Positions 1-64,000 of a stretch of 64,000 nucleotides of DNA are shown here, one piece after another. The DNA lies in the NCBI GenBank assembly GCA_008632985.1, contig QPGO01000001.1, positions 652,404-716,403 of the forward strand. The letters run 5' to 3'. Source of the stretch: Psammoneis japonica. Taxonomy: Eukaryota. The position numbers and the translations under genes are program-made. Positions within the stretch are counted from its first letter, which is position 1. Each line of letters begins with the position of its first letter. The notes under the pieces were generated by a model that was given only the letters and a program-made list of their open reading frames with translations, made no database searches and was not told where the DNA came from.

Positions 1-3000
1 CAGCACGCATGCACGGGAAAGGGCAAGACCATTCATTCCTGCGGCCAGCTCGAATGGTGCAAACAGGATGTCAACGATCGCTCTGTCAAGGTGCCCAACG
101 GCTTGCAACGCATTGCCACCCCTGATGACCATGTCATCCCAATTGACATCAAGGGTGGCCTGCCTCATGTTGCCATGTGACCTTGCACTGATGCTGAATG
201 GGACACCCTGCCCCATGTCATCCTTGCCGGTGATGACACATGGGATCCTTCCATCCTCAATCACTCTGTCGCTGATGACGATCAGTGGTGCGACGCGATC
301 TCTGACCTGCAGGACCATCCCACTGCCAACCTGCTTGACGAATGCGGCAACCACCGTCATCGTGTCGTTGTCAACAAGACCATCATGTCCGCCTCCTTGT
401 CTGCCAATCACGCGTCCGCCCTCGATGACCATGTCATTCCGAACAACGACGTGTTCTACGAGTGTCATCTGCACGCGATTGACCCCAAGGACGATGACGT
501 TCCGCCCCCGGAGCGCACTGTGCAGCCCAAGGACCCCCCCTTCGAGTCTCTTCGGCCTTGCTTTGGCTTCCAACCTGCCAATGCGGTTCGTCGCACTTTC
601 GACTGCACCGCGCAGTGCGCCCACATGCCCACCGGTGCACACCTTGGGAAGGCCCACAAATCGCCCAACCCCACCCTTAATGTGCACCGCCGCAACGAGC
701 CTGTCGCCACTGACGCCGTTTGTGCCGACACCCCGGCCGTCGACTCTGGTTGCACCAGCGCCCAACTGTTTGTTGGCACCGAGTCTACCGTCACTGACGT
801 CTACGGCACCAAAACGGACAAAGAGTTTGTCAACACACTCGAGGATCAGATCCGTGAGCCTGGTGCTCCATCCAAACTCATTGGCGACCGTGCTCAAGTT
901 GAGATCAGCAACAAGGTGCTCGGGATCCTGCGAGCCCTCTTTGTCTCCAGCTGGCAAAGTGAGCCTCACCAGCAACACCAAAACTTTGCTGAACGTTGAC
1001 ACCAGACCGTGAAGCGCATGGCGAACACTGTCATGGATCGTTTTGGTTCTCCTGCCCACACATGGCTGCTGGCGCTCATGTGCGTGTGCTTCATGCTCAA
1101 CCACACAGTGTCCCCACGTCTCCACTGGCGCACGCCCCTCGAGACTCTCACTGGCTCCACCCCGGACATCAGCCCATTGCTTCGCTTTCACTGGTGGGAA
1201 CCCGCGCACTTCCACCTTGATGACTCCGATTGGCCATCTGAATCCTGTGAGTTGCGTGGACGCTTTGTTGGCATTGCTGAGCACGTTGGCCACCAGATGA
1301 CCTTCAAGATTCTCTCTGATGAGACTCAGAAGATCCTCTGCCGGTCCAACGTACAATCCGCTGCCACCAATCCTGCCGTTCAAAACCTGCGTCTTGATCC
1401 TCCTGATGGGGAGCCACCTGAGCCCATCATCAAATCTCGCCATGACGACAACCCCGTCGATTCACCTGATGGGGAGATCAGGACACCCAAGATGCCAGTT
1501 TTTGATCCGCAAGACATCATTGGACGCACCTTCTTCATGCAGCCACAAGAGGATGGACAACGCCACAGAGCTCGCATTGTCAAGGCCGTCGAAGACCACG
1601 AATGGAAAGTGAGCGGCAATCCCGAGCTCACTGAGTTCTTCTGCTCTGTCAACAACGACGAATGCGAGGAAGTCCTGGCCTGCAATGACATCATGAATCA
1701 AATTGAGCAAGAAGACGAAGACACTGCTGTTTGGAAATTTTGACGCATTGTGTCACACGAAGGACCTCTGAAGCCTCATGACCCAACCTGGAAAGGCTCA
1801 AGCTACAACATTGTGCTTGAATGGGAAAGTGGGGAGATCACGTCCGAGCCTCTTGCCATCATTGCCAAGGACAACCCTGTCACCTGCGCCATCCATGCAT
1901 GAGAGAACGGACTTCTCGACACTGATGGCTGGAAGCAGTTCCGCGCCATCGCGAGGCGCCAGAAGAAGCTGTTCTGCATGGCCAACCAAGCCAAGCTTCG
2001 CTCCTTCCGCACTGCACCTCGCTGCAAGCACGGATGCGAAGTTCCCCAGAACTGCAAACATGCCATGTCACCAGACGAACGCAACGGCAACCGCAAATGG
2101 GGAGACGCAACTAATCTCGAGATGGACCAACTCAAGGAATACGAAGTCTTCCATGACTGCGGGCCCTCCAAGTCTTCCACTCCTCCTGCGGGACACAAGG
2201 AGATCCGAGTGCACCCAGTGTGCGACGTGAAACACGACGGTCGCCACAAGGCACGACTCGCAGCCGATGGGCACCTCACGGTCGCACCCATCAACAGTGT
2301 CCACTCTGGAGTGGTCTCCCTCCGTGGCCTTCGGCTGATGATTTTCCTGGCCGAACTCAACGAGTTGGAGACATGGGCCACCGACATTGGCAATGCCCAC
2401 CTTGAAGCCACCACCAAGGAGAAGCTCTACATTGCAGCTGGACCTGAATTTGGCAAACTCGAAGGCCACATCCTTGTCATCCACAAGGCCCTGTGTGGAC
2501 TGCGCAGCTCCGGCCTCCGCTGGCACGAGCGCTTCGCTGACTGCCTGCGAGCTGAAGGCTTCTTCCCCTGCCGCGCCGAACCCGACATTTGGAGGCGCAG
2601 CAACGGCGACCACTGCGAATGCATTGCCGTTTATGTGGATGACCTCGCCATTGCCATGAAGGACCCTCAATCTTTTGTTGATGCTCTCACGGAAAAGCAC
2701 AAGTTCAAGCTCAAGGGTGCGGGACCGATTGAGTTCCATCTGGGCTGCGACTTTTCACAGGATCCCAACGGCACCTTGTGCCTGTCTCTGCGCAAGCACA
2801 TTGAGCGCATGGTCGACAGCTGCACCCAACTGTTTGGGGAGAAACCTGCCACCAACGCCCTGTCACCTCTGGAGAAGGGTGACCACACCAAACTGGACAC
2901 TTCCGAACTGCTGGGGCCCGATGGCATTCACAAGTTCCAGTCTCTTGTTGGCTCACTCCAATGGGCAGTGTCCCTTGGTCGAATTGACGTTGCCACGGCC

Positions 3001-3784
3001 GTCATGTCACTCTCTGGCTTCCGAGCTGTGCCCCGTCAAGGCCACTTGGATCGTGCCAAACGCGTCTGTGGGTGCCTCTCCAAGATGTCGCACGGAAGAG
3101 CCCGACCATTCGGATCTCCCTGCTCCGGCCTGTGAATGGATGCATTCTGTGTGCGGCGAAGCAGAAGAGATGATCCCGAAGGACGCTCCACCACCCCTTG
3201 GCAAGTTCGTCACTGCCACCCACTGCGTTGATGCAAACTTGCACCATTGCATGCTCACCGGACGCTTTGTCATGGGAATGCTCCACTTCCTCAACAAATT
3301 CCCGGCTGATTGGTTCTCTAAGAAGCAAGCCACCATGGAGACTGCAACCTGTGGGTCTGAATTTGTTGCCGCAAGGACTTGTGTTGAGCAGATTGTCAAC
3401 CTGTGCATCACCCTGCACTGCCTTGGCGTCCCGATCCATGACATCAGTTGCATGTTCGGTGACAACAAGTCGGTTGTAGACAGTGCCACCATCCCGCACT
3501 CCAAGTTACACAAGCGACACACCGCACTGTCGTTTCACTGTGTGCGTGAGGCAATTGCCTCTGGTCACCTTGAGCTCCACTTCATCGAAGGCTCCCGCAA
3601 CCCTGCTGACATTCTCAGCAAGCATTGGGGTTGCTCCCAAGTCTGGGACCTTCTCCGCCCCCTCATGTTCTGGAACTTCATTCCATCCAAAGTCGAATCT
3701 GTTTCTGTGGCTCCTCAAGCAAACTGGGGAGTGACAGGATTTGAACAGGATTCAGGTGCGCGCGAAATGTCGCGTGCTGTTTAG
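1..3784 (+). pseudogene. Copia pol pseudogene (integrase-RT-RNase H)
   Basis: In-frame TGA stops at 997, 1741 and 1900 where E2 has CGA. A 20-bp frameshifting deletion near 3087 relative to E2. Conserved Tyr replaced by Cys/His (e.g. KALCGL). Confidence 0.93.
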
Positions 3785-4006
3785 TTCACCGCGCACAGTT
3801 TTGTGTGCTTCAGTTCCACGCGTTCGGCGTGATGCAGTTTGCTTTCGAGCCACAAGGCTCACAAGAATGACAACAGCAGCCCGATCACACCGACTCACAC
3901 GTCTTTCGGCTCCTGTGACGGTCTCTGAGCGGAGACTCATCTGCTGTTTAGACAGCAGCAAGGAGTTGTTGTTTGAACTCTTGCCATTTGCCTTCAATTT
4001 CTGTCA
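3732..4006 (+). repeat. 3' LTR of E1 (275 bp)
   Basis: TGACAG...CTGTCA termini; homologous to 17893-18168 and 24675-24950. Confidence 0.95.
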
Positions 4007-4164
4007 CTGCAAGCATGAAGGAGGAGATGCATTCGCAAAATTGCCTCTTTTTCTGTTGGCAGTCATTCATGTTTTCATTGCAGCGTGAGTTTGCTGTGGA
4101 GCTCGCATGCACAATTCTGCAGGCCCAATGTCACACGAAGTCCCACCTGGGGCTGGAACCCATT
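4007..4164 (-). mobile_element. Truncated GAC-family MITE (subfamily B) into which E1 appears to have inserted
   Basis: Colinear with 11612-11769; ends in gtcccacctggggctggaacccat; starts directly after the LTR. Confidence 0.8.
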
Positions 4165-4559
4165 GCACGCTTTTGAAGATTCATGTCCAACAATGGCGCA
4201 AGCAAGGGCTTTGATGAAAGAGAAAATTCCAGAGGAGAGACAGGCCTGCAAGTGTTGAATCTGAATTTCATCATGGTGTGTTTGTGGTTGCCAATTTTTC
4301 TCAATGCAAATTGTTTGTTTGCAGTTGAGCTCACCGAGACAAGTTCCTCCTCTGCAGATGTTGACAAGTTTGCAGCCAGGAAAGGTCTCAAATCTGGCAA
4401 CATTGCTTGCAACGAGTGGGGCACTCATGTCACAGGTTGGCTTGCTTTGTTCATGATGTTGAGGAAGAGATCAGAGTTCCAGACAAATGTTGTTGCAATT
4501 TGTTTGTTTTGAAAAAGCTTTGTTTTCAAGTCGGTCCAAAATTGGCCCCCATGTGAAAA

Positions 4560-5860
4560 TTTTTACAAGCAAAAGGAAGTTTTCTAAATGTTCACAAGTT
4601 GGATCGAAAGTGGTCAAAATCACTTCACCTTATAAAAAGTGTTCATGAGTTGGATCGAAAGTGGACAAAATCACTTCCCCTTTTAAAAGGTCATTGCAAG
4701 TTGGATCAAAATCACTTCCTCTCATAAAAAGTTTTTGCAAGCAGGGTCAAAAGCGGTCAAAATCACTTCCCCTTGCAAATGTTTTCATGGGTCAGAATGA
4801 AAGTGGATGAACCCACTTCCCCTTGTAAAAAGGTTTTACAAGTCAGTTTGAAGGTGGTCAAAATCACTTCCCCTTTGCAAAAGTTTTTGTGAGTGAGTTG
4901 GATCGAAAGTGGATGAGTCCACTTCCCCTTGTGTGAGGTGTTTGTGAGTCAGATGGAAAGTGGTCAAAATCACTTCCCCTTGCAAAAGTTTTTAAAGTCG
5001 AATTGAAAGTGGTCGAAATCACTTCCCCTCACAAAAGTTTTTACAAGCCGGTTCGAAAGTGGTCGAAATCACTTCCCCTCATGCAAAGTGTTTGCAAGCA
5101 GGAACGAAAGTGGACGAGTCCACTTCTCATAAAAAGGTTTCACAGGTTGGATCAAAAATGGTCAAAATCATTTCCCCTTGTAAAAGTCATTGCAAGTCGG
5201 GTCGAAAGTGGATGGGTCCACTTGCCCTCACATGAAGTGTTTGCAAGTCAGATTGAAAGTGGTCAAAATCACTTCCCCTTGTAAAAGTTTTTATGAGCAG
5301 GATCAAAAGCGGTCAAAATCACTTCCCCTTGTGAATGTTTTTGTGAGTTGGAATGAAAGTGGTTGAAATCACTCATCCCCACAAAAGGTTTTGTGAGCAG
5401 GGTCAAAAGCTGTCAAAATCACTTCCCCTTGTGAATGTTTTTGCAAGTTGGAATGAAAGCAGACGAGTCCACTTCCCCTTGTAAAAAGGTTTTTCAAGTC
5501 GGATCAAAAGTGGTCAAAATCACTTCCCCTTGTGGGTTGGATCGAAAGTTTTTACAAGTCAGATTGAAAGTTGATGAATCCACTTCCCCTCATGTGAAGT
5601 GTTCGCAAGTGATTGAAATCACTTCTCCTCATAAAAGTTTTTCTAAAAATTTGCAAGTTGGATCAAAAGTGGTCAACATCACTTCCCCTCATAAAAATTT
5701 TTTACAAGTCGGATTGAAAGTGGAAGGATCCAGCAGTTCACCTTGCAAAAAATGTTTGTGAGTCAGATCGAAAGTGGTTGAAATCACTTCCCCTTGTAAA
5801 AGTGTTTGCAGGTCAGAATGAAAGAGGACGAATCCACTTCCCCTTGTGAAAATTTGTCAA
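4560..5860. repeat. Minisatellite, ~51-bp unit, about 24-25 degenerate copies
   Basis: Recurrent GAAAGTGGTCAAAATCACTTCCCCTTGTAAAAG and the variant GAAAGTGGATGAGTCCACTTCCCC at ~51-bp spacing. Confidence 0.93.
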
Positions 5861-7699
5861 AATTTTGTCAAAGTCATCTGTCCCAACAAAATTAGAGTTG
5901 GGAAATCGACCGGCTCAGACTCATGTTTAAGAAGGGCCATTGTTGATCAAAATGCATGTGAGCCCTTCTTGGTTGACAGCATTCAATGGCAACCACCTTT
6001 TGCCCAAACACACCTGGAAATGTGTGGAATTTGTGCCAACTTCACTTGTGCATTCTGTGCCAGTCATTGAGCATAAAATTTTCATAAAATCAAAACCCGT
6101 GCGATGAAATGACTGGGAATCATCTTGTCAGTTGCCAGACAAAACTTCACAGGCAAAGTTCATTCCATGAAAGCAAAAGTTCTACATTGTCACAGTGGTG
6201 TTCGGATGACCTGCGGTCATTGTGACAACTGCTCATCCCCAGACCCCTTCCACCATTCAGATCGTGTCCTGACATTTTTTGCGTGCATTTGCAAAACACC
6301 CAAACACCATTGCACACAAAATGGGCCTCTTTGAACCAGCCAAACATGCAAACATTTTAGCTGCAAGAGCAGGCTGGTCACACTCTAAATTCATCATTTC
6401 CTTTCCATTTGCATCTCTTGCAATTCACTCTGTCTTCCGGTTTGTTTTTTGAGCATGTTGCTCCTCAGTTGTGATTTGATTTTGGTTTGTCTGGGTCATT
6501 TGTTGTCTTGTTCTTGCTCTTTTCTTGGCAGCCCCCTCTCTTTGTCAAAGAACCATGTGGCTGCCAGCCATGGTTTCTCTCAGAAGTCACCACTTGCTTT
6601 CACCAGTCAAGCTTCCTTGCTTGCCAGCTTGAATGGAGCTGACACGTTCCAGGTCCAGGTGGGACCTTGCACTGCTGAACTGTGACATCAACAGTTTTTC
6701 GAATCACGTCGCACAATGTGCGCGCACATTTCCATGTGATTTTGGCAAAATTTTGGATCATTTTGCAGTGCAATTGTCAGACGATCCATTCAACAACTTT
6801 CAATGTTTTTTTCTTGTGCGCCATTCTCAAGTGTCTTAGCCAAGAGGGTGGTCCAGAGATTGCTTGGCACCAATTTTTTGCAGACTCCACATGTTTCACT
6901 CTCGTGCACAATTCCCACCAGCATCGCTGCAGCCACACCAAACCATGGGCCAAAGCACGGCAAAAGCACAATCTGATTTCAAAAAAATGATGCGCCAACG
7001 TGAGTGCCCGTTGGCATCACTGCTGTGGTCCTGCAGCTTCTGTTGCACCTTCCTGATTGATTTGAGGGCATCTGGTGGACATCTTCTGACCTCACTGCTC
7101 ATCTGCAGCATGGAGGAATTGGCGGCATTGATGATGACACAGTGCAGCGTGCTCTTTCTCTGGAGCAAAACTTGATTTTTGACCATCACCTGCATCTGCA
7201 TTCAAGGTGCTTTGTGTTGGGTGATGCAAAGTGCAGCGACCCTGAAGCACAAAGGAGTGCCTCACTTGCTGATCCTGAATGTCAATGCCTGACATGATCC
7301 ATGGTCATTTCAGCAACAAGAAGCACCCTGACATTGAAAATCACATTGACCTGTTCTCAAGAAAACACTGTCAAATTGGTGATCACCCTCAGCCTCTGAA
7401 CGATCAGCCACAATGCCCGCCATGATGCCATCTTCTCAAACTGGACAAAGGGCTGATGGTCAATTGGGTCAAATGGCTGCTGCAGCTTCAACAGCACCAG
7501 CCACGCCAGCGGCTGCAACTGTCACTCCGACACCTTGTGCTGCCGGCAGCACCCCAGCACCTGCAACCAAAGAGCTGCCTCCTTGTCAGCCCAACTCCAA
7601 GAGCATGCTCCTCTGCCATCCAGCAACTGCAAGCAATGCATCAGACAGTCATGACGGAAGCTGTGACAGAAGCGGAATTGCCTTGGTCTGTGTCCTTTC

Positions 7700-9000
7700 C
7701 AGATTGTCTTCCAGCCGCCCGTCCATTGACCCGTTGCCACAAGAGCATTCCGACAGAGACTTTCATCTGCGACAACATGATGCCAATGTTCTTTCATCCG
7801 ACTGGGATGTTGTCAATGAAACACACTTGACGCTCGAAGCCATTCCTCAGGCTCTAAATCCTTCTTCCCCCGGGCAGGCACCATCCACAGCTTGGGCAAA
7901 AGGACACCAGGACAGACAAGCTCCAGTGGAGACCCCCCCACTGAATGCACAAGTCAACACACGTGCAGACAGGTTGGCAGGAAGATGCCAAGGACAATGT
8001 GACGCAGACACAACGGAGGTGCTTCCCTTTCCCCATTGTCAATCACACCTTTGCCTTGCCGATGGTGCGGTCACTGCAGGAATGAAATCAACGGTCAGAT
8101 GTGCCACAACGGCTCCTGCTCTCTTGGCATGTGTTCGGGAAAGAAACGATTGGGATGAATCTGTCACAGAAAAGATCAGCTGGAAGGTCCATGCAACATT
8201 GGTGCGGGTGCTCCAAGAAACATGTGTCCATGGTCAAACTCATCCACAACCTTCTTCCAACAAACAAGATCACTCATCTGTGCAAACCTGTGTGGCCACA
8301 TCATTGCCTCAAGTGTGAACACCCCATGGAGGATCGCGACCACATTTTAAGATGCCCCACCAATGAGGCCTGGCATTGCAAATTCCCACAGGGCTTGCGA
8401 AAATGCTGCAACAAAATTGACACAATGCCGCCTCTGCGCGATCTGCTGCTGACTTCACTTGAGACATGGCCAAGAGGTGAGATGCAGTGTGAATCAGACA
8501 TTGCCCCAATGCTGCACATGCCATGGAAAGCCCAGTCAGAAATGGGATGGCGACAAGTTTTTAACGGATGGCACTCTGCCCTTTGGAATGTGTTTCAGGA
8601 GACACATCTTCGTGAGACGGGTCTGTTGGAGAAACACAGGAAAGAGAATCAACCTCCTCCAGTGTGGGGAGTGCAGATGGGAACTTACATTTGGAAGTCC
8701 TGGTGGGAACTGTGGGAAGAACACAATCAGGAGGTTCATGGTCATGACGCAGATTCGAGGAAATCATCTTTACAACGTCAGGCAAAAGCCGAGCTCACAG
8801 CTGTCTAAAACAAAAGACAGGATTGTTTGGCCAGAGACAGAGAGGTGCTGCTGGATTCAGCAGACAACCACATGACCCACTCTACACTGCGGATTGTGAA
8901 TTGGGTTGCTGTGGTTAAACCACGTCTAAAAGAAAGCCCAAAGAAGGCGAAGCGCGAGGCGCTTCATGGCGCTTGCTCCATTGCAAGCTATTTTGGATGG
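7700..9000 (+). pseudogene. Non-LTR retrotransposon ORF2 3' fragment (RNase H, Zn knuckle, Trp-rich C-terminus)
   Basis: WAKGHQD...AQVNTRADRLA (RNase H), CLKCEHPMEDRDHILRC, QSEMGWRQVFNG, WWELWEEHNQEVHG; frameshifted. Confidence 0.8.
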
Positions 9001-9172
9001 GTGTCATCTCATGATGATGCCCCTTCCGGCTGGTCCCAAGAAGCTTCTGCCCCACTTGACGGTGTGCTGGAAGTGTGGGTCAGCCGGCACCGGCTTGGCT
9101 GGCAAAGGAGTGACAGCACTTTAAATGTAGATCTGGATTTTTTTTTACAGAAGCAGAATTGGTTGCAAACTC

Positions 9173-9600
9173 ATGGATGTTGAGAGCAATTTTGAATGGA
9201 CCGTTCATGTCACGAAGCATGCGCGACGTTGCAGATGCACAAAATGGCAAACAATTTGTCGCGACAAGTGTGGTTGGGACATTGTTGATCACCACAAATG
9301 CATGGGCTGCAGCGCTGTTTTAGAAAAACATGGCAGTGTTCCAGGAGGCAAACATGACGGTGGAAAACCAGGTCCTGCCGCTTGTGACATTAACTCGGTT
9401 GCTCCTGTTGCACTGTTTGCGGCAGCTGCACTTCCTCAGAAAATGATCGAGTTCTGTGGAGAAGCTGGGGTTGCCCATCCAGCAAGATCAATGCTGCATC
9501 AAATGCGCAATGATGCAAAGGACCAAATTCTGACATTGTCCCCAGAGACTTTGCAGAAGAATCGAGCGGCTTCTGGAGTCAGTTGCTTTGTGAGTCCCGC
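9173..9600 (+). pseudogene. Possible DDE transposase N-terminal fragment (Mutator-like/Kolobok-type Zn finger plus helical region)
   Basis: CRC...HKCMGC, then DINSVAPVALFAAAA...MIEFCGEAGVAHP...MLHQMRNDAKDQILTLS; resemblance judged by eye only. Confidence 0.4.
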
Positions 9601-10645
9601 GGTTGAAAGCAGTTGTTTGGATGACTGGACTTGTTTTTACATTGTTGCTGGATTCAATTTCTCTGCTGCACATGCCCTCAATGAAGCCTGAAGTTAGCAG
9701 AGACCTGTCATCATCCTCACATGGTGTTTCAGGATGAAAACCAAGCTCGCGGGGTGTTGAAGGCAATGCTGGCGGGTGTCGGCCTGGGTCTGCGGCTGTC
9801 GCTGTCATCGTCTTATGGAAAATGTCAGCCTCTGGCAACTGCCACAGTGCTGGTTGTTTCAACACAGCTCTGCACCATGCATTTGCGGTCTTGACAATTT
9901 GCTTCTGCTTGTTGCAATTGGCCTGAGTGGCCTTGGTGGTTTGCCGTGCCGGCCCTTCCATGGGAACAACATTCTCATTGTCATGATGTGTGTTGGGCTC
10001 ACTCATGATGACGGTGTGATGATGAAGTCCTTGCTGCAAACAAGAACAAAACAGAAAGGCAACATGCAAGCAACAGCAAAGCATGACAAGGTGTGAAGTC
10101 TCAAAAATTAACACAGCGTGAACAGCAATGCATGAGCCTTGCTGCACGAGGCAAGGCATGATGAAACAAATCAGAAATTTCAATGAAAATTCTCACCATC
10201 AGCTGCCCATGTGAGCCTGTGCAATCTTGAGCTTGTCACATGCCTCACACCATGATGTGAGATGTTCCATTGAGAGCACACTGCAAAGCAACTCAGAAAC
10301 AACCGCATTTTTGAAATCGGCAAAACGCCATTGTCCGTGTTGTTTTGAGCCGCAAGCCAGAAAACAGTCCCAAAAGTTGTTCTGCAGGGCAAAATGCACT
10401 GAATCTACACAGATTTGGGCTGTGCCAGGCCATGTAGAAAATGAACGGGCCAAGAACTGTGGCAGGCGCATTGTCCAAAACTTCGAGCATGATCACAGAC
10501 ACATGCACTACAAACTTGGCCATTCATTTTATCTCAAAGACAAATGTGTGCATCAACCAGAGTGCAAACTGCAGAGCTCACATGCAGAATTCTATGGGGC
10601 AAATGTCACAAAAAGTCCCACCTGGGACTGGAACCCATCAAGCTG

Positions 10646-12870
10646 TCAACGCCATGGAAGGAACGCGTCTTTCCCTCCCCAAGCCTTGGCGGCATTGCTG
10701 GAGATGCTTTTCTCCTCACCGTTGGAGTTGTTGGACCATTCTGACTGAACAGACATGCTCTTGTTGTCAGACCCTTTTTGGGTGCCGCATGTGCCATCCT
10801 CTTTGTCTGGGTTCTGAGTGCATTTTCCAATGACAGCATCCTTGAGTTGAAATGCCAGGGTGGTCAAGTTGCAGATTTTGTCATCGGCCATTCGCAGCTT
10901 CTGCTTGATGGTCTCTGTTGTTGCTGCAGTTGCAGTGGAGGTAACTGACAAGTTGTTCTCCTCATCAATGTGATTCTTTTCCTTTGGTTTCTTTTTCTGT
11001 TTCTGTTTGAGTGGAATGTGTGCAGCCTTGCCTTTTTGTGCACTCCAGGCTGAGGCCATCACATCCTCATCCATGCTGCCTTCCCCTGGCATGGCTGGGT
11101 TGCTGGGATTTTCTGGTGCTTCTGGCAAGTTCTCCATTGGTTTGCTGTCCTTCAGTGATGTGGACGTCCTCTTGAGATTTTCAAAGTTGCAGCCATCATC
11201 CTCAAAGTCTTTGAGCATGAGATTGGCCCCAGGATGAGCGGCCTTGTGCTTCTCTTCACTGCATCCGGCTTCCTCCATTTTGGCAACATGTGATGGAAGA
11301 AAGAACCTTTCCATGTTCTTGTTGCATTTGCAGTGCAAGTTAGAAGAAGTGTCCCAAAGGGATGGCTGACTCACTCCAGCTCTCTAGGTGGGACCTCGCA
11401 CTGCTGCACTGTGACGTCAACAGTTTTTTTGATCACGTCACATGTCGGGCACGCACATTTCTACGTGCTCACATTCTACGAAATTGTTTCATGCTCCCTG
11501 TTTTGCGAAGCCAAAGGCTTTCTATTTTCAACATTTGTGAGAGTGAAAATGCACTGGGCATGTTCTTCAATGTCTGTAGAACACACCCGGGAAAACTGTT
11601 GATGATGTGCTCCAAGCATGAAGGAGGAGATGCGTTCGTAAAATTGCCTCTTTTTCTGTTGGCGATCATTTGTGTTTTCATTGCACAGTGTAAATTTGCT
11701 GTGGAGCTCACACGCAGAATTCTGCAGGCCCAATGTCACATGGAGTCCCACCCAGGACTGGAACCCATCGGCTTCAGACTCAACTTGAGGGTGGCAGATG
11801 GCAACAACCTTGCCTCCCCTGGACTTTGGATGTGTTCTGACTTCCATGTGTTGAGGGACCTGGGGTTTGTTGGGCAGTTTGATCTCCATTGTCATCTCAC
11901 AAAGTGTCAATCCCGACTTCTGATTGATGACATCCCATGCCTGCACGTTGTTGAGTGTGAGAGTCTTTGCATGCTTCAAATGAGCTTGTTTTGCCTGATC
12001 ACTCCTTTTTCCACTGGGGTCAGTTTCTGTGGAGCTTGTGCATTGTGAGCATTTGGGCATGAGTCTGGTGGATGTCTTGAGTGGGCAGTTTGTGTTGGAT
12101 TTTGCAAACATCTTCTGGAGCACAGGCCAAGCTTCATCGGCATCATTGGAGTTGATGTTGATGCAGCAGGCTTTGGGCTGGGGATGTTCTTCCATTGCAT
12201 TGGCTGGTTTGGTTGCTTTCTCAGCTTGTGGCTCTGCCGGCTTGCCCAGTTGCTTGCCGATCTTTTTCTCCAGCCTGGCTGGGTTGATCTCATCTGACAT
12301 CATCATCAGCCACCTGCAGGTCTTGGCGCACTTGTTGCCCTGCAGAACTTTGGGCTTGAGGAATGCATTGAATGAGTCCTTGAGGGTGAACCTGATGGCC
12401 TCAACCAGTTCTTTGGGTTGGATGTTGATTCCCTGGCGCATGTCAACCCAGTTGTCTCTTTCCACATTCAGCCTCAGACAGTGGAGATGAGTGTCAATTT
12501 GTGCAAAAGGGAGCTTCTGGAATTGGGTCTTGAATGTGCCATCTTTCTGGGTGATGGGTCCATCTTTTGCATCACCCATCCAGGTTGAAACTGCAACACT
12601 GTCTCCGGTTGGTTTGCACTTGTGGTCGATGATTGTTCCAAATTTCCTGCCTGGCGTCTTTTCTGCATTTTCTTCTTTGTTCTTCTTGGTGACCTTGGAT
12701 GGCTTGAAAGTGAAGCAAATGAAGTGTTTGGTGGTTGTTGGGAGCAATGGAGGGAGTGACGGCAGCATTGACAGAGGCGATGCTGGAGGGAGTGGCTGCC
12801 CCGCTCCTTCAGCATTGATTGTGGAAGGGCCAGGTTGTCTTGCAACAAATGACCATTCACAATGACCATT
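10646..12870 (-). pseudogene. Decayed ORF, probably ORF1 of a diatom non-LTR retrotransposon, interrupted by a MITE
   Basis: ORFs 11476-12768 and 10646-11374 flank the MITE at 11368-11769. Motifs ...CPLKTSTRLMP...LTLCEMTMEI resemble diatom LINE ORF1. TpA-depleted. Confidence 0.5.
11368..11769 (-). mobile_element. GAC-family MITE, subfamily B, intermediate age
   Basis: TIRs; TSD GGCT at 11364-11367 and 11770-11773; homologous to 26227-26622. Confidence 0.9.
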
Positions 12871-13139
12871 TTTGTTTTTGCTGTTGCCAGCTCCTGACTT
12901 GTGTCAATGGCCAACTTCAGTTTTCTTCCTCTTCTTCACCATGATGCACTGGAGATTTGAGTGGAAAACGTGCACTCTGAGAGGGATGGTGTGGATGAGA
13001 TGGATGAGATCAAAGAGGACATTTTTTGTGGCTTGCTCAGCAAAATTAAATGTCTGGTGTCTGCAGAAACAGGGCATGTTTGGACGTCAGTTGAGCCAAA
13101 GCAGATCAAAAACACGAGCTCCAAAACCTGAAAAACATT

Positions 13140-13140
<1 letters not shown>

Positions 13141-13197
<57 letters not shown>
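13141..13197. repeat. (CA)n microsatellite, about 28 units
   Basis: Directly visible. Confidence 0.98.
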
Positions 13198-13198
<1 letters not shown>

Positions 13199-14060
13199 AT
13201 TGATGACATCTTCCAACCATTTGTTTTCTTCCATCTGCCCACGAAGAGCCCATCTCCATGAAGAAGCTCTGCAAAGGCAATGCCACTTGGCCCACCCAAA
13301 AGAAAGTGTTGGGATGGATCATCAACACACCATCAATGACGTTGCAACTTATGCCATGTTCGCGTGACTGCCTCTGACAAACCCTGCACCATGACTTTCC
13401 TTGCACTCACAAATGTGCCACCGTCTTGGACTTTCAAAAGCTCTTGGGAGAGCTCCAGTTCCCAGCCCCACCTGGAGCCCACGGCCACTTCTTGGAACAC
13501 CAAAAAGCTCTCCAACACACCACTCCTGACTCATGCATTTGTCTTGCCTCCAATGCACACACCATCTTGGATGGCTTTTGTGACCTGTGTGCACATCTGC
13601 ATGTGTGCCCAGTCAGGATGCAGGAGCTGGCCCCACTCATGCCCGCCCTCACAGGTTGTCATGTCTCAGCGGGCCATGGTGCCAGAGGATTCTTTGTCCC
13701 TGCACCTGCTGTGGCACCTTGGGCAACCACCACACTGCACCCAGACAACAGCTGCCACCAAAAGACATCCACTGCACCAATGGTTTGGCTGATGCCTTTT
13801 CTCATGATGAAAAGTTGCCGTGCTTCTTGCAACCCACAAGAACCCCAGAGGATCCATGATGGGCACCCTTGCACCATGTGGCAATCCCATCTGTGGATGC
13901 AAAGCTGGCACCCCAAGGCCAAATGGATTTCCAACTTACCCACCAAGTCCATTTCTGCAAGAAGGAGGATCCACCGCCCAACAGAGTAAAACCTGTCCCC
14001 GTCGCTGCCCTCCAATGGATCATGGCCATTTTGCATTTTCACGACACAATGTCTCATCTG
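13198..14060 (+). pseudogene. DIRS-like (tyrosine-recombinase retrotransposon) relic: RT/RNase H fragment plus start of the YR region
   Basis: PISMKKLCKGNATWPTQKKVLGWIINT, FQKLLGELQF and KKEDPPPNRVKPVPVAALQW resemble diatom DIRS proteins; multiple frameshifts. Confidence 0.65.
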
Positions 14061-14546
14061 CTTGCAGCCTGCTCCAGCCTCACAATGTCACTTGGGATGC
14101 TGAATCACCAGAATGGATGGGTTTGATCACAAGGGAGGAAGATGGAGAGGCAAACATGAATGAATTGTGCACAAAAGTGTGGCATTTCGGTGACATCCAA
14201 GCACAAAAGTTTCTGGTAGTTTTCTGGAGTTTCTCTTCAAATCTTAAGCTTCAAGTGGCATAATCTTAGGGACTAGTCAAGCATTTACTACTAGTCAAAC
14301 TATCACAAAAATCGTCCAAATACTTACAATCAACGACAAGAGGCCATCCGGAGTCGTTTTTCGAGTTTTTTTTTCTCGAGCGAGTCGTTGGAGGAGTCAG
14401 TCGAAAAAATGCCTTTCTTTTCCGCGCGGGGGCACCTGTGTGCAAGGGATAATGGCAGCAGCAGTGAGAGTAGAAATAACTAGCTGCTGCAACTAGAATA
14501 GTTTCTGCAGTGGTGGCAAGAGGCATCGCCACGTAATGGATTCACT

Positions 14547-15923
14547 CTAATACAAGCTCGAGAAAACTGATGTTTTGGATGCTTCATCAGAAGGAATAAT
14601 TACGTCATCAGGGTAGTCTCCTGTTTCTGGAATTTCAGGCGGCTCAGCTTCTGCCATCATCTGGAAACGGAAGTATCGAGTCCAGTTAATAGAAGACTTG
14701 AAAGCAAGCAGCAACGGGTCTGGGTACGCTGCGATGACGTCTTCACCTTGAGGGGTCATCGTCGCAAGATCAATCTTCGCCGCAATCTTTCCTTCTGGAC
14801 GCTCTGCTCTTGGAATTGGCACCAAGATTCTGCCTCGAAGGTTGTCCTCTGGGCGGGGGTGCATCACCGCAGCTGAGGTGAGTCGAGTCGTTTCAAGTTC
14901 GACACGGAATTTTCTCCAAAGCGCAGCACCCGCTCCACCATCAGGCCCGTTTTTGTGTTCCAAGCAAAAGGCTGATGCTTTTATCACGTGACGCAAAAGT
15001 GAGGCTGATTTTCCAATGTCACCAGTATTTGCATCTTGAATTAGGTTCCGGCTCGTCGACGTTAGACCAATCCTGCTTGCAATGGCTTGAGCGCTGGCTT
15101 TTCCGGCAACATCGTTACACATGATGATAATCTCGTATGGGCCACCATTCCAGTTCCGGGCTTGGTCAGCTTCCATCACTGGCAACACAACAACACCAGG
15201 TTTCTTATCAAACCACTCCTCCTGCTCCAAAAATGACAGCAAATTGAAGGGTGACCGATTTATCCCGGAGGCCGGCGTTACGGATGAATATCCTTCTCTG
15301 ACACTCCCACAGACTGCTTTGCAGAGAGCAAACCTGTCTTGTTGAGTCTCGGATGGCATTCCGAGCACAGCAGCAGCTGCATACATCCAAGTATAGGCTT
15401 TTTTAATTTCACCGTTTTTGGGACATAAATGCGCCTTGTCCGCAAAGTTTGCCGTCTCGTCAAACGAGCACAATCGCACAGGTGTCAAGCCGTTGACCAG
15501 CATTCGATTTGAGCTTTTGGAAATACTTGTGGACAAGTCGAGGGCTTCTCGTCTGGTGGTGTTGAAGACAGTCGCAACATTGGTATCAAGAGCCGTTCTC
15601 TGCCCAATGAAAGCCTCCCAATTTCGTGATATCGTGGAAAAGTCGGCTTCCGAAAATGTCACCCACTCACTGTCCAACAGTTCCACCATTTTGCAATATG
15701 ATGATCCGGAAGTGACTCTTATCGATTCGGTAGAGAAAGCTAATATTCCTGCCAGAAGGACTGGCTCGTACACCGTTCCAAGAGTCAAAGATTCAGCCAG
15801 TCGTTGCTGAACAGAAACCACATCTTCGTCTCCGGCTTCCAAAGCTATCAGCAATGCAGACAAATCCAAAGGCTCGTGTTCGTGTTGCTGGTTCTCTTCG
15901 TCTGTGGTGTTGAAGTTCGACAT
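14547..15923 (-). CDS. Putative HNH-type endonuclease domain protein, 458 aa, intronless
   Basis: Open 1377-bp ORF with normal Tyr and TpA content. C...DKAHLCPK...INRSPFNLLSF...EEWFDKK...YPDPLLLAFKS fits the HNH_2/CR-effector-type nuclease pattern. Confidence 0.75.
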   Translation of the reverse strand: MSNFNTTDEENQQHEHEPLDLSALLIALEAGDEDVVSVQQRLAESLTLGTVYEPVLLAGILAFSTESIRVTSGSSYCKMVELLDSEWVTFSEADFSTISRNWEAFIGQRTALDTNVATVFNTTRREALDLSTSISKSSNRMLVNGLTPVRLCSFDETANFADKAHLCPKNGEIKKAYTWMYAAAAVLGMPSETQQDRFALCKAVCGSVREGYSSVTPASGINRSPFNLLSFLEQEEWFDKKPGVVVLPVMEADQARNWNGGPYEIIIMCNDVAGKASAQAIASRIGLTSTSRNLIQDANTGDIGKSASLLRHVIKASAFCLEHKNGPDGGAGAALWRKFRVELETTRLTSAAVMHPRPEDNLRGRILVPIPRAERPEGKIAAKIDLATMTPQGEDVIAAYPDPLLLAFKSSINWTRYFRFQMMAEAEPPEIPETGDYPDDVIIPSDEASKTSVFSSLY

Positions 15924-17029
15924 TTAGTAGAGCAAAGGCTCAGCGATGTAGGCAGGATCAGGATGCCTGATTCAAGTATTGAAGCGGCCAGAAGAAACAC
16001 AAACGCCGACCATCACAGATCACAGTCGGTCGTCAGTGAGTGTTGGGAAAGTTCACTCCGTGCGTGAAAGTTCTAGGGCCCTACCGGTACGTGAGAGTTG
16101 TAAAGTAATAGCTCGAATAATTCGATTAAATATTGTTGATTTTTGCTTGTCCGTCATCCGTCATCCGCGTTCTCCGTGCTTTTTGAGTGGGAAAAAAAAG
16201 CCGTCGACCATGATGAACGTGCTGTTCCGAGGTCGTCAATATAATAGTCTCTCTTGTCCCCAATAGAAGGACACTGTGTGGCGATTCCTCCTCAAATTTT
16301 TGATTTGAGTGATGTTTCTTACATTTTGCTGACTCACACAGCACATTCGCCTGCTGCCGTTGCCGCCGACAGAGTGCGAATGCACCCAAGACCTCACCAG
16401 CAGAGGTGCATGACACCATTGACTCCTTCATCGAACGATTTAATGAAGGAGTGTTGAATGGTTTCATCCCTGGAAATTCGTTCTGGCTTGTGACACAAGC
16501 CAGAACTTTTGTGTCACGATGCAAAGAGCAAGAGACGCACTTTCCCCGATGCCCTCCATTTTTCCAAGTTCTTAAAAATCGACGATGAATCATTTCTCAA
16601 AGCATGTGGGCAGCAGACCATGAAAAGCATTGAAGCCAAACACAGTCAACTAAAGACTGGTGACATTCATGGTGCAACTGTGTGGTCTCAATCACTTCAA
16701 AGCTGCTGCAGTGTCAAAGTCATCATGTGAGACTGCTGACGAAGAGAATCGGGTTCCTTTTGACAACGTAGAAGTCGGAAGTGCATGCAGGTCATCAAAC
16801 GATTCACACATTGATTTCTCTGCTCATTGTTCTTCTGGTGAATGTGCTGATGTGGGGCAACATGAGGACTCGAGAGTCAGCACTCGAGTCTCGGATGCAC
16901 GACAGCCAGGGAGCATGATGCCACCAATGAAAACGAGGTGAAGCTAGCTTCAGATGACAGAAGAATTGGTTTTGCATCCCCGCTCTATTTTATGACTTGA
17001 TTGTCATCCAACAGGTTGGACAAACAGGT

Positions 17030-17620
17030 CAAACACATTCTCTGACAGCAAGGAGAAGGCATCGGCACATGTCGCACTTGACAGCTGACACTTGAGACCA
17101 CACGAATGTGAGCGACATTTCTTGCCACAGCTCAAACCAAAAGCATGTCCAAGACAGAATGATCCCAACACAACTGTCAATCAAAGATTCAATCAAAGAA
17201 GTGCAAGCAACAAGAGGAAATGAATGAATGAACACCAAAGCATGGGTCGGTGTTAGTCACAAAACACCGACGCGAGACCACAAGAGTGCGGCCAATGTTT
17301 CTCGCCACAGATCACACAGAGAGCATGTCCAAGACAGGAGATGCTTTCGACATCTGTGACAAAGAGATGAAAGCAATGGGAGGCAACATGTGAGGTGTGC
17401 TGAACGAACAAACATCAAAGCATGGGTCGTGACAATTCCATGTTTTGCGGCCCTTCTTGCCAATGTGACAGTGCAATGTGTTTCTTGCCACAGATCACAC
17501 ACACAGCACACCCAAGACGGCGAGGACTTTTCGTGACTGTGTTTGGTTGATGCCATCAATGGGAGGTGTCAGAGGAGGTGAAATGAACAAATGAAATTCA
17601 AAGTGTGGGCGTTGCCGCTC
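17030..17620. repeat. Degenerate tandem repeat, ~180-bp period, about 3 copies
   Basis: tttctYgccacag...gcaYRYccaagac at ~17118, ~17298 and ~17481; caaagcatgggtcg at ~17237 and ~17416. Confidence 0.7.
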
Positions 17621-17892
17621 AGAAATGGCTGACAAACGATCAAAAACTTTGTCTCGATTTCCACACAATGACAACTCCATTTCTCACCAAGCCAAGGGTC
17701 TCACCTGACACTGCTCCTCCCAAAAGCAATGTGATTGTCTTCAATTGACAAAAACGATGGAGAACAGCTCAAACAAGGCCGAGTGTGAGTCGGCGCTGGC
17801 TTCAAGCTGCACATGCATGCTCGGGAAAAAGTCTGTCTGTGCCTGCTGGCTCAAAATTAATTCAAGGTTTCGCGCGACAGTCTGGCAGGCTT

Positions 17893-18168
17893 TGACAGGA
17901 TTTGAACAGGATTTGGGTGCGCGCGAAGTGTCGCGCGCTGTTTAGTTTACCGCGCACAGTTTTGTGTGCTTTGGTTCCGCACGTTCACGCGCGATGCAGT
18001 TTGCTTTCGAGCCACAAGGCTCACAAGGACAACAACAGCAGCCCGATTGTGCCAACTCACACGTCTTTCGGCTCCTGCAACGGTCTCTGAGCGGAGACTC
18101 ATCTGCCATTTAGACAGCAGTGAGGAGTTGTTGTTTGAATTCTTGCCATTTGCCTTCAATTTCTGTCA
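17893..18168 (+). repeat. 5' LTR of E2
   Basis: Matches the 3' LTR apart from ~18 substitutions. Confidence 0.96.
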
Positions 18169-18707
18169 GATTGACAGTCTTGCTCATTGTCAACCCATTG
18201 AGCAACCGCCATTGTCGTCGTTGATTTACCAACGATGCCATTTCAATCCCACGTGGACCTCCGCACATGTTCTACATACATCGGCAAGTCTGCGCGCATT
18301 CAATGCCAGGGCATCGGCAGGAAGTTAACGTCACCGTCAAGTCTCCTTGCCGCTGGACATCTGGATTGATTGTGCTGCCTTTGATCGCTGAAGACATGCA
18401 TTCAACGGTCACATCCAAGTCCATCCTTGATCAACATCCCTTGACACACCTGTTCCTCGGTTGACGGTCAAGAACCCTGCACATTCAAGGATCTCAGTCG
18501 CTGAAGACATGCACGCATGCACACATCTTCACGGCCAAGAACCTTTGCCCACTCTTCGGACTGCGGTTTTGCTGCCACTCTGCGAGCACACCGAGTCCAT
18601 TGCACCTGATCTACCCCGGACCACTGGTGCTCTACAGTTCCACCAGGTCCACGAGGACGACTGTGAGAGCAAGTGGCCGTGATTGCAGCCTGCGTTGGGG
18701 CGAGGGT

Positions 18708-19097
18708 GACGCGTTCCAGCCCCAGGTGGGACTCCGTGTGACATTGGGCCCGTAGAATTCTACGTGCGAGCTCCGTAGTACGAGAATTTAATTAATGGAC
18801 ACATTTGTCTTCAACATCAAATAAACGGCCAAGTTTGTGGTGCAATTATGCCTCTTACCACTCGACGTTTTTGCAACTTCGCCTGCCCTACGCGATTCTT
18901 AAGACATTGTAGAATCGCGCTGTAACAAAAAATGTCAAAAGTTGTTGGACGGATCACTCAATAAGTGCACCGTAAAATGACACAAAATGTCAAAAAAATC
19001 ACGTAGAAATCTACGTGCGCGACATACGACGAGACTCAAAAAACTGTCGATGTCACAGTTCAGCAGTACGAGGTCCCACCTAGACCTGGAACGCGTC
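18708..19097 (+). mobile_element. GAC-family MITE, subfamily A, young, inserted in the E2 5' UTR
   Basis: 390 bp; TIR GACGCGTTCCAG-N-AGGTGGGAC; TSD GGGT. The empty site is visible in the related element E3 near 29840-29860. Confidence 0.95.
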
Positions 19098-19501
19098 GGG
19101 TGCTTTCCCGCGTTTGTTCGTTCGTCCACAGCGCCTAACGCCTACGTCAACTGGCCAGCCTGATCGGGAAATCCAACCGACATAAAAACAAGAACGGTTC
19201 GGGGGTCTTGTCCACCTCTGGTCAGCTCACCTGCAGGGGTTTACAACCCGCCACTCGCTCGCAAGCAACCCAAAGCGCCGCTGGCTGCGGGTTCGGACGT
19301 GCCGGCACAACTCCACGGACCGGACAGGAAGTTCAGCACTTGACAACGAACGGGACAGCAAAGCCCGGCGACTTCTGATTTTAAGACAGTTCAAGATTTC
19401 AAGTCAAGTCTGTTTCAAGTCAAGTCCATTCTCACCCAAGTTTCGAGTCTGCCTTCGCTTCCCAACCAGAATTGATTGTCCTGACACCACTTTTGTCCAC
19501 C

Positions 19502-22500
19502 ATGGTTCTCACTCGTCAGCAACAAACCGATGGTTTCGAGCACGTTGTTGGAACCGTGCTTGCCCAAGGTGCTGGGAGTCCTCTTCGTTTGGCTTTGGCC
19601 CAAGACGGCACGGACTCGCATCAGGAACCATTCACGTTCATGCCGTCCCAAATCGACTCGCTTGAGTGCGACAACGGCACTGATGTGATCCCTTTGCCCC
19701 GTGGTTATAAGAACATGTTAGCAGCACCAGTTGGTCTGCACATTGTCAAAGCACACAAAGGTCTTGACGTTGCCAACGACTCCTCTTTGTTCGCGCATGA
19801 CGAGTTCCTTGCCCACCGCCTCAGCCCCGACTGCATGTCTTCTGTGTCCATCGGCAGCTCACCCCTTGCACCTCCGCATGTCACCAACCCGACCAAGGCA
19901 CGCGACCCGGTGCGGGACTTCAAGCGAGGCATCAAGCATGATCCAACCGCTTTCACGGCTCTCAAATCCGACAAGCAGTGGCACACTTGGCACACCTCAC
20001 TTGTGGCACAAGCCCGTGCCCAAGACGTCGAGTGCATTCTAGACTCGTCGTACAAACCGACCAGCCCCGAAGACAAACTGCTCTTTGCTGAACAGCAAAA
20101 GCACATGTTCGCCGTCTTCGAACGCATCCTTCTCACCGACAAGGGCAAGGCTCTCATTCGCGAAAATGTGGGGTCTTCTGACGCACAGACCGTCTGCCGC
20201 GCCTTGTCTGAGCACGCGCTTGCCTCCACCCGCGCATCCATCGAGTCCTCCACCCTGCTCACGTGCCTCACCACCGCAAGTCTTGGTGATGGTGCTTGGA
20301 AAGGTCCGACCCACGGGTTCATCCTTCATTGGCAAGATCAGTTGCGCAAGTGCGAGGCACTCATCCCGGCCAGTGACCACTTCTCTGAAGGACAGAAGCG
20401 CGTGATGCTCGAGAATGCCGTGCACCCTGTCGAGGAACTCCGTGCTGTCAAGAACCAAGCTGATCAGCATCGCACGCAAAGTGGCAAGAGCCTCACACAC
20501 GATCAATGCTGTGGCTTGCTCCTCTCCGCGGCAGCTCAGCACGACAGTGCGTTTCAACCCAAGACGACACCTCGAGCTCCCCGACGTGCCACATGCGCAC
20601 ACGACGTCCACTCCGAGGAACCGTCCGACAATGTGTTCTACGACATTGACAGCGACATTGACGTCCTTCAGGCCAATGCTGCCTGCACCCGCGGTCCCAG
20701 CCTCACCGGTGACCAATGGAGACGTCTCCCTCCCGACCACCAACGGATCTGGGATTCGTTGCCCGATTCCTCCAAGGCGATCATCCTTGAGCATTCTCGC
20801 CCGCCTCCCCGCAACCCGCGAGCCAGCAACTGCCATGAGTCTGTTGCGGCCAACCTTCACGACCAACGCCTTGGGAGTGACGGTGATGTCAACTTGTCCA
20901 ACACGACTCCTGCTGACTCTGGTGACTCCGCTCCAAATGTGGGTGCCACTTCGGACAATCCCATCCTGGCGCACCTCACCAAGCGCAAGCCACTGCCACC
21001 CGGTGATCTGCAATGTCTGTTGTCTCCTAACCAAGCCCCCAATGCCAGTCGACCGGGGCCATCCGCCGCTCCCTCTACCCCGCCAGCTTCTGCAGATGAC
21101 ACAGAACTTAACGGCCGCACTTGCCGCCGCGTTGACAACCACAATGTCATTTGCTCTGCCTCTGCTCATCGCTCCACCCGCACTGGTGCTCCAGTCGATC
21201 GTGGGGCCAACGGCGGCATTGCTGGCGACGACGTTCGCGTCATTGCACGCACCTCTCGCCAAGTCGATGTTCAGGGCATTGACGATCATCAATTGGTGGA
21301 CATTCCTGTTGTCACCGCTGGTGCCGTCATTGAGACCCAGCGTGGTCCCGTCATCGCCATCCTCCATCAGTGCGCATGCACGGGCAAGGGCAAGACCATC
21401 CATTCCTGCGGCCAGCTCGAATGGCACAAACAGGATGTCAACGATCGCTCTGTCAAGGTGCCCAACGGCTTGCAGCGCATTGCCACTCCTGATGGCTATG
21501 TCATCCCCATTGACATCAAGGCCGGCCTGCCTTGTGTTGCCATGCGACCTTACACTGACACCGAATGGGACACCCTGCCCCATGTCATCCTCACCGGTGA
21601 TGACACATGGGACCCTTCCGTCCTCGATCACTCTGTCACTGACGACGACCAGTGGTGTGACGCGATCTCTGACCCACAGGACGATCCCACTGCCAACCCA
21701 TTTGACGAATGCGGCAACTGCCGTCATCGTGTCGTTGTCAACAAGACCATCATGTCCGCTTCCTTGTCTGCCGATCACGCGTCCGCCCTCGATGATCACC
21801 TCATTCTGAACGACGACGTGTTCTGCGAGTGTCATCTACATGCGATTGACCCCAAGGGCGATGACGTTCCGCCTCCGGAGCGCACTGTACAGCCCAAGGA
21901 CCCCCCCTTCGAGTCTCTTCGGCCTCACTTTGGCTTCCCACCTGCCGATGCGGTCCGTCGCACTTTTGACTGCACCACGCAGTGCGCCCGCATGCCCGCC
22001 GGCACACACCTTGGGAAGGCCTGCAAATCACCCAACCCCGCCCTTAATGTGCACCGCCGCAACGAGCCTGTCGCCACTGACACCGTTTGTGCCGACACCC
22101 CGGCCGTCGACTCTGGCTGCACCAGCGCCCAACTGTTTGTTGGCACCGAGTCCACCGTCACTGACGTCTGCGGCACTGAGACGGACAAAGAGTTTGTCAA
22201 CACACTCGAGGATCAGATCCATGAACGTGGTGCCCCATCCAAACTCATTAGCGACCGTGCTCAAGTTGAGATCAGCAACAAAGTGCTTGGGATCCTACGC
22301 GCCCTCTTCATCTCCAGCTGGCAAAGTGAGCCTCACCAGCAACACCAAAACTTTGCCGAGCGTCGACACCAGACCGTGAAGCGCATGGCGAACACTGTCA
22401 TGGATCGTTTTGGTTCGCCCGCCCACACATGGCTGCTGGCGCTCATGTGCGTGTGCTTCACACTCAACCACACAGCGTCCCCACGTCTCCACTGGCGCAC

Positions 22501-24727
22501 GCCCCTCGAGACTCTCACTGGCTCCACCCCGGACATCAGCCCATTGCTTCGCTTTCACTGGTGGGAACCCGTGTGCTTCCACCTCGATGACTCCGATTGG
22601 CCGTCCGAATCCCGTGAGTTGCGTGGACGCTTCGTTGGCATTGCTGAGCACGTCGGCCACCAGATGACCTTCAAGATTCTATCTGACGACGAAGACACTG
22701 CCATTTGGAAATTTCGACGCATCGTGTCACACGAAGGACCTCTGAAGCCTCACGACCCAACCTGGAAAGGCTCAAGCTACAACATCATGCTTGAATGGGA
22801 AAGTGGGGAGATCACGTCCGAGCCTCTTGCCATCATCGCCAAGGACGACCCCGTCACCTGTGCCATCTACGCACGAGAGAACGGACTCCTTGACACGGAT
22901 GGCTGGAAGCGGTTCCGCACCATCGCGAGGCGCCAAAAGAAGCCATTTCGCATGGCCAACCAAGCCAAGCTTCGCTCCTTCTGCACTGCACCTCGCCACA
23001 AGCACGGATGCGAAGTTCCCCGGAACTGCAAACACGCCATGTCACTGGACGAACGCAACGGCAACCGCAAGTGGGGAGACGCAACTAATCTCGAGATGGA
23101 CCAACTCGACGAATACGAAGTCTTCCATGACTGCGGGCCCTTCAAGTCTTCCACTCCTCCTGCGGGACACAAGAAGATCCGAGTGCACCTGGTGTGCGAC
23201 GTGAAACACGACGGTCGCCACAAGGCACGACTCGTAGCCGACGGGCACCTCACGGACGTGCCTGTCGACAGTGTCCACTCCGGAGCAGTCTCCCTCCGTG
23301 GCCTTCGGCTGATGATTTTCCTGGCCGAACTCAACAAGTTGGAGACATGGGCCACCAACATTGGACCCGAATTTGGCAAACTCGAAGGACACATCCTTGT
23401 CATCCACAAGGCACTGCATGGACTGCGCAGCTCCGGTCTCCGCTGGCATGAGCGCTTCGCCGACTGCCTGCGAGCTGAAGGCTTCTTCCCCTGCCACGCC
23501 GAACCCGACATTTGGATGCGCAGGAACGGCGACCACTGTGAACACATTGCCGTTTATGTGGATGACCTCGCCATTGCCATGAAGGACCCTCAATCTTTCG
23601 TCGACACTCTCACGGAAAAGCACAAGTTCAAGCTCAAGGGTGCGGGACCCATTGAGTTCCATCTGGGTTGCGACTTTTCCCGGGATCCCGACGGAACCTT
23701 GTGCCTGTCTCCGCCCAAGTACATCGAGCGCATGGTCGACAGCTGCGCCCGACTGTTTGGGGAGAAACCCACCACCAATGCCCTGTCACCTCTGGAGAAG
23801 GGTGACCACCCCGAACTGGACACTTCCAAACTGCTGGGACCCGATGGCATTCACAAGCTCCAGTCTCTTGTTGGTTCACTCCAATGGGCAGTGTCCCTTG
23901 GTCGAATTGACATTGCCACGGCCGTCATGTCACTCTCTAGCTTCCGAGCTGCGCCCCGTCAAGGCCACTTGGATCGTGCCAAACGCGTCTGTGGGCACCT
24001 CTCCAAGATGCGACACGGTGCTCTCCGCGTTCGCACGGAAGAGCCCGACCACTCGGATCTCCCTGCTCCGGCCTGTGAATGGATGCATTCCGTGTGTGGC
24101 GAAGCAGAAGAGATGATCCCGAAGGACGCTCCACCGCCCCTTGGCAAGTTCGTCACTGCCACCCACTGCGTCGATGCAAACTTGCACCATTGCATGCTCA
24201 CCGGACGCTCTGTCATGGGAATGCTCCACTTCCTCAACAAATTCCAGGCTGATTGGTTCTCTGAGAAGCAAGCCACCGTGGAGACTGTGACCTGCGGGTC
24301 TGAATTTGTTGCCGCAAGGACTTGTGTTGAGCAGATTGTCGACCTGCGCATCACCCTGCGCTGCCTTGGCATCCCGATCCGTAATGTTAGTTACATGTTC
24401 GGTGACAACAAGTCAGTTGTAGACAGTGCCACCATCCCGCACTCCAAGTTACACAAGCGACACACCGCACTGTCGTTCCACCGTGTGCGTGAGGCAATTG
24501 CCTCTGGTCACCTTGAGTTCCACTTCATCGAAGGCTCCTGCAACCCTGCTGACATTCTCAGCAAGCATTGGGGTCACTCCCAAATCTGGGACCTTCTCCG
24601 CCCCCTCATGTTCTGGAACTTCATTCCATCCGAAGTCGAATCTGTTTCCGTGACTCCTCAAGCAAACTGGGGAGTGACAGGATTTGAACAGGATTTGGGT
24701 GAGCGCGAAGCATTGCGCGCTGTTTAG
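19502..24727 (+). pseudogene. gag-pol polyprotein frame of E2: open but almost certainly non-functional
   Basis: Protease (VDRGANGG), integrase, RT (YVDD) and RNase H are present. In-frame deletions relative to E1: 393 bp near 22687 and 51 bp near 23364, the latter removing the D-I-G-N-A-Y-L RT motif. Only ~11 Tyr in ~1740 aa. Confidence 0.92.
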
Positions 24728-24950
24728 TTTGCCGCGCACAGTTTTGTGTGCTTTAGTTCCGCACGTTCACGCGCGATGTAGTTTGCTTTCGAGCCACAAG
24801 GCTCACAAGGATGATGACAGCAGCCCGATTGTGCCGACTTACACGTCTTTCGGCTCCTGTGACGGTCTCTGAGCGGAGACTCATCTGCCATTTAGACAGC
24901 AGTGAGGAGTCATCGTTTGAATTCTTGCCATTTGCCTTCAATTTCTGTCA
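24675..24950 (+). repeat. 3' LTR of E2
   Basis: Preceded by aactggggag; followed by TSD GGCTT. Confidence 0.96.
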
Positions 24951-26226
24951 GGCTTGGGATGGCCATCGCAAACAGGGAGACATGTAGAATCTGCACCACA
25001 TCCTGCACATTCAAGCAAGACATTGTGGGGCAACATGCAGAACATGCACCAAAACCTGCACAGCTCAACATTTTGACAGAAATGGGTGATGTCTGGCCAT
25101 CACGTCTGCGTGCACAGCCAAAATTCAGTGCCAGGCTTCACGTGTCACTCAAATCCAACACGCAGCCTCTGGCACCAATTCTGTGTCCCCAAAATTGTGG
25201 CAGGCAGGCAGCACTTCAGCCCACATTTTTTGCAGCTGGTTGAAGAACAGACAATGTGCTGGGCCTGCGGCTGTGATGTGCCTCTTTCACGGGGTGAAAT
25301 CAGGGACATGCAAATGTGCTCAGACGGGATGTCCCATGTGGCACAAACCCAGTGGCGGCTTTGCGGCATGATTTTATTTGTTTGGCCAATTTAGCCACAC
25401 AAATGCTCAAAGTAACTTCAACATGTAAATCCCCGTGATTGGCCAAAAGCAAAAAAAAGGCAGAAAGCATTCCAGCGCTGCAACACAACAAAATGCGCGA
25501 GTCCATCTTGTGTCCAAAGACAGTGCTGTGTCCCAATCAAGGAAACCATTGCTGATCATCACCATGCATGCAACTGTGGTTACAAGGAATGTTCTGCTGT
25601 TGGATTTCAGCTTCAGATGCATCTCACAAGTGCAGAAGGGAACAAAGTGCAGCACGATGTTTGGGCGGATGCACCATGCCAGTTCTCGTTCGACCCCAAG
25701 AAAAGCACTGTCAACAAATGGTTGCTTGTTCTTTCATCTGCACACTGCTTGCCTGGTGTCCAAAGAAGGTCACCTTGCGTCAGAAGTCACACAGCATTGC
25801 CAAACATCACTTCCCATGGGCGCTTCTTGAGAGCTGCGGTGCGCACAACACAAGCGCAGCCGCACCAAGTTGTTGATGCCTTGTGTGGCAAAACGGACAG
25901 TGGACAAAGATGATGGGAGGGCAACACAAGGATCATGGAGGAATGCAATGCAGTGAGGGCAACCATCAACAGAGCAGGAAAAACATTGGACGCAGAAATG
26001 CTTGTGCTGTTTCATCATGCTCTTGAGCCAGAAGGCACCAACAAGGGCGACACATGAATTGTGCAAGCTCCTCTTGTGTCTGTTGGAGAAGCCAGCAAGC
26101 ACCTTTTCTCTGGCAAGGAAGCTGATGCAGCACGCAGGAATCATGCCAACAAGCATGCTGCTGCAATGCAAACTCCTGTTGTTGATTCAAAGAAGCATTG
26201 CGCTGCAATTGGTGAACATGATGGCA

Positions 26227-26622
26227 GACGGGTTCCAGTCCTAGGTGGGACTTTTTGTGACATTGGGCCCGTAGAATTCTACGTGCGAGCTCCGTAGTAA
26301 AATTATTAAGCAATGGATATATGAATGATCGCCAACAGAAAAAGAGGCAATTTTGCGAACGTATCTCCTCCTCCACACTTGAAGTACATTCTTTACAGTA
26401 TGCCCGGGTACATTCTTTAGACATTAAAGAATATACCCAGCGCATTTTTATTGACATAAGTGCAGATAACAGAAAGCCTTTGGCTTCGCAAAACAGGCAG
26501 TGTGGAACAATTTTTTATAATAGAACACGTAGAAATGTACGTGTGAAACATACGACGGGTGATAAAAAATAATTATGTCACAGTTCAGTAGTACGAGGTC
26601 CCACCTAGAGCTGGAACACGTC
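26227..26622 (+). mobile_element. GAC-family MITE, subfamily B, youngest-looking (TpA-rich)
   Basis: 396 bp; TIRs gacgggttccagtcctaggtgggac and gtcccacctagagctggaacacgtc; TSD GGCA. Confidence 0.95.
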
Positions 26623-26629
26623 GGCACTG

Positions 26630-27092
26630 CTGGTGGCTGCATGGATTGTGATGGCACTGCTGGCAGCAGCATTGACACCACAAGTTCCGACGGAATGCCG
26701 GCCATCACAGCAGCCATCATGACACCTGTTGTGCCCTCTTCTCCTGCAGCACCTGCCACAACACCAATGGAAAAATCAGGTGGTGCTGCTGTTGGTGGCA
26801 TTGATTGTGACAGTGCTGCTGGCAGTGCTGTTGATGCCCCAAGTTCCAAAGGAAAGATGTCCATCACAGCAGCAGCAATGACACCTGTTGTGCCCTTTTC
26901 CATTGCACCCGCCACAACACCAATGGAAAAATCAGATGGTGCTGCTGGTGGTGGCATCAATTGTGATGGCACTGCCAGCAGCGCTGTTGACGCCCCAAGT
27001 TTTGACAGAAAGCCGTCCATCATGGCAGCCATCATGGCACCCGTTGTGCCCTCTTCCATTGCACCAGCCATCACACCAATGGAAAAAGCAGA
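26630..27092 (+). repeat. 156-bp (52-codon) tandem repeat x3 in the N-terminal part of the transposase-like frame
   Basis: acaccaatggaaaaa at 26761, 26917 and 27073. Confidence 0.9.
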
Positions 27093-28327
27093 GGAAGAAT
27101 GTCACGAGGAAGACACCCTTCCCAAATTGGTGGAAAGAGACCAGCCAAAAAGATCTTCCCCATCTGCCGCAACTCGGGTGAGCTCAAATCTCACGCCAAT
27201 GCCGGGCATTTCACCACTGCCTGTGGGCTCCCCTGACAATGTGCCAAGTGTCAAAAATTTGAAAGCTGCAAAGGGGCACTCGACAAATTGGTGTCCAACA
27301 CAAATTTCAGAAGTTCTGTCCAATTGTCTCAAAAGCACCATTTGAATTTTGGCTGCACGGAGCTTTCAAATGGGCCATGTCTTTGTCCACGTGCTTGTGG
27401 CACAAGCAGGGATGGTGATTCAAACAAACCTTGCAAAGGATGTCAGATTGCAGGAGCAAACTGGCTTTGGAAACAGGTGGCGACGGAGTGCACTGCAACA
27501 ATTGCATGTTTCTTTGGAGCGTTGCATTGTGCAACAAACCAAAGAAGGACAAAAGGAATCCCAAGCAAAGCTCACCTGCAACCACCATGTCTCCTGGCAC
27601 AACAACCAAAGAGATTAAAAGGCTTCAAGCAAAGAGCCACACAATGACAGCCAACGAATCAAGCGATTGAAAGAAAAGCCAGAGAAGAAAAAGATTGAAA
27701 CTGATCTGGATGAGCGCGAAGATTTCGCCAAAGTGATCAAACAAGCAATGGGGCATTTCTCCAGAAATCATCAAGTGCTTGCTCAAGGCCTCAGCTGAAG
27801 GGGAGCTCGCATCCGCTGAGCAAGAGCAAAAGGATTGTGCAGAATTGCTTTCTAGAGAAATGGAAAACATGTCATTGGCCATGAAAGGAAAGGACAAGCA
27901 GGTCAGGTTCTTGCCCAAATTGTGCAACATGGCGATCAACTTGTGGCTTCAGAGCAACAGAGGTTACAAAGATTTTCAAAAAAACTTGATGGTCTGTCTT
28001 CCATCCATCACCCAACTCAGACGCTACAAACAAGGATTTGCCATGCATGAGGGCAAGGCTCCTCAAGTTTGCTGCAGTGCAGTTTACGACATTTTCGAGA
28101 ACAAGCCAGCTGCCAATTGGGTTCGTCATCTTGAGTTTGATGAAATCAAGCTCCAGTCTGACTTTGTTTGGAACTCCCGGGATGAAACGATTGTCGGCTT
28201 CTGTGGTGTGAGCAACTCAATTTCTTCTTTAAAAGAACAGCTTGTTGAGATGATTTTGTCCAACTCTGATGACAGCACTGGGGATGCCAGTGAGACTGAG
28301 GCAGCTTCTGGTGGTGCTGTGGGTGAG

Positions 28328-30554
28328 TGACAGAAAATGAAAATGGCTGGGGTGGAAGAAAACAATGACTCCTTGCTGCTGTCTAAATGACAGATGAGTC
28401 TCCATGCAGAGACCGTCACAGGAGCCAAAAGACTGGCGTCGTGATGTCGGCGCAACTGTTGTTGTTCTTTTGAGCTGTGTGGCTCAAAAGCAAACTACAT
28501 CGTGCATCACGTGTGGAGCTAAGAGCGCACATGATCATGTGTGACAAACCAAAATCTTGTTCAAATCCTGTCACTCCCCAGTTTGCTTGAGGGGTCAACA
28601 GCAACAGATTCAAGGTCAGATTGGTTGAAAGCCTTGGGAACAAAGCTCCAAAACATCAAAGGACAAAGGAGGTTCCAGACTTGAGAGTGACCCCAATGCT
28701 TGCTGAGGATGTCAGCTGGGTTGCGGGAGCCTTCGATGGAATGAATTTTGAGGAAACCAGAGGCAATCGCCTCACGCACATGATTGAATGAGAGGGCGGT
28801 GTGTCGCTTGTGTAACTTGGAGTGCGGAGCAGCAGTGCTGTCCACAACCGACTTGTTGTCCCTGAACATGCAACATGTTTCACAAATGGGGATGCCAAGG
28901 TGACGTGAAGTGATGCACAGACTGTCAATGGGTGCCTCTGTGAGGTGTCCATCAGCAACAAGTCATGTCTTGTGCCGTCCATCATGTTTGACATTGTAGA
29001 TGAGATGCACCCCAATCTTCTTGTGTCCTGCTTGGGCACCAGAGTCCTTGCAGTGTCCACAGTCATAGAGAATCTTGCACTCAAACAGCTGAGTCATCTC
29101 AAGGTCTGTTGCATCTCCCCACTTGAGGTTGCCATTGCACTCATCGAGGGCCAAGGCATGCTTGTAGCATGGAGTGCAACTTGGCTTGATTGGCCATGTG
29201 GAACAGTTTCTTCTGATGCAGAGCCATCTTGCAGAGCCATCTCCATCCTTTGGTTTCAAGGAGGCCATGCTCACATGAACAGATGGCGCAGGTGATGGGA
29301 TTGTCCTTGGCAACATCCAGTTGCGTTGGAGCAAAAGTGAAGAGATCCTGGTGCAAATTGGTTCTGTCAATGTTGAGGGTGGAGTGCAATGGACTGTCTG
29401 TGGCTTGATTCAGAACAGAGCCTAGAATGTGCTTGAGGCCATTGATTTGTTGCTGCCTGGTGAGAACCATGTTGCAACTGGGTGGGTGCAGGGATTGGCC
29501 AGAGTCGGAGGGTGAGCTTGAAACAACAACTTGAAACTTGACTTGAAACTTGACTTGAAGTCTTGAGTTATCTTGCAAATCAGAAGCTGCCGGGTTGTGC
29601 TGTCCCATTTGCAGTTAAATGCCAAGCTTCCTGTCTGATCCACAGTGTTGTGCTGGCACGTCCAAACCCACAGCTGGCAACGCTTTGGGTTGCCTGAGAG
29701 CGGAGCAACAGGTTAAAAACCCCTGCTGACAAGCTGGCCAGAGGTGGACAAGACCTCCGCACCCTTCTTGTTTTATGTTGGTTGGATGACCCGATCAGGC
29801 CAGCCAAATTTAGCACTGTGGAGGGACAAACAAATGTGGGAAATGCACCCTCGCCCCAATGCAGGCTGTGATCACAAACTGCTTCCTCTCACAGTTGTCC
29901 TCGTGGACCTTGCAGGACTGTAGAAGACCAGCAATCTGGTGCAGACAGGAGGCAGTAGACTTGGTGTGTGTGTGTGCAAGGCCAGAGTCAGACGATTGTG
30001 TCATGTGTGTGTGAACGAATGCGAGCGGATGGATTGGTCTGTCTGCCAACCAGGGCAGAATCTGCCATGGGGAATCCAGAATCTCGGATGTCTGAGAGTT
30101 CGGGAATTTCTGACCAAACAAATGTCTGTTGAACAAATGCATCCAACAATGGGAGGCATTGGATGAATCCAAACACGCAGATTTAATCCAGTGTCCAGCA
30201 GCAAAGAAGGCAGGCACACATCTCCACTGCTGCTGGTGCGCGTCGTCAAAAATTTCCCAACGACGATGATGAATGCTCGACGGATGAAAATGAGCAAGAC
30301 TGTCAATCTGACAGAAAATGAAGATGACTGGGGTGGAAGAAAACAACAACTCCTTGCTGCTGTCTAAATGGCAGATGAGTCTCCGTGCAGAGACCATTGC
30401 AGGAGCTGAAAGACTGGTGTCATGGTGTCAGTGCTGCTGTTGTTGTTCTTGTGAGCCATGTGGCTTGAAAGCCAACTACATCGCACGTCAGGCACAGAAC
30501 TAAGAGCACACACAATCATGTGTGACAAACTAAAATCTTGTTCAAATCCTGTCA
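28328..30554 (-). mobile_element. Non-autonomous, internally deleted copia element E3 (sister family of E1/E2)
   Basis: 246-bp LTRs at 28328-28573 and 30309-30554; TSD GTGAG. The gag start is fused to an RT N-terminal piece (~29315), which is fused to the RNase H end (~28920). Confidence 0.93.
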
Positions 30555-31604
30555 GTGAGGCACAAGTTGACAAGGGCATGGACGATGATGAAGTGGGGGT
30601 CAATGAAGGCACAGATGGCAGCCAAAAAGATGATGTCGCCAAGACAAAAGAAGGAATTTGTGCAAATCAATGGCACTTTAGATCAATCTGCGGAGACACA
30701 CTCAATGCCAAGTGCTTTTTCAACAAAGGCGACCTCGACGGGGAAGAATCCTTCTGCACGTCACCACCTGCCATGAAATGGTTGGCATCAAAGTTTTTCT
30801 GCTGTCTGTGATGGTGGAGGTGGCAACACCGGCTTGCTTTGGCTGCTGAGGGATGGGAAGTTGATTGAAAGTGACAGTTTGTGGCCGGAAGACCTGGTCA
30901 CGTTCAAGCATCCTGTGGAACCCACAAGGGCACTTGTCATGTGGACCTGCTCAATGCACAATTTCAAAGCAATGCAAAACAACCTCTGGCAAAGCAGACA
31001 GGGTGAAACACAAAATTTCACCAAGGGAGGGGGCGGCATGTGCTTTGGTTGGGGGCAAATCAAAGCTTGCTGCAACAGGGACGAAGCAAAGGAAAAGGCA
31101 GGGGGGGCATTCAAGTCTGGGCTGACTCATCAAGCAGTCAACATTGACAGGCACACAAAGATGAATGCATTCCATGCAAAGGCAGTGTTCTCGGAAGAGA
31201 CATTGACGGAGATGGCTGCTCATTGTGCACGTGAACTGGGTTGCATTTGCTTGCTTGGAGAGAAGACTTTCAACTGGGACTCAGGATGAGCTCACAAACC
31301 ACACATTGAAAAAATGAAGGAACTTGCAAGGCAAGGTGTGCAGAGCACTTTGTCAATGTTCACTCAATCTTCATCACCCAACTGATGAACAAAAAGTGGA
31401 AGACATCACTTGCAAGCATCGACAAAGACAAGCAGTCCATGAAAGGAGATGCGCTGCAGCATTTTGCTGATTGGATGGAAGAGAAGTCATTGCGCAAGGG
31501 TGAGGAAGGCAAAGCTTGGAAAAAACACATGTTGGCAGACAACACATGGCTTGACTTGCAAGTGGGAGCATGCTGTTTTTTCTGCTGTGCAAGAACCATC
31601 CTGA

Positions 31605-32008
31605 CATGAGTTCCAGTCCCAGGTGGAACTCCGCGTGACATTGGGCCCACAGAATTCTACGTGCGAGCTCCACAGCAAATTTGTGCTGCAATGAAAATGT
31701 GAGTGATCGCCAACAGAAAAAGAGGCAATTTTACGAACGCATCTCCTCCTTCACACTTGGAGCACATCATTGACAATTTGCCCGGGTGTGTTCTTCAGAC
31801 ATTAAAGAGCATGCCCAGCAAATTTTTGTTCTCACAAATGTTGAAAATGGAAAGCCTTTGGCTTCACAAAACAGGGAGTGTGAAACAATTTTGTGTGGAG
31901 TGCAACATGCAGAAATGTGTGTGCGCGACATGCGACGCAATCCAAAAAACTGTTGATGTCACAGAAGAGTGCAGCAGTGCGAGGTCCCACCTGGAGCTGG
32001 AGCGCGTC
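31605..32008 (+). mobile_element. GAC-family MITE, subfamily B, older
   Basis: TSD CTGA at 31601-31604 and 32009-32012; homologous to 26227-26622 with most TpA converted. Confidence 0.88.
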
Positions 32009-33053
32009 CTGAATCTGCCCAACGGACTGAAGTTTGTGGCAGCACTTCACTCTGACCAGTCAGACATTGAGCCCCTCTTTTCTGTGACGTGCCGCATGGG
32101 AGGTGACACCACAAGCAAATGCTGCACTGCCGTTTCATCCCTCAACACCATCGCCACTGCCTGAGCCAAGAAAGGAAACAAGTGCCACCCAGCTGACAAC
32201 ATGTCTCAAAAAGAAAAACAAAAAGAAGACTCCAACCCAGTGGCAGGTGCCAATTTGTACAATGTCAGCAAAAAGTGGACTCTTTGCATCGGCCAAAGGG
32301 GGGGCTCATGGTGCAGAGCGGATGAGCGTTGTTCCATGTGAGATGGCTTAAATTTCAAGTGGTTTCACAGTGCCCATTGCAGTGCAACTTTTTAGTTTAG
32401 ATGAAAAGCATGCCAGGAGAAAAAGCTTTGCCAATTGTCATGTTTAGAAAATCGACAACGTTCTTGGGTTCTTCCCAAATCAACTCCAGCGGCAGACCAA
32501 AGAGTCCATCGGGTTGCATCTTCTGCACTTGCATCAGCTCTTCTCAGCTGTGCGACTTTGTTCTTTGTCAATGCTGATCAAGAACGGAGATGCATTGATG
32601 CAGCACCTTTTGAAAGTTGCACAAAACAGAAAATGGTGCTCTTGATTGACATGAAGAAATCCAGGTGCGATTGCTGAAGCTTGATCGAATGAAAGGAACC
32701 GGTTGCGAATTGAGAATTCGCAAAAAGCGAAGTTCCATTTTGTGACATTGGCACTTCAACTAAAAAAATCGAAGCCAACAGCAGCCATGAGACCCAGGCC
32801 TCAAGCAACTTCAAACTGGCATGGCCGGTGTGCTCCGGGTGAGCGCACAGACCATCCCCGTGGTGACAACACGGAGAAATTGTCAAAAACCCGCCGGAGC
32901 CGATGACGACATTGACGCGGCAGATGAGGTGTCCAAACAATCATCGTTTTTAGCCCCATTGCCACAGCAGGTTTGTCACACTGTCTTTCATTTGGGGTTG
33001 TAAAGGGACCATCATAGAAGGGTGGAGAGTTGAGTTTTGTGCGCAAACATGCC

Positions 33054-33443
33054 GACGCGTTCCAGCCCTGGGTGGGACTCCGTGTGACATTGGGCCCGTA
33101 GAATTCTACGTGCGAGCTCCGTAGTACGAGAATTTAATTAATGGACATGTTTGTCTTCAACATCAAATAAACGGCCAAGTTTGTGGTACAATTATGCCTC
33201 TTACCACTCGACGTTTTTGCAACTTCGCCTGCCCTACGCGATTCTTATGACATTGTAGAATCGCGCTGTAACAAAAAATGTCAAAAGTTGTTGGACGGAT
33301 CGCTCAATAAGTGTACCGTAAAATGACACAAAATATCGAAAAAATCACGTAGAAATCTACGTGCGCGACATACGACGAGACTCAAAAAACTATCGATGTC
33401 ACAGTTCAGCAGTGCGAGGTCCCACCTAGACCTGGAACGCGTC
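33054..33443 (+). mobile_element. GAC-family MITE, subfamily A, young
   Basis: 390 bp, nearly identical to 18708-19097; TSD TGCC. Confidence 0.96.
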
Positions 33444-34758
33444 TGCCGTTGCACCCGTTCATGACGCCATGTTGCATGCAGACGACGCATCAACTCACCA
33501 TTTGCCGGACATTTGGCACCCACTGAGTTGAAGTCCGAGTTTGTAAAAAGGCAAGAAAATTGAAAATCAAAATGGTGCTGTCAATGTGTCCAAGGCTCAC
33601 CACTTGTTGTCTCGCTCAACTTTGTTGCCGCTGCAGCCAGCTCTTGTTGTCTTTCCTGGCACGAGCACATCGACGAATCCAATGTCGTCATCACATCGTC
33701 AAACCCATTTGATCAATGGCATTGACCAGACGAGCATTTTTGAAGACTTTGACAAAGCAAGTGCAACGCATTCAGCCAAGTGTTCTTCAATGGAAGAGAG
33801 TCGGGCGGATGAGAGTGTGAAAATGAAGAATGAAGTTGGCGCACGGTTCAAGAAAAAAAACAGTCAAACATGGTTGACAAAATGTTCTGATGCTGTTGTT
33901 CTGTGGAATGACAAACGTTGGTGAACAGAGCTCCTCCCTGGCTTGTGTCTGCTCTGGATTGATCGCAAAGACACAAATGTCAAATGTGAGAACAGAAGTG
34001 ACTGTGTTGCTTGTGTTGAGTTTTCACGGATTACTTGGCCTGTCCATGGCATGAAAAAGGTCAAACACAGTTGTCACGAGGCCAGCCATGGATTAGAGAA
34101 TGGAATGTGGCCATGAAACAGGTCTTGTGTTGATGTCATCATCCAATCTCGGTGTCAAGAAAGGGTCAATTTCCCTTCACGCACGGTGAGTCACGTGTCT
34201 TGAATCCCGCACGACCCACTCGACTCGAATTTTTGGAAGAATTGGATGGACTTTGACCCCCGCTCTAGAGCCACAAAATGCACAAGACATGGGCATTGTC
34301 GGTCTCACACTCTTTAAACCGATGTCTTGCGAGAATGCAGTGGGCATGTGTTGTTCATGGCATCTGGCATTTCAAAATAGAACTGGCTTTTTGTGGAGCA
34401 CCTTTACAACACGGGCAAGTGCGAGAGTCAACATTCAGTGATTGGCAAGTGACTGACGTCCACCCCCATTCTAGGCCCCCAAAAGTTTGCTGAACTTCGC
34501 ATCTGTGTGCTGTCAGTCAATCGAGGTGGAGCTGGGACGGAAAGCAGCGAATGGCAAACAGCAAACAGGCGCAATCTGTCACTCCAATGAAACGCGACAA
34601 CGCCACTGCGCTGTGCCACACCATGCTGTGCAGCAATGGCTCTGTGACGCTTGTCACTGCATCAATGACAACACCCCCAAACACAAACCGGATTTCTCAT
34701 ACTTGGGGAATCACCAAAAACCGAAAAAGTCCGAAAAAGTGTTTTCACATCCCTGCTT

Positions 34759-35075
34759 GTGCACACGAACCACCTGGTGGTCCGTGTGCATTTTTGGGTG
34801 CACACGAACCACCTGGTGGTTCGTGTGCACCCTGCGCAAAATGCTGCGTAGATTTGCACCGAATTAAATCTGAATGCCTACATCTGCAGCAGGCTCTACG
34901 TGAAAACGCACTCGAAACAGTGTCCACCGAGCCGGCAGTCATGTGCCGGAACGTCGTGAAAAGTATTTTATGTCTGAGAAAGAGTTCGTCAGGGCCGGCG
35001 AACAACACCCCTCTACGATGCGGCTGGTATAAAATGTACGTAAATGCACAGGAACCAGCATGTGGTTCGTGTGCA
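34759..35075. repeat. Three copies of a ~31-37-bp palindrome (TGCACACGAACCACC-T-GGTGGTTCGTGTGCA)
   Basis: 34759-34790 (one internal mismatch), 34796-34832 (perfect 18-bp arms), 35045-35075 (degenerate). Confidence 0.9.
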
Positions 35076-35444
35076 AATTAGAGCTCGTGAAAAATAAGCA
35101 GGGATATAGGAGGTATTGCTGTGTCGTTCCTAATCTATGTAGAAATTTATCTATCGCCGAAAAAGCTCATTATTGTATATGATATGAATGTGTATAATTG
35201 GATAATTTGATTATTTATAAACCTAAATCCATTTCAATGTTTTGTATATAACCCAAAATACAATTCAATGCTTTACTATCATTTGCTTTTTCGGCGAAAA
35301 AGTAATGTATAAATTAAAATACGTATAAAAACACTAATGGATTTTATGAAAACACTTTTCTGACTTCCACTTACAGTATGGTCGAGAGTGATTCCCGCAA
35401 GTACGAGAAATCCACGTAAACCAAGAGTACACAACTTCACGACG

Positions 35445-36461
35445 ATGACACCGACACCAGCATTAGGAGTGGAAACAAAAGATCTGGAAGTGATGGAAAC
35501 AAAGATAGAAGAAGCACAGAGGATAATAAACGACATCACGGAACGTTTGACCGAAAGCTCCAGAGAGTTGACTAAAATCGAGACGCAGCTGTTGTCGGAG
35601 CCAACAACAGACTCAATCCAATATCAGGTGCTTTCCAACCAGTATGAGAGAACAAATAAAGCGCACTCAATCCTTCTGGAAGAGAAGAAAGGCGCCGTTG
35701 CCCATTTTAATCACCTTCAAAGCCGATCTGACCTGCTCGCTGACAAACAGACCTTGAATATGATGGTCGCTCAGAGCCCTACAAGTAGACACACCCACGA
35801 TGCAATAGCTTCCGTCGATCCGGGCGCCGTTACTATTTGGAGCTTCCGTCACCCGGAGCCTGAGCTGTCTAAGAAAGACAGAAGAAAACTCCGCAGAACG
35901 ACAGCAACGCACTACAAAGTGTACAAGAAAGCCGGAAACATGGCGCGGTGTCAGCTGGCTAAAGAATGGGGAAATTCTCAGCAAGTCACGACTAGCCACC
36001 TGTTGGGGCATTCTACAAAACATCATATAAGGAAAATCTTTGAAATCGAGGATATCAACGATAAGCGAAACCTCCTCATGCTCTCTAAGGGTGTGGAAAA
36101 AGCTTTCGAGAGGGGTCAAATCTATTTTGAGGGAGAAGACGACCGTACTTTTATCATGAAGATTCTGGATAATGACGTGAGAGAGAACCCCATCTTTGAT
36201 GGTTCCATGTTGACGATTGGTAGTCTAGAGGGGAAAGCGTTGTTCATTCCGAGGGATGTCGACCCACCGTTCAAGCGAATTCTCAGTCATCACGCCCAGG
36301 ATGCCTTCAAAAGAGCGGTGGAATTGGGTTTAGTGACAAAATCAGCAACACCTCCTAGAGAGTATGGATCGCCTCTCAAAAACAATATGCTGGTGATCAC
36401 TCAAGCCACAACAGACAGCAAGATGAACGATGACGCCGACGCACTTGATCTCCAAGCATGA
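35445..36461 (+). CDS. Coiled-coil plus HNH endonuclease (HNH_2 / Crinkler-type) protein; start codon uncertain
   Basis: N-terminal heptad-like region; RCQL...VTTSHLL...INDKRNLLMLSKGVEKAFERGQIYF...PPFKRILSHHA; normal TpA. Confidence 0.8.
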   Translation: MTPTPALGVETKDLEVMETKIEEAQRIINDITERLTESSRELTKIETQLLSEPTTDSIQYQVLSNQYERTNKAHSILLEEKKGAVAHFNHLQSRSDLLADKQTLNMMVAQSPTSRHTHDAIASVDPGAVTIWSFRHPEPELSKKDRRKLRRTTATHYKVYKKAGNMARCQLAKEWGNSQQVTTSHLLGHSTKHHIRKIFEIEDINDKRNLLMLSKGVEKAFERGQIYFEGEDDRTFIMKILDNDVRENPIFDGSMLTIGSLEGKALFIPRDVDPPFKRILSHHAQDAFKRAVELGLVTKSATPPREYGSPLKNNMLVITQATTDSKMNDDADALDLQA

Positions 36462-37168
36462 AATCTCGACCGGCAATGCAGAGGTTTTATGACATCTAGA
36501 TAGGAATCCGAGCAGCAGCTACTCGGATAATCTAATAGAACACAAACCGGTCGTCAGTGCCCAACGCAAACTTGCAATGCCCGGAGATCGCGAGATTGGT
36601 TTGTTTCCGGGTCTGTACTTTACGGATGGTTCAGAATCCGAATCCAGGATGGCCCCGATTGTCAAACCACTCGTTGTTTTATCAAGCACCAGGAATGGAA
36701 CACGAAGGAATTTGTTTATGGGTGTTTTCTTCGGTATTCGGCTTGCCGTTTGGTTGTCTTACTCCTTCCGAAATGTGTGATACAAGTAGCAACAACAAAT
36801 ACTTTTGAATTAGCAGTTTAAAAGCTGCAACCTTCTTACGATATATCTAAAGTGCCGCCAAAAGAACTCCTCAATTTTCAACGAATTCAAAGATACGTCC
36901 TCCGGCGTCTTAATTGATGGTAGCCACAGCAACTGCCAGTGGGTGGACGGTGCGCCCTTTCATCATACCATACATTCTGGGGGAAGAAGTTTTGGGGTCA
37001 GCCCTCTCGTAGTCCCTAGCTAACACCTGTTGAAAGACAACAAAACTGAGTATATTTCTCTACATTATGGGCATTTTTTCGCGTAGAGTGAGAATTCCAT
37101 TGTGCCGCCTGTGTATCTTGAGCTTTGATCATGGGTTCTTATGCTGAACCTCTTCCATTTACGAGTAA

Positions 37169-37672
37169 TCAACATTTGTTTTGACCTCGCTTTACCAACA
37201 CTACCCGCCACAAAGTTTGACCACTCTGCAAACTTTGATTGAATTGGTTCAAAGTCTTGCCCGCCTTGTGTCCAAGGCCGTGTGAGACGGTTCCGTCTTC
37301 AATTTTGGATTGGGCCGAAAAGAACTTGTCAATCATTTCTTTCTGACATTGAAACTCTACAACTGTTGTTGGAGTCGTGTCGACAAATTTGTTGGTTCGC
37401 AGATACTTTTCGCAGTATTCACGACCTTCAAGTCCTCGAGTTAACGTTTGGTAGGGTTGAGTGTTTGGAAGTTGATTGTTTTCCCAAAGAAAAGAAAACT
37501 CCACGTCACCCATGTGCCGATAGCACAATACAGTGTTGTCCGTAGCGTCTCCACTCGGCGCTAACAGCCACCGCGAGGAAGCTCCCGAATGCGTAATGTC
37601 AAGAAGCTCTCCACGCGAGAGTAGGTCCTCTTCGTGAGTTAAGAGCTTTACTTTTGCCTTTTTGCGTTTCAT
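37169..37672 (-). CDS. Small hypothetical protein (167 aa), possibly ADP-ribosyltransferase-like fold
   Basis: Intact ORF in a TpA-normal island; CYRHMGDVE...QPYQTL...YCEKYL...TTVVEF pattern. Confidence 0.7.
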   Translation of the reverse strand: MKRKKAKVKLLTHEEDLLSRGELLDITHSGASSRWLLAPSGDATDNTVLCYRHMGDVEFSFLWENNQLPNTQPYQTLTRGLEGREYCEKYLRTNKFVDTTPTTVVEFQCQKEMIDKFFSAQSKIEDGTVSHGLGHKAGKTLNQFNQSLQSGQTLWRVVLVKRGQNKC

Positions 37673-39064
37673 CAGTCAATGCTTGTGTGCCGCCAACTCA
37701 GCTGTGCAATGAATGATTCTTGAAAAAGAAATAATGTTGTGTCTGTTTTCTCGATTCTCGATGCGAGCAGAATGGTCCACGTCTGGACGCGACACTAAAA
37801 AGATGATGAAGTCGACCGCCCCCGCGCAGCAGCCGAATGGTCCACGTCTGAACTCTGGACGCGCGACCCTCTCTCGCCCTTCAGTCATTTGGCTCGCGAA
37901 GAATGCAAGACTGATTCGCTTTCAGCCATTTGGCTCATGAAGAATTGCGGCTCATCCGAAGAGCTTTGATTCTGACATTCAACACTGCAAGGTGTCCATG
38001 TCTGTGTTTTGCACAGAAATCCAAGACAAGGGGTCATCACATCGTTGTGGAGAGACAGGCAAAACTGACAATCTGAAATCACGATTTTTGTTGGTCAGTG
38101 TTTGAACACACATCATCCGGTCATTTGCAAAGTTCATTTGTGGAACCACAAACAAATCAAGTCATGGCATTCTGTCAAAGGTCATCATTCATCACAAGTC
38201 AGTCATTGGTCTCATCCTTGCCAGACGACAGACCATCACACAAGAGAAAAAATGAGAGAAAAAATGTCGGAGGTGCGTCATGTTGCTCCCGCTGTCTTTT
38301 CATTGTGCACTTGCCACTCTCCACTGCTCTCTCTTTGTTGCCTGGATGCAGCTCATTCAGGTTTTGCCTCCCCTGCTGGGCCCATCAAAATCAAAAAAAA
38401 ATGCAAAGTTTTTGGGCAAAAAGCTGGCGGCAAGTGCAGGCGAGCTTTTTTTGCACAGTGGCCACGCAGCCACGCTGGCACAGGGGAGCTGCAAAAGTTG
38501 CATTGGGCCAAGGCAGTGTGCAAGCAAAAATGCTGTAAGCTGCTTCTGTTTGCAAGAGAAAGAGAGGAGGGAAAGGCACAAAAAAACCATGCTGTCAAGC
38601 AACAAGAAGAGAGCCACAGGACAAAGCTTTTGCACGGCGAAGGGGCAGAGCAAGCCCCCTGCAACTTGCACCCAAGGGTCTGTTGTGCCAGCCACCACAA
38701 AGCCAAATGCATGAACAGCTCACATTTGTCAAAGGCACAAAAGCACAAGTCAGCTTCAATGCTGTGACAATCTGTGTTGGGTGTTGCAGATTTAGAGTTG
38801 CGCTGGTCATTTAAATTCCCCAAACCCACCCTGCATCATCAACTGTGGTGCTGTTGGGTTGCTGGGGAATGTTCACTCACATGAACAAATCATGCTGCAA
38901 CAAGGTTGCACCATCAGCAGAGGTGGCCAAAAATGGGCTGGTGAGACCTGGCAAAACACTGTCTGAAAAGAGCAACATCAGTGGGAGAGGGGGTGTGCAG
39001 AAACACACACAGAGGCTGAGGGTGAGCAGCTGACATCAACAAGTGACAAAAAGACACAAAGCAA

Positions 39065-39293
39065 TCTTTGGCCAGATTTGTGCATTCTTCAGACATTGAA
39101 GCATGCAACTGACCTGTTTTTGTTCTTGTGATTTTGTCAAATAAAGTGTCTGGGGTTTTGCAAAACAGCAAGTCTGGAACAATTTTTTGAAATGTCACAC
39201 ACGGAAATGTTTGTGCAAAACATGCTGCAGATGATAAAAATTGTTGTGTCACACGTCAGCACTGCCAGCTCCCACCTGGGCCTGGAATGCATC
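39065..39293 (+). mobile_element. Old partial GAC-family MITE (subfamily B-like right half)
   Basis: cattcttcagacattgaag...ctcccacctgggcctggaatgcatc aligns with 26405-26622. Confidence 0.7.
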
Positions 39294-40661
39294 TGCAACA
39301 ATCAGTGGTTGCATTTGAAGTGTTCAGGCAAGCCCTGTGGAAGTCTGAACATTTGCTTTGTTCTGGTGATTTCAGAAACAAAATTGGAGCCAGCAGGAAG
39401 AGGACTGCACCCACTTTGCAAGGAGACATGTGCAAGATGTTCTTGAAGAACTGTGGAGAAAATGATGCAGATTCAAGAGAAGGCAGAGCAGACCAGCCCC
39501 TGTGCAGCATGCATTTTTGTGAAGGGAGTTGACTGGCAAAGAAGACGACTTGCAGTCCCGGCTTGTCTAAAACCAGCTCCAAACACAAATCTCAACAAGA
39601 ACAAAGAAGTTTCCCAGGGGCAACTGATGTGCGGATGGCCCTCAAGCAAGCCACAAGAAATGCGTGCATTGGCAGCATGCAGAAAACTCACTGCTCCAAA
39701 TGCACTGAGCTTGGAAGATGAGTCAGTGTTGTTTGCTGACAAGCTGGCTGCTCTGGATTGGGAATGACTTGCCGCTGCAACATTTGTGCTGCTTCAGCAT
39801 GCAAAAGATCATTGCAGGCAAGGCATTGGTCAGACTGCACGAGTCAGCTGAATGCCTGTCTCTGTCAAGGTTTTTGAAATGACTGGCTCTCAGATCTGTC
39901 AAAAAATGCTTGCAGGACTTTGATGTTCTGCATTCAAATCAGACTTGCAAGCAAGAAGTCACATTTTTCAAAGGTGTCATTGGAGATTGGCTAACACGGA
40001 GATGGAAGAAATCAAATCTGTGGAAACATTCAAGGCTGTTGTCAATGCGGAGGTCAACAAAGAGGAAATTGTGAGCAAATCTGCTTCAACCTCAAGGCAT
40101 GATGAAAAGGATTGCTTTTTTTGCCACCACAGGGTGGCAAGCTTCTGAAATCATTGAGTCAGCAAGAGGAAATCAAGGCAGCCGCTGCTTGCCAGATTCT
40201 TGTCTCAAACAAGCATTGAGTCAGCAAGAGGAAATCAAGGCAGCCACTGCTTGCCAGATTCTTGTCTTAAACAAGCAATTTACATCACAGCACCAAAAAT
40301 CAAACAATGTTCACTGGCAATGTTTGTCATTGACAAATGCACACATTCCACTTGCAGTCTGCCTGAGAATGATCTGTGGTCAGTCACAAACAAGCCACGC
40401 ACATGTCAATTGCCTGATTTGCGGGACACATGTCAAGAAAGTTGCCAAAGGACAAAAGACACAAGAGAAACAAGACAAAACAAGCTGGCAGGAGCCAACA
40501 CATTGCCTGAAGCAGCAGATGCAGCAGGCAATGGTGCCAGATTTTGTGACATTGCCGATGGTGTCATGGAAGGCAAGTCATTCTTTTGAGCACCGGCATG
40601 CTTGACATGGATGTGGGCAAGGTCGATGGCATTGTGGACGGCATTGTGGATGGCATTGATG

Positions 40662-42720
40662 TCAGCTTTGTGCTGTTTCTGATGGTCTGACAGGACAGAA
40701 CCCTGAGGTTGCCACATGCAAGTCCATCGTGATGGCAAACAACAGGATGGCCATTGTCATCCAGAGCCATGGCCACATGTTTGCTGGCTTTAAAAAGATC
40801 ACTTGTGTTGACAGTTGTGTCTTTTTTTCACCTTGGCAGCTGCCATCTCTGCACAGCAACAGCTTGAGAACCCCACCAGGAAATGATTGGCAGTGTCTGA
40901 CAACAGGATTGCCATTGGCATTCAGAGCAAAAGACTGGTGCAGTGCAAGAATGCTTGTCCCATTGCCTGCCACAGCTGCAATGGTGTTCCCACTCTGGCA
41001 GTTGACATTGCCGCAATGCAGCACCTTGACAGTGAACATGTCAGTGCAACTTAAAACAGGACAGCCAATGGTGTCCAAGGCGATTGAAAGGCCCCTGCTG
41101 GCTGCAACATTGTCCACTGCCTCAATGGAATTCCCCATCTGGCAATTTGCATCACCGCAATGCAAAATTTTGAGACCAGTGTCTGTGCAGCAGCCCACAA
41201 CAGGAAAGCCATTGGAATCAAGTTTGAGGGATGTGCCACATGACACATTTTTGTCAACTGCTGCACTGTTCTTATTTTGGCAATTTGCATCACTGCAATG
41301 AAGGACCTTGAGAGTTGAGTTGCTTCCATTGCCATGGCTCAACACTGGAAAGCCAGATGAGTCCAATGCAAGTGATGTGCCAAAACCAACATTGATTGTC
41401 TCAATGGTGTCATTGCTTTGGCAGTTTGCATCCCCACAGTGCACAAGCCTGACAGTTCCACCATCATGACAGCTCACGACTGGAAAGCCTTGTTCATCCA
41501 GTGCAATGGAGGTGTCCTTCCAGGCACTTGCTGGGGGGATGCATCAAGTCATCTTGCAATGGTGCAGCCAGAGTCTTGGCAGTGCAAATCCACACAGTGC
41601 AATGCCGCCATGAGCCTGCTTCTGACATTTGGTTCACTTGCATGGCAGATTGCTGTGGGGAATCCATTTGCATCCAAAGCAAGAACCAATGCACCACTTC
41701 CAGAAATGGCACGGTTGACATTGCCAGCATCACAAATGGTTGCAATCATTGCAAGTGCATCCAAGAAGAATGGATTTTGTTGAACAACAGGACATTCAGG
41801 GAGCTCACACTGGGAAACACATGACAGACAGGTCAGAAACTGGTCTCCACAGTTGCTGCAAGAAGGACAGGATGTGAGGCCCTCACAAGTTTTGTCATCA
41901 AAATCAGTGCAAGCCAAAATGTCAGTGTTCCAAAAGGTGGCAACACAATCCTCACATTCTGTTTCATCATTTTCAGGGCCACCCAGACAAGCACAGAAGA
42001 CTTCTTGTTCTTTTTGGTTCTTGTTGTTGGCGCAGGAGTTGGATGGCCTGGTCCAAATGAGCATCCATCCGATTGCAGCATTTCAGCACAAATGCCTTGA
42101 ATGTCATTGTTGGCACATGGTTCACCAGTGTTGCAGTTGGAGAAACAAATCGGGCCATCTCCAGCACCAGGTTGCAGGGTGGTTGGAGGGAAGCATCAAG
42201 CTGTGCCGGATCGACTGTTGTCTTTGGCATCAGGCCAAAGGAGCACCAATGTGATTCCCATTCCCACAATGCTGCCACTTTCCACAGTGCAAGAAAAGAC
42301 ATCTTTGGGTGCCTCTGTGGTCACAACCAGGGCCAGACCTGTTGTCAAGTCAATGAGGCCATTCCTGGCAACGCAGTCCACTGAGAGCCCAGCTGCTCTG
42401 TTGCACTGCAAAGTGCTGCCACCTGTCAAAGAGCAACTTGTTGCATCACTTGATTTGAGCAGGATGAGATTGGCACCGCAAGAAATGGTGGCAACCGCAG
42501 GATCAGGTGCTGCACTGTTGGTGGTGTCACTGGCAATTGCACCAAGACTGATGTGGTGTTGTTGCCAAGGAAACTCCTGTTCATTGCTTTGAATGTTTTG
42601 CATGCTCATCAGGTCATGCTTTCTTGTGACTTGCTCAAGAGCACCCACTGCAAAGGTCAACTTTTGTGCAGGTGCAGCAGGAAGGGACAAAGATGTCAGA
42701 GCCAGAAGAAGAACCTTCAT
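40662..42720 (-). pseudogene. Decayed secreted-protein gene: signal peptide, Cys-rich domain and ~6-7 'LALDxxGxPVxS...LKxLHCxDxNC' repeats
   Basis: MKVLLLALTSLSLPAAPAQ starts at 42720. The repeats are visible in ORFs 40662-41477 and 41549-42064. Frameshifted and Tyr-free. Confidence 0.7.
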
Positions 42721-45700
42721 GGTTGAAGTGTTGCAAGGAGTGAAGTTGATGGTGATCTCCAGATCACAATGTTGCAGCTCATCATTGGCACGCGGCATGG
42801 GGCATCTGGGATTTTGGGTTCTGATTTCATCAACAGCAGTTTTTGGATGAAACAGTGCAGCGTCACATGACATGATGTGACAATGTTGGCAGGCCTGCAG
42901 TTTTGCACAACCTGTTGCCGGTGTCCAGTCAGCTGAGTGAGCACTCTTCTTGTGACCTTCATCAGCTTTCAGGGTTTTGGCTGGCACCACAGCCCATCAA
43001 AAAAATGCAATCTGAGCTGTCTTTGCCAAAAAAGTGGCCAATTGTGCACCACAAAACAAGGTGCAAAGCCAGTTTGGAATGGATGCCATTTGTTCTTTTC
43101 CATGGATGAACCAAGCCTGACACAAGTGCTGGAATGATGTTTGTTCATGCTTGAGATGGAAAAGTGTGTGCCAATCAGTGCAACGTGGGCCAACTTGGCA
43201 CTGCCAACAACTTTTTTCGAAGCAACAATTGTGCACAGCATGTGCCAGCTGCAAAAATTGTTTTTTTCTCCATTGCACATGCAGCTGATGCAGGGCCACT
43301 TTGCGACACAGATCAAAGACAGATGGATGGATCAACAGGCAGGAGAAAGTGGTCTGCACCTCCCTGCTCTCACAGGGGGGTTCACTCATGAACTGCTTGC
43401 TTTCGCGCCAGCTGAGCTGCCACGGAAGCAGCACTGCATGCTGCAAGCACCCACAATGAGCCACAGGTGTGTTGCTCTTTCTCTTCATCAATGTTTTGTT
43501 GCACGTTGATGAGTGGAGAGCAAGTTTTGCTTGCAGCCCACACACCTTTGCGGCTCTCCAGCTCAGCAGAAGCCTCCTTTTCCAGGTTTCCCACAGAAGC
43601 AAGCTTCCCTTGAGGTCTGGATCCTCATGGCTTGTGCCACAACATCCAGAGAGCTCTGTGGGGAGAGCATCAAAAACAAGAGAAAAGCAGGTGTCAAGCA
43701 ACAGAGAGCAAGAATTGCCCAGCGATTGTGCTGTGCAGATCAGAGACTCTTGCTGACATGAGAAAGGGTGGTCTGTGCCCCTCTCCTTGCTCACACAGAG
43801 GGGTTTTTCACTTTTGGGTGCATCTGCACCAAGAAGTGTTCAAACCTGCCCAGGGTCTGGGGTGTGCTTTGCTTGCATCTGCACACAGGAAGCATGGCTG
43901 GAAACCTGCATTGAGCCTCTTTTGTCCCACAACACTTGCATGCAAGGAGCACAGCGCGACTTACATTTTTGTCACACGAGTGCATGGTGGACACCAAAAT
44001 GTCCATCAAATCATCATTTGAAGACCCAATGACCCAAGATTGACAGCAACAAGAGAAGGTTGTTTTTGGAGAGTGAGATGGACCACAACATCCATGATGA
44101 TGGATGCTGGGTGGTGGCGATGGACTTCCATCAGATCTTCTTCTTTGCTTTTTGTGCAGCACTTGGTGGTCATTGCTCAAAAACATGAAAACAACAGAGC
44201 TCCTCTGACGGCAGTTGACAGATTGAGCTTGCAATCAAGCTGTGAGCCAAAATGGAGAGGGTCTGGAGCTGCACTCTCAAATGTGCTTGCTGGAAATGCC
44301 CAGGCAGCTGAACTCTGAGTGACCCTTGGAATGACTTTCGGGCGCTCTTTTCAACAAGAGCTCTTGACAGAAACCAGAGCCCTCAATTCACAGCAAAGTT
44401 CTTCTTTTGTTCATGTTGCACACCATCTGTGTGACCCACAGATGAATCATTTGGGTCCCAAGAGTCATCACGTAGAAATTGTGCAGGAGAGTGCCAAAAA
44501 AAGTTGTCAGTCTGTCCATCCATCCGTGTGTGAATGTCAACTTCTCAGGAAATCAATTAAAATGCCATCTGGACGACGGCATTTTGATTCACATGGTGAA
44601 GGCCACCACTGTTGATCAGATGGCATTTCAGTGCAGTTCCCAAAAGCCACTGGCTCCAATCACTCTCTTGCATGACATTGTGCACATTTCCACACCATTT
44701 TGTGTTTTTCCTCATGTGAAATGCCAACTGTGACTTGTGCAACATTTTTGAGTGATTCCTGTTTTTGTTGTTGGTGGTGTCTCTCTGCACATGCTGGTGT
44801 GGGGTGAGCACAGCCACTGGCAACAAGTTGAGTGGCAAGCTCTGAAGCTCAGCACTCTTTTTTATGTCATCACAGTGTGACCCAGGCTCCACCCAACACC
44901 TGCCAAGGGAGGAGCTCCAGCTTTTGTTTTGGCACCACTTGCCACCAGGGCTTCATCCCATGTGTGACAGGAAAAGCTTGCCCACAACAAAAGACACAAA
45001 TGACCAAGCCAGTTCTAAATTTCAAGTGTGCTGCCACTCCGTTGCCAGCTGCGCTCGCTGGCCCACACTTCCAGTGCACCAGCCAGCATGGCAAAAGATT
45101 GCAAGGGTTGGCCACAGTTGGCGCCACCTTGTGGTGACATGCCTGAGGCAACTGGAAACAATGAGCTGACCAGCCACAGTGTTTGCTGCTTTCTGCTTGA
45201 CTGGAGCCACATCTGCCACACCACAACAGCAAAGGATGATTGAACTCAGAACTTGGTTCAAGAGCTGCACAAGAAATGAGGCTGAAGCATGGACTCCAAA
45301 CCACAAACTTGCACTCATCAAAAAGAGACCCAACTTCACACCACAAGCACTGCAACAACAGCAGAACAACAGCTGGATGTGCCAGCAAGCAAGGGAGGGG
45401 GTTGTCTGGAGCTGGGAGGCAAAAGAGACCACAGCACACAATCTTGTGACAAGTCAGTCATTGGAAGAAACATTTTCTCATGCAGAAACAACACCAGAGC
45501 TCTTGCAGAAATGTCAGTGCACACAGCAGGTGGACTTGCTTTCACACTTGCATGCGCCACAATGGATGCAGGACTTTTGCCATGCAGAGTGAAGCCCTTG
45601 ACAGGCCAGCGGGGAGAGAAAAGATTTTTTGAGCACAGACGGGCATGGATGAAAGCAGTTCTGAGATTCAACTGCACCACAGTTGGTGGACATTTCAGAA

Positions 45701-48056
45701 GCATGAACATTTGTGCTGAAGCTTGCACAGAAACTGTGGAGTTGGCAGAAAATTGCAAAAAAATTGACAGGCTTGCAAGCCACAAGGTGTTGATGCCAGT
45801 TGTCTTCCACAGGAAAATGTTGTTCATCATGCTGCAACATGGGAGCATCATTGGTGGTGGCCAAAATTGGCTGGTGAGACCCAGCAAAACACCATCTGAG
45901 AAGAGCAACATCAGTGAGAGAGGGTGCACAGAAATGCACACAGAGGCTGAGGGTGGCTCGAACACAACAATCAATGTCATTTTGAGTGACAAAGAATTGA
46001 TGCAACTCAGAAATGTCATCTGGAAGAGCTTTGTTCATTGGAGAAAGAAGTGGAAAGAGATTCTCCTTGTTGGTGAGTCACATGTCACAGTGGATTTGAG
46101 CACATTCAAACAATTGTTGCAGGACAAAACACAGTTTCAGACCTGACCAGCACCCAGATGGTCTTTGTACATTTGCTTGATGGGGTCAATGGATTCAGCA
46201 CTGAGGTGAGGGTTTTTCTGGTGGAAGATGTTTTGCATGATTGCAGTGCTCATGTCAACCACTTCCAAACTGGAGGCAGCACCCAAAAGCATTGCATTTG
46301 ATGTGAACATTTTGCCCTCAGGTTTCTTTGTCACTGCGGTTGATTTGCATGTTTGGACAAGTCAAGGTCAGCTCTTGCAACCTTGGCTTCTGTTTTGTTC
46401 CAACAGTGGTCATCTCTGATTGAGGTCTTGTGACACTTGGCAGAGTGGCCAGAGTCATTGGCATGAAGTGTTTGATTTTGATCAGACTTGTGTGTGTTCT
46501 CAAGGTGGGATTGTTCCACCCCCGCTGTCAGCTGTTATCATGAAGCTGTTGGTTGGTGCATGCATCATGGCAGCATTCCAGAGTGATTCTGCCAACATCA
46601 TGTGCATTGCATTCCACCAGGGTCAGCACATCACAGGTGTTTGATGGTTCACAGCCAATGCCACAATTGTTGTTGTCAGGGGAAGGCAAGGATGCATTGT
46701 TGCTGTTGCCATCAACTTTTTGTCTTGAACATCAAAGACATCACAACATGATCCCCACCTTAAAGGGGAAGCAATGCATCATCCTTGCTGTCACAATTGT
46801 TGCCATTGGCATCAGCAATCAAAGATGTCATGGCTGCTGGACAGACAGCACCCCCAGCTCTGAGTGGCAGGGTGGTGGTGGTGGTTTGGCTGCTTTGTGA
46901 GATGGCATGGCACAACATCTGTGGTTTGGAAACAAAATTGGTGGGCAGATGACAAATTTGATGTGGTGTGGTGTGACTTCTTTGCCTGACTTGTGTTGAC
47001 TTGTGTTGAATCTGCCCAGTTGTGCAAAATTGAGTGTGCACAGCTGTCGTGAAAAAGCACATCAACACTGTCCGCATCTGTGCAGCACCATCAACTCACA
47101 AGAATCTCATGAAGACAGAAAAGACTTTTTGACTCATTTGTGCTTGTTGTGTCCACAAATGCACAATTTGTTTCATTGTCAATTTTGTTTTCTGCCAATT
47201 TGTCATTGACAATTGAATGTTTTGTTGTCATTTTAAGTCGCCGTTGTGGCACAATTTATTCTCATTTTAAAATCACCAATGACACAATCATTTGCCACCA
47301 CCTGTTCTTTCCATTTCTCAGCTGTCTGCCTTTGTTTTGCTCTGTGTGTGCTGCTTTTCCTTCATTTTGCGTGAGTGGCTTGAAACTGCACAACTCATCC
47401 TCCAATCTCACATCCACCAATGACAGTGGCACACCCCTGCCACAATCCACTCTGTCCTGGTTGGATGTCTGACAACAACAACAACAACAACAAGCATGCT
47501 CTTTGCAGACATTTTCAAAGGTGTCCCCAGTGTTCTTCTTTTTCTTTCACTGTTTTGGCCTGAACAATGAACCTCCCTCCCCCAACAGCTTCCTTGGCAT
47601 CAATGTGGCCTTGTGCTCTTCAGGATGTCTCAATCATTCTCTTGACTCAAGCGCCAATGGATTTGCACCCCTCTCCCTGCTTGATGGGGATCATTTGTGT
47701 TTGGCTCTCCTTTTTTTGCTTCATCCTGTCACCAATCCAGAATTTCAATTGCTCCCAATGAACAAGGTGACAATTGCTTGTTTGACAATGACGCCATTTC
47801 CCATCACCCAACTGTGACGGATGAAGTCAGCATCAGCTCCATGGCTCAACCACCCATGTTTGCTTCCTCAGCCAACCCATTGGCTCTCATTTGCCTTCAT
47901 CATGAACTTCCTCCATGACAAAGCCACTTCCCCTTTGCCACAGCCAGACCTCCAACACCTCACCACCTGCCTCACTGACAAGCAAACACAAAGCACCCTC
48001 TTCTGCAAATGCTCCATCTCCTCCATTGCTCATCTCCTGTCAGCTGATGCATGCCA

Positions 48057-48446
48057 GATGCACCCCAGGTCCATGTGGGACCTTGCACTGCTGAACTGTG
48101 TCATCAACAGTTTTTTGAATCACATTGTGTGTCGCACCCGCAGATTTCAATGTGATTTTTTTGATGTTTTGTGTCATTTTACGGCACACTTGTTGAGCAA
48201 TCCATCCAACAACTTTTTGCATTTTTTGTCACAGTGCAATTCCACAATGTCTTAAGAATTGTGCAGGGCAGGTGCATTTGCAAACACGTTGAGTGGCAAG
48301 AGGCACAATTGCACCACAAACTTGGCAGTTTGTTTGATGTTGAAGATGAACACATCCGTCAATTAAAAATCTGTGCTGCGGAGCTTGCATGAAGAATTCT
48401 GCGGGCCCAACTTCACACGGAGTCCCACCCAGGGCTGGAACGCATC
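48057..48446 (-). mobile_element. GAC-family MITE, subfamily A, old
   Basis: 390 bp; TSD GCCA; colinear with the reverse complement of 33054-33443. Confidence 0.9.
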
Positions 48447-49251
48447 GCCACAACCTCGTGCAATTCAACAACCTCTCGCCCCCTTTCCAGCAGGCCTCCC
48501 CTTTCATTGACAAAATCGTGGATCACTCCCTGCATTTCCTTGCTCACCTTGCTCAACACACCAGCCCACCCCTGGTTTTGCACCACCAAATGCCCCATCC
48601 ACCCACCAATTTTTGGCCATTGACGTCACTGTGCTGCCAGCTCCCCTGCCTCCTGCACCTGGTTTGCCCATTCTTGAAAACCCATTAAACAAGGCTCACC
48701 TCAGCAGCACACGGGACAAGCTTCTTGGTCATTCTGCACCATCTGCTCATGGCTCTGACATCATTGATGCTGTCAATCAAGCTGGGCCATTCCTCCTCCC
48801 TTTCACATTCAACCACCTTGGTGGAATCGGGTGTCATTTCCACATCTTCTTCTTTGGCACCCCCACCACAACATCCTTCTCCATCCCACCCCTTCCTCCC
48901 AAACCACCCTGGACAAGCCCATCCTCCCTTTCCAACTCTCAAGCACCCTTCTCCACTTTCACCAACTTGCTGCTTGCTCCTTCCAACCTTCTCACCCACT
49001 CCAATGTGGCCTCAAACCAACTCTCAATGGACCGCTTTGGCTCCTCTTACGGTCTCACACTGCAACCCCTCAACTCTGGGCCTCTCAAATCCTCTGCCTC
49101 AACTTTGGCTTTGCTCTCTCCAACCATCTCTCCACACGCCAAGCTCTTCTTCTTTGCCATCCTGCTGTTGACAACAATGCAACTCCTCTTCTTGACCGTC
49201 TGTCCGCACTTTGGGCCCAACCTTTTCTCCCCATGCCATTGGAACTTGTTC

Positions 49252-49494
49252 ACAAACTTGGATGTCGCCACTTGCAGCGAGAATCACAGTGGCAGTCTGT
49301 CTGTGTGATGGTTTCTACATGCATTTTACACTGTCATCCGTCCCTGCCACCTCCCGTCCAAGACAATTGGAGTCGGGTTGGTTGGCATGGGCGGGAGGTG
49401 GCAGGGACAGATGAAAGCACAAAACATGCATTGAAGTCATCGTGCAGACAGACCGCCACTGCAAATTTCCTTGCATGTGGTGACACCCAGACTG
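49252..49494. repeat. Imperfect foldback (~110-bp arms), MITE-like
   Basis: gtccctgccacctccc versus gggaggtggcagggac, with complementarity extending to the ends. The termini are related to the TIR at 49518. Confidence 0.75.
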
Positions 49495-49517
49495 TCAATG
49501 CAACATCTCCGGCAATC

Positions 49518-50438
49518 AATTTTGGGTGTCGCCACATGCACCCAGAATCGCAGTGGCTGTCCATCCATGCCACCTCCCACACAAGCCGAGGTTTGCCTGT
49601 TCATGCCAGCCAACAAAAACGAGACGTAGAACAAGCACCAGAATGCACACACATGACTGTTGTTTTTGTTGTTTGCTTTCATTGCAGAGTGCATGATCAA
49701 GACAGGTCCATTGTGTCCAACATTGAAGCAAGCCATTGTCATCATTGATCATTCTTGACATGTCAGAGGCAAGTTTGACGTTCAAGCCAAGAAAAGAGTG
49801 CTGCAAGTCTTGCGGTGTCAACTTGAGGGATTGTGATGTCGTCAAGCTCAAACCGTGCAGGCACAACTTGTGTGAAAGCTGTGTGATCCATCTGTTGGCA
49901 GTTGATCAAATGAAAGTCCATTTGTCATGCTCATGTGGAGCAAGCATTGAAAGCCACATTGTGGAAAAACACGTGTCGACACAGTCGCCCTGTTCGTTGA
50001 CGCGTTGCGACGCTTGAAGGTCTGTTGGAGATGCTTGCTGGCTGTCCTTCCAATGATCCTGATCTGGTTTTATCAAATCAAGCAGAACATCTTCCAGTGT
50101 GACACACGCCTTCATGGATCTCACCCCGGTCAACAAGCAGTGCAGCATTGCGTTGGATGAAAGTGGTGGAAGCGGCGCACCTCGGATGATCGAAGCCACG
50201 CCAACAGTGTTTCCATTGGTTCTCTGCCACTGTTTCCTGTTGGTGCTGGATGAGGTGCAACAAAGGAGGCCGCACTCTGATGGTTGCGCATGGGTCACAG
50301 AGGTGTCGTTGTCTCCGAACGAGCCGCCATGGTCAGCACAATTCCAGCGGGGGGTGCCAAAAATGTGATGCTCGGGCGGGAGGTGGTGTGGACGGACGGC
50401 CACTGCGATTCTGGGTGCGTGTGGTGACACCCAATTTT
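49518..50438. mobile_element. Non-autonomous TIR element (~60-bp TIRs, 9-bp TSD; MULE-like) carrying a RING-finger-like fragment
   Basis: TIR 49518-49578 versus 50378-50438; flanks ccggcaatc and caggcaatc; internal CKSC...PCRHNLCESC...CSC. Confidence 0.7.
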
Positions 50439-52377
50439 CAGGCAATCGTCCAGCTGTGTGGGCAGCTCTTTGTGAACTGTGTGGGAAATGTGCCAGGGTT
50501 TGTGTGGAATTTGACAATGACACAATTCCATTTTGATGGCGACAAGCAGAAACACACATGGTTTTCCAGTGCAAATTTGACAGCGATGCCACAGACGGAA
50601 TCATTGCAAACGCACCAAAAACTGCATCATTTTAGGGTTTTCGATCACAGGGAATTCCTCATTTGGCACTTAATTTCCCTAGACAAGGAATGACAAGGAA
50701 CTGAGAAAAGGAAAAATTAATTGGTCATTCAATGTGCAGTTGCAACTGTCATGATCCTTTCATCTAGAAGTTGATTTGTCCGGAGCCTCTGGCTGCCAAA
50801 ACACCTCTTTTTGTGCAATGCACTCAATGGGTGAGGCAGACACCATTGGGGGGCACTTTCTCAAGGACAAAAAGATGTGCTTCCACGCGGTTTCTTCAAG
50901 TGCAATCTGCTCAAGCAAGCCCACAAAAGCTCAAGTTGGTGTGGCAAATCTGGTGCACATTGTGCAACAAAGCAAAACAGGAAAGCCTCTTTGTTTCCTT
51001 CATTCAACAAGCCAATGAGGGGGGAATCAAGATGTCCCATGAGCATGAGCGGGGTTTTGGGTCGTGGGGAGCTCCTCCTCTCGCAGCCCCAGATTTCCTC
51101 ACACAAGGAAAATTTCCCGCACTTGTTTGGTGCCAGTTGTGACCAACACAGTCCTTTCATCTTGCAGCCAACATCATGGTCCTTTCATCTCTGTTGGATG
51201 GCCAGCACAGAGCACAGTCGCTGCAGTGCTTCAAGCAGCCCCGCTGCCACAGGAAGCTTGGCTGCTGCTTGTCTCTTGTGCTGCAGATGGCTCCTTTCCT
51301 TTTGCAATCATTTTTTCATGCAGAGCTGACAGAAATGCCATTTGACTGAAGCATCACAGCTGCATGATCTTTCCCAATGCCAACATCATGAGAGGAGGCC
51401 AGCCCCCACTGTGGCGGTGGCTCGCTGGGTTGTGCCTCACAGCTGGTCTTGTCAGCGCAGCACCACAAACAAGCACATTTCTTTTGACACCAAACCACAG
51501 GAAGTGTGCCTTTGATTGCTTGTCTCTGGTGTTGTGGCAGGCAGATCCTTTCCTTTTGCAAACTTTTTTTTTCAAAGAGAGCTGGCTGCTGGGCTGCCAA
51601 CCTTCTGCTCACAGGCGCGGCATGGCAGCAGAACCTGACACCTGATTGCTGAGAGTCAGCCTTCAATCTGTCTGGTGCAAACTCAAAATGAAATGCACAA
51701 GCTGTGAGAGCTGAGAGCCTCAGTCTTGTGGCCGTGCAAAGGGCCTTTGTGTTTGCCCCGCTTGCCTGGGTTTTCTCTTGCTGGCTGCCTCTCTTTTCAC
51801 TGGCGCACTTGCCAAAGAGAAACAGCACAGCATGCTGCTCATCATCAGTTTTTGCAGGAAAGGCTTGGCAGCAAAAACAGAACATTGGCTGTTGCTGTGC
51901 AAGTTGTGAAAATCTGGAGTGTGGGCAGCAGCACAGCTGCAGGAAGGGGCTTTTGTTCTTGCCCATTTTTGGGTTCTTTTCTCTCACATCTCTTGCCATT
52001 GACACACTTGTTACAGTGAAAATGTGGATGTCATGCATTTACATTTTTGGCAGGAAAAGGTTTGGTGGCAAGATCAAACATAGGTTGTTGCTGCATCATG
52101 GTTGGTTTGTTGTTTCCTTCTCTTTCGTCGCAGCAGCATGAATGTCGTAAAACGTCTGGCCGGCGTACGTGCGAATTGAACGCATGGCGTTTTCTCCTCT
52201 CTTCCTCCTTTTCCTCTTCTTTTTTCTTTTTTTTATAAAATCGGAGCTTCCTACCTACGTGACCGGACATATGCCAATTTTCAGCTGAGCAAGTCCAGCA
52301 CTTCGCACCTACCTGGGGGGTACCACTGCCATCTGTCCCACTTCGTCGGTGTCTTTCTTTTATGGCGAAACAACAAC

Positions 52378-53193
52378 ATGGCAATGCAATTTGTTCGTTC
52401 GCCCTCGTTTGTTGCCTTGGTGCAACGAAGCAGCGCCACTCGAATTTTGGCCGTGGTGGTGCCGCCGCCAACAAACGGTAGGAGTGTGATGGTTCCGCCT
52501 ACATCAATCACTCATCCGCATTATTTGGTAGGGACGCGGCACCTTGCATCGAAATCGAAAAAAAACAAAGGCAAAGGAGGAGGTGGAGGCAAAGATTTCT
52601 CCATCAAGTTTGTGTTTGGCAATAATGATGAGCATGATGATGAGTATGTTGTTGACGAAACAATAAAGTTTTCTGCTTCTGCGAATCTCAAAGAGATTCA
52701 GACCCGTCTTGCGGAAGAGTTCGGACTCGAAAAGGAAGAGTTGGATACCCTTGAGTATAAAGACAGTGATGGAGAGTGGAAGGATCTCTCTGATCCTTCC
52801 AAGGAGCTTGCCGGAAAAAAGAATGTCCCTGTGCGCTTCCCCTATGATTATAACGAAGAGGAGGACTACTACGACGACGACGGCATCAACTACGACAATG
52901 ACAATTTCGAAGGAGCCTACGGTGGCATCGGAGATAGAGTTCGGGAGATGGTGAATGTTCTCAAAGAGGAAGGCTACACGAATGAAGGACAGAATCGTCT
53001 TAGAGCAAAGGAAGGAACGGTGGTGGACACCAAGGAGTATGTAATGGCAGCTGCAGAAAAGGAACCCGATCTACAGAACGTGCTTGTAAACAAGATTGGA
53101 GCGCTTGACCATATTGTCATGGCCATCCATTTCCCTTTTCTCTGGAAGGATGACAAAGAAAATGCCGTGGCAAAGCCCGAAGAAGAGGAGTAG
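52378..53193 (+). CDS. Acidic hypothetical protein, 271 aa, with possible mitochondrial presequence and PB1/ubiquitin-like domain
   Basis: N-terminus rich in Arg/Ser and free of acidic residues, ending RHLASK. LEYKDSDGEW resembles the PB1 acidic motif. Tyr-rich with normal TpA. Confidence 0.75.
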   Translation: MAMQFVRSPSFVALVQRSSATRILAVVVPPPTNGRSVMVPPTSITHPHYLVGTRHLASKSKKNKGKGGGGGKDFSIKFVFGNNDEHDDEYVVDETIKFSASANLKEIQTRLAEEFGLEKEELDTLEYKDSDGEWKDLSDPSKELAGKKNVPVRFPYDYNEEEDYYDDDGINYDNDNFEGAYGGIGDRVREMVNVLKEEGYTNEGQNRLRAKEGTVVDTKEYVMAAAEKEPDLQNVLVNKIGALDHIVMAIHFPFLWKDDKENAVAKPEEEE

Positions 53194-53711
53194 CACAGAA
53201 CCGCAGCGGTATTAGCCCTGGAGCTAAGGTACACCGCTGCAATTGTCATAGTTAGTGATGAGGCATCTGTTATGACCCCTGAAATGTCTAGCACAGCTCT
53301 ACTCTAGAGAACAATGTTGCCTCCGTATGCCAAATTTTTTAAGCAAGACAACGTTGTTGTTGTTCAATCGATACGCAGCCTTACTACGCACAATCATATC
53401 AATCTTTCGCTCACACCGTAAAGCCGCCAGGAATAAGCCACTGTTCAATCATTTACTGTACGAATGCTGCCTCGTGCAATACATTTGGATCGGGTATGCT
53501 GCAACAAGAAGGCTACACCAATAAGTACGGCAGCACAAAACAATCTATTAATGCGAATCATAATTCATTTTTACACACCGCATTAGAAGTGGACTTCATG
53601 CAGTGGACACAGTTCACAAGTTCTATATTTAAAGCCATGGAAGATGTAATCATAATTGAAGGCGTTTGCATCCGGCGATATCAGCCAGCACTTCAGCATA
53701 GGGTGTCAATT

Positions 53712-54998
53712 TTATTCTCTAGTCAATTCAGTAAGTTCCAGCTCTTCACTGGCACGATGTGAGATTAGAGCCTTATGCTCTTGCTGCAGGCAGGTTGTGT
53801 CGTGACCAGTCATGGTTGGCATGTTCGGGTGATACCATCGCTTGACAAGCTTGAACATCACCCACAGTACTACTACCGTGGTCACGGCAAGCGTCCCCAC
53901 AAAGCGCTGAAATGCGCGGCTTGGCGGCAAGGGAATGTCCCGTCCATGACCCCATCTCGCCCTAAAGTCGAAATGGAGGCGTCTACCTTCGGTCCATTCT
54001 ATAGGATGAATCCAAAACTTGTGAACATGAGGTGCCACAACAACGCATGGAGCATCGCAAAGGAATGCTCCGAGCACAAAGAAACTGGATTTACCCCCAA
54101 TGACAACATCGCTCTCCGAGAGCGTGTCCAGTGCTTCTCTCCAAAGGGTAGCATTCAGATGAAGCACGGCCTGCGGAAAAGCTGAGGTAAATTCTTCAAA
54201 TTCGGCTGCGTCCCCTTCCGAGAGGAAATGAACAACCACGCGTCGCCTTTGTGGACCCCGCCACAACCACCAGTATTCTTTGTGCTCTGATGAAAGGATT
54301 TGGTAATGTTTCTGGACGCTACGGACCAGGTCATGCAGAGACCCCATGTTTCTGTTGTTGGGATGTTCCACGTCGCCGGTTGCCGTGTCTCCCCAGCGGA
54401 AATGGGCGCTTATCCATATTTCATCCTCCGGTTTGCATAAATAATGCAGTCCGGCTGGTAAATTATTGTCTTGTGCATGCTTGCAACGGGACGAACGGAC
54501 CTTCTGATAGCGTTCCCGGAAATAGTGGTTGAAGGTGCAAAGATTCCAATCGGGTATTGAGTCGTCATCGTTGTTCAATACAAGGACAGTACGCTGTGAA
54601 ACATTGAGTGCTAAACGAAGGAATTCATGTTTGCCACCCACCAGCGAACGGCAAAGCTCCGAAATGGGCGGAAGCATCTCTTTGGATACACTTCGAAATT
54701 CCATTGACACTTTTTCATCATCACTGTCATGCCGCAACCGCTGCATGTCCTCCACCATGCAGTCATTCTTTTGGAGACCGAAAAAGGCAGCGTTGTTCAA
54801 ACGCTGTGGGTGATCGTGAGAATTCTCCAATCTGCCCACCCACGTTGCCCGCAGTGCATCAGCGAGGAGGAGACCACGTCGATAATGAGGAAACACCGAA
54901 CCGATCCCTTCATGGTGTGTGTTGGCCTGCCAGACGTATGGTCCGGTTCTGCACCTTCCATTATTTTTTCCTGATGCAGGTTGCACGAGGACCGCCAT
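53712..54998 (-). CDS. Putative glycosyltransferase of the alpha-2/alpha-6/O-fucosyltransferase superfamily with C-terminal TM segment
   Basis: ISAHFRWGD (motif I), VHFLSEG (motif II), DTLSESDVVIGGKSSF (motif III); hydrophobic FVGTLAVTTVVVLWVMF. Confidence 0.7.
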   Translation of the reverse strand: MAVLVQPASGKNNGRCRTGPYVWQANTHHEGIGSVFPHYRRGLLLADALRATWVGRLENSHDHPQRLNNAAFFGLQKNDCMVEDMQRLRHDSDDEKVSMEFRSVSKEMLPPISELCRSLVGGKHEFLRLALNVSQRTVLVLNNDDDSIPDWNLCTFNHYFRERYQKVRSSRCKHAQDNNLPAGLHYLCKPEDEIWISAHFRWGDTATGDVEHPNNRNMGSLHDLVRSVQKHYQILSSEHKEYWWLWRGPQRRRVVVHFLSEGDAAEFEEFTSAFPQAVLHLNATLWREALDTLSESDVVIGGKSSFFVLGAFLCDAPCVVVAPHVHKFWIHPIEWTEGRRLHFDFRARWGHGRDIPLPPSRAFQRFVGTLAVTTVVVLWVMFKLVKRWYHPNMPTMTGHDTTCLQQEHKALISHRASEELELTELTRE

Positions 54999-55989
54999 TT
55001 TGAAAGAACAAGCATGAACGCGGCGGGATAATACTCAGCACATGAGTACGGGACAAAAGGTAGGTACACCATGGCATGTGGAGCAAACCAAATGGGAAAT
55101 GGGCCGTCAGGGAAGGTTCGCAGGGGGGGATTGGGGGGGGGGGTGCCATGGGGTCAGGAAGGGAGGACGGCGGGTGCGTGTTCTCGCTCGAGGTGAATGA
55201 ACTGTGAAGATCTGGCCATCCATCATGTTGTGTTGTGTCGAGGGGTTGCAATGTCGGGGCATCATGTGTTGTGTCAAGGGGTTGCATTGTCGGGGTGGGA
55301 TGCTCTCCACAACACTCGACTTTGGTCACAATTCTCGTTTTGCAATCATGGCAAGAGAAGGTTGACTGTTCTTGCCCTCTCGCTGTGCTGAGCTTCACTC
55401 ATTTTGGGACAAAAGGAGTGGAAGGGACCGGCAGCATGCGGAGAACTCACCCACACTTTGCCAGAGCAAGCTGCGGCATGTGAACACCACCTTGTCTGTG
55501 CAGCTGCACTGGAGCAGAAAGCAGCTCTCACCTGATGCACCCAAGTGGTGCAGAGGGTGCAAGTGGCACAAGGGTTTGCTGTCACAAAGAACTCCGCACA
55601 CTGTGAAAACTGGTGCGCTCTGTGCTCTTCTCTGACAGCAAAGTGTGACTGACTTGGTCATGGGGTTTGTGCAGGGCCAGTGCACACCAGCGGTGCCAGT
55701 TGGTTGGCGCACTGCAATCACAATGAATCATGGTGGCACACGCACCTCCAAGGGGCTTGTGGAACAAATGCGACGACATTTGCACCTCCCCTTCCATGCA
55801 AGACCTGTTGTCACATGCCTTGCAGGGTTGGTTTCATGAAGACTTGCTTTGCTCTGACCATGTTCACCATGGCATCACAGAGGTTTTTTGATCTCAAGAT
55901 GAAATTGGTTGGCGCCATGTCTTCAGTGGGTGTTTTTCTTCCTTGTGGAATGAGGCTAAAAAATGTCACATTTGACATCCTCTGGCTTG

Positions 55990-56300
55990 TGTTGTTCCTT
56001 GTCTGACAAAGACAAAAAATTAGATTGGGCAGCAACAATTGGCAGTTGCATGTGGTTGCAATGGTGGGATCCATGGGACAACCACAATGATGCAGTGCAT
56101 GGACACGATTCCGAAACGAGAAAGTCTTTGCAATGCCAAGATGCAGAGGCAGAGGTTAAAGAAATCTGTTCCAGGGCCAATGAGCACTTGGCCCACAACC
56201 AAGCTCAGTTGTTTGACTCCGCAGATGAGCATCTCACTCACTCTGCCCACAGACTCTGAGATTGACCAGCCATGGCAAGGCCAATGTTTAAGTCAAGCAT
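55990..56300 (+). pseudogene. Non-LTR retrotransposon 3' fragment related to 8660-8950
   Basis: WWDPWDNHNDAVHGHDSETRKSLQ versus WWELWEEHNQEVHGHDADSRKSSLQ. Confidence 0.7.
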
Positions 56301-57869
56301 CCGAGAGGCCTGGCATCTGTGGCTGTTTGAGGCACACCCGAGGGTGGCGCCGATCTTGGCTGATTGTTGCATGCTCCTGCTGCACCTGGTGTGCTGGGAG
56401 TGTGGGCCAGCTTGTTGCCAGAGTTGCAGAGTGGAAGTGCAGCAGCACTTAAAATCAGACTTTGGGTTTTGTTTTGAAACAAATGTGCTTCAAGTGTGGA
56501 AGAGTTGGCAAGTTCACAAAAATTGTCATGATTTCTGTTGGCAATCATCGATGCATTCATCACCTGCCAGCTCCAGCACAGAGCTCAGATGCAGAACTCT
56601 GTGTGCACCCAGTGTGTCACAAGGAGTTTTGCCCAGGGCTGGAACACACCATGTCAAGCACAGCCTTTGGCAAGCACTGCCAGCACAGGTCAGCAGACAG
56701 CTGACGAGCAAGCACTGCACAAGAACACCAGCTGGAGAACTTGCTGTTCAGTTGTTGTTTGACTGGATGATGCTGACTGTGCCCCTCTCAATTTGTGCTT
56801 GTGTGAGAACAAGGCTAGCCCGGTTGGCAGATGGGGCTGACAAGCAAGCAGCGCAGAAGAGTGCATGCATTGCACACCGTGCAGATGGGTGTGCAAAGTG
56901 GCGCCAGTTTCAGAAGTCAGCCACTGGTCTTCTTTTGTGACGTGTTTTCATCCTGCTTCACAGGTGATGACACTCATGTGCTTTTTTGTGCTGGAGCAAA
57001 TTTGATGGCCTTCTCCCAATTGTTTGTTGCTTCTTTCCTCAGATCTGCTTGTGTTTTGAATTGCCGGGCATCACTCTCGTTGGTTGGATGGTGTGCACAA
57101 GTGGGCAAAGCACTGTCGTGAAAGGGGCTTCTTTTGGTGAGTGAGAGTGAAGGCTGAAAGCAACCACACCAAATTGCTGTGTTTCAGGCACATTTGAGAG
57201 GCTGCTGTTTTGGCCGATGTTTCTTTCATTGCACCCAACTGTTTTTTAAAGAGTGCGTGTCTGTTTTTTGTCTCTTTGCACACTTGAGTGTGGCAGTGTG
57301 TGGCCTCTCTGTGCAGCATTCACAGTGCCCCCCCCCCCCCCCTCCCTCTCCATTGTGAGTCCATGTGTTGACGTTCTTCGCATGCGCTCGCACGCACCGG
57401 AAGGTCTCCTCATGGACTCTTGCGGAAGTCAGACGGGTGGTTTGTTGCGATGCCTCCGGAATTCCCGCATGTTTCCACATGTGCAAAAAACTTTTCTACA
57501 GAGAATTCTGCATGAAATGCACCAGGAGGGCATGGCAACAAATCGCCTGCATGTGACCCTGGTGCATCGTCCGTCTTACTTCCGCGAGAGTCTATGAGGA
57601 GACTTCGGGTGTGCAGGACAACGGTCGACGCATAGAATTACGATGGAGAGTGCCCCCCGCGCCGCCCCCCTGATTGTGAATGTCCGTCCAACCTCCCGCG
57701 CGTGCGTGTGCAAAGATCCAAGATACGGTGTGGTAAAAAATAGATCGCAGTAGCGGCTACCGGTAGTCTACGGTACCCGATACCCGATCCGCTTGCCCCT
57801 TGCCCCTTGCCCATAGACTCTGCTATTCCAGCCACTGCTGTTTTTGTAGTAGCTCCGTTGTGTTTTTGA

Positions 57870-58746
57870 ATGAAGCACGTCTTCTTGTCTCTTCTTTTGT
57901 TCCTTTTGATTGTTCAACCCGTTGAAAGCATGGCGAACAAAGTTTGTGCAGTCTTTGGATACGGTCCAGGTCTGGGTGCCGCTGTCGCTCGCAAGTGGTC
58001 CAAAGAAGGATTCAGTGTGGCCATCATGTCAAGAACCCTCGATAAGGTTAAGGTCTGTATATATTGATCGAACGACGGACACGGCGCCGTAGAATATGAA
58101 CCGTTCTTGAAAAGATTATTGTCGATAGACTCGTCATCTGTCATTCATTTGTGCTTTGTGTGAACATCTTTCTCCATACAAATAGGCCGCCGAATCTGAA
58201 ATTGCAAATTCCAAAGGCTACGCTTGTGATGTAACCAAAGAAGAGGATGTCAAGACTACCGTTTCGTCCATTGAAAAGGATTTGGGTCCGATTGAATGCT
58301 TGATTTACAACGCAGGAAACGGCGTGTGGAAGAGCTGGGATAAGATTCCAGTGGCAGATTTTGAAAAGGGCTTTCAAACCAATGTCTCTGGCTTGTTGGT
58401 TGCTACGCAACAGATTGTGCCCAAAATGTTGGAACGGGGCAATGGCGGCACGGTTCTCATTACGGGAGCGACAGCATCCTTGCGTGGCAAACCCTTTACG
58501 GCTGGATTTGCGCCAATGAAGGGAGCGCAACGTCTTTTTGCCCAGTCCTTAGCCCGGGATTTGGGACCCAAAGGCGTTCATGTCGGATACTTTATCATTG
58601 ATGGGGGTGTCGGGACTTTCGAAAGCGGCGATGATTCCAAACTCAATCCCGACCATGTAGCAGATACTTACTGGCATGTGGCCACGCAACCAAAGAGTTG
58701 CTGGAGTTTCGAAACCGAAGTGCGTCCAAGTGTGGAGAACTGGTAG
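57870..58746 (+). CDS. Short-chain dehydrogenase/reductase, two exons (57870 or 57930-58052; 58186-58746)
   Basis: GYGPGLG Rossmann motif, YNAG, TGATAS, FAPMK in place of YxxxK. The GT..AG intron 58053-58185 restores the frame. Confidence 0.92.
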
Positions 58747-61569
58747 GATTTTATCATTGACGCCGATGCCTGTACGTCCTGCAATGACATTGAAAGAACG
58801 ATGTTGCATTTGTAGGAATTGTATTAGCTAGCCTTGCAGTGCTCTCTAGACACTAGCCTTGCTCCTTCTCTTGTGGGTTTATTTTACAGCAGTTGCATCC
58901 TCCCATCACAATGTTTTTCATTTTCTTTGAATGCCAGATGCAGATACCGAATGGCGTGTTACTTCTAGATGTAGAGACAGTCGCTTGATTCCTGGGGCAA
59001 AAGAACAGAAAGCGAAGCCAGAAGCATCCCAACGAGCATCTGCAGGATATCCTGAAACCCAGTCTATGTTGGACACCCCGCATTGCACAAACACACATCA
59101 TCAGCACATCTCTACCCTCAACCCCACTCAAGTTCTGCCTGTCCAACAGTTGTCCACCTCCCGAAAAGCCAACTTTCGAAAGCCTTGCAACTCTTGGGAG
59201 TCAACGAACGTGTCATGGACAGACAGTGCTCTGCTCGCTCTCGCTCGCCTCGCTGTCATCGCATGACCACAGATTGCATTCTTGTGGCTCCTGCAGTGAG
59301 ATGTTGCGTTGACAGACAATGGTGAGCTCAGCAGTCATTGAGAACTAACAACAATGTCACCATGTTTGATGTTGCAAGTTCCAAGAAGGTTGACAGTTTT
59401 GCCATGTGCCAACAAGAGAACGGAAGTTTTCGCGTTTCTCAGGGAAAAGTGGGGCGCTCAGATTACAAAATCAACAAAAAGAGCAAAAAATGATGAAAGT
59501 TTGTGTGCCGTGGTCAACTGCATTTGACTGTCACAAGAAACACAATTGCAGCACACAAAGGAGGCTTGTCCAGCATTGGCATTGTGCCACCACATCAAGA
59601 AACCTTCCAATGTGCTGTCACAAAAATCCACTGCACTGGTCATCCGCTCAAACTTCTCAAAAGCCGCTGATCCATCAAAAGTTGATCTCCACTGCTGTGA
59701 GTGCAGCACTCTGACTGCTGATGGCTCTCTAGACAGCTCTGAATGGCATCATGGACTCCACAGGGCTCCTTGTTAAATGGCTTCTTTGATGGTGGTGTTG
59801 GCAGCATGTCATGCAAAAAAATGACGGTGCTGCAATGAAAACAACTTGATTTGTCATTTTGCCCCTCAGCAACCTCTTGCAATGATGGGTGCGCTGATGT
59901 GTTGCATGAGATGATCATCATGCTGCTGCATTGTGTCAAAACTCCAGTCATGTGCTGGAGCCAGATCCGCCCATCACATCCTGCTGTGCTCAAGAAAACA
60001 AAACGGCAATTGTGAGAGCTTTTGCCCCCCCCCCCCCCCCCCCCATGTGATTTAATCATGTCATCCATTGCCCCAAGTTTGTCATTGAGGAAGATGAGGC
60101 AAATTGCTTTGTTGTCTCCTCCGCCTCTCACATCTTGATGAAAACACCAGTCTCAGCTCTGAATCCTTGGACAAACAACAGCTCTTCATGGCAGCTCTGC
60201 ACAGCAACAGAACACCAGTTGATTTTGGGTTCCAGAATGCTGGCACAACTCCAGTTGACAAATCATGTTGTCTCCATCTCCAGCACAACTTGAGACATCT
60301 TCTGGACACCATCCAGTGCAAAGGTGGCCTTGCTGGTGGGTTGGCAGTTGGACATGCCAGCACTGCTTTGAGGGTCACTTGGTCATGCATGTTTCACCTT
60401 TGTGCTGCCAGTGCATCAGGGACAATGCCAATGTCCTTGCATGGCTTCAGGAATGGCTTGTTGTTGCCTTCACTCCTTTTGTTGTGATTGCAGCTTCTGC
60501 TTTGTGAATGACTTCTCATTCAAGGCAAACTCCTTTTGCTCTTGCCATTGCCGCTGCTTTTGCTGCCCATCACACACCTTTTCTTGATGGGTGCAGAGAA
60601 ACACACCAAAGCGTGTGTGGGCTCTGACAGCTGCACATGGAAAACATGATGGGTGTTGATGGAGCAATGAGGAGAGCTCTGCTTCCCCCACACTCTTTTT
60701 CTTGCGTGCACTTTCAAGAAACTGTTGTTGCCGGAAAACGACATGCTGTGACTGTGAGCCGACCAAGACCTTCAAAAACACATTGAGCTTGTCACAAGTC
60801 CAAACAAATGGTGTGAATGGATGAAGCAAAGGATGTGGATTTGGATGAAGTGCAAAGCTCCCAAATGGATGCGCTTTTGTGATGACGACAATGTGAAAAA
60901 AATGTCCAAATCCATCACAAACGAAAATTGATCACATGAGATGACAATGCGTTCACCGCTCAAGCTTTCACAAAGCACAAACAACACAAGCAACACTTCA
61001 GTGAGCAAATGAATGGCACAAAATGAGAAAACACAGAAAGAACTCATTTCCACAACATTGTTGACCACTCAGGTGTTGCCCATGCTGCACAGCAGTTGAG
61101 AGTCACGAGTTGAGGAACACAACCATTCACAGCATGTGTGTCAACCAAAGCACCCCAGGAAACCAAACCAATGTGTCAACCTCTTTACAACAATGGCAGA
61201 AAAAGACCCCCCTGCACAAGGCATCATCATCACGATGCATGCCATGGTTAGATGCATCAAAGTAAAACACGCCAATTTGATGCAAAATTGGGACCAGTTG
61301 AGTCCAATCGAATGACTCAACTCTCGTGCTTCACGTGCACGAAGAGAGGGACCCTCACATCCCTTGATTTTGGGCCCCAACCGAGATGCACGTTGTACGT
61401 CATTTTCCTCCCGTGCACACGTGGCCGCATTGCTGGTCCCACCAGCAATGAGCAACAAGCCATGACTTCAACCACAACTGTGTGAGATGGACAGCTGCCA
61501 TTGCTTTGGCATGAATGCACAACAACAAACCAAACACACTGTTGCAACAGCAGTTGAGCAGTTGCAAAC

Positions 61570-63900
61570 ATGCCGTTTCTTGAGTGCCCCCCCCCCCTGC
61601 TCAAGGCACAAATGATGGTGCAGCCAGCGCTGCTGGTGGGACAAACACCAGCAACAATGAGGCCATTGGGGCCACTGCAGAGACCTTTGCTGCGGATGAG
61701 ATGCCAAACACAACACCTGCAGCCCCGTTTGTTGAGAATCCTCACTGCAAGGAGAAGGAGCTCAGAGAGGCTGCCAAGCTGAAAGAAAGCATTGAGGCAG
61801 AGCTGCTGCGGGAAGATGACATCAGTGAGGAGGATCTGATGGAGGAGCAGGAAGATGAAGCCATCATGCGGGAAGTGTGCAGCGAGATGAAGCTGAAGGC
61901 TGATCACACTGAAGATGGCCGCAAGACTGCCGTTGCGGCTTTCAACGTGTTTGCAAGAAAGTCAGGCCACCCGCTCCTCCTTGAGTTGCAGCAAAAGCAC
62001 TTGCAAGGAGCTGTGACAACGGTGCCAAGCTGTGGAAAAATGATGTGGGGCAATTTTGTGCTTTTCTCATGGAGTGCAAAATGGAAAAGGATGGCAAGCA
62101 GAAAGGCACCCACTGGAAGCCCAGATTGCAGGCTCAGTGCCACTCTGGTGTTTGCACGGTTCTCAAACAACGCAAGTTTCCAGCAGGAGTGCTGTGCAAG
62201 AAAAGCAAGCATGACGAGCTCAACAAATCATTGAAAATGTGGGCCAGAATGGCTGCAATTGAGCATGGGGACTCTCCAGAGGATTCTACCGTGGGCCTGC
62301 ATTGAGACCTTTTGGAAGCTGTCAATCACATCCTCATGAAGGAGGGTCGCTGCTGTGACCGTGCCATCACCACCACGGTTTGTCATGCCGTTGGACAAAC
62401 AGCTGAAGCAGGCACGTGGGTGTGGGAGGTGACAAAATGGAACCCACAGCAAGAGCAACTGGAAAGCAACTGGCGAGAAACAAAGACATCAAAGAATGCA
62501 TTCATGACTTGGCACATCGATGCAAACAATTTCTTGGTTTGCCTGTGCCACGCTCTTGCAGCATGCATTGTCACAGTCAGTGGGAAGCTAGAAACGACCC
62601 CAGCAGATGATGACAGCACGGCAAACTTTGTGTTTCCCGAAATCAAAGACTTGGCCAGTGGTGGCACCGCTGCAAAGGTTTCACGCATCCTTGAAAGTGC
62701 ACAGGACAAGGTCAGTGGATTGATGAAGGAGCACACGAGCCACAGCTTTTGGGTGGGCTCTGCGGACGACATGGTTTTCCATGGTTTTTTAAATGCAGTG
62801 GCCTCTGTTGCTGGAGGCAACTGGGATTTCAAGGGGGACTCAGCTGTCTTTGGCTGCTGCACAATGAAACTTGTTGCAGCAATGGCGGGAAAAAGTTTGA
62901 GCCAATGGGCTGACCCAGGACAAGACGTCTACGTTCCCAAGCCAAACGCCATTCTCACTCCCAAGAACTCTGATCTGACAAACAATTGGATGTTCTCCCT
63001 GTTCTCAACTGTTGGGATTCGTGCCCTTTCACCAAGTGGTCACTTGAATGACTTTCGTCCAGCGATGCTTGCGATGTTGCTCATGCACCACGAGGAAGTT
63101 GCAGAGACATGTGGATGCCAGGACCAGCTTGTTCCTCAACTGATGGACTCTGCAAAGGTGCTGCACGTCGACAGCAACAAGCTTGTAGAGTGGGGAAAGA
63201 AGATCAAGGAGGATTTTGTTGCAAACAATGCTGGCAACTTCTGAAAGAGCACGTGCACCTCTGTGGAAGAGAGACAACAAATCCAGATTGACACATGGAC
63301 CAAGGGACTCAGGGACGTCAAGGAGATGCAGAGGAACACACTCAGCAAGGTGAAGAGTCTTAAAACCACCATCAGACATCTCACAGACTACATCATGTCT
63401 CTCAACCTTGCTCAATTGTTGTCACCATCGTCGCCCAAGAAGAGACAGCGAATGAATTCAGATGACTCTGCAGATGACAGTGAAATGCAGGCTGAGGTTC
63501 AAGCAGCCACCGTGAGTGCAAATGAGTTGTTGATGCACACTCAGAGGACTCAACCAGTGCAGGCATTCTCAAGCAACAAGCATCTTTGAGAAACATCCCT
63601 GCACATTTTGCTGAAGACAACAGTTGAGTGCAGGACTGCATGGCAATTGACGTCTGTGCACAACCCATTTGGTGCTGCCATTGAGATTGCCAGCTCAAAG
63701 GGAATGTCGTGAAGGTGCTGGACGACATCCAATCAAGAAGAGCGTGCATGTCTGGATGGAACTGACTGCCCCAATGACAAGAGTGGCAAAAATTACACCG
63801 CATGGCCAGGATGCGCATGTGATGTTTTGAAGTCTGTGGTGCTCAAGTGCATTTTCCATTTGGTGGAAGAGTGCAATGAGATGGTGCCACAGTGCAACAA
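61570..63900 (+). pseudogene. Crypton-like tyrosine recombinase relic; ends approximate
   Basis: DRAITTTVCHAVGQTAE, FVFPEI, HTSHSFWVGSADDM (decayed HxxR), GNWDF...VFGC (catalytic Tyr probably TAC->TGC), AGKSLSQW; frameshifted. Confidence 0.7.
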
Positions 63901-64000
63901 ACTTGTCAAGCCAAAGAAACAAAATGCTGCTTGAAGCTTTGCAGGTGGTGCAAAAGACAATCAATGGGTGATCCAAGGAAAGTCAAAGGCAGACAACAGA

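Follow-up and report, generated by a model that had tools for sequence, protein, structure and literature searches.

We found that, in a 64-kb stretch of diatom DNA (hereafter the window), nearly all TA steps in transposon-derived DNA have been converted to TG or CA, while the adjoining genes have been spared. The ancestral dinucleotide was TA rather than CG, and the change arose after insertion, in the DNA itself and on both strands, as a process distinct from CpG decay; in old elements the erasure of TpA is nearly complete. We consider it probable that this context-specific hypermutation of transposons is the process known from Bigelowiella natans, and that it is enzymatic, most likely involving adenine deamination. 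The original prediction, made from the sequence of the window without a search of the literature, knew of no description of such a process. In fact a 2026 preprint on this one chlorarachniophyte measured exactly this signature, and it was the only description of TpA-specific hypermutation that we found in the literature. The signature was therefore known before; new here are the diatom host, the transposon targets and the far larger scale.

The dinucleotide composition of the window was examined first as a whole and then in bins. Counted over all 64 kb, TpA occurs 723 times, an observed/expected ratio (o/e) of 0.18, alongside 6492 CA (o/e 1.56), 6218 TG (1.62) and 2129 CG (0.54). The window was divided into 128 bins of 500 bp, and a bin was called depleted if its TpA o/e was below 0.3. 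The 103 depleted bins, amounting to 51.5 kb of repeat-derived DNA, contain 259 TpA (5.0 per kb, o/e 0.08) and have pooled o/e values of 1.64 for CA, 1.71 for TG and 0.46 for CG. The remaining 25 bins, which total 12.5 kb and cover the gene islands and young MITEs, hold 462 TpA, or 37 per kb; their TpA o/e of 0.54 (CG 0.90) against 0.08 in the depleted bins bears out the predicted difference between old repeats and the gene islands and young MITEs. TG and CA counts lie within about 0.18 of symmetry in all 2-kb bins, and the edges of depletion match element ends at 100-bp resolution. Surviving TpA is enriched in TTAA (3.6x) and CTAA (2.7x) and almost never found in ATAT (0.06x). The footprint also passes the cut-offs given in the preprint text for TpA-poor, CpA/TpG-rich DNA (Rho TpA at most 0.43, CpA + TpG at least 1.52). 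Fungal RIP was considered and rejected as the cause, as TpA is destroyed here and the ORF list of the window, in which TA-containing stops are missing, includes frames open for up to 1780 codons.

Four gene islands are spared. The island at 14200-16500 (minus strand) contains a 458-aa ORF (14547-15923; TpA o/e 0.39 in the ORF, 0.55 in its flanks) with 25 homologues. Two of these carry names, one belonging to Epithemia clementina and the other to a Bacillariaceae MAG; they share 46-48% identity with it and are the basis on which the sequence itself points to a probable diatom. At 34500-37800 (plus strand), an island whose read depth is that of single-copy DNA carries an HNH_2 ORF (35364-36461, Pfam PF13391; o/e 0.56, flanks 0.61). 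The island at 52000-55100 has one ORF on each strand (52180-53193, plus; 53712-55034, minus; o/e 0.47 within the ORFs, 0.89 between them), and that at 57400-59000 (plus strand) includes a short-chain dehydrogenase exon (58186-58743, Pfam adh_short, E 2.5e-22; o/e 0.40, flanks 0.66). Taken together, gene-adjoining non-coding flanks have TpA o/e values of 0.55-0.89. The original prediction would be refuted by a like loss of TpA from single-copy neutral DNA; this was checked in the gene flanks, which retain their TpA. Within the 64-kb window, TpA loss is limited to transposon-derived DNA.

Two copies of a copia element allowed the ancestral state to be established. Copy 1 (1-4006, plus strand) is cut in its 5' part by the window start and ends in a 3' LTR at 3732-4006, while copy 2 (17893-24950, plus strand) is a complete single insertion with LTRs at 17893-18169 and 24675-24950 and a 5-bp target site duplication, GGCTT, read directly on both sides; both match Pfam RVT_2. 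Copy 1 is approximately 92% identical to 21373-24950 and contains exactly the 15 TpA that had been estimated by eye (o/e 0.08), yet it is CpG-rich (o/e 0.76). Copy 2 has an open frame at 19385-24727, with a TpA o/e of 0.14 and a CpG o/e of 0.90. The protein encoded from 19385 has 11 Tyr in 1780 aa, in agreement with the earlier count of about 11; this is 0.62%, compared with 3.78% in homologues and with 2.9-5.0% in every one of the 120 homologues listed. At 35 alignment columns with Tyr in at least 80% of 40 homologues, copy 2 has kept Tyr at 6, while 16 now read Cys (TGY) and 10 read His (CAY), whereas all other conserved residue types are retained at 78-100%. The reciprocal differences reported between the copies were exact at all six codons cited: KAL[C/H]GL has TGT at 2494 and CAT at 23417, RP[C/H]FG has TGC at 559 and CAC at 21926, and HWG[C/H] has TGC at 3632 and CAC at 24575. 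The conserved Tyr columns of the 40 homologues, together with TA as a third state in the LTRs, confirm that the ancestor was TAY and that it was hit on either strand.

Methyl-CpG deamination alone could place TG opposite CA if both had descended from an ancestral CG hit on either strand. CpG decay is real in this DNA: the copia pair has 55 CG/TG and 41 CG/CA columns, and C>T changes were seen at 33/127 CpG sites in the MITE comparisons described below. However, in the copia alignment (3562 columns, 262 mismatches, of which 238 are transitions) CA lies opposite TG in 40 of the 44 adjacent double mismatches, and double hits at CpG would predict only about 6 of the 41 TG/CA discordances. The affected codons are those of conserved Tyr (TAY), not Arg (CGY), and TA is seen directly as the third LTR state and in young MITEs. 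CpG deamination is thus scarcely credible as the sole cause. Since the copia copies have lost TpA (o/e 0.08-0.14) and still keep CpG at o/e 0.76-0.90, TpA loss does not track the decay of methylated CpG, and its separation from 5-methylcytosine deamination in the original prediction holds.

It was also conceivable that the elements arrived or evolved TA-poor, for instance through selection against UpA in RNA. In keeping with this, derived states at conserved Tyr codons are concordant between the two copia copies more often than discordant (14 vs 7), and some TA changes may for that reason predate the split of the copies. An intrinsic poverty is nevertheless contradicted by the LTRs of a single insertion, which differ mainly at TA sites, and by MITE copies found in both TA-rich and TA-poor states. 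TpA o/e is 0.58-0.96 in related copia loci from metagenome contigs (n = 28), which are normal in this respect and mark the depletion as host-specific; the 120 homologous proteins are normal as well. A conserved Tyr turned into Cys or His is implausible as a product of selection. Finally, among 40 listed places (286 in all) at which copies elsewhere in the genome differ from the window, 9 have TA in place of the window's CA or TG. We regard this explanation as very unlikely. Whether consensus or active copies already encode Cys or His was checked in part, through the LTRs and these other copies, and the hypermutation reading came through the check. The G+C content of the copia copies, approximately 58% against 41-48% in relatives, exceeds what TpA loss alone should give.

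The LTR pair of copy 2 dates the change relative to insertion. Of the 276 columns compared between the two LTRs, 18 differ, 17 by a transition and one by a transversion. The transitions comprise 14 columns belonging to 9 TA-derived sites and 3 of CpG type. Because both LTRs of one insertion differ mainly at TA-derived sites, the change is post-insertional. When the three LTRs in the window are compared, 2 sites show all of TA, TG and CA. As judged from this pair, TpA would change at roughly two orders of magnitude above the rate of other substitutions and at about ten times that of CpG decay, the first ratio (~100x or more) depending on a single background difference that is neither TA- nor CpG-type. 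ADAR-like editing of retro-element transcripts, later fixed via reverse transcription, would account poorly for LTRs that were identical at integration and diverged afterwards at TA. ADARs prefer G on the 3' side, whereas the 3' preference found here is for a pyrimidine. Both strands are hit, as the 16 Cys and 10 His codons show, and the affected DNA also includes MITEs, a satellite and a Mutator-like remnant. ADARs do share the 5' U preference (10.64898/2026.01.13.699255), but such editing is extremely improbable as the source of the pattern.

MITEs in different states of decay supplied both the intact and the mutated sequences. The young MITE lying in copia copy 2 (18708-19097, plus strand; terminal inverted repeats, 4-bp target site duplication GGGT, TpA o/e 0.71) forms a TA-normal block with sharp edges, at 100-bp resolution, within TA-poor DNA. 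A second young copy (33054-33443, plus strand, TpA o/e 0.80), also TA-normal, is 96.9% identical to it, and 12 columns differ between the two: 9 lie in 7 TA-derived sites, 2 are CpG-type and 1 is a transversion. The process thus continues in young MITE copies. The TA-normal member of a sister subfamily at 26224-26622 (plus strand, o/e 0.97) gives TpA counts per 100 bp of 0,0,0,0 before it, 5,7,8,11 along it and 1,0,0,0 beyond it. Three old copies are depleted. At the 19 TA common to the two young copies, that at 48065-48447 (minus strand, o/e 0.10) has kept 3 and has TG at 8 and CA at 6. In the 26224 subfamily, the copy at 31606-32008 (plus strand, o/e 0.11) has kept 3 of 33 TA and has TG or CA at 23, and that at 11374-11772 (minus strand, o/e 0.26) has kept 5 of 33 and has TG or CA at 20.

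Substitutions were polarised by setting TA-intact against TA-depleted MITE copies in three comparisons, which are not independent, since two of them share a reference copy and possibly ancestry. A>G changes were found at 60/169 TpA (35.5%), 19/216 ApA (8.8%), 16/148 CpA (10.8%) and 7/132 GpA (5.3%), while A>C or A>T occurred at 19/169 TpA. The A>G rate is therefore not equal in all 5' contexts, the excess being specific to a 5' T, in favour of hypermutation. Mutated fractions by trinucleotide were 30/51 for TAC, 14/44 for TAT, 6/31 for TAG and 7/42 for TAA, and at sites reading TAY on one strand and TAR on the other the mutated A lay on the TAY strand in 24 cases against 5. The strands are acted on independently, and 5'-TAY-3' is preferred over 5'-TAR-3'.

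These contexts bear on whether TpA loss could be a by-product of a repair defect in heterochromatin or of error-prone synthesis, with no dedicated system involved. The depleted tracts are also low in CpG (o/e 0.04-0.5 in 1-kb bins), as methylated, silenced chromatin would be, and TpA loss grows with the apparent age of an element. A Pol-eta-type mechanism with its WA hotspot, one of two offered in the original prediction, would however take in ApA, which at 8.8% is not raised and falls between GpA and CpA; few A>T or A>C changes were seen, and copia lost TpA with its CpG largely kept. Moreover, the B. natans process is episodic and its authors see regulation in it (10.64898/2026.01.13.699255). 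We therefore find this alternative improbable.

A further question is which base of the TpA step is the target. As TpA is palindromic, A>G on one strand and T>C on the other are inseparable by sequence, and 5'-TAY for an adenine is 5'-RTA for a thymine, so that every sequence result fits a thymine target equally well. A TET/JBP-type oxygenase or similar enzyme might convert the T of TpA into 5-hydroxymethyl- or 5-formyl-uracil, which mispairs with G to give T>C. A following A is the favoured context of the modified T both for 5-hydroxymethyluracil in dinoflagellates and for base J in kinetoplastids; we know of no thymine modification of this kind in diatoms, and our literature search turned up nothing to indicate one. 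In the one experimental investigation of this signature, adenine deamination was preferred, likewise by inference (10.64898/2026.01.13.699255). A thymine target is, in our view, unlikely, though less so than the other alternatives weighed here.

Depletion extends beyond copia and MITEs. The units of a TpA-poor satellite of approximately 50-bp period (4594-5531, TRF) vary at TA/TG/CA positions; among the 5 units, out of about 18, that a crude search recovered, one column pair had TA, TG and CA and others had TA/TG or CA/TG. A Mutator-like transposase remnant (9131-9688, plus strand, Pfam PF20700, E 3.4e-7; TpA o/e 0.10-0.15 in 1-kb bins) belongs to a DNA transposon and so has no RNA intermediate. 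The most degraded tract, 38001-52000, has lost almost all TpA and CpG, with 37 TpA in 14 kb (o/e 0.04), a CpG o/e of 0.22 and a TG+CA o/e of 1.82; none of its frames of at least 140 aa matched Pfam. At its 5' end, read depth over 37677-39000 is ~61-92 against ~60 for single-copy DNA, making this part effectively single-copy now. Apart from copia RVT_2 and the Mutator-like match, the only Pfam transposon match in the window was a sub-threshold one to P-element (27737-28327). Of the six classes named as affected, copia and MITEs thus stand and P rests at a sub-threshold match, while the LINE, DIRS and Crypton labels found no Pfam support. The ~390-bp MITEs, at a depth ~2000x that of single-copy DNA, exist in TA-rich and TA-poor states, and since high-copy elements can remain TA-rich, copy number alone is no trigger. 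The main target described in the B. natans preprint is single-copy, and targeting of repeats through RIP-like homology sensing finds no support in these observations.

An artefact of assembly or base calling, in which modified transposon bases were systematically misread as G or C, is very unlikely too. Contigs of run X1 repeat the TpA-free single-copy stretches 25071-25595, 27565-27845 and 36541-38839 with 0-1 differences over 270-2299 bases, an agreement that is not fully independent, as the run may be the window's own assembly sample. Support for the assembled bases therefore comes from contigs rather than raw reads. Against misreading, TA-normal MITEs sit within TA-free flanks, one and the same site can be TA, TG or CA depending on the copy, and the catalytic YVDD Tyr codon (TAT) is kept in both copia copies.

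Based on these results, we propose that adenine in a 5'-T-A context would be deaminated to hypoxanthine, which is read as G. The enzyme would be a TadA/ADAT-like or other deaminase drawn to silenced or foreign DNA; among the frames of the window, Pfam gave no match to a deaminase family. Elements would be inactivated through missense change (Tyr to Cys or His, among others), TA-containing signals should be erased too, and, unlike in RIP, TAA and TAG stops would be removed and G+C raised. A function in defence is likewise proposed. That a dedicated 5'-TAY DNA adenine deaminase, homologous to the Bigelowiella system and recruited to silenced or foreign chromatin, is the main means of transposon inactivation in this diatom is a tentative idea that we consider less likely than not. 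If true, it would point to an ancient genome-defence pathway common to stramenopiles and rhizarians, the mirror image of fungal RIP and APOBEC editing and a source of natural DNA adenine deaminases.

A near-saturated signature in retrotransposons, DNA transposons, MITEs and a satellite suggests that TpA hypermutation is more than a peculiarity of a single algal species. SAR protists, whose ecological importance is great, may share it widely, and it may mark a little-known means of disabling invading DNA, the substrate of which includes transposons and not viruses alone; it can shape the composition of tens of kilobases. Natural DNA adenine deamination, if true, would interest the base-editing field. 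There are practical consequences as well. Gene callers are misled by the long spurious ORFs that arise on either strand of TpA-free DNA, which lacks TAA and TAG, and LTR elements dated by divergence will seem far too old if TA and CG sites are left unmasked. For mutation-accumulation work, the predictions are that TAY is preferred on each strand and that rates fall in the order TpA > CpG > rest.

Of the known systems, fungal RIP (in Neurospora and others) resembles the present one in its dense, context-specific, DNA-level transitions of selfish DNA, its dinucleotide footprint and its sparing of genes. Its direction is opposite: RIP changes C to T chiefly at CpA and creates TpA, stop codons and AT-rich DNA, whereas the present process removes TpA, and with it TAA and TAG stops, and raises G+C. 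RID-related DNMT4 genes of unknown function, noted in some diatoms (PMC9998398), offer no more than a lead. Methyl-CpG deamination, which also operates here, likewise yields TpG and CpA and does so in the same tracts, but it starts from another dinucleotide, proceeds at roughly a tenth of the pace in the LTR pair and is uncoupled from TpA loss in the copia copies. TadA/ADAT enzymes, which deaminate adenosine in tRNA, convert A to I, read as G, beside a 5' U or T, the context found here too, and so do the adenine base editors that derive from them. The native substrate context of bacterial TadA is UAC. This matches TAC, the most mutable trinucleotide here (30/51), but the likeness is one of signature. 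In nature these enzymes have tRNA as their substrate; amphioxus ADAT2 is the one case in which natural activity on DNA is reported, according to a citation in the B. natans preprint (10.64898/2026.01.13.699255).

The closest counterpart is found in B. natans, where integrated DNA of giant viruses and virophages undergoes TpA-specific A:T>G:C hypermutation (Mettrop et al., bioRxiv 2026, 10.64898/2026.01.13.699255). According to the preprint's text, it acts on two viral insertions, where 230 of 231 hypermutable-region mutations were A>G or T>C, all at TpA, at ~1000x the baseline rate in mutation-accumulation lines and episodically among lines; the candidate enzyme put forward is ADAT2-like. Both systems turn TpA into TpG or CpA depending on the strand, are confined to non-host DNA, run at orders of magnitude above background, and leave a lasting footprint of lowered TpA and raised CpA and TpG. 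Nearly all changes in the window are A>G or T>C (238/262 copia mismatches and 17/18 LTR differences are transitions), and they are restricted to TpA and confined, within this window, to selfish DNA. By analogy, the process here would be the one measured in the B. natans lines, in whose genome TpA-poor coding sequences are reported to be enriched in transposon Pfam domains. The systems differ in host, a stramenopile diatom here and a rhizarian there, and in target, transposons of several classes and a satellite here and viral insertions there. Erasure is fuller here (o/e 0.04-0.14, compared with a Rho of 0.45 in the B. natans NCLDV region) and denser (approximately 80% of 64 kb, compared with 124 clusters in ~95 Mb). 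The rate is estimated from sequence in the diatom and was measured directly in B. natans, while two points absent from the main Results and Discussion of the preprint, the preference for a pyrimidine on the 3' side and the contrast with CpG decay, are contributed by the diatom elements.

Across the 64 kb of the window, 723 TpA dinucleotides were counted against ~4070 expected (observed/expected, o/e, 0.18), with CA at 1.56, TG at 1.62 and CG at 0.54. The window was cut into 500-bp bins, and those with a TpA o/e below 0.3 were classed as depleted. These 103 bins (51.5 kb) held 259 TpA, a pooled o/e of 0.08 (CA 1.64, TG 1.71, CG 0.46), against 462 TpA and an o/e of 0.54 (CG 0.90) in the remaining 25 bins (12.5 kb). 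The core of the original prediction, a loss of TpA, was thereby borne out, and its count of 15 TpA in the first copia copy (1-4006, + strand) was exact. The oldest tract, 38-52 kb, had lost both TpA (o/e 0.04) and CpG (0.22); the two copia copies stood at 0.08 and 0.14 for TpA, yet had retained CpG at 0.76 and 0.90. Contigs of a public sequencing run (X1) matched the TpA-free single-copy stretches 25071-25595, 27565-27845 and 36541-38839 with 0-1 differences, a match that is not fully independent as X1 is perhaps the source of the window's assembly; an assembly or sequencing artefact is an unlikely cause of the TpA loss.

Since TpA-free DNA is devoid of TAA and TAG stops, very long open frames were found on both strands, and over-prediction by gene callers is to be expected in DNA of this kind. 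There were 43 stop-free frames of at least 200 codons in the 64 kb, including 20042-21835 (-), 1-1461 (-) and 19385-24727 (+); one of the 43, of 598 codons, lies on the strand opposite the copia polyprotein. At 13141-13197, also within TpA-free DNA, a perfect (CA)28 microsatellite may derive from a (TA)n run by conversion.

At conserved tyrosine codons the two copia copies differed reciprocally, exactly as had been reported: TGT at 2494 and CAT at 23417, TGC at 559 and CAC at 21926, TGC at 3632 and CAC at 24575. This pattern alone is ambiguous, because both TA and CG can yield TG opposite CA. Four tests, based on homologous proteins, the LTR pair, a CpG control and other genomic copies, settle the ancestor as TA. 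The predicted scarcity of tyrosine in the polyprotein of the second copia copy (17893-24950, +) was confirmed, with 11 Tyr among 1780 residues in the open frame 19385-24724, and Tyr content was 2.9-5.0% in all 120 homologues listed. Among these were 85 matches longer than 1700 aa, the first 40 of which (63-66% identity to the query) gave 35 columns with Tyr in at least 80% of the homologues. Copy 2 carried Tyr in 6 of the 35, a TGY Cys codon in 16, a CAY His codon in 10 and some other residue in 3; all other conserved residue types in the same alignment were retained at 78-100%. Concordant derived states exceeded discordant ones by 14 to 7 at the Tyr codons of the two copies. The proposal that the elements are intrinsically poor in TA was rejected. 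The Tyr codon of the reverse transcriptase YVDD motif was still TAT in both copies, at 23555 and 2632, though copy 2 had Cys or His in place of 26 of the 35 conserved tyrosines; its retention may be due to chance, sequence context or past selection.

The LTRs of copy 2 (17893-18169 and 24675-24950), flanked on both sides by the 5-bp duplication GGCTT, were identical when the element integrated and are now mismatched at 18 of 276 columns. Fourteen of these differences fell in 9 TA-derived sites, 3 were of CpG type and 1 was a transversion. TG stood opposite CA at 5 of the 9 sites and TA opposite TG or CA at 4; once the LTR of copy 1 (3732-4006) was added as a third sequence, TA, TG and CA were all seen at two sites. 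Deamination of 5mC, by which CG would be the source of both TG and CA, was examined in the CpG columns of the copia pair (CG/CG 180, CG/TG 55, CG/CA 41); from these counts double hits at CpG predict only ~6 of the 41 TG/CA discordances, and 5mC deamination was rejected as the cause of the TpA loss. X1 contigs differed from the window at 286 places, and among the 40 listed, 9 had TA in the other copies against CA or TG in the window, and at 10 the other copies had CG. The Tyr columns, the LTR pair and the other copies thus uphold the earlier proposal of a TA ancestor mutated on either strand.

The specificity of the change was examined in a MITE family present in two states, TA-normal (18708-19097, 33054-33443 and 26224-26622; TpA o/e 0.71-0.97) and depleted (48065-48447, 31606-32008 and 11374-11772; 0.10-0.26). 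With the TA-normal copies as reference for polarisation, the depleted copies retained 3 of 19, 3 of 33 and 5 of 33 TA sites, and had TG or CA at 14, 23 and 20, respectively. When the comparisons were folded to single bases, A>G changes numbered 60/169 after T, 19/216 after A, 16/148 after C and 7/132 after G, and C>T at CpG 33/127. This 5'-context check confirmed specificity for a 5' T. Error-prone repair of the Pol-eta type with its WA hotspot, put forward earlier as a candidate, is rejected because ApA was not elevated. Between the two youngest MITEs, which share 96.9% identity, 12 columns differ, 9 of them in 7 TA-derived sites, 2 of CpG type and 1 a transversion; the process has therefore been active since their very recent transposition. 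By our own arithmetic, the copy 2 LTR pair had changed at ~14 of 22 TA site-copies, ~3 of 36 CpG and 1 of ~400 other bases. TpA change would thus be roughly 10x faster than CpG decay and of the order of 100x above background, the latter with wide uncertainty, as a single event sets the background.

TG and CA did not depart from balance by more than about 0.18 in any 2-kb bin of the window and Tyr was replaced by both Cys and His, so each strand had been mutated. The mutated fraction depended on the 3' base, with 30/51 for TAC, 14/44 for TAT, 6/31 for TAG and 7/42 for TAA, and at sites where TAY on one strand faced TAR, the TAY strand carried the change in 24 cases against 5 (binomial p ~5e-4, the comparisons not being fully independent). 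The TpA surviving in depleted DNA followed this TAY rule, with enrichments of 3.6x for TTAA, 2.7x for CTAA, 1.45x for GTAA, 0.17x for ATAC and 0.06x for ATAT, close to the product of two per-strand terms. Both TpA retained across all three LTRs are TTAG.

Depletion ended sharply at element ends: in successive 100-bp steps around the MITE at 26224-26622, TpA counts were 0, 0, 0, 0 before it, 5, 7, 8, 11 within it and 1, 0, 0, 0 beyond. In the gene islands, spared stretches that retain TpA, the non-coding flanks had a TpA o/e of 0.55-0.89 and the ORFs 0.39-0.56; as the flanks are no poorer in TpA than the ORFs, coding selection fails to explain the island contrast. The predicted sparing of genes and loss in element DNA was supported by these flanks against 0.08 in depleted bins. 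UV photoproducts at TA and GC-biased gene conversion were both rejected, since neither can account for confinement to elements with 100-bp-sharp edges or for 5'-T specificity. In 28 related copia loci from metagenome contigs TpA o/e was normal (0.58-0.96), and the footprint is therefore the host's and not the element family's. Copia G+C was ~58% in the window (19385-24951) against 41-48% in those loci; TpA loss alone would by our estimate add ~3-5 points, and something else also raises it. Summed X1 contig depth was ~65,000-200,000 over copia (19001-25003), ~117,000 over the MITE at 33008-33674 and ~60 over single-copy DNA, which implies copia and MITE copy numbers of ~1000-2000 at no less than 90% likeness. 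Repetition, foreignness and chromatin state are all candidate triggers of the process; MITEs of ~2000-fold depth may yet be rich in TA.

The 458-aa ORF at 14547-15923 (-), in a spared island and without a Pfam domain, had 25 homologues at 35-76% identity, mostly environmental, those with names being only Epithemia clementina and a Bacillariaceae MAG (46-48%), and gave no usable match in the ESM Atlas. None of these homologues matched the query exactly (76% at best), and there was thus no hint of the window's own proteins in the collection searched, where the published proteins of B. natans ought to be present. Another spared island holds, at 35364-36461 (+), a single-copy ORF in which Pfam recognises an HNH_2 endonuclease domain; the proteins of the two islands are not related. 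Pfam also found an SDR in the window frames, an exon of which matches an MMETSP transcript. On these matches the host is probably a diatom.

The original prediction had listed several element classes as affected. Pfam searches of 14 and then 74 long window frames found copia RVT_2 (reverse transcriptase), a Mutator-like fragment at 9131-9688 and a sub-threshold P-element match, and no LINE, DIRS or Crypton; copia and MITE stood, P-element only below threshold, and the other three lacked Pfam support, though their remains may be hidden by heavy decay. Rfam gave no RNA family in the window at gathering thresholds. A satellite of ~50-bp period (~18 units, 66% matches) at 4594-5531 and 5737-5852, adjoining the copia LTR, is TpA-poor with G+C of ~42%; the comparison of its units recovered 5 of ~18 and is illustrative only. 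The TA-normal MITE at 26224-26622 is adjoined at 26627-27092 by a TpA-free 156-bp unit repeated three times in tandem.

The sequence shows that the mutations arise in DNA after insertion and on both strands; they are TpA-specific and TAY-biased, confined to elements and separate from CpG decay. Enzymatic deamination of adenine in a TpA context is probably the underlying reaction. Modification aimed at the thymine of TpA is a possible alternative; TpA is palindromic, and sequence alone cannot separate T from A. For adenine deamination, an enzyme derived from TadA/ADAT would be a natural fit, because U33 universally precedes A34 in tRNA and the context of bacterial TadA is UAC. ADARs prefer a 3' G, the opposite of the 3' preference in the window, and ADAR editing followed by retrotransposition was rejected. 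The mechanism of TpA loss and a function in defence are proposals.

Two further enzyme leads come from published work: a deaminase-SAM-Tudor family found only in stramenopiles (PMC3239186, Iyer et al. 2011) and the DNMT4 genes that many diatoms carry, which are related to RID and have no known function (PMC9998398). RIP itself was rejected as the cause since its direction is opposite to that in the window. Full-text literature searches found no description of TpA hypermutation beyond a 2026 preprint on B. natans, and none in diatoms; a SPLASH paper that mentions both diatoms and hypermutation was unrelated. The signature and targeting set out in the original prediction are thus supported, and its statement that no description was known is superseded by the preprint. 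According to the preprint, two integrated viral regions of B. natans mutate at ~1000x the rate seen elsewhere in its genome, in only some lines, with 230 of 231 changes being A>G or T>C, all at TpA (10.64898/2026.01.13.699255). It also describes 124 TpA-poor, CpA/TpG-rich clusters, an enrichment of transposon domains in TpA-poor coding sequences, and an ADAT2-like deaminase proposed for the signature, with Bn78255 as the B. natans candidate (10.64898/2026.01.13.699255). The combination of diatom and transposon appears to be new, and the window is a further case of this recently described phenomenon, in a new major lineage and with a new target class.

Follow-up and report, generated by a model that had tools for sequence, protein, structure and literature searches.

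Gene islands and TA-depleted DNA

The window, i.e., the whole 64-kb stretch of DNA that was analysed, is poor in TA (observed/expected ratio [o/e], 0.178), with a CG o/e of 0.54 and a CA/TG o/e of about 1.6. A two-state segmentation assigned 54,011 bp to a depleted state (TA o/e, 0.04 to 0.12) and 9,923 bp to a normal state; TA-stripped DNA thus makes up 84% of the window (54.0 of 64 kb). The normal DNA consists of four gene islands and three TA-rich copies of a MITE with at most about 150 bp of adjoining flank.

The gene islands have a TA o/e of 0.5 to 0.7 and sharp borders, and the host genes were spared. The island at 14217 to 16265 (minus strand) carries a conserved diatom gene, whose open reading frame (14547 to 15923) is intact; the nearest homologue is 76% identical, and among named relatives the closest belongs to the diatom Epithemia. 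Within this frame, the segmentation called 14730 to 15024 depleted. This call was rejected as false, since the protein is conserved there and its homologues have no tyrosine at those columns. An effect of 5-hydroxymethyluracil of the dinoflagellate type was also dropped, because a diatom gene was found in the window. The segmentation placed the other TA-normal gene islands at 34849 to 37650, 52148 to 55066 and 57577 to 59066.

The oldest depleted domain (37655 to 52144) has a TA o/e of 0.04 and a CG o/e of 0.24 and hosts the converted MITE copies at 39065 and 48057. Two copia elements lie on the plus strand. Copy 2 (17893 to 24951) has long terminal repeats (LTRs) at 17893 to 18169 and 24675 to 24951, an open frame at 19385 to 24727 (RVT_2), a TA o/e of 0.12 and a CG o/e of 0.83. 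Copy 1 (1 to 4006) is cut by the start of the window and was converted independently of copy 2, from which it differs by CA versus TG at 31 sites.

Copies of the MITE family

The MITE is an inverted repeat of about 390 bp, and blastn, alignments and nhmmer gave 11 copies or fragments in the 64-kb window. Its inverted termini read GACGCGTTCCAG.../...CTGGAACGCGTC, its length is 390 to 404 bp, and identical 4-bp direct repeats (TSDs) flank all six full-length copies. All coordinates of the initial annotation proved to be copies of this element, and the ends given there were exact, as the TSDs of the six full-length copies show. The element has the terminal inverted repeats, TSD, small size and high copy number of a MITE. 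This highly abundant DNA transposon is probably non-autonomous.

In subfamily B, the unconverted copy at 26227 to 26622 (plus strand; TSD, GGCA) contains 33 TA, with 33.9 expected (o/e, 0.97), and has a CG o/e of 1.02, which bears out its description as very TpA-rich. The converted copy at 11368 to 11769 (minus strand; TSD, AGCC) has 7 TA, with 27.8 expected (o/e, 0.25), and a CG o/e of 0.59. Three further B copies had been described as almost fully converted, and this was found for the full-length copy at 31605 to 32008 (plus strand; TSD, CTGA; TA o/e, 0.11; CG o/e, 0.65) and for the fragments at 4007 to 4164 (minus strand; 0 TA, with 9.7 expected) and 39065 to 39293 (plus strand; TA o/e, 0.10; CG o/e, 0.20).

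Subfamily A has two young copies on the plus strand, one within copia copy 2 at 18708 to 19097 (TSD, GGGT; TA o/e, 0.71; CG o/e, 1.37) and one at 33054 to 33443 (TSD, TGCC; TA o/e, 0.81; CG o/e, 1.48). On the minus strand, the old converted copy at 48057 to 48446 (TSD, TGGC; TA o/e, 0.10; CG o/e, 0.45) keeps 3 TA and 9 CG, compared with 18 to 21 and 27 to 29 in the young pair, and has lost most of both, as first described. The remaining copies are converted fragments, also on the minus strand: an A fragment at 6638 to 6838 (TA o/e, 0.07), an A-like fragment at 10461 to 10640 (TA o/e, 0.24; CG o/e, 0.21) and an old fragment at 56478 to 56652 (0 TA; CG o/e, 0.10), which was found by nhmmer and was absent from the initial annotation.

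Read contigs of run X1 mapped to 32750 to 33750 (3,623 contigs) had a depth of 95,000 to 500,000 over the MITE, compared with about 60 to 70 for single contigs, which implies thousands of copies. In addition, 552 contigs were at least 99% alike, which points to recent activity. Paralogous empty sites of the copy at 33054 were present in the read contigs with a single TGCC. The flanks in 32750 to 33750 are themselves repeated, with a word depth of about 3,000 to 5,000 compared with about 60 to 70 for single contigs, and these read-mapped flanks offered no depleted stretch that was clearly single copy. A metagenome scan with a degenerate inverted-repeat pattern gave 118 loci with one match each; blastn found no further likeness, and these were chance matches.

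The young A copies differ in 12 of 388 columns, which form 10 sites: seven of TA type, two of CG type and one transversion. The initial annotation had put the differences at about ten sites, nearly all TA or CG, and 9 of the 10 are of these types. The seven TA-type sites include two CA-versus-TG differences, one of them CCAG/CTGG within the inverted repeat. Eleven of the 12 columns are in pyrimidine-purine steps (binomial P = 0.003), and differences are present at 7 of the 25 TA-type sites compared with 1 of 196 other columns (P = 8 × 10⁻⁷). The differences inside this young pair indicate that some of the change is recent, as had been claimed.

The copies had been read as a time series of TpA erosion. 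The contrast between TA-rich and TA-poor copies is real, but it falls into two classes, young and old, and not into a smooth series: three copies have a TA o/e of 0.71 to 0.97, eight have 0 to 0.25, and none lies between 0.25 and 0.71, among 11 members of a family with thousands. The copy at 11368 is not the partly converted step for which it had been taken, since it keeps 5 of 24 ancestral TA compared with 3 of 24 in the copy at 31605 (Fisher P = 0.70). TA and CG showed no relation among the eight TA-poor copies (Spearman coefficient, 0.25; P = 0.55). Outside pyrimidine-purine steps, the copy at 26227 departs from the other B copies in 45 to 46 of 227 columns; it is a separate sub-lineage and not the unconverted state of the other B copies. 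The process may nevertheless be graded, given the partial states of the copies at 18708 and 33054, which have lost about 6 and about 3, respectively, of 24 to 25 TA.

The TA-rich copies are late insertions into already stripped DNA. The copy at 18708 interrupts copia copy 2, in line with the report of a TpA-rich MITE within a TpA-poor copia, and a related copia at 29968 to 29536 is continuous across the site. The copy at 26227 has 33 TA inside and 0 TA in 2 × 500 bp of flank. The flanks of every MITE copy have a TA o/e of 0 to 0.21, and no MITE lies in TA-normal DNA in the window. With all copies in depleted flanks, the proposed action on repeats as short as 390 bp is inseparable from domain-wide action.

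Direction and rate of the change

The direction of change is from TA, and also CG, to TG/CA and not the reverse. The initial annotation had the same direction, with the TA-poor state not ancestral, and this was borne out by three-state sites, the copia LTR pair and conserved tyrosines. Eighteen of 178 pyrimidine-purine sites in the MITEs read CA or TG depending on the copy. The LTRs of copia copy 2 differ from each other at 12 pyrimidine-purine sites (5 CA versus TG, 4 TA versus other and 3 CG versus other), compared with 1 of 135 other columns. In an alignment with 20 copia homologues, taken from 119 listed with more than 1,700 residues, tyrosine is present in at least 80% of the homologues at 39 columns. 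At these columns copia copy 2 has Tyr at 7, Cys at 18, His at 11 and other residues at 3, so that Cys or His replaces the conserved Tyr in 29 of 39; the remaining conserved residue types are kept in 78 to 98% of columns. In the LTR pair, the MITE pair and the Tyr codons, substitutions are thus almost only of TpA to TpG/CpA, with CG-type changes as an added, separate component.

Of about 16 ancestral TA sites that can be detected in the copia LTRs, 3 and 5 are retained, with 0.7% divergence elsewhere. At a similar divergence outside pyrimidine-purine steps (1 of 135 and 1 of 196 columns), TA loss is at least about 70 to 80% in the LTRs, compared with 12 to 25% in the MITE pair. In agreement with the initial annotation, TA loss is not proportional to overall divergence, and it saturates below 1% ordinary divergence. 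CpG decay is the slower clock. TA is lost before CG, which is still at an o/e of 0.83 in the young copia copy 2, where TA is at 0.12, and falls to 0.24 in the oldest domain. TA editing would outpace ordinary substitution by a factor of about 100 or more, which would make TA content approximately a two-state marker (new or edited); the usable clocks are CpG content and transversions.

The explanation that we favour, with a probability of roughly two in three, is a regional mutation of TpA to TpG/CpA outside the gene islands, combined with slower CpG decay and with MITE insertion both before and after editing. Diatom nuclear DNA outside the four gene islands would have been subjected to this process, with CpG decay running in parallel. 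The MITE would have kept inserting into silent DNA; copies that arrived after editing (26227, 18708 and 33054) would stand out as sharp TA-rich islands, and older copies, or copies from edited sources, would be TA-poor like their surroundings. The window itself shows which way the change runs, which sites it hits, where its regional limits lie and that MITEs were inserted after editing; it also shows the bias of sequence context described below. The agent may be an enzyme that acts on silent chromatin in vegetative growth, such as the ADAT/TadA-like adenine deaminase that has been proposed for Bigelowiella natans. The CpG loss is probably the deamination of methylated C.

Steady erosion in place, in which TA content dates each insertion, the process is ongoing and the 390-bp repeat is recognised on its own, is a possible but unlikely account. 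It would fit the span of TA o/e from 0.97 to 0 among copies and the private TA-type differences of the young pair at 7 sites. Outcomes also differ at 3 of 19 doubly converted sites between the copies at 11368 and 31605 and at 3 of 13 between the old A copies, which points to changes after the copies separated. CG is above that of the flanks in 5 of 8 converted copies, but the MITEs and their flanks do not differ significantly in CG (Wilcoxon P = 0.25). Erosion in place is at odds with the gap between 0.25 and 0.71, with the similar state of the copies at 11368 and 31605, with the missing relation of TA to CG among the TA-poor copies, with the position of every copy within depleted domains and with the far greater TA loss of the LTRs than of the MITE pair at similar divergence. 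Moreover, of the 19 sites that are converted in both the copy at 11368 and that at 31605, 16 have the same outcome, where about 11 to 12 would be expected from independent conversion under the context rule. Context accounts for part of these shared conversions, and another part may have come from a source that was already converted; the two copies are therefore not independent readings of erosion in place. For old copies, in-place editing and descent from an edited source both fit the data.

A process with no targeting at all, in which TA to TG/CA is a genome-wide neutral bias, selection alone keeps the TA of genes and the TA-rich MITEs are simply young, is improbable. It agrees with the depletion of 84% of the window and with the TA-normal DNA being otherwise genic or young MITEs. 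However, the normal islands reach about 330 to 340 bp past the reading frame at both ends, with a TA o/e of 0.5 to 0.7 throughout and sharp borders, and a rate about 100 times higher would also strip untranslated and silent TA in the gene islands. The same signature is regional in B. natans (10.64898/2026.01.13.699255).

A sequencing or assembly artefact, in which G or C would have been called wrongly for a modified base at the TA of silent chromatin, is very improbable: paralogous copies have a fixed outcome at each site, and 97% of the 31-letter words sampled from 52000 to 56000, which includes depleted DNA, were present in run X1 contigs at a depth of about 60 to 70, as for accurate reads. 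The least credible reading is a reversed, RIP-like polarity with a TA-poor ancestor and TA gained by C>T at CpA/TpG, which, although among the sites listed most read depth has TG at 33335 and 33392 where the copy at 33054 has TA, is already contradicted by CA and TG at the same site in different copies (18 sites), by conserved Tyr changed to Cys/His (29 of 39 columns), by 0 TA in 1 kb of flanks and, again among the sites listed, by a read majority of TA at 33146 where both window copies have CA.

Known systems and sequence context

Mettrop et al. described TpA-restricted hypermutation in integrated giant-virus and virophage DNA of Bigelowiella natans (10.64898/2026.01.13.699255). Eleven of 15 mutation-accumulation lines acquired de novo hypermutation of A:T>G:C at TpA only, and its target was a silent single-copy viral insert (10.64898/2026.01.13.699255). 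The two cases share changes almost only of TpA to TpG/CpA, silent regions as targets with the rest spared and a rate orders of magnitude above background, and the B. natans paper suspects an adenine deaminase. The host here is a diatom (stramenopile), whereas Bigelowiella is a chlorarachniophyte. The targets here are retrotransposons, MITEs and spacer repeats over 84% of 64 kb, compared with viral DNA in B. natans, and the process is near saturation (TA o/e, 0.04 to 0.12, compared with 0.45 given for the B. natans viral region). CpG decay accompanies TA loss here, unlike in B. natans, and there is a flanking-base bias, of which none was found in the preprint text. The de novo events in the B. 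natans lines are described there from an experiment, whereas the diatom process is known from sequence comparison. A:T>G:C editing of this kind so far rests on one preprint and one alga, and the literature search on diatoms found no report of TpA hypermutation.

RIP in Neurospora and other Pezizomycotina makes TpA from CpA, is premeiotic and is triggered by duplication beyond a threshold length. In both RIP and the process described here, transitions in one dinucleotide context riddle mobile or repeated DNA, genes are spared and a role in genome defence is plausible. The chemistry is opposite, with TpA destroyed in the diatom window; the signature of RIP (C>T at CpA, G>A at TpG and TpA gain in repeats) was absent, and the changes run in the opposite direction. 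RIP also needs duplication, whereas the B. natans target is single copy. Dinucleotide-specific A:T>G:C editing of silent DNA would be a second counterpart to fungal RIP, with the opposite chemistry. Methylation of transposable elements has been reported in diatoms (PMC9998398). The CpG decay of methylated transposons resembles the present case in that CG is progressively lost to TG/CA in the same domains, but it leaves the TA loss unexplained, and TA goes first.

The base after the edited A influenced the outcome. At 111 unique converted sites, C was preferred over G as the 3' base by 22:5 and T over A by 10:1. When these were collapsed to 68 homologous source sites, pyrimidine was preferred over purine by 35:12 (P = 0.001). 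On either strand, the A in 5'-TAY-3' was thus changed about three times as often as A before purine, in copies that are partly related. This TAY context rule is new here, and owing to this bias independent copies converge on the same outcome. The copia Tyr codons gave 10:3 where only one strand has TAY and 8:8 where both have it, which alone is not significant (Fisher P = 0.25). The clustering by strand within copies that the initial annotation had proposed to look for was not seen in the MITEs or the copia pair: the 31 copia CA-versus-TG sites formed 13 strand runs (shuffle P = 0.25), and self-complementary contexts in the converted MITEs gave TG:CA ratios of 6:2, 5:3 and 4:3, with no one-strand pattern.

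In ADAT/TadA, the edited A is preceded by U or T (U33-A34 in tRNA), and the natural substrate is RNA. The T before the edited A is shared with the changes in the window, and a 3' C, present in the loop of the TadA substrate, would agree with the TAY bias. A preference of ADAR for a 5' U is cited in the B. natans preprint (10.64898/2026.01.13.699255). Both ADAT/TadA and ADAR differ from the present case in acting naturally on RNA, whereas the changes here are in DNA. The TAY bias can be used to discriminate among candidate enzymes.

A more tentative proposal, which we consider a good deal less probable than the regional mutation itself, is that diatoms defend their genomes by DNA editing, with the TpA of silenced chromatin, including that of new inserts of 0.4 kb, continuously turned into TpG/CpA, that the TAY bias is the footprint of a nuclear ADAT/TadA-like deaminase and that the system is ancient in SAR. 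If this is true, the editing of new inserts would take little time by the neutral clock, the system would be the same as in the rhizarian Bigelowiella and ancient within the SAR group, and the thousands of dated copies in MITE families would serve as a natural kinetic assay. The window presents the process near saturation in a diatom, a member of a major group of marine primary producers, and its abundant MITE family gives before-and-after copies and a usable order of rates (TA >> CG >> other sites). TA content is no linear clock, and concordant changes between copies need not mean common descent.

The tetranucleotide contrast between depleted and normal bins, with a gain of 28.0 per 10,000 for CTGC and 19.9 for CCAC, was weak and confounded. 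It was left out of the TAY rule because of CG-derived changes and a baseline of 5.5 kb. In the tetranucleotide composition, the surviving TA is mostly in TTAA.

TA-depleted DNA, gene islands and MITE copies

Over the whole 64 kb, the observed/expected ratio (o/e) was 0.178 for TA and 0.54 for CG, and around 1.6 for CA and TG. A two-state segmentation run over the 13,433 TA, CA and TG sites of the window separated 54,011 bp of TA-depleted DNA (TA o/e 0.04-0.12, CG o/e 0.24-0.83) from 9,923 bp of normal DNA. The TA-normal DNA consists of four gene islands (14217-16265, 34849-37650, 52148-55066 and 57577-59066) and three MITE copies, named by their start coordinates (18708, 26227 and 33054), which with at most about 150 bp of adjoining flank make up its non-genic part. 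The intact, single-exon ORF at 14547-15923 (minus strand) encodes a conserved diatom protein of unknown function and without a Pfam family, whose homologues share 40-76% identity (nearest, 76%); the closest named relative is from the diatom Epithemia clementina (48%). An ORF at 35364-36461 (plus strand), within a TA-normal island, carries an HNH_2 endonuclease domain (PF13391, E 5.5e-07) and could belong either to the host or to a young mobile element. In tetranucleotide counts over the whole window, the TA surviving in depleted bins was context-biased on a small baseline: per 10,000 tetranucleotides in depleted vs normal bins, TTAA survived best (7.1 vs 27.4), and ATAT (0 vs 34.8) and ATAC/GTAT (0.2 vs 33.8) were almost absent from the depleted bins.

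Searches by blastn and with a profile, together with two alignments, identified eleven members of a single element family in the window, some of them fragments. The MITE coordinates of the initial annotation are true element ends, since all six full-length copies have inverted termini and identical flanking 4-bp duplications (GGGT, TGCC, TGGC, GGCA, AGCC and CTGA). The TA and CG o/e values, respectively, were 0.97 and 1.02 in copy 26227, 0.81 and 1.48 in 33054, 0.71 and 1.37 in 18708, 0.25 and 0.59 in 11368, 0.24 and 0.21 in 10461, 0.11 and 0.65 in 31605, 0.10 and 0.45 in 48057, 0.10 and 0.20 in 39065, 0.07 and 0.84 in 6638, 0 and 0.41 in 4007, and 0 and 0.10 in 56478. The copies form the proposed time series of TA erosion in a coarse sense only. 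Their TA o/e values cluster at 0.71-0.97 and at 0-0.25, and no copy is intermediate (n = 11). TA and CG were correlated across all eleven copies (Spearman 0.69, P = 0.019), and no correlation was found within the eight TA-poor copies (Spearman 0.25, P = 0.55). The distinction drawn between a partly converted 11368 and an almost fully converted 31605 was not statistically supported, as 5/24 and 3/24 of the ancestral TA were kept, respectively (P = 0.70). A contrast of young insertions with edited DNA describes the copies better than a series does, CpG being the slower clock. Copy 26227 was rejected as the unconverted form of 11368 and 31605, from which it differs in 45-46 of 227 non-pyrimidine-purine columns, versus only 24 between those two copies.

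Direction and rate of change

The change of TA (and CG) to TG or CA is established by three independent lines, namely, MITE sites, an LTR pair and copia tyrosines. In two three-copy MITE alignments, CA in one copy corresponded to TG in another at 18 of 178 pyrimidine-purine sites. Single CA>TA or TG>TA steps cannot yield such sites, which supports a TA or CG ancestor. The young subfamily A copies 18708 and 33054, said to differ at about ten mostly TA or CG sites, differed in 12 of 388 columns. These make 10 sites, of which seven are TA-type, two are CG-type and one is a transversion. The reported CCAG/CTGG pair was present, and its ancestral CTAG is evident both from copy 26227 and from the 3' inverted repeat of the element itself.

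The window contains three copia (RVT_2) elements: a truncated copy (1-4006), a full copy (17893-24951, with LTRs at 17893-18169 and 24675-24951) and a more diverged relic (~28360-30534, minus strand; 68-78% identity to the full copy). The LTRs of one element are identical at insertion. Those of the full copy differed at 12 pyrimidine-purine sites (5 CA-vs-TG, 4 TA-vs-TG/CA and 3 CG-vs-TG/CA), versus 1 of 135 other columns. The copia polyprotein was aligned with 20 homologues (~65% identity, length more than 1,700 residues) out of 119 listed. At the 39 columns with Tyr in at least 80% of the 20 homologues, the window copia had Tyr in 7, Cys in 18, His in 11 and other residues in 3; other conserved residue types were kept in 78-98% of columns (lowest for Thr, 32/41; His, 29/30; Trp, 22/23). 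The Tyr share was 0.62% in the window copia polyprotein, compared with 3.85% in the homologues. The MITE CA-vs-TG, LTR and Tyr evidence speaks against an origin of the TA-rich copies from TA-poor ancestors. A contrary detail is that, among the sites listed, 33335 and 33392 were mostly TG by read depth, while copy 33054 has TA. Because 33392 is TA also in the unconverted B copy 26227, we read it as a frequently converted site.

The TA-rich MITE 18708 indeed lies within TA-poor copia, as related copia at 29968-29536 is continuous across the insertion point; the uninterrupted counterpart of this site is supplied by the minus-strand relic.

TA loss was not proportional to overall divergence, since both LTRs and MITEs lost TA against nearly no other change. 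Of about 16 ancestral TA detectable in the copia LTRs, 3 and 5 remain in the two LTRs at 1/135 other differences, and the young MITE pair lost about 9 of 50 TA at 1/196 other differences. The rate of change at TA exceeds that at other sites approximately 10^2- to 10^3-fold, an order of magnitude only, as the ordinary changes are single counts. The CG rate was intermediate, with 3 of about 20 LTR sites differing. TA and CG losses were uncoupled, with TA and CG o/e of 0.12 and 0.83 in the young copia (19244-26237) and of 0.04 and 0.24 in the oldest domain (37655-52144). Since TA changes fast and CG more slowly, TA reaches saturation early, which makes CG and transversions preferable as clocks. 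The observation of TA erosion is real and significant, and its specificity is established.

Sequence context and known systems

GTAG was converted to GCAG in 14 of 16 copy-by-site outcomes and CTAC to CTGC in 6 of 6 (tallied by eye), which represents one rule on opposite strands. Window self-alignments provided 111 unique converted sites, with TA in one copy, TG or CA in its partner and unchanged neighbours. At the base after the changed A, C exceeded G (22:5), A (13:6) and T (7:1), and T exceeded A (10:1). When the sites were collapsed to 68 homologous clusters, pyrimidine exceeded purine 35:12 (P = 0.001) and C exceeded G 16:4. In an independent test on copia Tyr codons, Cys:His was 10:3 with TAY on the coding strand only and 8:8 with TAY on both strands, a trend in the predicted direction that alone is not significant (Fisher P = 0.25). 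Because TpA is self-complementary, the rule is equally "T preceded by purine" and does not indicate whether A or T is attacked. Strand clustering was not detected in the copia copies (31 discordant sites, 13 runs, P = 0.25), nor was a one-strand excess at self-complementary contexts in the converted MITEs.

The window's signature matches the TpA-only A:T>G:C hypermutation of Bigelowiella natans mutation-accumulation lines (bioRxiv 10.64898/2026.01.13.699255). According to that preprint, hypermutation was seen in 11 of 15 lines at ~6x10^-7 per site per generation, versus 3.5x10^-10 elsewhere; the target was a silent, single-copy viral insert, and an ADAT-like deaminase was proposed. That work supports a process that may be cumulative, vegetative and intermittently active. 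At a B. natans-like rate, editing would resemble a burst on a neutral clock, as in the window. No mention of a flanking-base effect was found in the text of the preprint. The window contributes the order in which the rates rank and the bias towards TAY. RIP is the opposite of the process in the window. In diatoms, transposons are described as methylated, and many species have RID-related DNMT4 genes of unknown function (PMC9998398); both are consistent with the CpG component. The literature searched yielded no account of TA erasure in diatoms.

In-place editing, inheritance and copy number

The flanks of every MITE copy in the window had a TA o/e of 0-0.21, and none of the copies lies in TA-normal DNA, so action on a 390-bp repeat by itself, as proposed, is inseparable here from action on the whole domain. 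Copy 26227 has 33 TA, versus 0 in its two 500-bp flanks; its insertion came later than the editing of the flanks, and the copy has stayed untouched. The old copies may have undergone editing where they sit, or they may derive from sources that were already edited. Outcomes were discordant at 3 of 19 sites between 11368 and 31605 and at 3 of 13 among the old A copies, and these conversions were certainly independent events. The concordance of 11368 and 31605 (16/19) exceeded the ~11-12 estimated under independence with the context rule (binomial P ~0.02, our own arithmetic), which hints at partial inheritance. Among the sites listed, 33146 was CA in both window A copies and TA in the read majority; shared descent or chance is possible.

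The read contigs of sequencing run X1 indicate several sub-lineages of the family and copies in the thousands, and the window's copies are therefore a loose sample rather than one lineage. The stretch 32750-33750 was matched by 3,623 contigs (552 at ≥99%, 932 at 95-99%, 1,459 at 90-95% and 680 at <90% identity), with a depth on the element of 95,000-500,000 versus ~60-70 for single contigs. The flanks of MITE 33054 (32750-33050 and 33450-33750) are themselves a repeat with some tens of copies (word depth ~3,000-5,000 versus ~60-70 for single contigs). Several X1 contigs connect 33042 to 33444 with the MITE absent and a single TGCC, and are paralogous empty sites.

Two tandem repeats adjoin MITE copies. 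An array of ~23 copies of a ~50-bp unit (4585-5863) immediately follows the truncated fragment 4007-4164; it is TA-depleted with a low GC of 0.41-0.43, and its units vary mostly in CA/TG/CG alternatives. A 156-bp unit repeated three times (26590-27060), without TA, begins within or beside the 3' end of the unconverted MITE 26227-26622.

Follow-up and report, generated by a model that had tools for sequence, protein, structure and literature searches.

Decay of methylated CpG by deamination acts on a palindromic YR dinucleotide, strikes either strand independently, yields TG and CA, is restricted to repeat or silenced DNA and exaggerates the divergence between LTRs. All of these properties recur in the mutation pattern described here from a 64-kb stretch of the genome of the diatom Psammoneis japonica (hereafter the window), in which methyl-CpG decay also acts, though more slowly. 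However, methyl-CpG decay has CG as its substrate and changes G:C to A:T, whereas the pattern in the diatom involves TA and a change of A:T to G:C, at about 20 times the CpG rate in the same LTRs. As the change is A:T→G:C at TA, cytosine deamination cannot be the chemistry. Fungal RIP likewise introduces dinucleotide-specific transitions into repeated DNA, ruins transposon genes and shifts base composition; according to abstracts on RIP, CpA or TpG is converted to TpA and the repeats become AT-rich. In the diatom this polarity is reversed, with TpA giving CpA or TpG, repeats becoming GC-richer and no new stop codons being made, and the RIP signature (C:G→T:A with raised TpA) is absent: the O/E of TA is 0.20 in the element studied, where that of CG is still 0.93, and 0.01-0.15 in the old repeat DNA of the window, where that of CG is 0.10-0.21.

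Editing of retroelements by ADAR or APOBEC also leaves clustered transitions in retroelement copies, but it works on RNA or cDNA, on one strand, and leaves both LTRs alike. Here, both polarities are found in each LTR, the LTRs differ from each other, and repeats other than retroelements are affected. Thymine hydroxylation in dinoflagellates and kinetoplastids (5hmU, base J) may be likened to the diatom pattern by its preference for repeats. In the relevant passages of the literature, 5hmU is enriched on transposable elements in two dinoflagellates and linked to their silencing (PMC11572971); it is also described as repeat-preferring, with a TA/TC preference in older reports cited there, whereas no preferred sequence emerged from the authors' own work on Breviolum (PMC11071213). 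These passages mention no mutational consequence of 5hmU. In the open-access literature we found neither 5hmU or related thymine hydroxylation in diatoms nor, for diatoms or any other organism, an account of TpA→TpG/CpA decay, and this mutation process is apparently undescribed so far; PMC9258296 and PMC11804724 do not inform on mutation spectra.

The element at 17893..24950 (Table 1) is a Ty1/copia LTR retrotransposon. Its LTRs are direct repeats with TG...CA termini and 93.5% identity, it is flanked by a 5-bp target duplication, and its gag-pol product contains a copia-type RT (RVT_2, PF07727; residues 1327-1453, ~23363-23743; E = 1.1e-15; 58.4 bits, the cut-off being 31.6), a domain present in 120 of 120 relatives among the matches listed. 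Since GGCTT is perfectly identical at both ends, the LTR pair represents one insertion; a joint from 17885 to 24949 (7 shared letters) in sequencing-run contigs fits the empty site with a single CAGGCTT. The purine-rich tract that precedes the 3' LTR also precedes the LTR of a second copy of the family, copy B. As to the integrase, no integrase family of Pfam matched P0001 or the intact relative P0002 even at E <= 1, and a PDB sequence search gave no match; a D..D..E-like stretch can be read by eye upstream of the RT. The family is very abundant, with a summed word depth of 45,000-210,000 versus ~66 for single flank contigs, and a search of metagenome contigs with the LTR pattern returned 0 matches. 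Rfam gave 0 matches within the window, a motif of the dinoflagellate spliced leader likewise had 0 matches, an initial assignment of the host to the dinoflagellates being abandoned for a diatom, and the sole Pfam match in 12 long ORFs outside the element was HNH_2 at 35364-36461.

Table 1. Features of the window; positions of LTR differences are counted in the 5' LTR
Feature	Position	Strand	Remarks
Copy B, same family	1..4006	+	3' part and LTR at 3732-4006; truncated by window edge
Host gene P0122, 458 aa	14547..15923	-	in TA-normal island 14001-16500; 20 homologues, one of them named from Epithemia clementina, a diatom; point of comparison for the sparing of genes
Target-site duplication GGCTT, left copy	17888..17892	+	read by eye; identical to 24951-24955
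5' LTR, 276 bp	17893..18168	+	TGACAG...CTGTCA
Transversion in LTR pair	17920		C/A, affecting a CpG cytosine
TG versus CA sites in LTR pair	17929-30, 18030-31, 18033-34, 18078-79, 18129-30
CG versus TG/CA sites in LTR pair	17932, 18054, 18132
TA versus TG/CA sites in LTR pair	17949, 17973, 17997, 18058
Nested younger repeat, 389 bp	18709..19097	+	~12-nt terminal inverted repeats; target duplication GGGTG 18704-18708 / 19098-19102
gag-pol ORF P0001	19385..24727	+	open, 1780 codons
Polypurine-tract-like, purine-rich tract (…AAACTGGGGAG)	24662..24674	+	adjoins 3' LTR upstream; assigned by position alone
3' LTR	24675..24950	+
Target-site duplication GGCTT, right copy	24951..24955	+
E3, internally deleted relative	28328..30554	-	73-78% identical; LTRs 28328-28573 / 30309-30554; GTGAG target duplication on both sides

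The gapless alignment of the two LTRs spans 276 nt, of which 18 differ; these make up 13 sites, namely four TA-variant, three CG-variant and five TG/CA sites and one transversion, exactly as tallied by eye in a preliminary description of this DNA. All 18 differing nucleotides fall within YR dinucleotides, which cover 144 of the 276 nt, and none of the 132 positions outside them differs; the probability of finding at least 12 of 13 sites in YR dinucleotides is 0.0027, transitions not yet being required. Each LTR carries both A→G and T→C changes, strand runs are absent (runs tests, z = -0.88 and 0.07), and the same target duplication flanks both LTRs. Thus, the LTRs diverged in the chromosome once the element had integrated, by changes on both strands and at YR dinucleotides, as had been proposed; likewise, RNA editing and RT error, which the preliminary description set aside, are both contradicted by LTRs that differ and by changes on both strands. 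As a control, we used 14 terminal-repeat pairs of environmental relatives, of which 8 show 100% identity and could represent overlaps in the assembly: here 21 of 46 differing nucleotides are non-YR, and TA is stable (216 TA/TA, 6 TA-variant and 2 TG/CA). An apparently compensatory stem in the LTR, with complementary-looking arms at LTR positions 137-144 and 235-242, was set down to chance (roughly 1 in 4), because the 3' LTR pattern mirrors the 5' one by construction and copy B is non-compensatory; in minimum-energy folds the arms are partly paired in the 5' LTR and unpaired in the 3' LTR.

At the variant sites TA was lost and not gained. With E3 as outgroup, TA is ancestral at three of the four TA-variant LTR sites, the fourth being ambiguous, and in the coding region conserved tyrosines have become cysteine or histidine; these results dispose of the reverse polarity, named in the preliminary description as the outcome that would speak against it. 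In 36 columns with conserved Tyr (at least 80%), drawn from 45 of the 120 relatives among the matches listed, P0001 differs in 30 (17 Cys, 10 His and 3 other), and for every other class of residue the share of changed columns stays at or below 23%. At the conserved Tyr positions covered by tblastn, the element (copy A) has 6 Tyr, 17 Cys (TGY) and 8 His (CAY) of 34, and copy B has 3 Tyr, 13 Cys and 10 His of 28; other conserved residues are kept at 0.89-0.92 in this comparison. Of the metagenome relatives, 72 of 73 have at most two Cys or His at those positions, and one environmental relative, L068, displays the same Tyr→Cys/His pattern. Where copies A and B oppose Cys to His (12 columns), the relative reads Tyr in 9 and Arg in 0. 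Of the Tyr sites changed in both copies, 19 ended in the same residue and 9 in different ones, agreement being more frequent than expected by chance, and some changes were therefore inherited through transposition. Roughly a third of the TA loss is older than the split of A and B and hence predates the insertion of the element.

The state counts of the LTR pair (CG/CG 17, CG-variant 3, TA/TA 2, TA-variant 4 and TG/CA 5) correspond by simple arithmetic to a loss of ~75% of TA per LTR as against ~5% of CpG, and the coding region has lost a similar share of its TA. These ratios are rough, as the TA classes (2, 4, 5) misfit a single rate; nevertheless, the earlier estimate that TpA decays about as fast as CpG does not hold, TpA decay being roughly 20 times faster in the element. 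The same arithmetic predicts ~4.5 TG/CA sites changed in both LTRs from TA and ~0.03 from CpG, and 5 are seen. The five TG/CA sites, at which each LTR was indeed hit on the opposite strand as first described, derive most likely from TA rather than CG, a conclusion drawn from the rates and the coding-region Cys/His test at sites where no copy shows TA or CG. Among the three CG-variant sites, two are CpG losses and one (24914) is instead a gain, TG→CG. Thus, decay of the methyl-CpG type, from ancestral CG to TG or CA, is represented by a minor class of two losses in the LTR pair and does not describe the TA-derived majority of changes. The loss of TA is also uneven by context: in TTAG/CTAA it is kept in 15 of 24 instances, and in ATAN in ~10%.

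Other repeats of the window display the same decay to different extents. Copy B is older than copy A, with 13 versus 4 TA losses and 62 versus 27 CpG losses among polarised A/B differences, and carries four Arg→stop changes. E3, which served both as a second LTR pair and as outgroup, had been put forward for comparison in the preliminary description; the pair proved to be older, and three or four of its TG/CA swaps are CpG-derived, aligning with CG in the A family. The nested 389-bp repeat is TA-rich within the TA-poor element, retaining 20 TA, and joints from 18703 to 19098 in four of four sequencing runs represent copies of the family without it. It belongs to a second, unrelated, non-autonomous family, with further copies at 33054-33443 and 48065-48449, in which young copies have 33, 23 and 20 TA and old copies 3 and 3, while the YR sum remains 100-103 across young and old copies. 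The decay of TA in place is therefore time-dependent: the younger, nested insertion has decayed less than the surrounding element, and copy B more than copy A. A further candidate LTR pair, E2 (26227-26624 / 31610-32008), was excluded from the rates as probably two insertions of unequal age, because its 24 TA-variant sites are almost all one-sided and 43 of its 80 differences are non-YR.

Over the whole window the O/E is 0.18 for TA, 1.56 for CA and 1.62 for TG. Counts of TA per 500 bp are 0-5 in the repeat sea versus 10-47 in TA-normal islands, with YR at ~120 throughout. The islands surround genes and younger nested insertions, reach 0.5-1.5 kb past the ORFs into non-coding DNA and are sharp-edged; at one edge, 10 TA in 37501-38000 give way to 0 in 38001-38500. 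In three host ORFs the O/E of T|A over codon boundaries is 0.39, 0.86 and 0.47, versus 0.11 in the element, and the host ORFs have some TA deficit of their own (O/E 0.37-0.47 in several codon positions). GC content is 0.53-0.59 in the 2-kb bins of the element versus 0.42-0.51 in most of the window. Genes and their flanks keep TA and repeats lose it. From one 64-kb window and three ORFs, one of them with proven homologues, we conclude that the process targets repeat or silenced DNA or is restricted to it.

Several other accounts of these data may be considered. An origin from CpG alone, by which the TG/CA sites were CpG at insertion and suffered methyl-cytosine deamination on opposite strands, the TA-variants being secondary C→T changes that created TA, is hardly credible. 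CpG decay is certainly active, to judge from the two CpG lost in the LTR pair, the three or four CG-aligned TG/CA sites of E3 and the CG O/E as low as 0.10-0.21 in old repeat DNA; but 17 CpG remain intact in both LTRs, leaving ~0.03 expected double changes against the 5 seen, CG persists at an O/E of 0.93 in an element with TA at 0.20, TA is ancestral at three of the four TA-variant sites, and among the 12 Cys-versus-His columns the relative reads Tyr in 9 and Arg in none. Editing before integration, by an ADAR-like activity on RNA or a deaminase on cDNA and fixed by reverse transcription, appears very unlikely, even though the TpA context resembles the preference of adenosine deaminases (ADAR) for a 5' U/T neighbour and the Tyr-site outcomes common to A and B exceed chance. 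Changes in RNA would reach both LTRs, yet 9 TA-derived sites differ between them; both polarities occur on the coding strand in similar numbers (17 Cys, 8-10 His) without strand runs; and the non-autonomous 389-bp repeat and the wider repeat sea decay likewise, with the nested younger insertion less decayed than the element that holds it. Ectopic gene conversion, in which patches from other family members and not new mutations at the locus cause the LTR differences, might be favoured by the abundance of the family and by the occurrence in copy B of the variant states at several sites. It is nonetheless very improbable: isolated dinucleotides, scattered along an otherwise unaltered LTR, account for all of the differences; non-YR variants, which make up 60 of the 228 differences separating A from B, did not come along with them (0 of 132); and conversion would merely move variation that the TpA process had made.

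A technical artefact, with modified bases at repeat TpA being misread in sequencing or polishing, could be suspected from the fact that the best run contains 0.59 of the sampled words of the stretch and that at some places no contig has the window's letter. However, the two LTRs offer identical contexts, in which a systematic error should yield one and the same call rather than TG here and CA there, and the window departs from 17,248 contigs symmetrically (G>A 96 and C>T 109 versus A>G 98 and T>C 85), with no one-way shift toward TA. Three further runs yield contigs that cover parts of the element and depart from it at 2-11 letters per 180-430 nt, a contig across the flank-LTR junction matches with 0 differences (the locus being contained in four runs from one sample of one study, none listed as RNA, which may be the assembly's own source), and L068 bears the same Tyr→Cys/His pattern; we give this account almost no credence. 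A general genome-wide mutation bias, under which TA→TG/CA is the neutral spectrum and island TA is held by selection or reflects recent arrival, is unlikely, but accords with the TA-poverty of all old non-genic DNA in the window and with the TA deficit of the host ORFs. Against it stand the sharp-edged extension of the islands into non-coding DNA, the higher O/E of the nearly silent T|A codon boundaries in genes (0.39-0.86) than in the element (0.11), and the difficulty of maintaining TA in genes when the rate of loss exceeds background by two orders of magnitude.

The explanation that we consider probable overall is a post-integration TpA→TpG/CpA decay of repeat DNA. On this account, a Ty1/copia element inserted once in the diatom chromosome with two initially identical LTRs, and A:T→G:C transitions then struck TpA site by site, on either strand independently, turning TA into TG or CA; a TG-versus-CA difference reflects one ancestral TA changed in both LTRs on opposite strands. 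The ~5% decay of CpG to TG or CA is a side process. Unrelated repeats undergo the same changes, old repeat DNA approaching zero TA and low CG at a constant YR total, and genes and their flanks stay TA-normal. The data show the direction of the change, its timing after integration, its strand symmetry, its specificity for TpA and the contrast of repeats with genes. As T→C and A→G are indistinguishable by sequence at a palindromic dinucleotide, we infer the chemistry indirectly: our best guess at the cause is that an enzyme modifies a base of TpA in silenced DNA and that the modified base miscodes when the DNA is replicated. A first option, itself rather doubtful, is oxidation of thymine to 5-hydroxymethyl- or 5-formyluracil pairing with G, mispairing being a property of 5-formyluracil; deamination of adenine to hypoxanthine is an unlikely one. 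More specifically, we would tentatively entertain, as a possibility somewhat short of even, a repeat-directed TpA→TpG/CpA DNA mutator in the diatom, with a candidate enzyme modifying T or A at TpA in silenced chromatin, which would be a chemical mirror of fungal RIP.

This decay bears directly on the dating of insertions. The K2P of the LTR pair over all sites is 0.0696, which would read as millions of years, whereas the sites outside YR show no change, in line with the earlier warning that standard LTR dating would overestimate age here. A very young retrotransposon looks millions of years old through TpA decay, and without masking of the sites derived from TA and CG, insertion-age landscapes of this genome, and perhaps of its diatom relatives, would be far too old. 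Annotation is affected as well: decayed copies keep very long ORFs because TA loss cannot create a stop, and would pass as intact genes despite the replacement of most of their tyrosines. To our knowledge, no known DNA modification or deaminase pathway explains a repeat-confined, TpA-specific A:T→G:C change about two orders of magnitude above background, and the mechanism predicts a modified base or an editor enzyme. For genome evolution, the process would represent a new route to GC gain and to the loss of TA-containing signals in repeat DNA. If the proposal is true, there would be a third kind of dinucleotide decay beside that of CpG, a TpA-specific natural DNA base editor would be indicated, and eukaryotic genome defence would have its first described case of A:T→G:C mutagenesis, one by which Tyr codons and TATA-like signals would be erased from transposons before any ordinary substitution occurs.

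The stretch 17893-24950 (copy A) is a single Ty1/copia-type LTR retrotransposon. Its two LTRs align without gaps at 93.5% identity, and GGCTT forms both the 5 nt preceding the first LTR and the 5 nt succeeding the second, the target-site duplication left by a single integration. A purine-rich tract adjoins the 3' LTR, and the open frame of 1780 codons between the LTRs (product P0001) contains a copia-type reverse transcriptase (Pfam RVT_2, E = 1.1e-15); no integrase family was found by Pfam in this polyprotein or in an intact relative, or by PDB searches. Among named atlas clusters, the one nearest to the polyprotein is from a diatom, and the closest relatives of the protein lie on ~7-kb contigs from aquatic metagenomes. 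The ORF at 14547-15923 (458 aa) has 20 homologues, the one named being from the diatom Epithemia clementina (48% identity).

The LTRs of copy A differ at 13 sites (18 nt): five are TG versus CA, four TA versus TG or CA, three CG versus TG or CA, and one is a C/A transversion on the C of a CpG. Recounting the alignment reproduced exactly the tally of the preliminary description; its three CG-variant sites are correctly counted as such, but one of them, at 24914, is a CpG gain (TG->CG) and not a loss, because T is found there in nearly all family contigs and in the other LTRs. All 18 differing nucleotides lie inside Y-R dinucleotides (TA, TG, CA and CG), which cover 144 of the 276 LTR nt, and none of the 132 positions elsewhere differs; the probability of at least 12 of 13 sites falling in such dinucleotides is 0.0027, with the transition requirement not yet imposed. 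Among 14 control terminal-repeat pairs of environmental relatives, of which six are informative since the other eight show no difference and possibly stem from assembly overlaps, 21 of 46 differing nt fall outside Y-R/Y-R contexts and TA is kept (216 TA/TA, 6 TA-variant and 2 TG/CA). E3, a related, internally deleted element (28328-30554, minus strand), was verified as a further insertion by the GTGAG that flanks it at either end. Its LTR pair has 27 of 37 differing nt in Y-R/Y-R contexts and nine TG/CA sites; 3-4 of the latter are CpG-derived, as expected because CpG decay there is also near completion, with only 1 CpG remaining in both its LTRs.

The preliminary description depended on TA having been lost rather than gained, and three independent polarisations, by protein outgroups, Cys-versus-His columns and E3, agree in pointing to loss. 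P0001 contains 0.62% Tyr, 5.3% His and 3.0% Cys; Tyr makes up 3.0-5.0% (median 3.8%) of all 120 listed relatives. Aligned with 45 of these 120 (length >1700 aa, first 45 by id), P0001 differs in 30 of the 36 columns with at least 80% conserved Tyr, having Cys in 17, His in 10 and another residue in three, while in every other residue class at most 23% of the columns are changed. These replacements correspond exactly to TA->TG (TAY->TGY) and TA->CA (TAY->CAY). In a tblastn comparison of 73 metagenome loci and both window copies, conserved Tyr positions hold 6 Tyr, 17 Cys and 8 His out of 34 in copy A, and 3 Tyr, 13 Cys and 10 His out of 28 in copy B, the 3' part and LTR of a same-family element at 1-4006 that is cut by the window edge; 72 of the 73 metagenome relatives have two or fewer Cys or His there. 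Other conserved residues are retained at 0.89-0.92 in copies A and B, inside the range of the relatives. Cys in one copy faces His in the other (TG versus CA) in 12 columns; in nine of these the relative has Tyr, and Arg (CGN) is seen in none. E3 as outgroup makes TA the ancestral state at alignment columns 56, 81 and 106, three of the four TA-variant LTR sites, and leaves the fourth ambiguous. At the five TG/CA sites of the copy-A pair neither TA nor CG occurs among the five LTRs compared, and their origin is therefore read from rates.

Two TA are present in both LTRs of copy A, four in one, and five sites are TG versus CA; by arithmetic, about five further sites are expected as invisible double hits of the same direction. 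This gives ~16 ancestral TA with 8 of 32 LTR-copies remaining, or ~75% lost per LTR, in agreement with 74-82% loss at conserved Tyr codons. Seventeen CpG are intact in both LTRs and three are variable, 2 of 40 (~5%) being lost. The proposal that TpA decays about as fast as CpG thus fails: TpA decay is roughly 20 times CpG decay on a log scale and, with the 132 x 2 other positions unchanged, exceeds background by a factor of at least about 100, these ratios being rough as the three TA classes fit no single rate and TA survival is context-dependent. Opposite-strand double hits are expected to number ~4.5 from TA sites and ~0.03 from CpG sites; five were observed. Across copies A and B, LTRs included, TA survives at 15 of 24 TTAG/CTAA, 13 of 34 CTAC/GTAG and 5 of 51 (~10%) ATAA/ATAC/ATAG/ATAT sites, and both TA shared intact by the copy-A LTRs are in TTTAG. 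This bias may reflect a sequence preference of the agent acting on TpA.

Both LTRs are copied from one cDNA, so that each would carry any change that had been made in RNA or introduced by reverse transcriptase. Nine TA-derived sites differ between the LTRs of this one GGCTT-flanked insertion, and both polarities are found in each LTR and in the coding strand; RNA editing and reverse-transcriptase error before integration are thereby rejected, and the claimed origin in chromosomal DNA after integration stands. A processive single-strand editor left no sign in runs of TG/CA outcomes along the element, either at 31 A-B sites (z = -0.88) or at 35 Tyr sites (z = 0.07). Misread modified bases are likewise contradicted, since a systematic error would call both LTRs alike in their identical contexts. 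Between the window and 17,248 run contigs, 388 of 435 differing places (89%) are transitions, with G>A (96) and C>T (109) balanced by A>G (98) and T>C (85) and no one-way shift toward TA. Contigs of three further runs closely match stretches of the element, and a contig across the flank-LTR junction matches with 0 differences, all runs being from one sample that is possibly the source of the assembly.

Once inserted, copies go on decaying in place. The 389-bp repeat nested in copy A retains 20 TA in an element that is otherwise nearly TA-free, and TA is lost where the other copy keeps it at 13 sites in copy B versus 4 in copy A. CpG loss is also greater in copy B (62 versus 27), four Arg->stop changes being among its losses. 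Tyr sites changed in both copies have the same outcome in 19 cases and different outcomes in 9, which argues for a shared, inherited part: roughly a third of the TA loss seems to go back to a shared source in which decay had already begun, a copy that seems to have kept transposing, or to have been duplicated, while losing TA. The family is very abundant, with a summed word depth of 45,000-210,000 across the element versus ~66 for single flank contigs. In all four public runs containing the locus, contigs join 18703 to 19098, and many family members thus lack the nested insert.

In two contigs of run X1 the left flank (17885-17892) is joined straight to the right flank (24949-24956), with 7 common letters (CAGGCTT) and a summed depth of 95.6, the form expected of an empty, pre-insertion site. 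If this is an allele from the same sample, the insertion would be very recent and TA loss burst-like; alternatively, it could be a paralogous copy of the flanking repeat. The flank bins have depths of 850 and 155 versus ~66 for single contigs, and no paralogue of the element flanks was found within the window.

Repeats and TA-rich islands in the window
Feature	Positions	Details
LTRs of copy A	17893-18168, 24675-24950	276-bp direct repeats; start TGACAG, finish CTGTCA
Nested repeat in copy A	18709-19097	389 bp; ~12-nt terminal inverted repeats; own 5-bp duplication GGGTG
389-bp family copies	18709-19097, 33054-33443, 48065-48449, 26227-26624, 31610-32008	
TA islands	14001-16500, 18501-19500, 26001-27000, 33001-33500, 35001-38000, 52001-55000, 57501-59000	

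The same pattern extends across the window, with observed/expected (O/E) ratios of 0.18 for TA, 1.56 for CA, 1.62 for TG and 0.54 for CG. In 500-bp bins a sea with 0-5 TA is broken by sharp islands with 10-47 TA, and Y-R dinucleotides number ~120 per bin throughout, implying that TG and CA are the sole products into which TA and CG are converted. O/E in the oldest stretch (38-48 kb) is 0.01-0.05 for TA and 0.10-0.21 for CG. The 389-bp family of the nested repeat, unrelated to the element and perhaps a MITE or a solo LTR, has 33, 23 and 20 TA in three copies but 3 each in two older ones, the Y-R sum being 100-103. The process appears to reach satellite DNA as well: by eye, the units of a tandem array at 4590-5850 (period ~50 bp) vary mainly through TA/TG/CA toggling at fixed positions, for example TTTACAAG, TTTGCAAG, TTCACAAG, TTCATGAG.

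The islands are normal-composition ORFs with 0.5-1.5 kb of non-coding flanks, or young insertions. At codon boundaries, where T|A is mostly removable silently, its O/E is 0.39, 0.86 and 0.47 in three host ORFs versus 0.11 in the element. T|A at such nearly silent sites could hardly persist under a rate two orders of magnitude over background, and we therefore conclude that genic DNA is unexposed and that the process works only in repeat or silenced DNA, which also loses CpG; this is the least secure step of the argument, the contrast being based on one window and three ORFs. The window's most TA-rich stretch (47 TA in 35001-35500) holds a 365-aa ORF of normal composition (35364-36461, plus strand) with an HNH_2 endonuclease domain (E = 5.5e-7), which may belong to the host or have arrived very recently.

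Taken together, these comparisons show that repeat DNA undergoes an A:T->G:C process that is TpA-specific, strand-symmetric and post-integration. Cytosine deamination, which underlies both CpG decay and RIP, cannot yield such a change at TpA; TpA being self-complementary, T->C and A->G are indistinguishable from sequence. Our favoured candidate, a tentative one, is that thymine at TpA would be enzymatically oxidised to 5hmU or 5fU, which mispairs with G. Alternatively, and still less probably, a deaminase with a 5'-T preference would convert adenine to hypoxanthine. Thymine modification is favoured because dinoflagellates have a thymine mark that is enriched on repeats and tied to silencing (PMC11572971); older work reported a TA/TC preference, though none was found in Breviolum (PMC11071213). 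No such mark in diatoms was found in the open-access literature. Likewise, open-access full texts yielded no description of TpA->TpG/CpA decay, the only finds being RNA/cDNA editing and fungal RIP, whose polarity is opposite; an account of it may exist in a subscription journal or in the species' genome paper.

A partial version of the signature is seen in a single one of the 73 metagenome loci, the 2561-bp contig L068 (63% aa identity; O/E 0.33 for TA and 0.74 for CG), in which 20 conserved Tyr positions hold 11 Tyr, 2 Cys and 5 His (7/20 changed to Cys or His). This suggests that at least one further organism or population has the TpA process.

As the preliminary description held, LTR ages would be overestimated here: K2P divergence is 0.0696 over all sites versus none outside Y-R dinucleotides, and standard dating would yield an age too high by a factor of ten or more. 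TA loss creates no stop codon, as TAA->TGA exchanges stop for stop, and the 1780-codon frame is thus still open though most conserved Tyr are replaced; an open frame here does not indicate that a copy is active. Decayed repeats carry very long spurious ORFs, a trap for gene callers, in several frames of either strand (20039-21835, minus; 20406-21809, plus; and elsewhere), one example being 598 aa and antisense to the polyprotein. On both strands of the 10 kb at 38-48 kb there are 29 TAA, 5 TAG and 515 TGA, so that TAA and TAG have almost disappeared.
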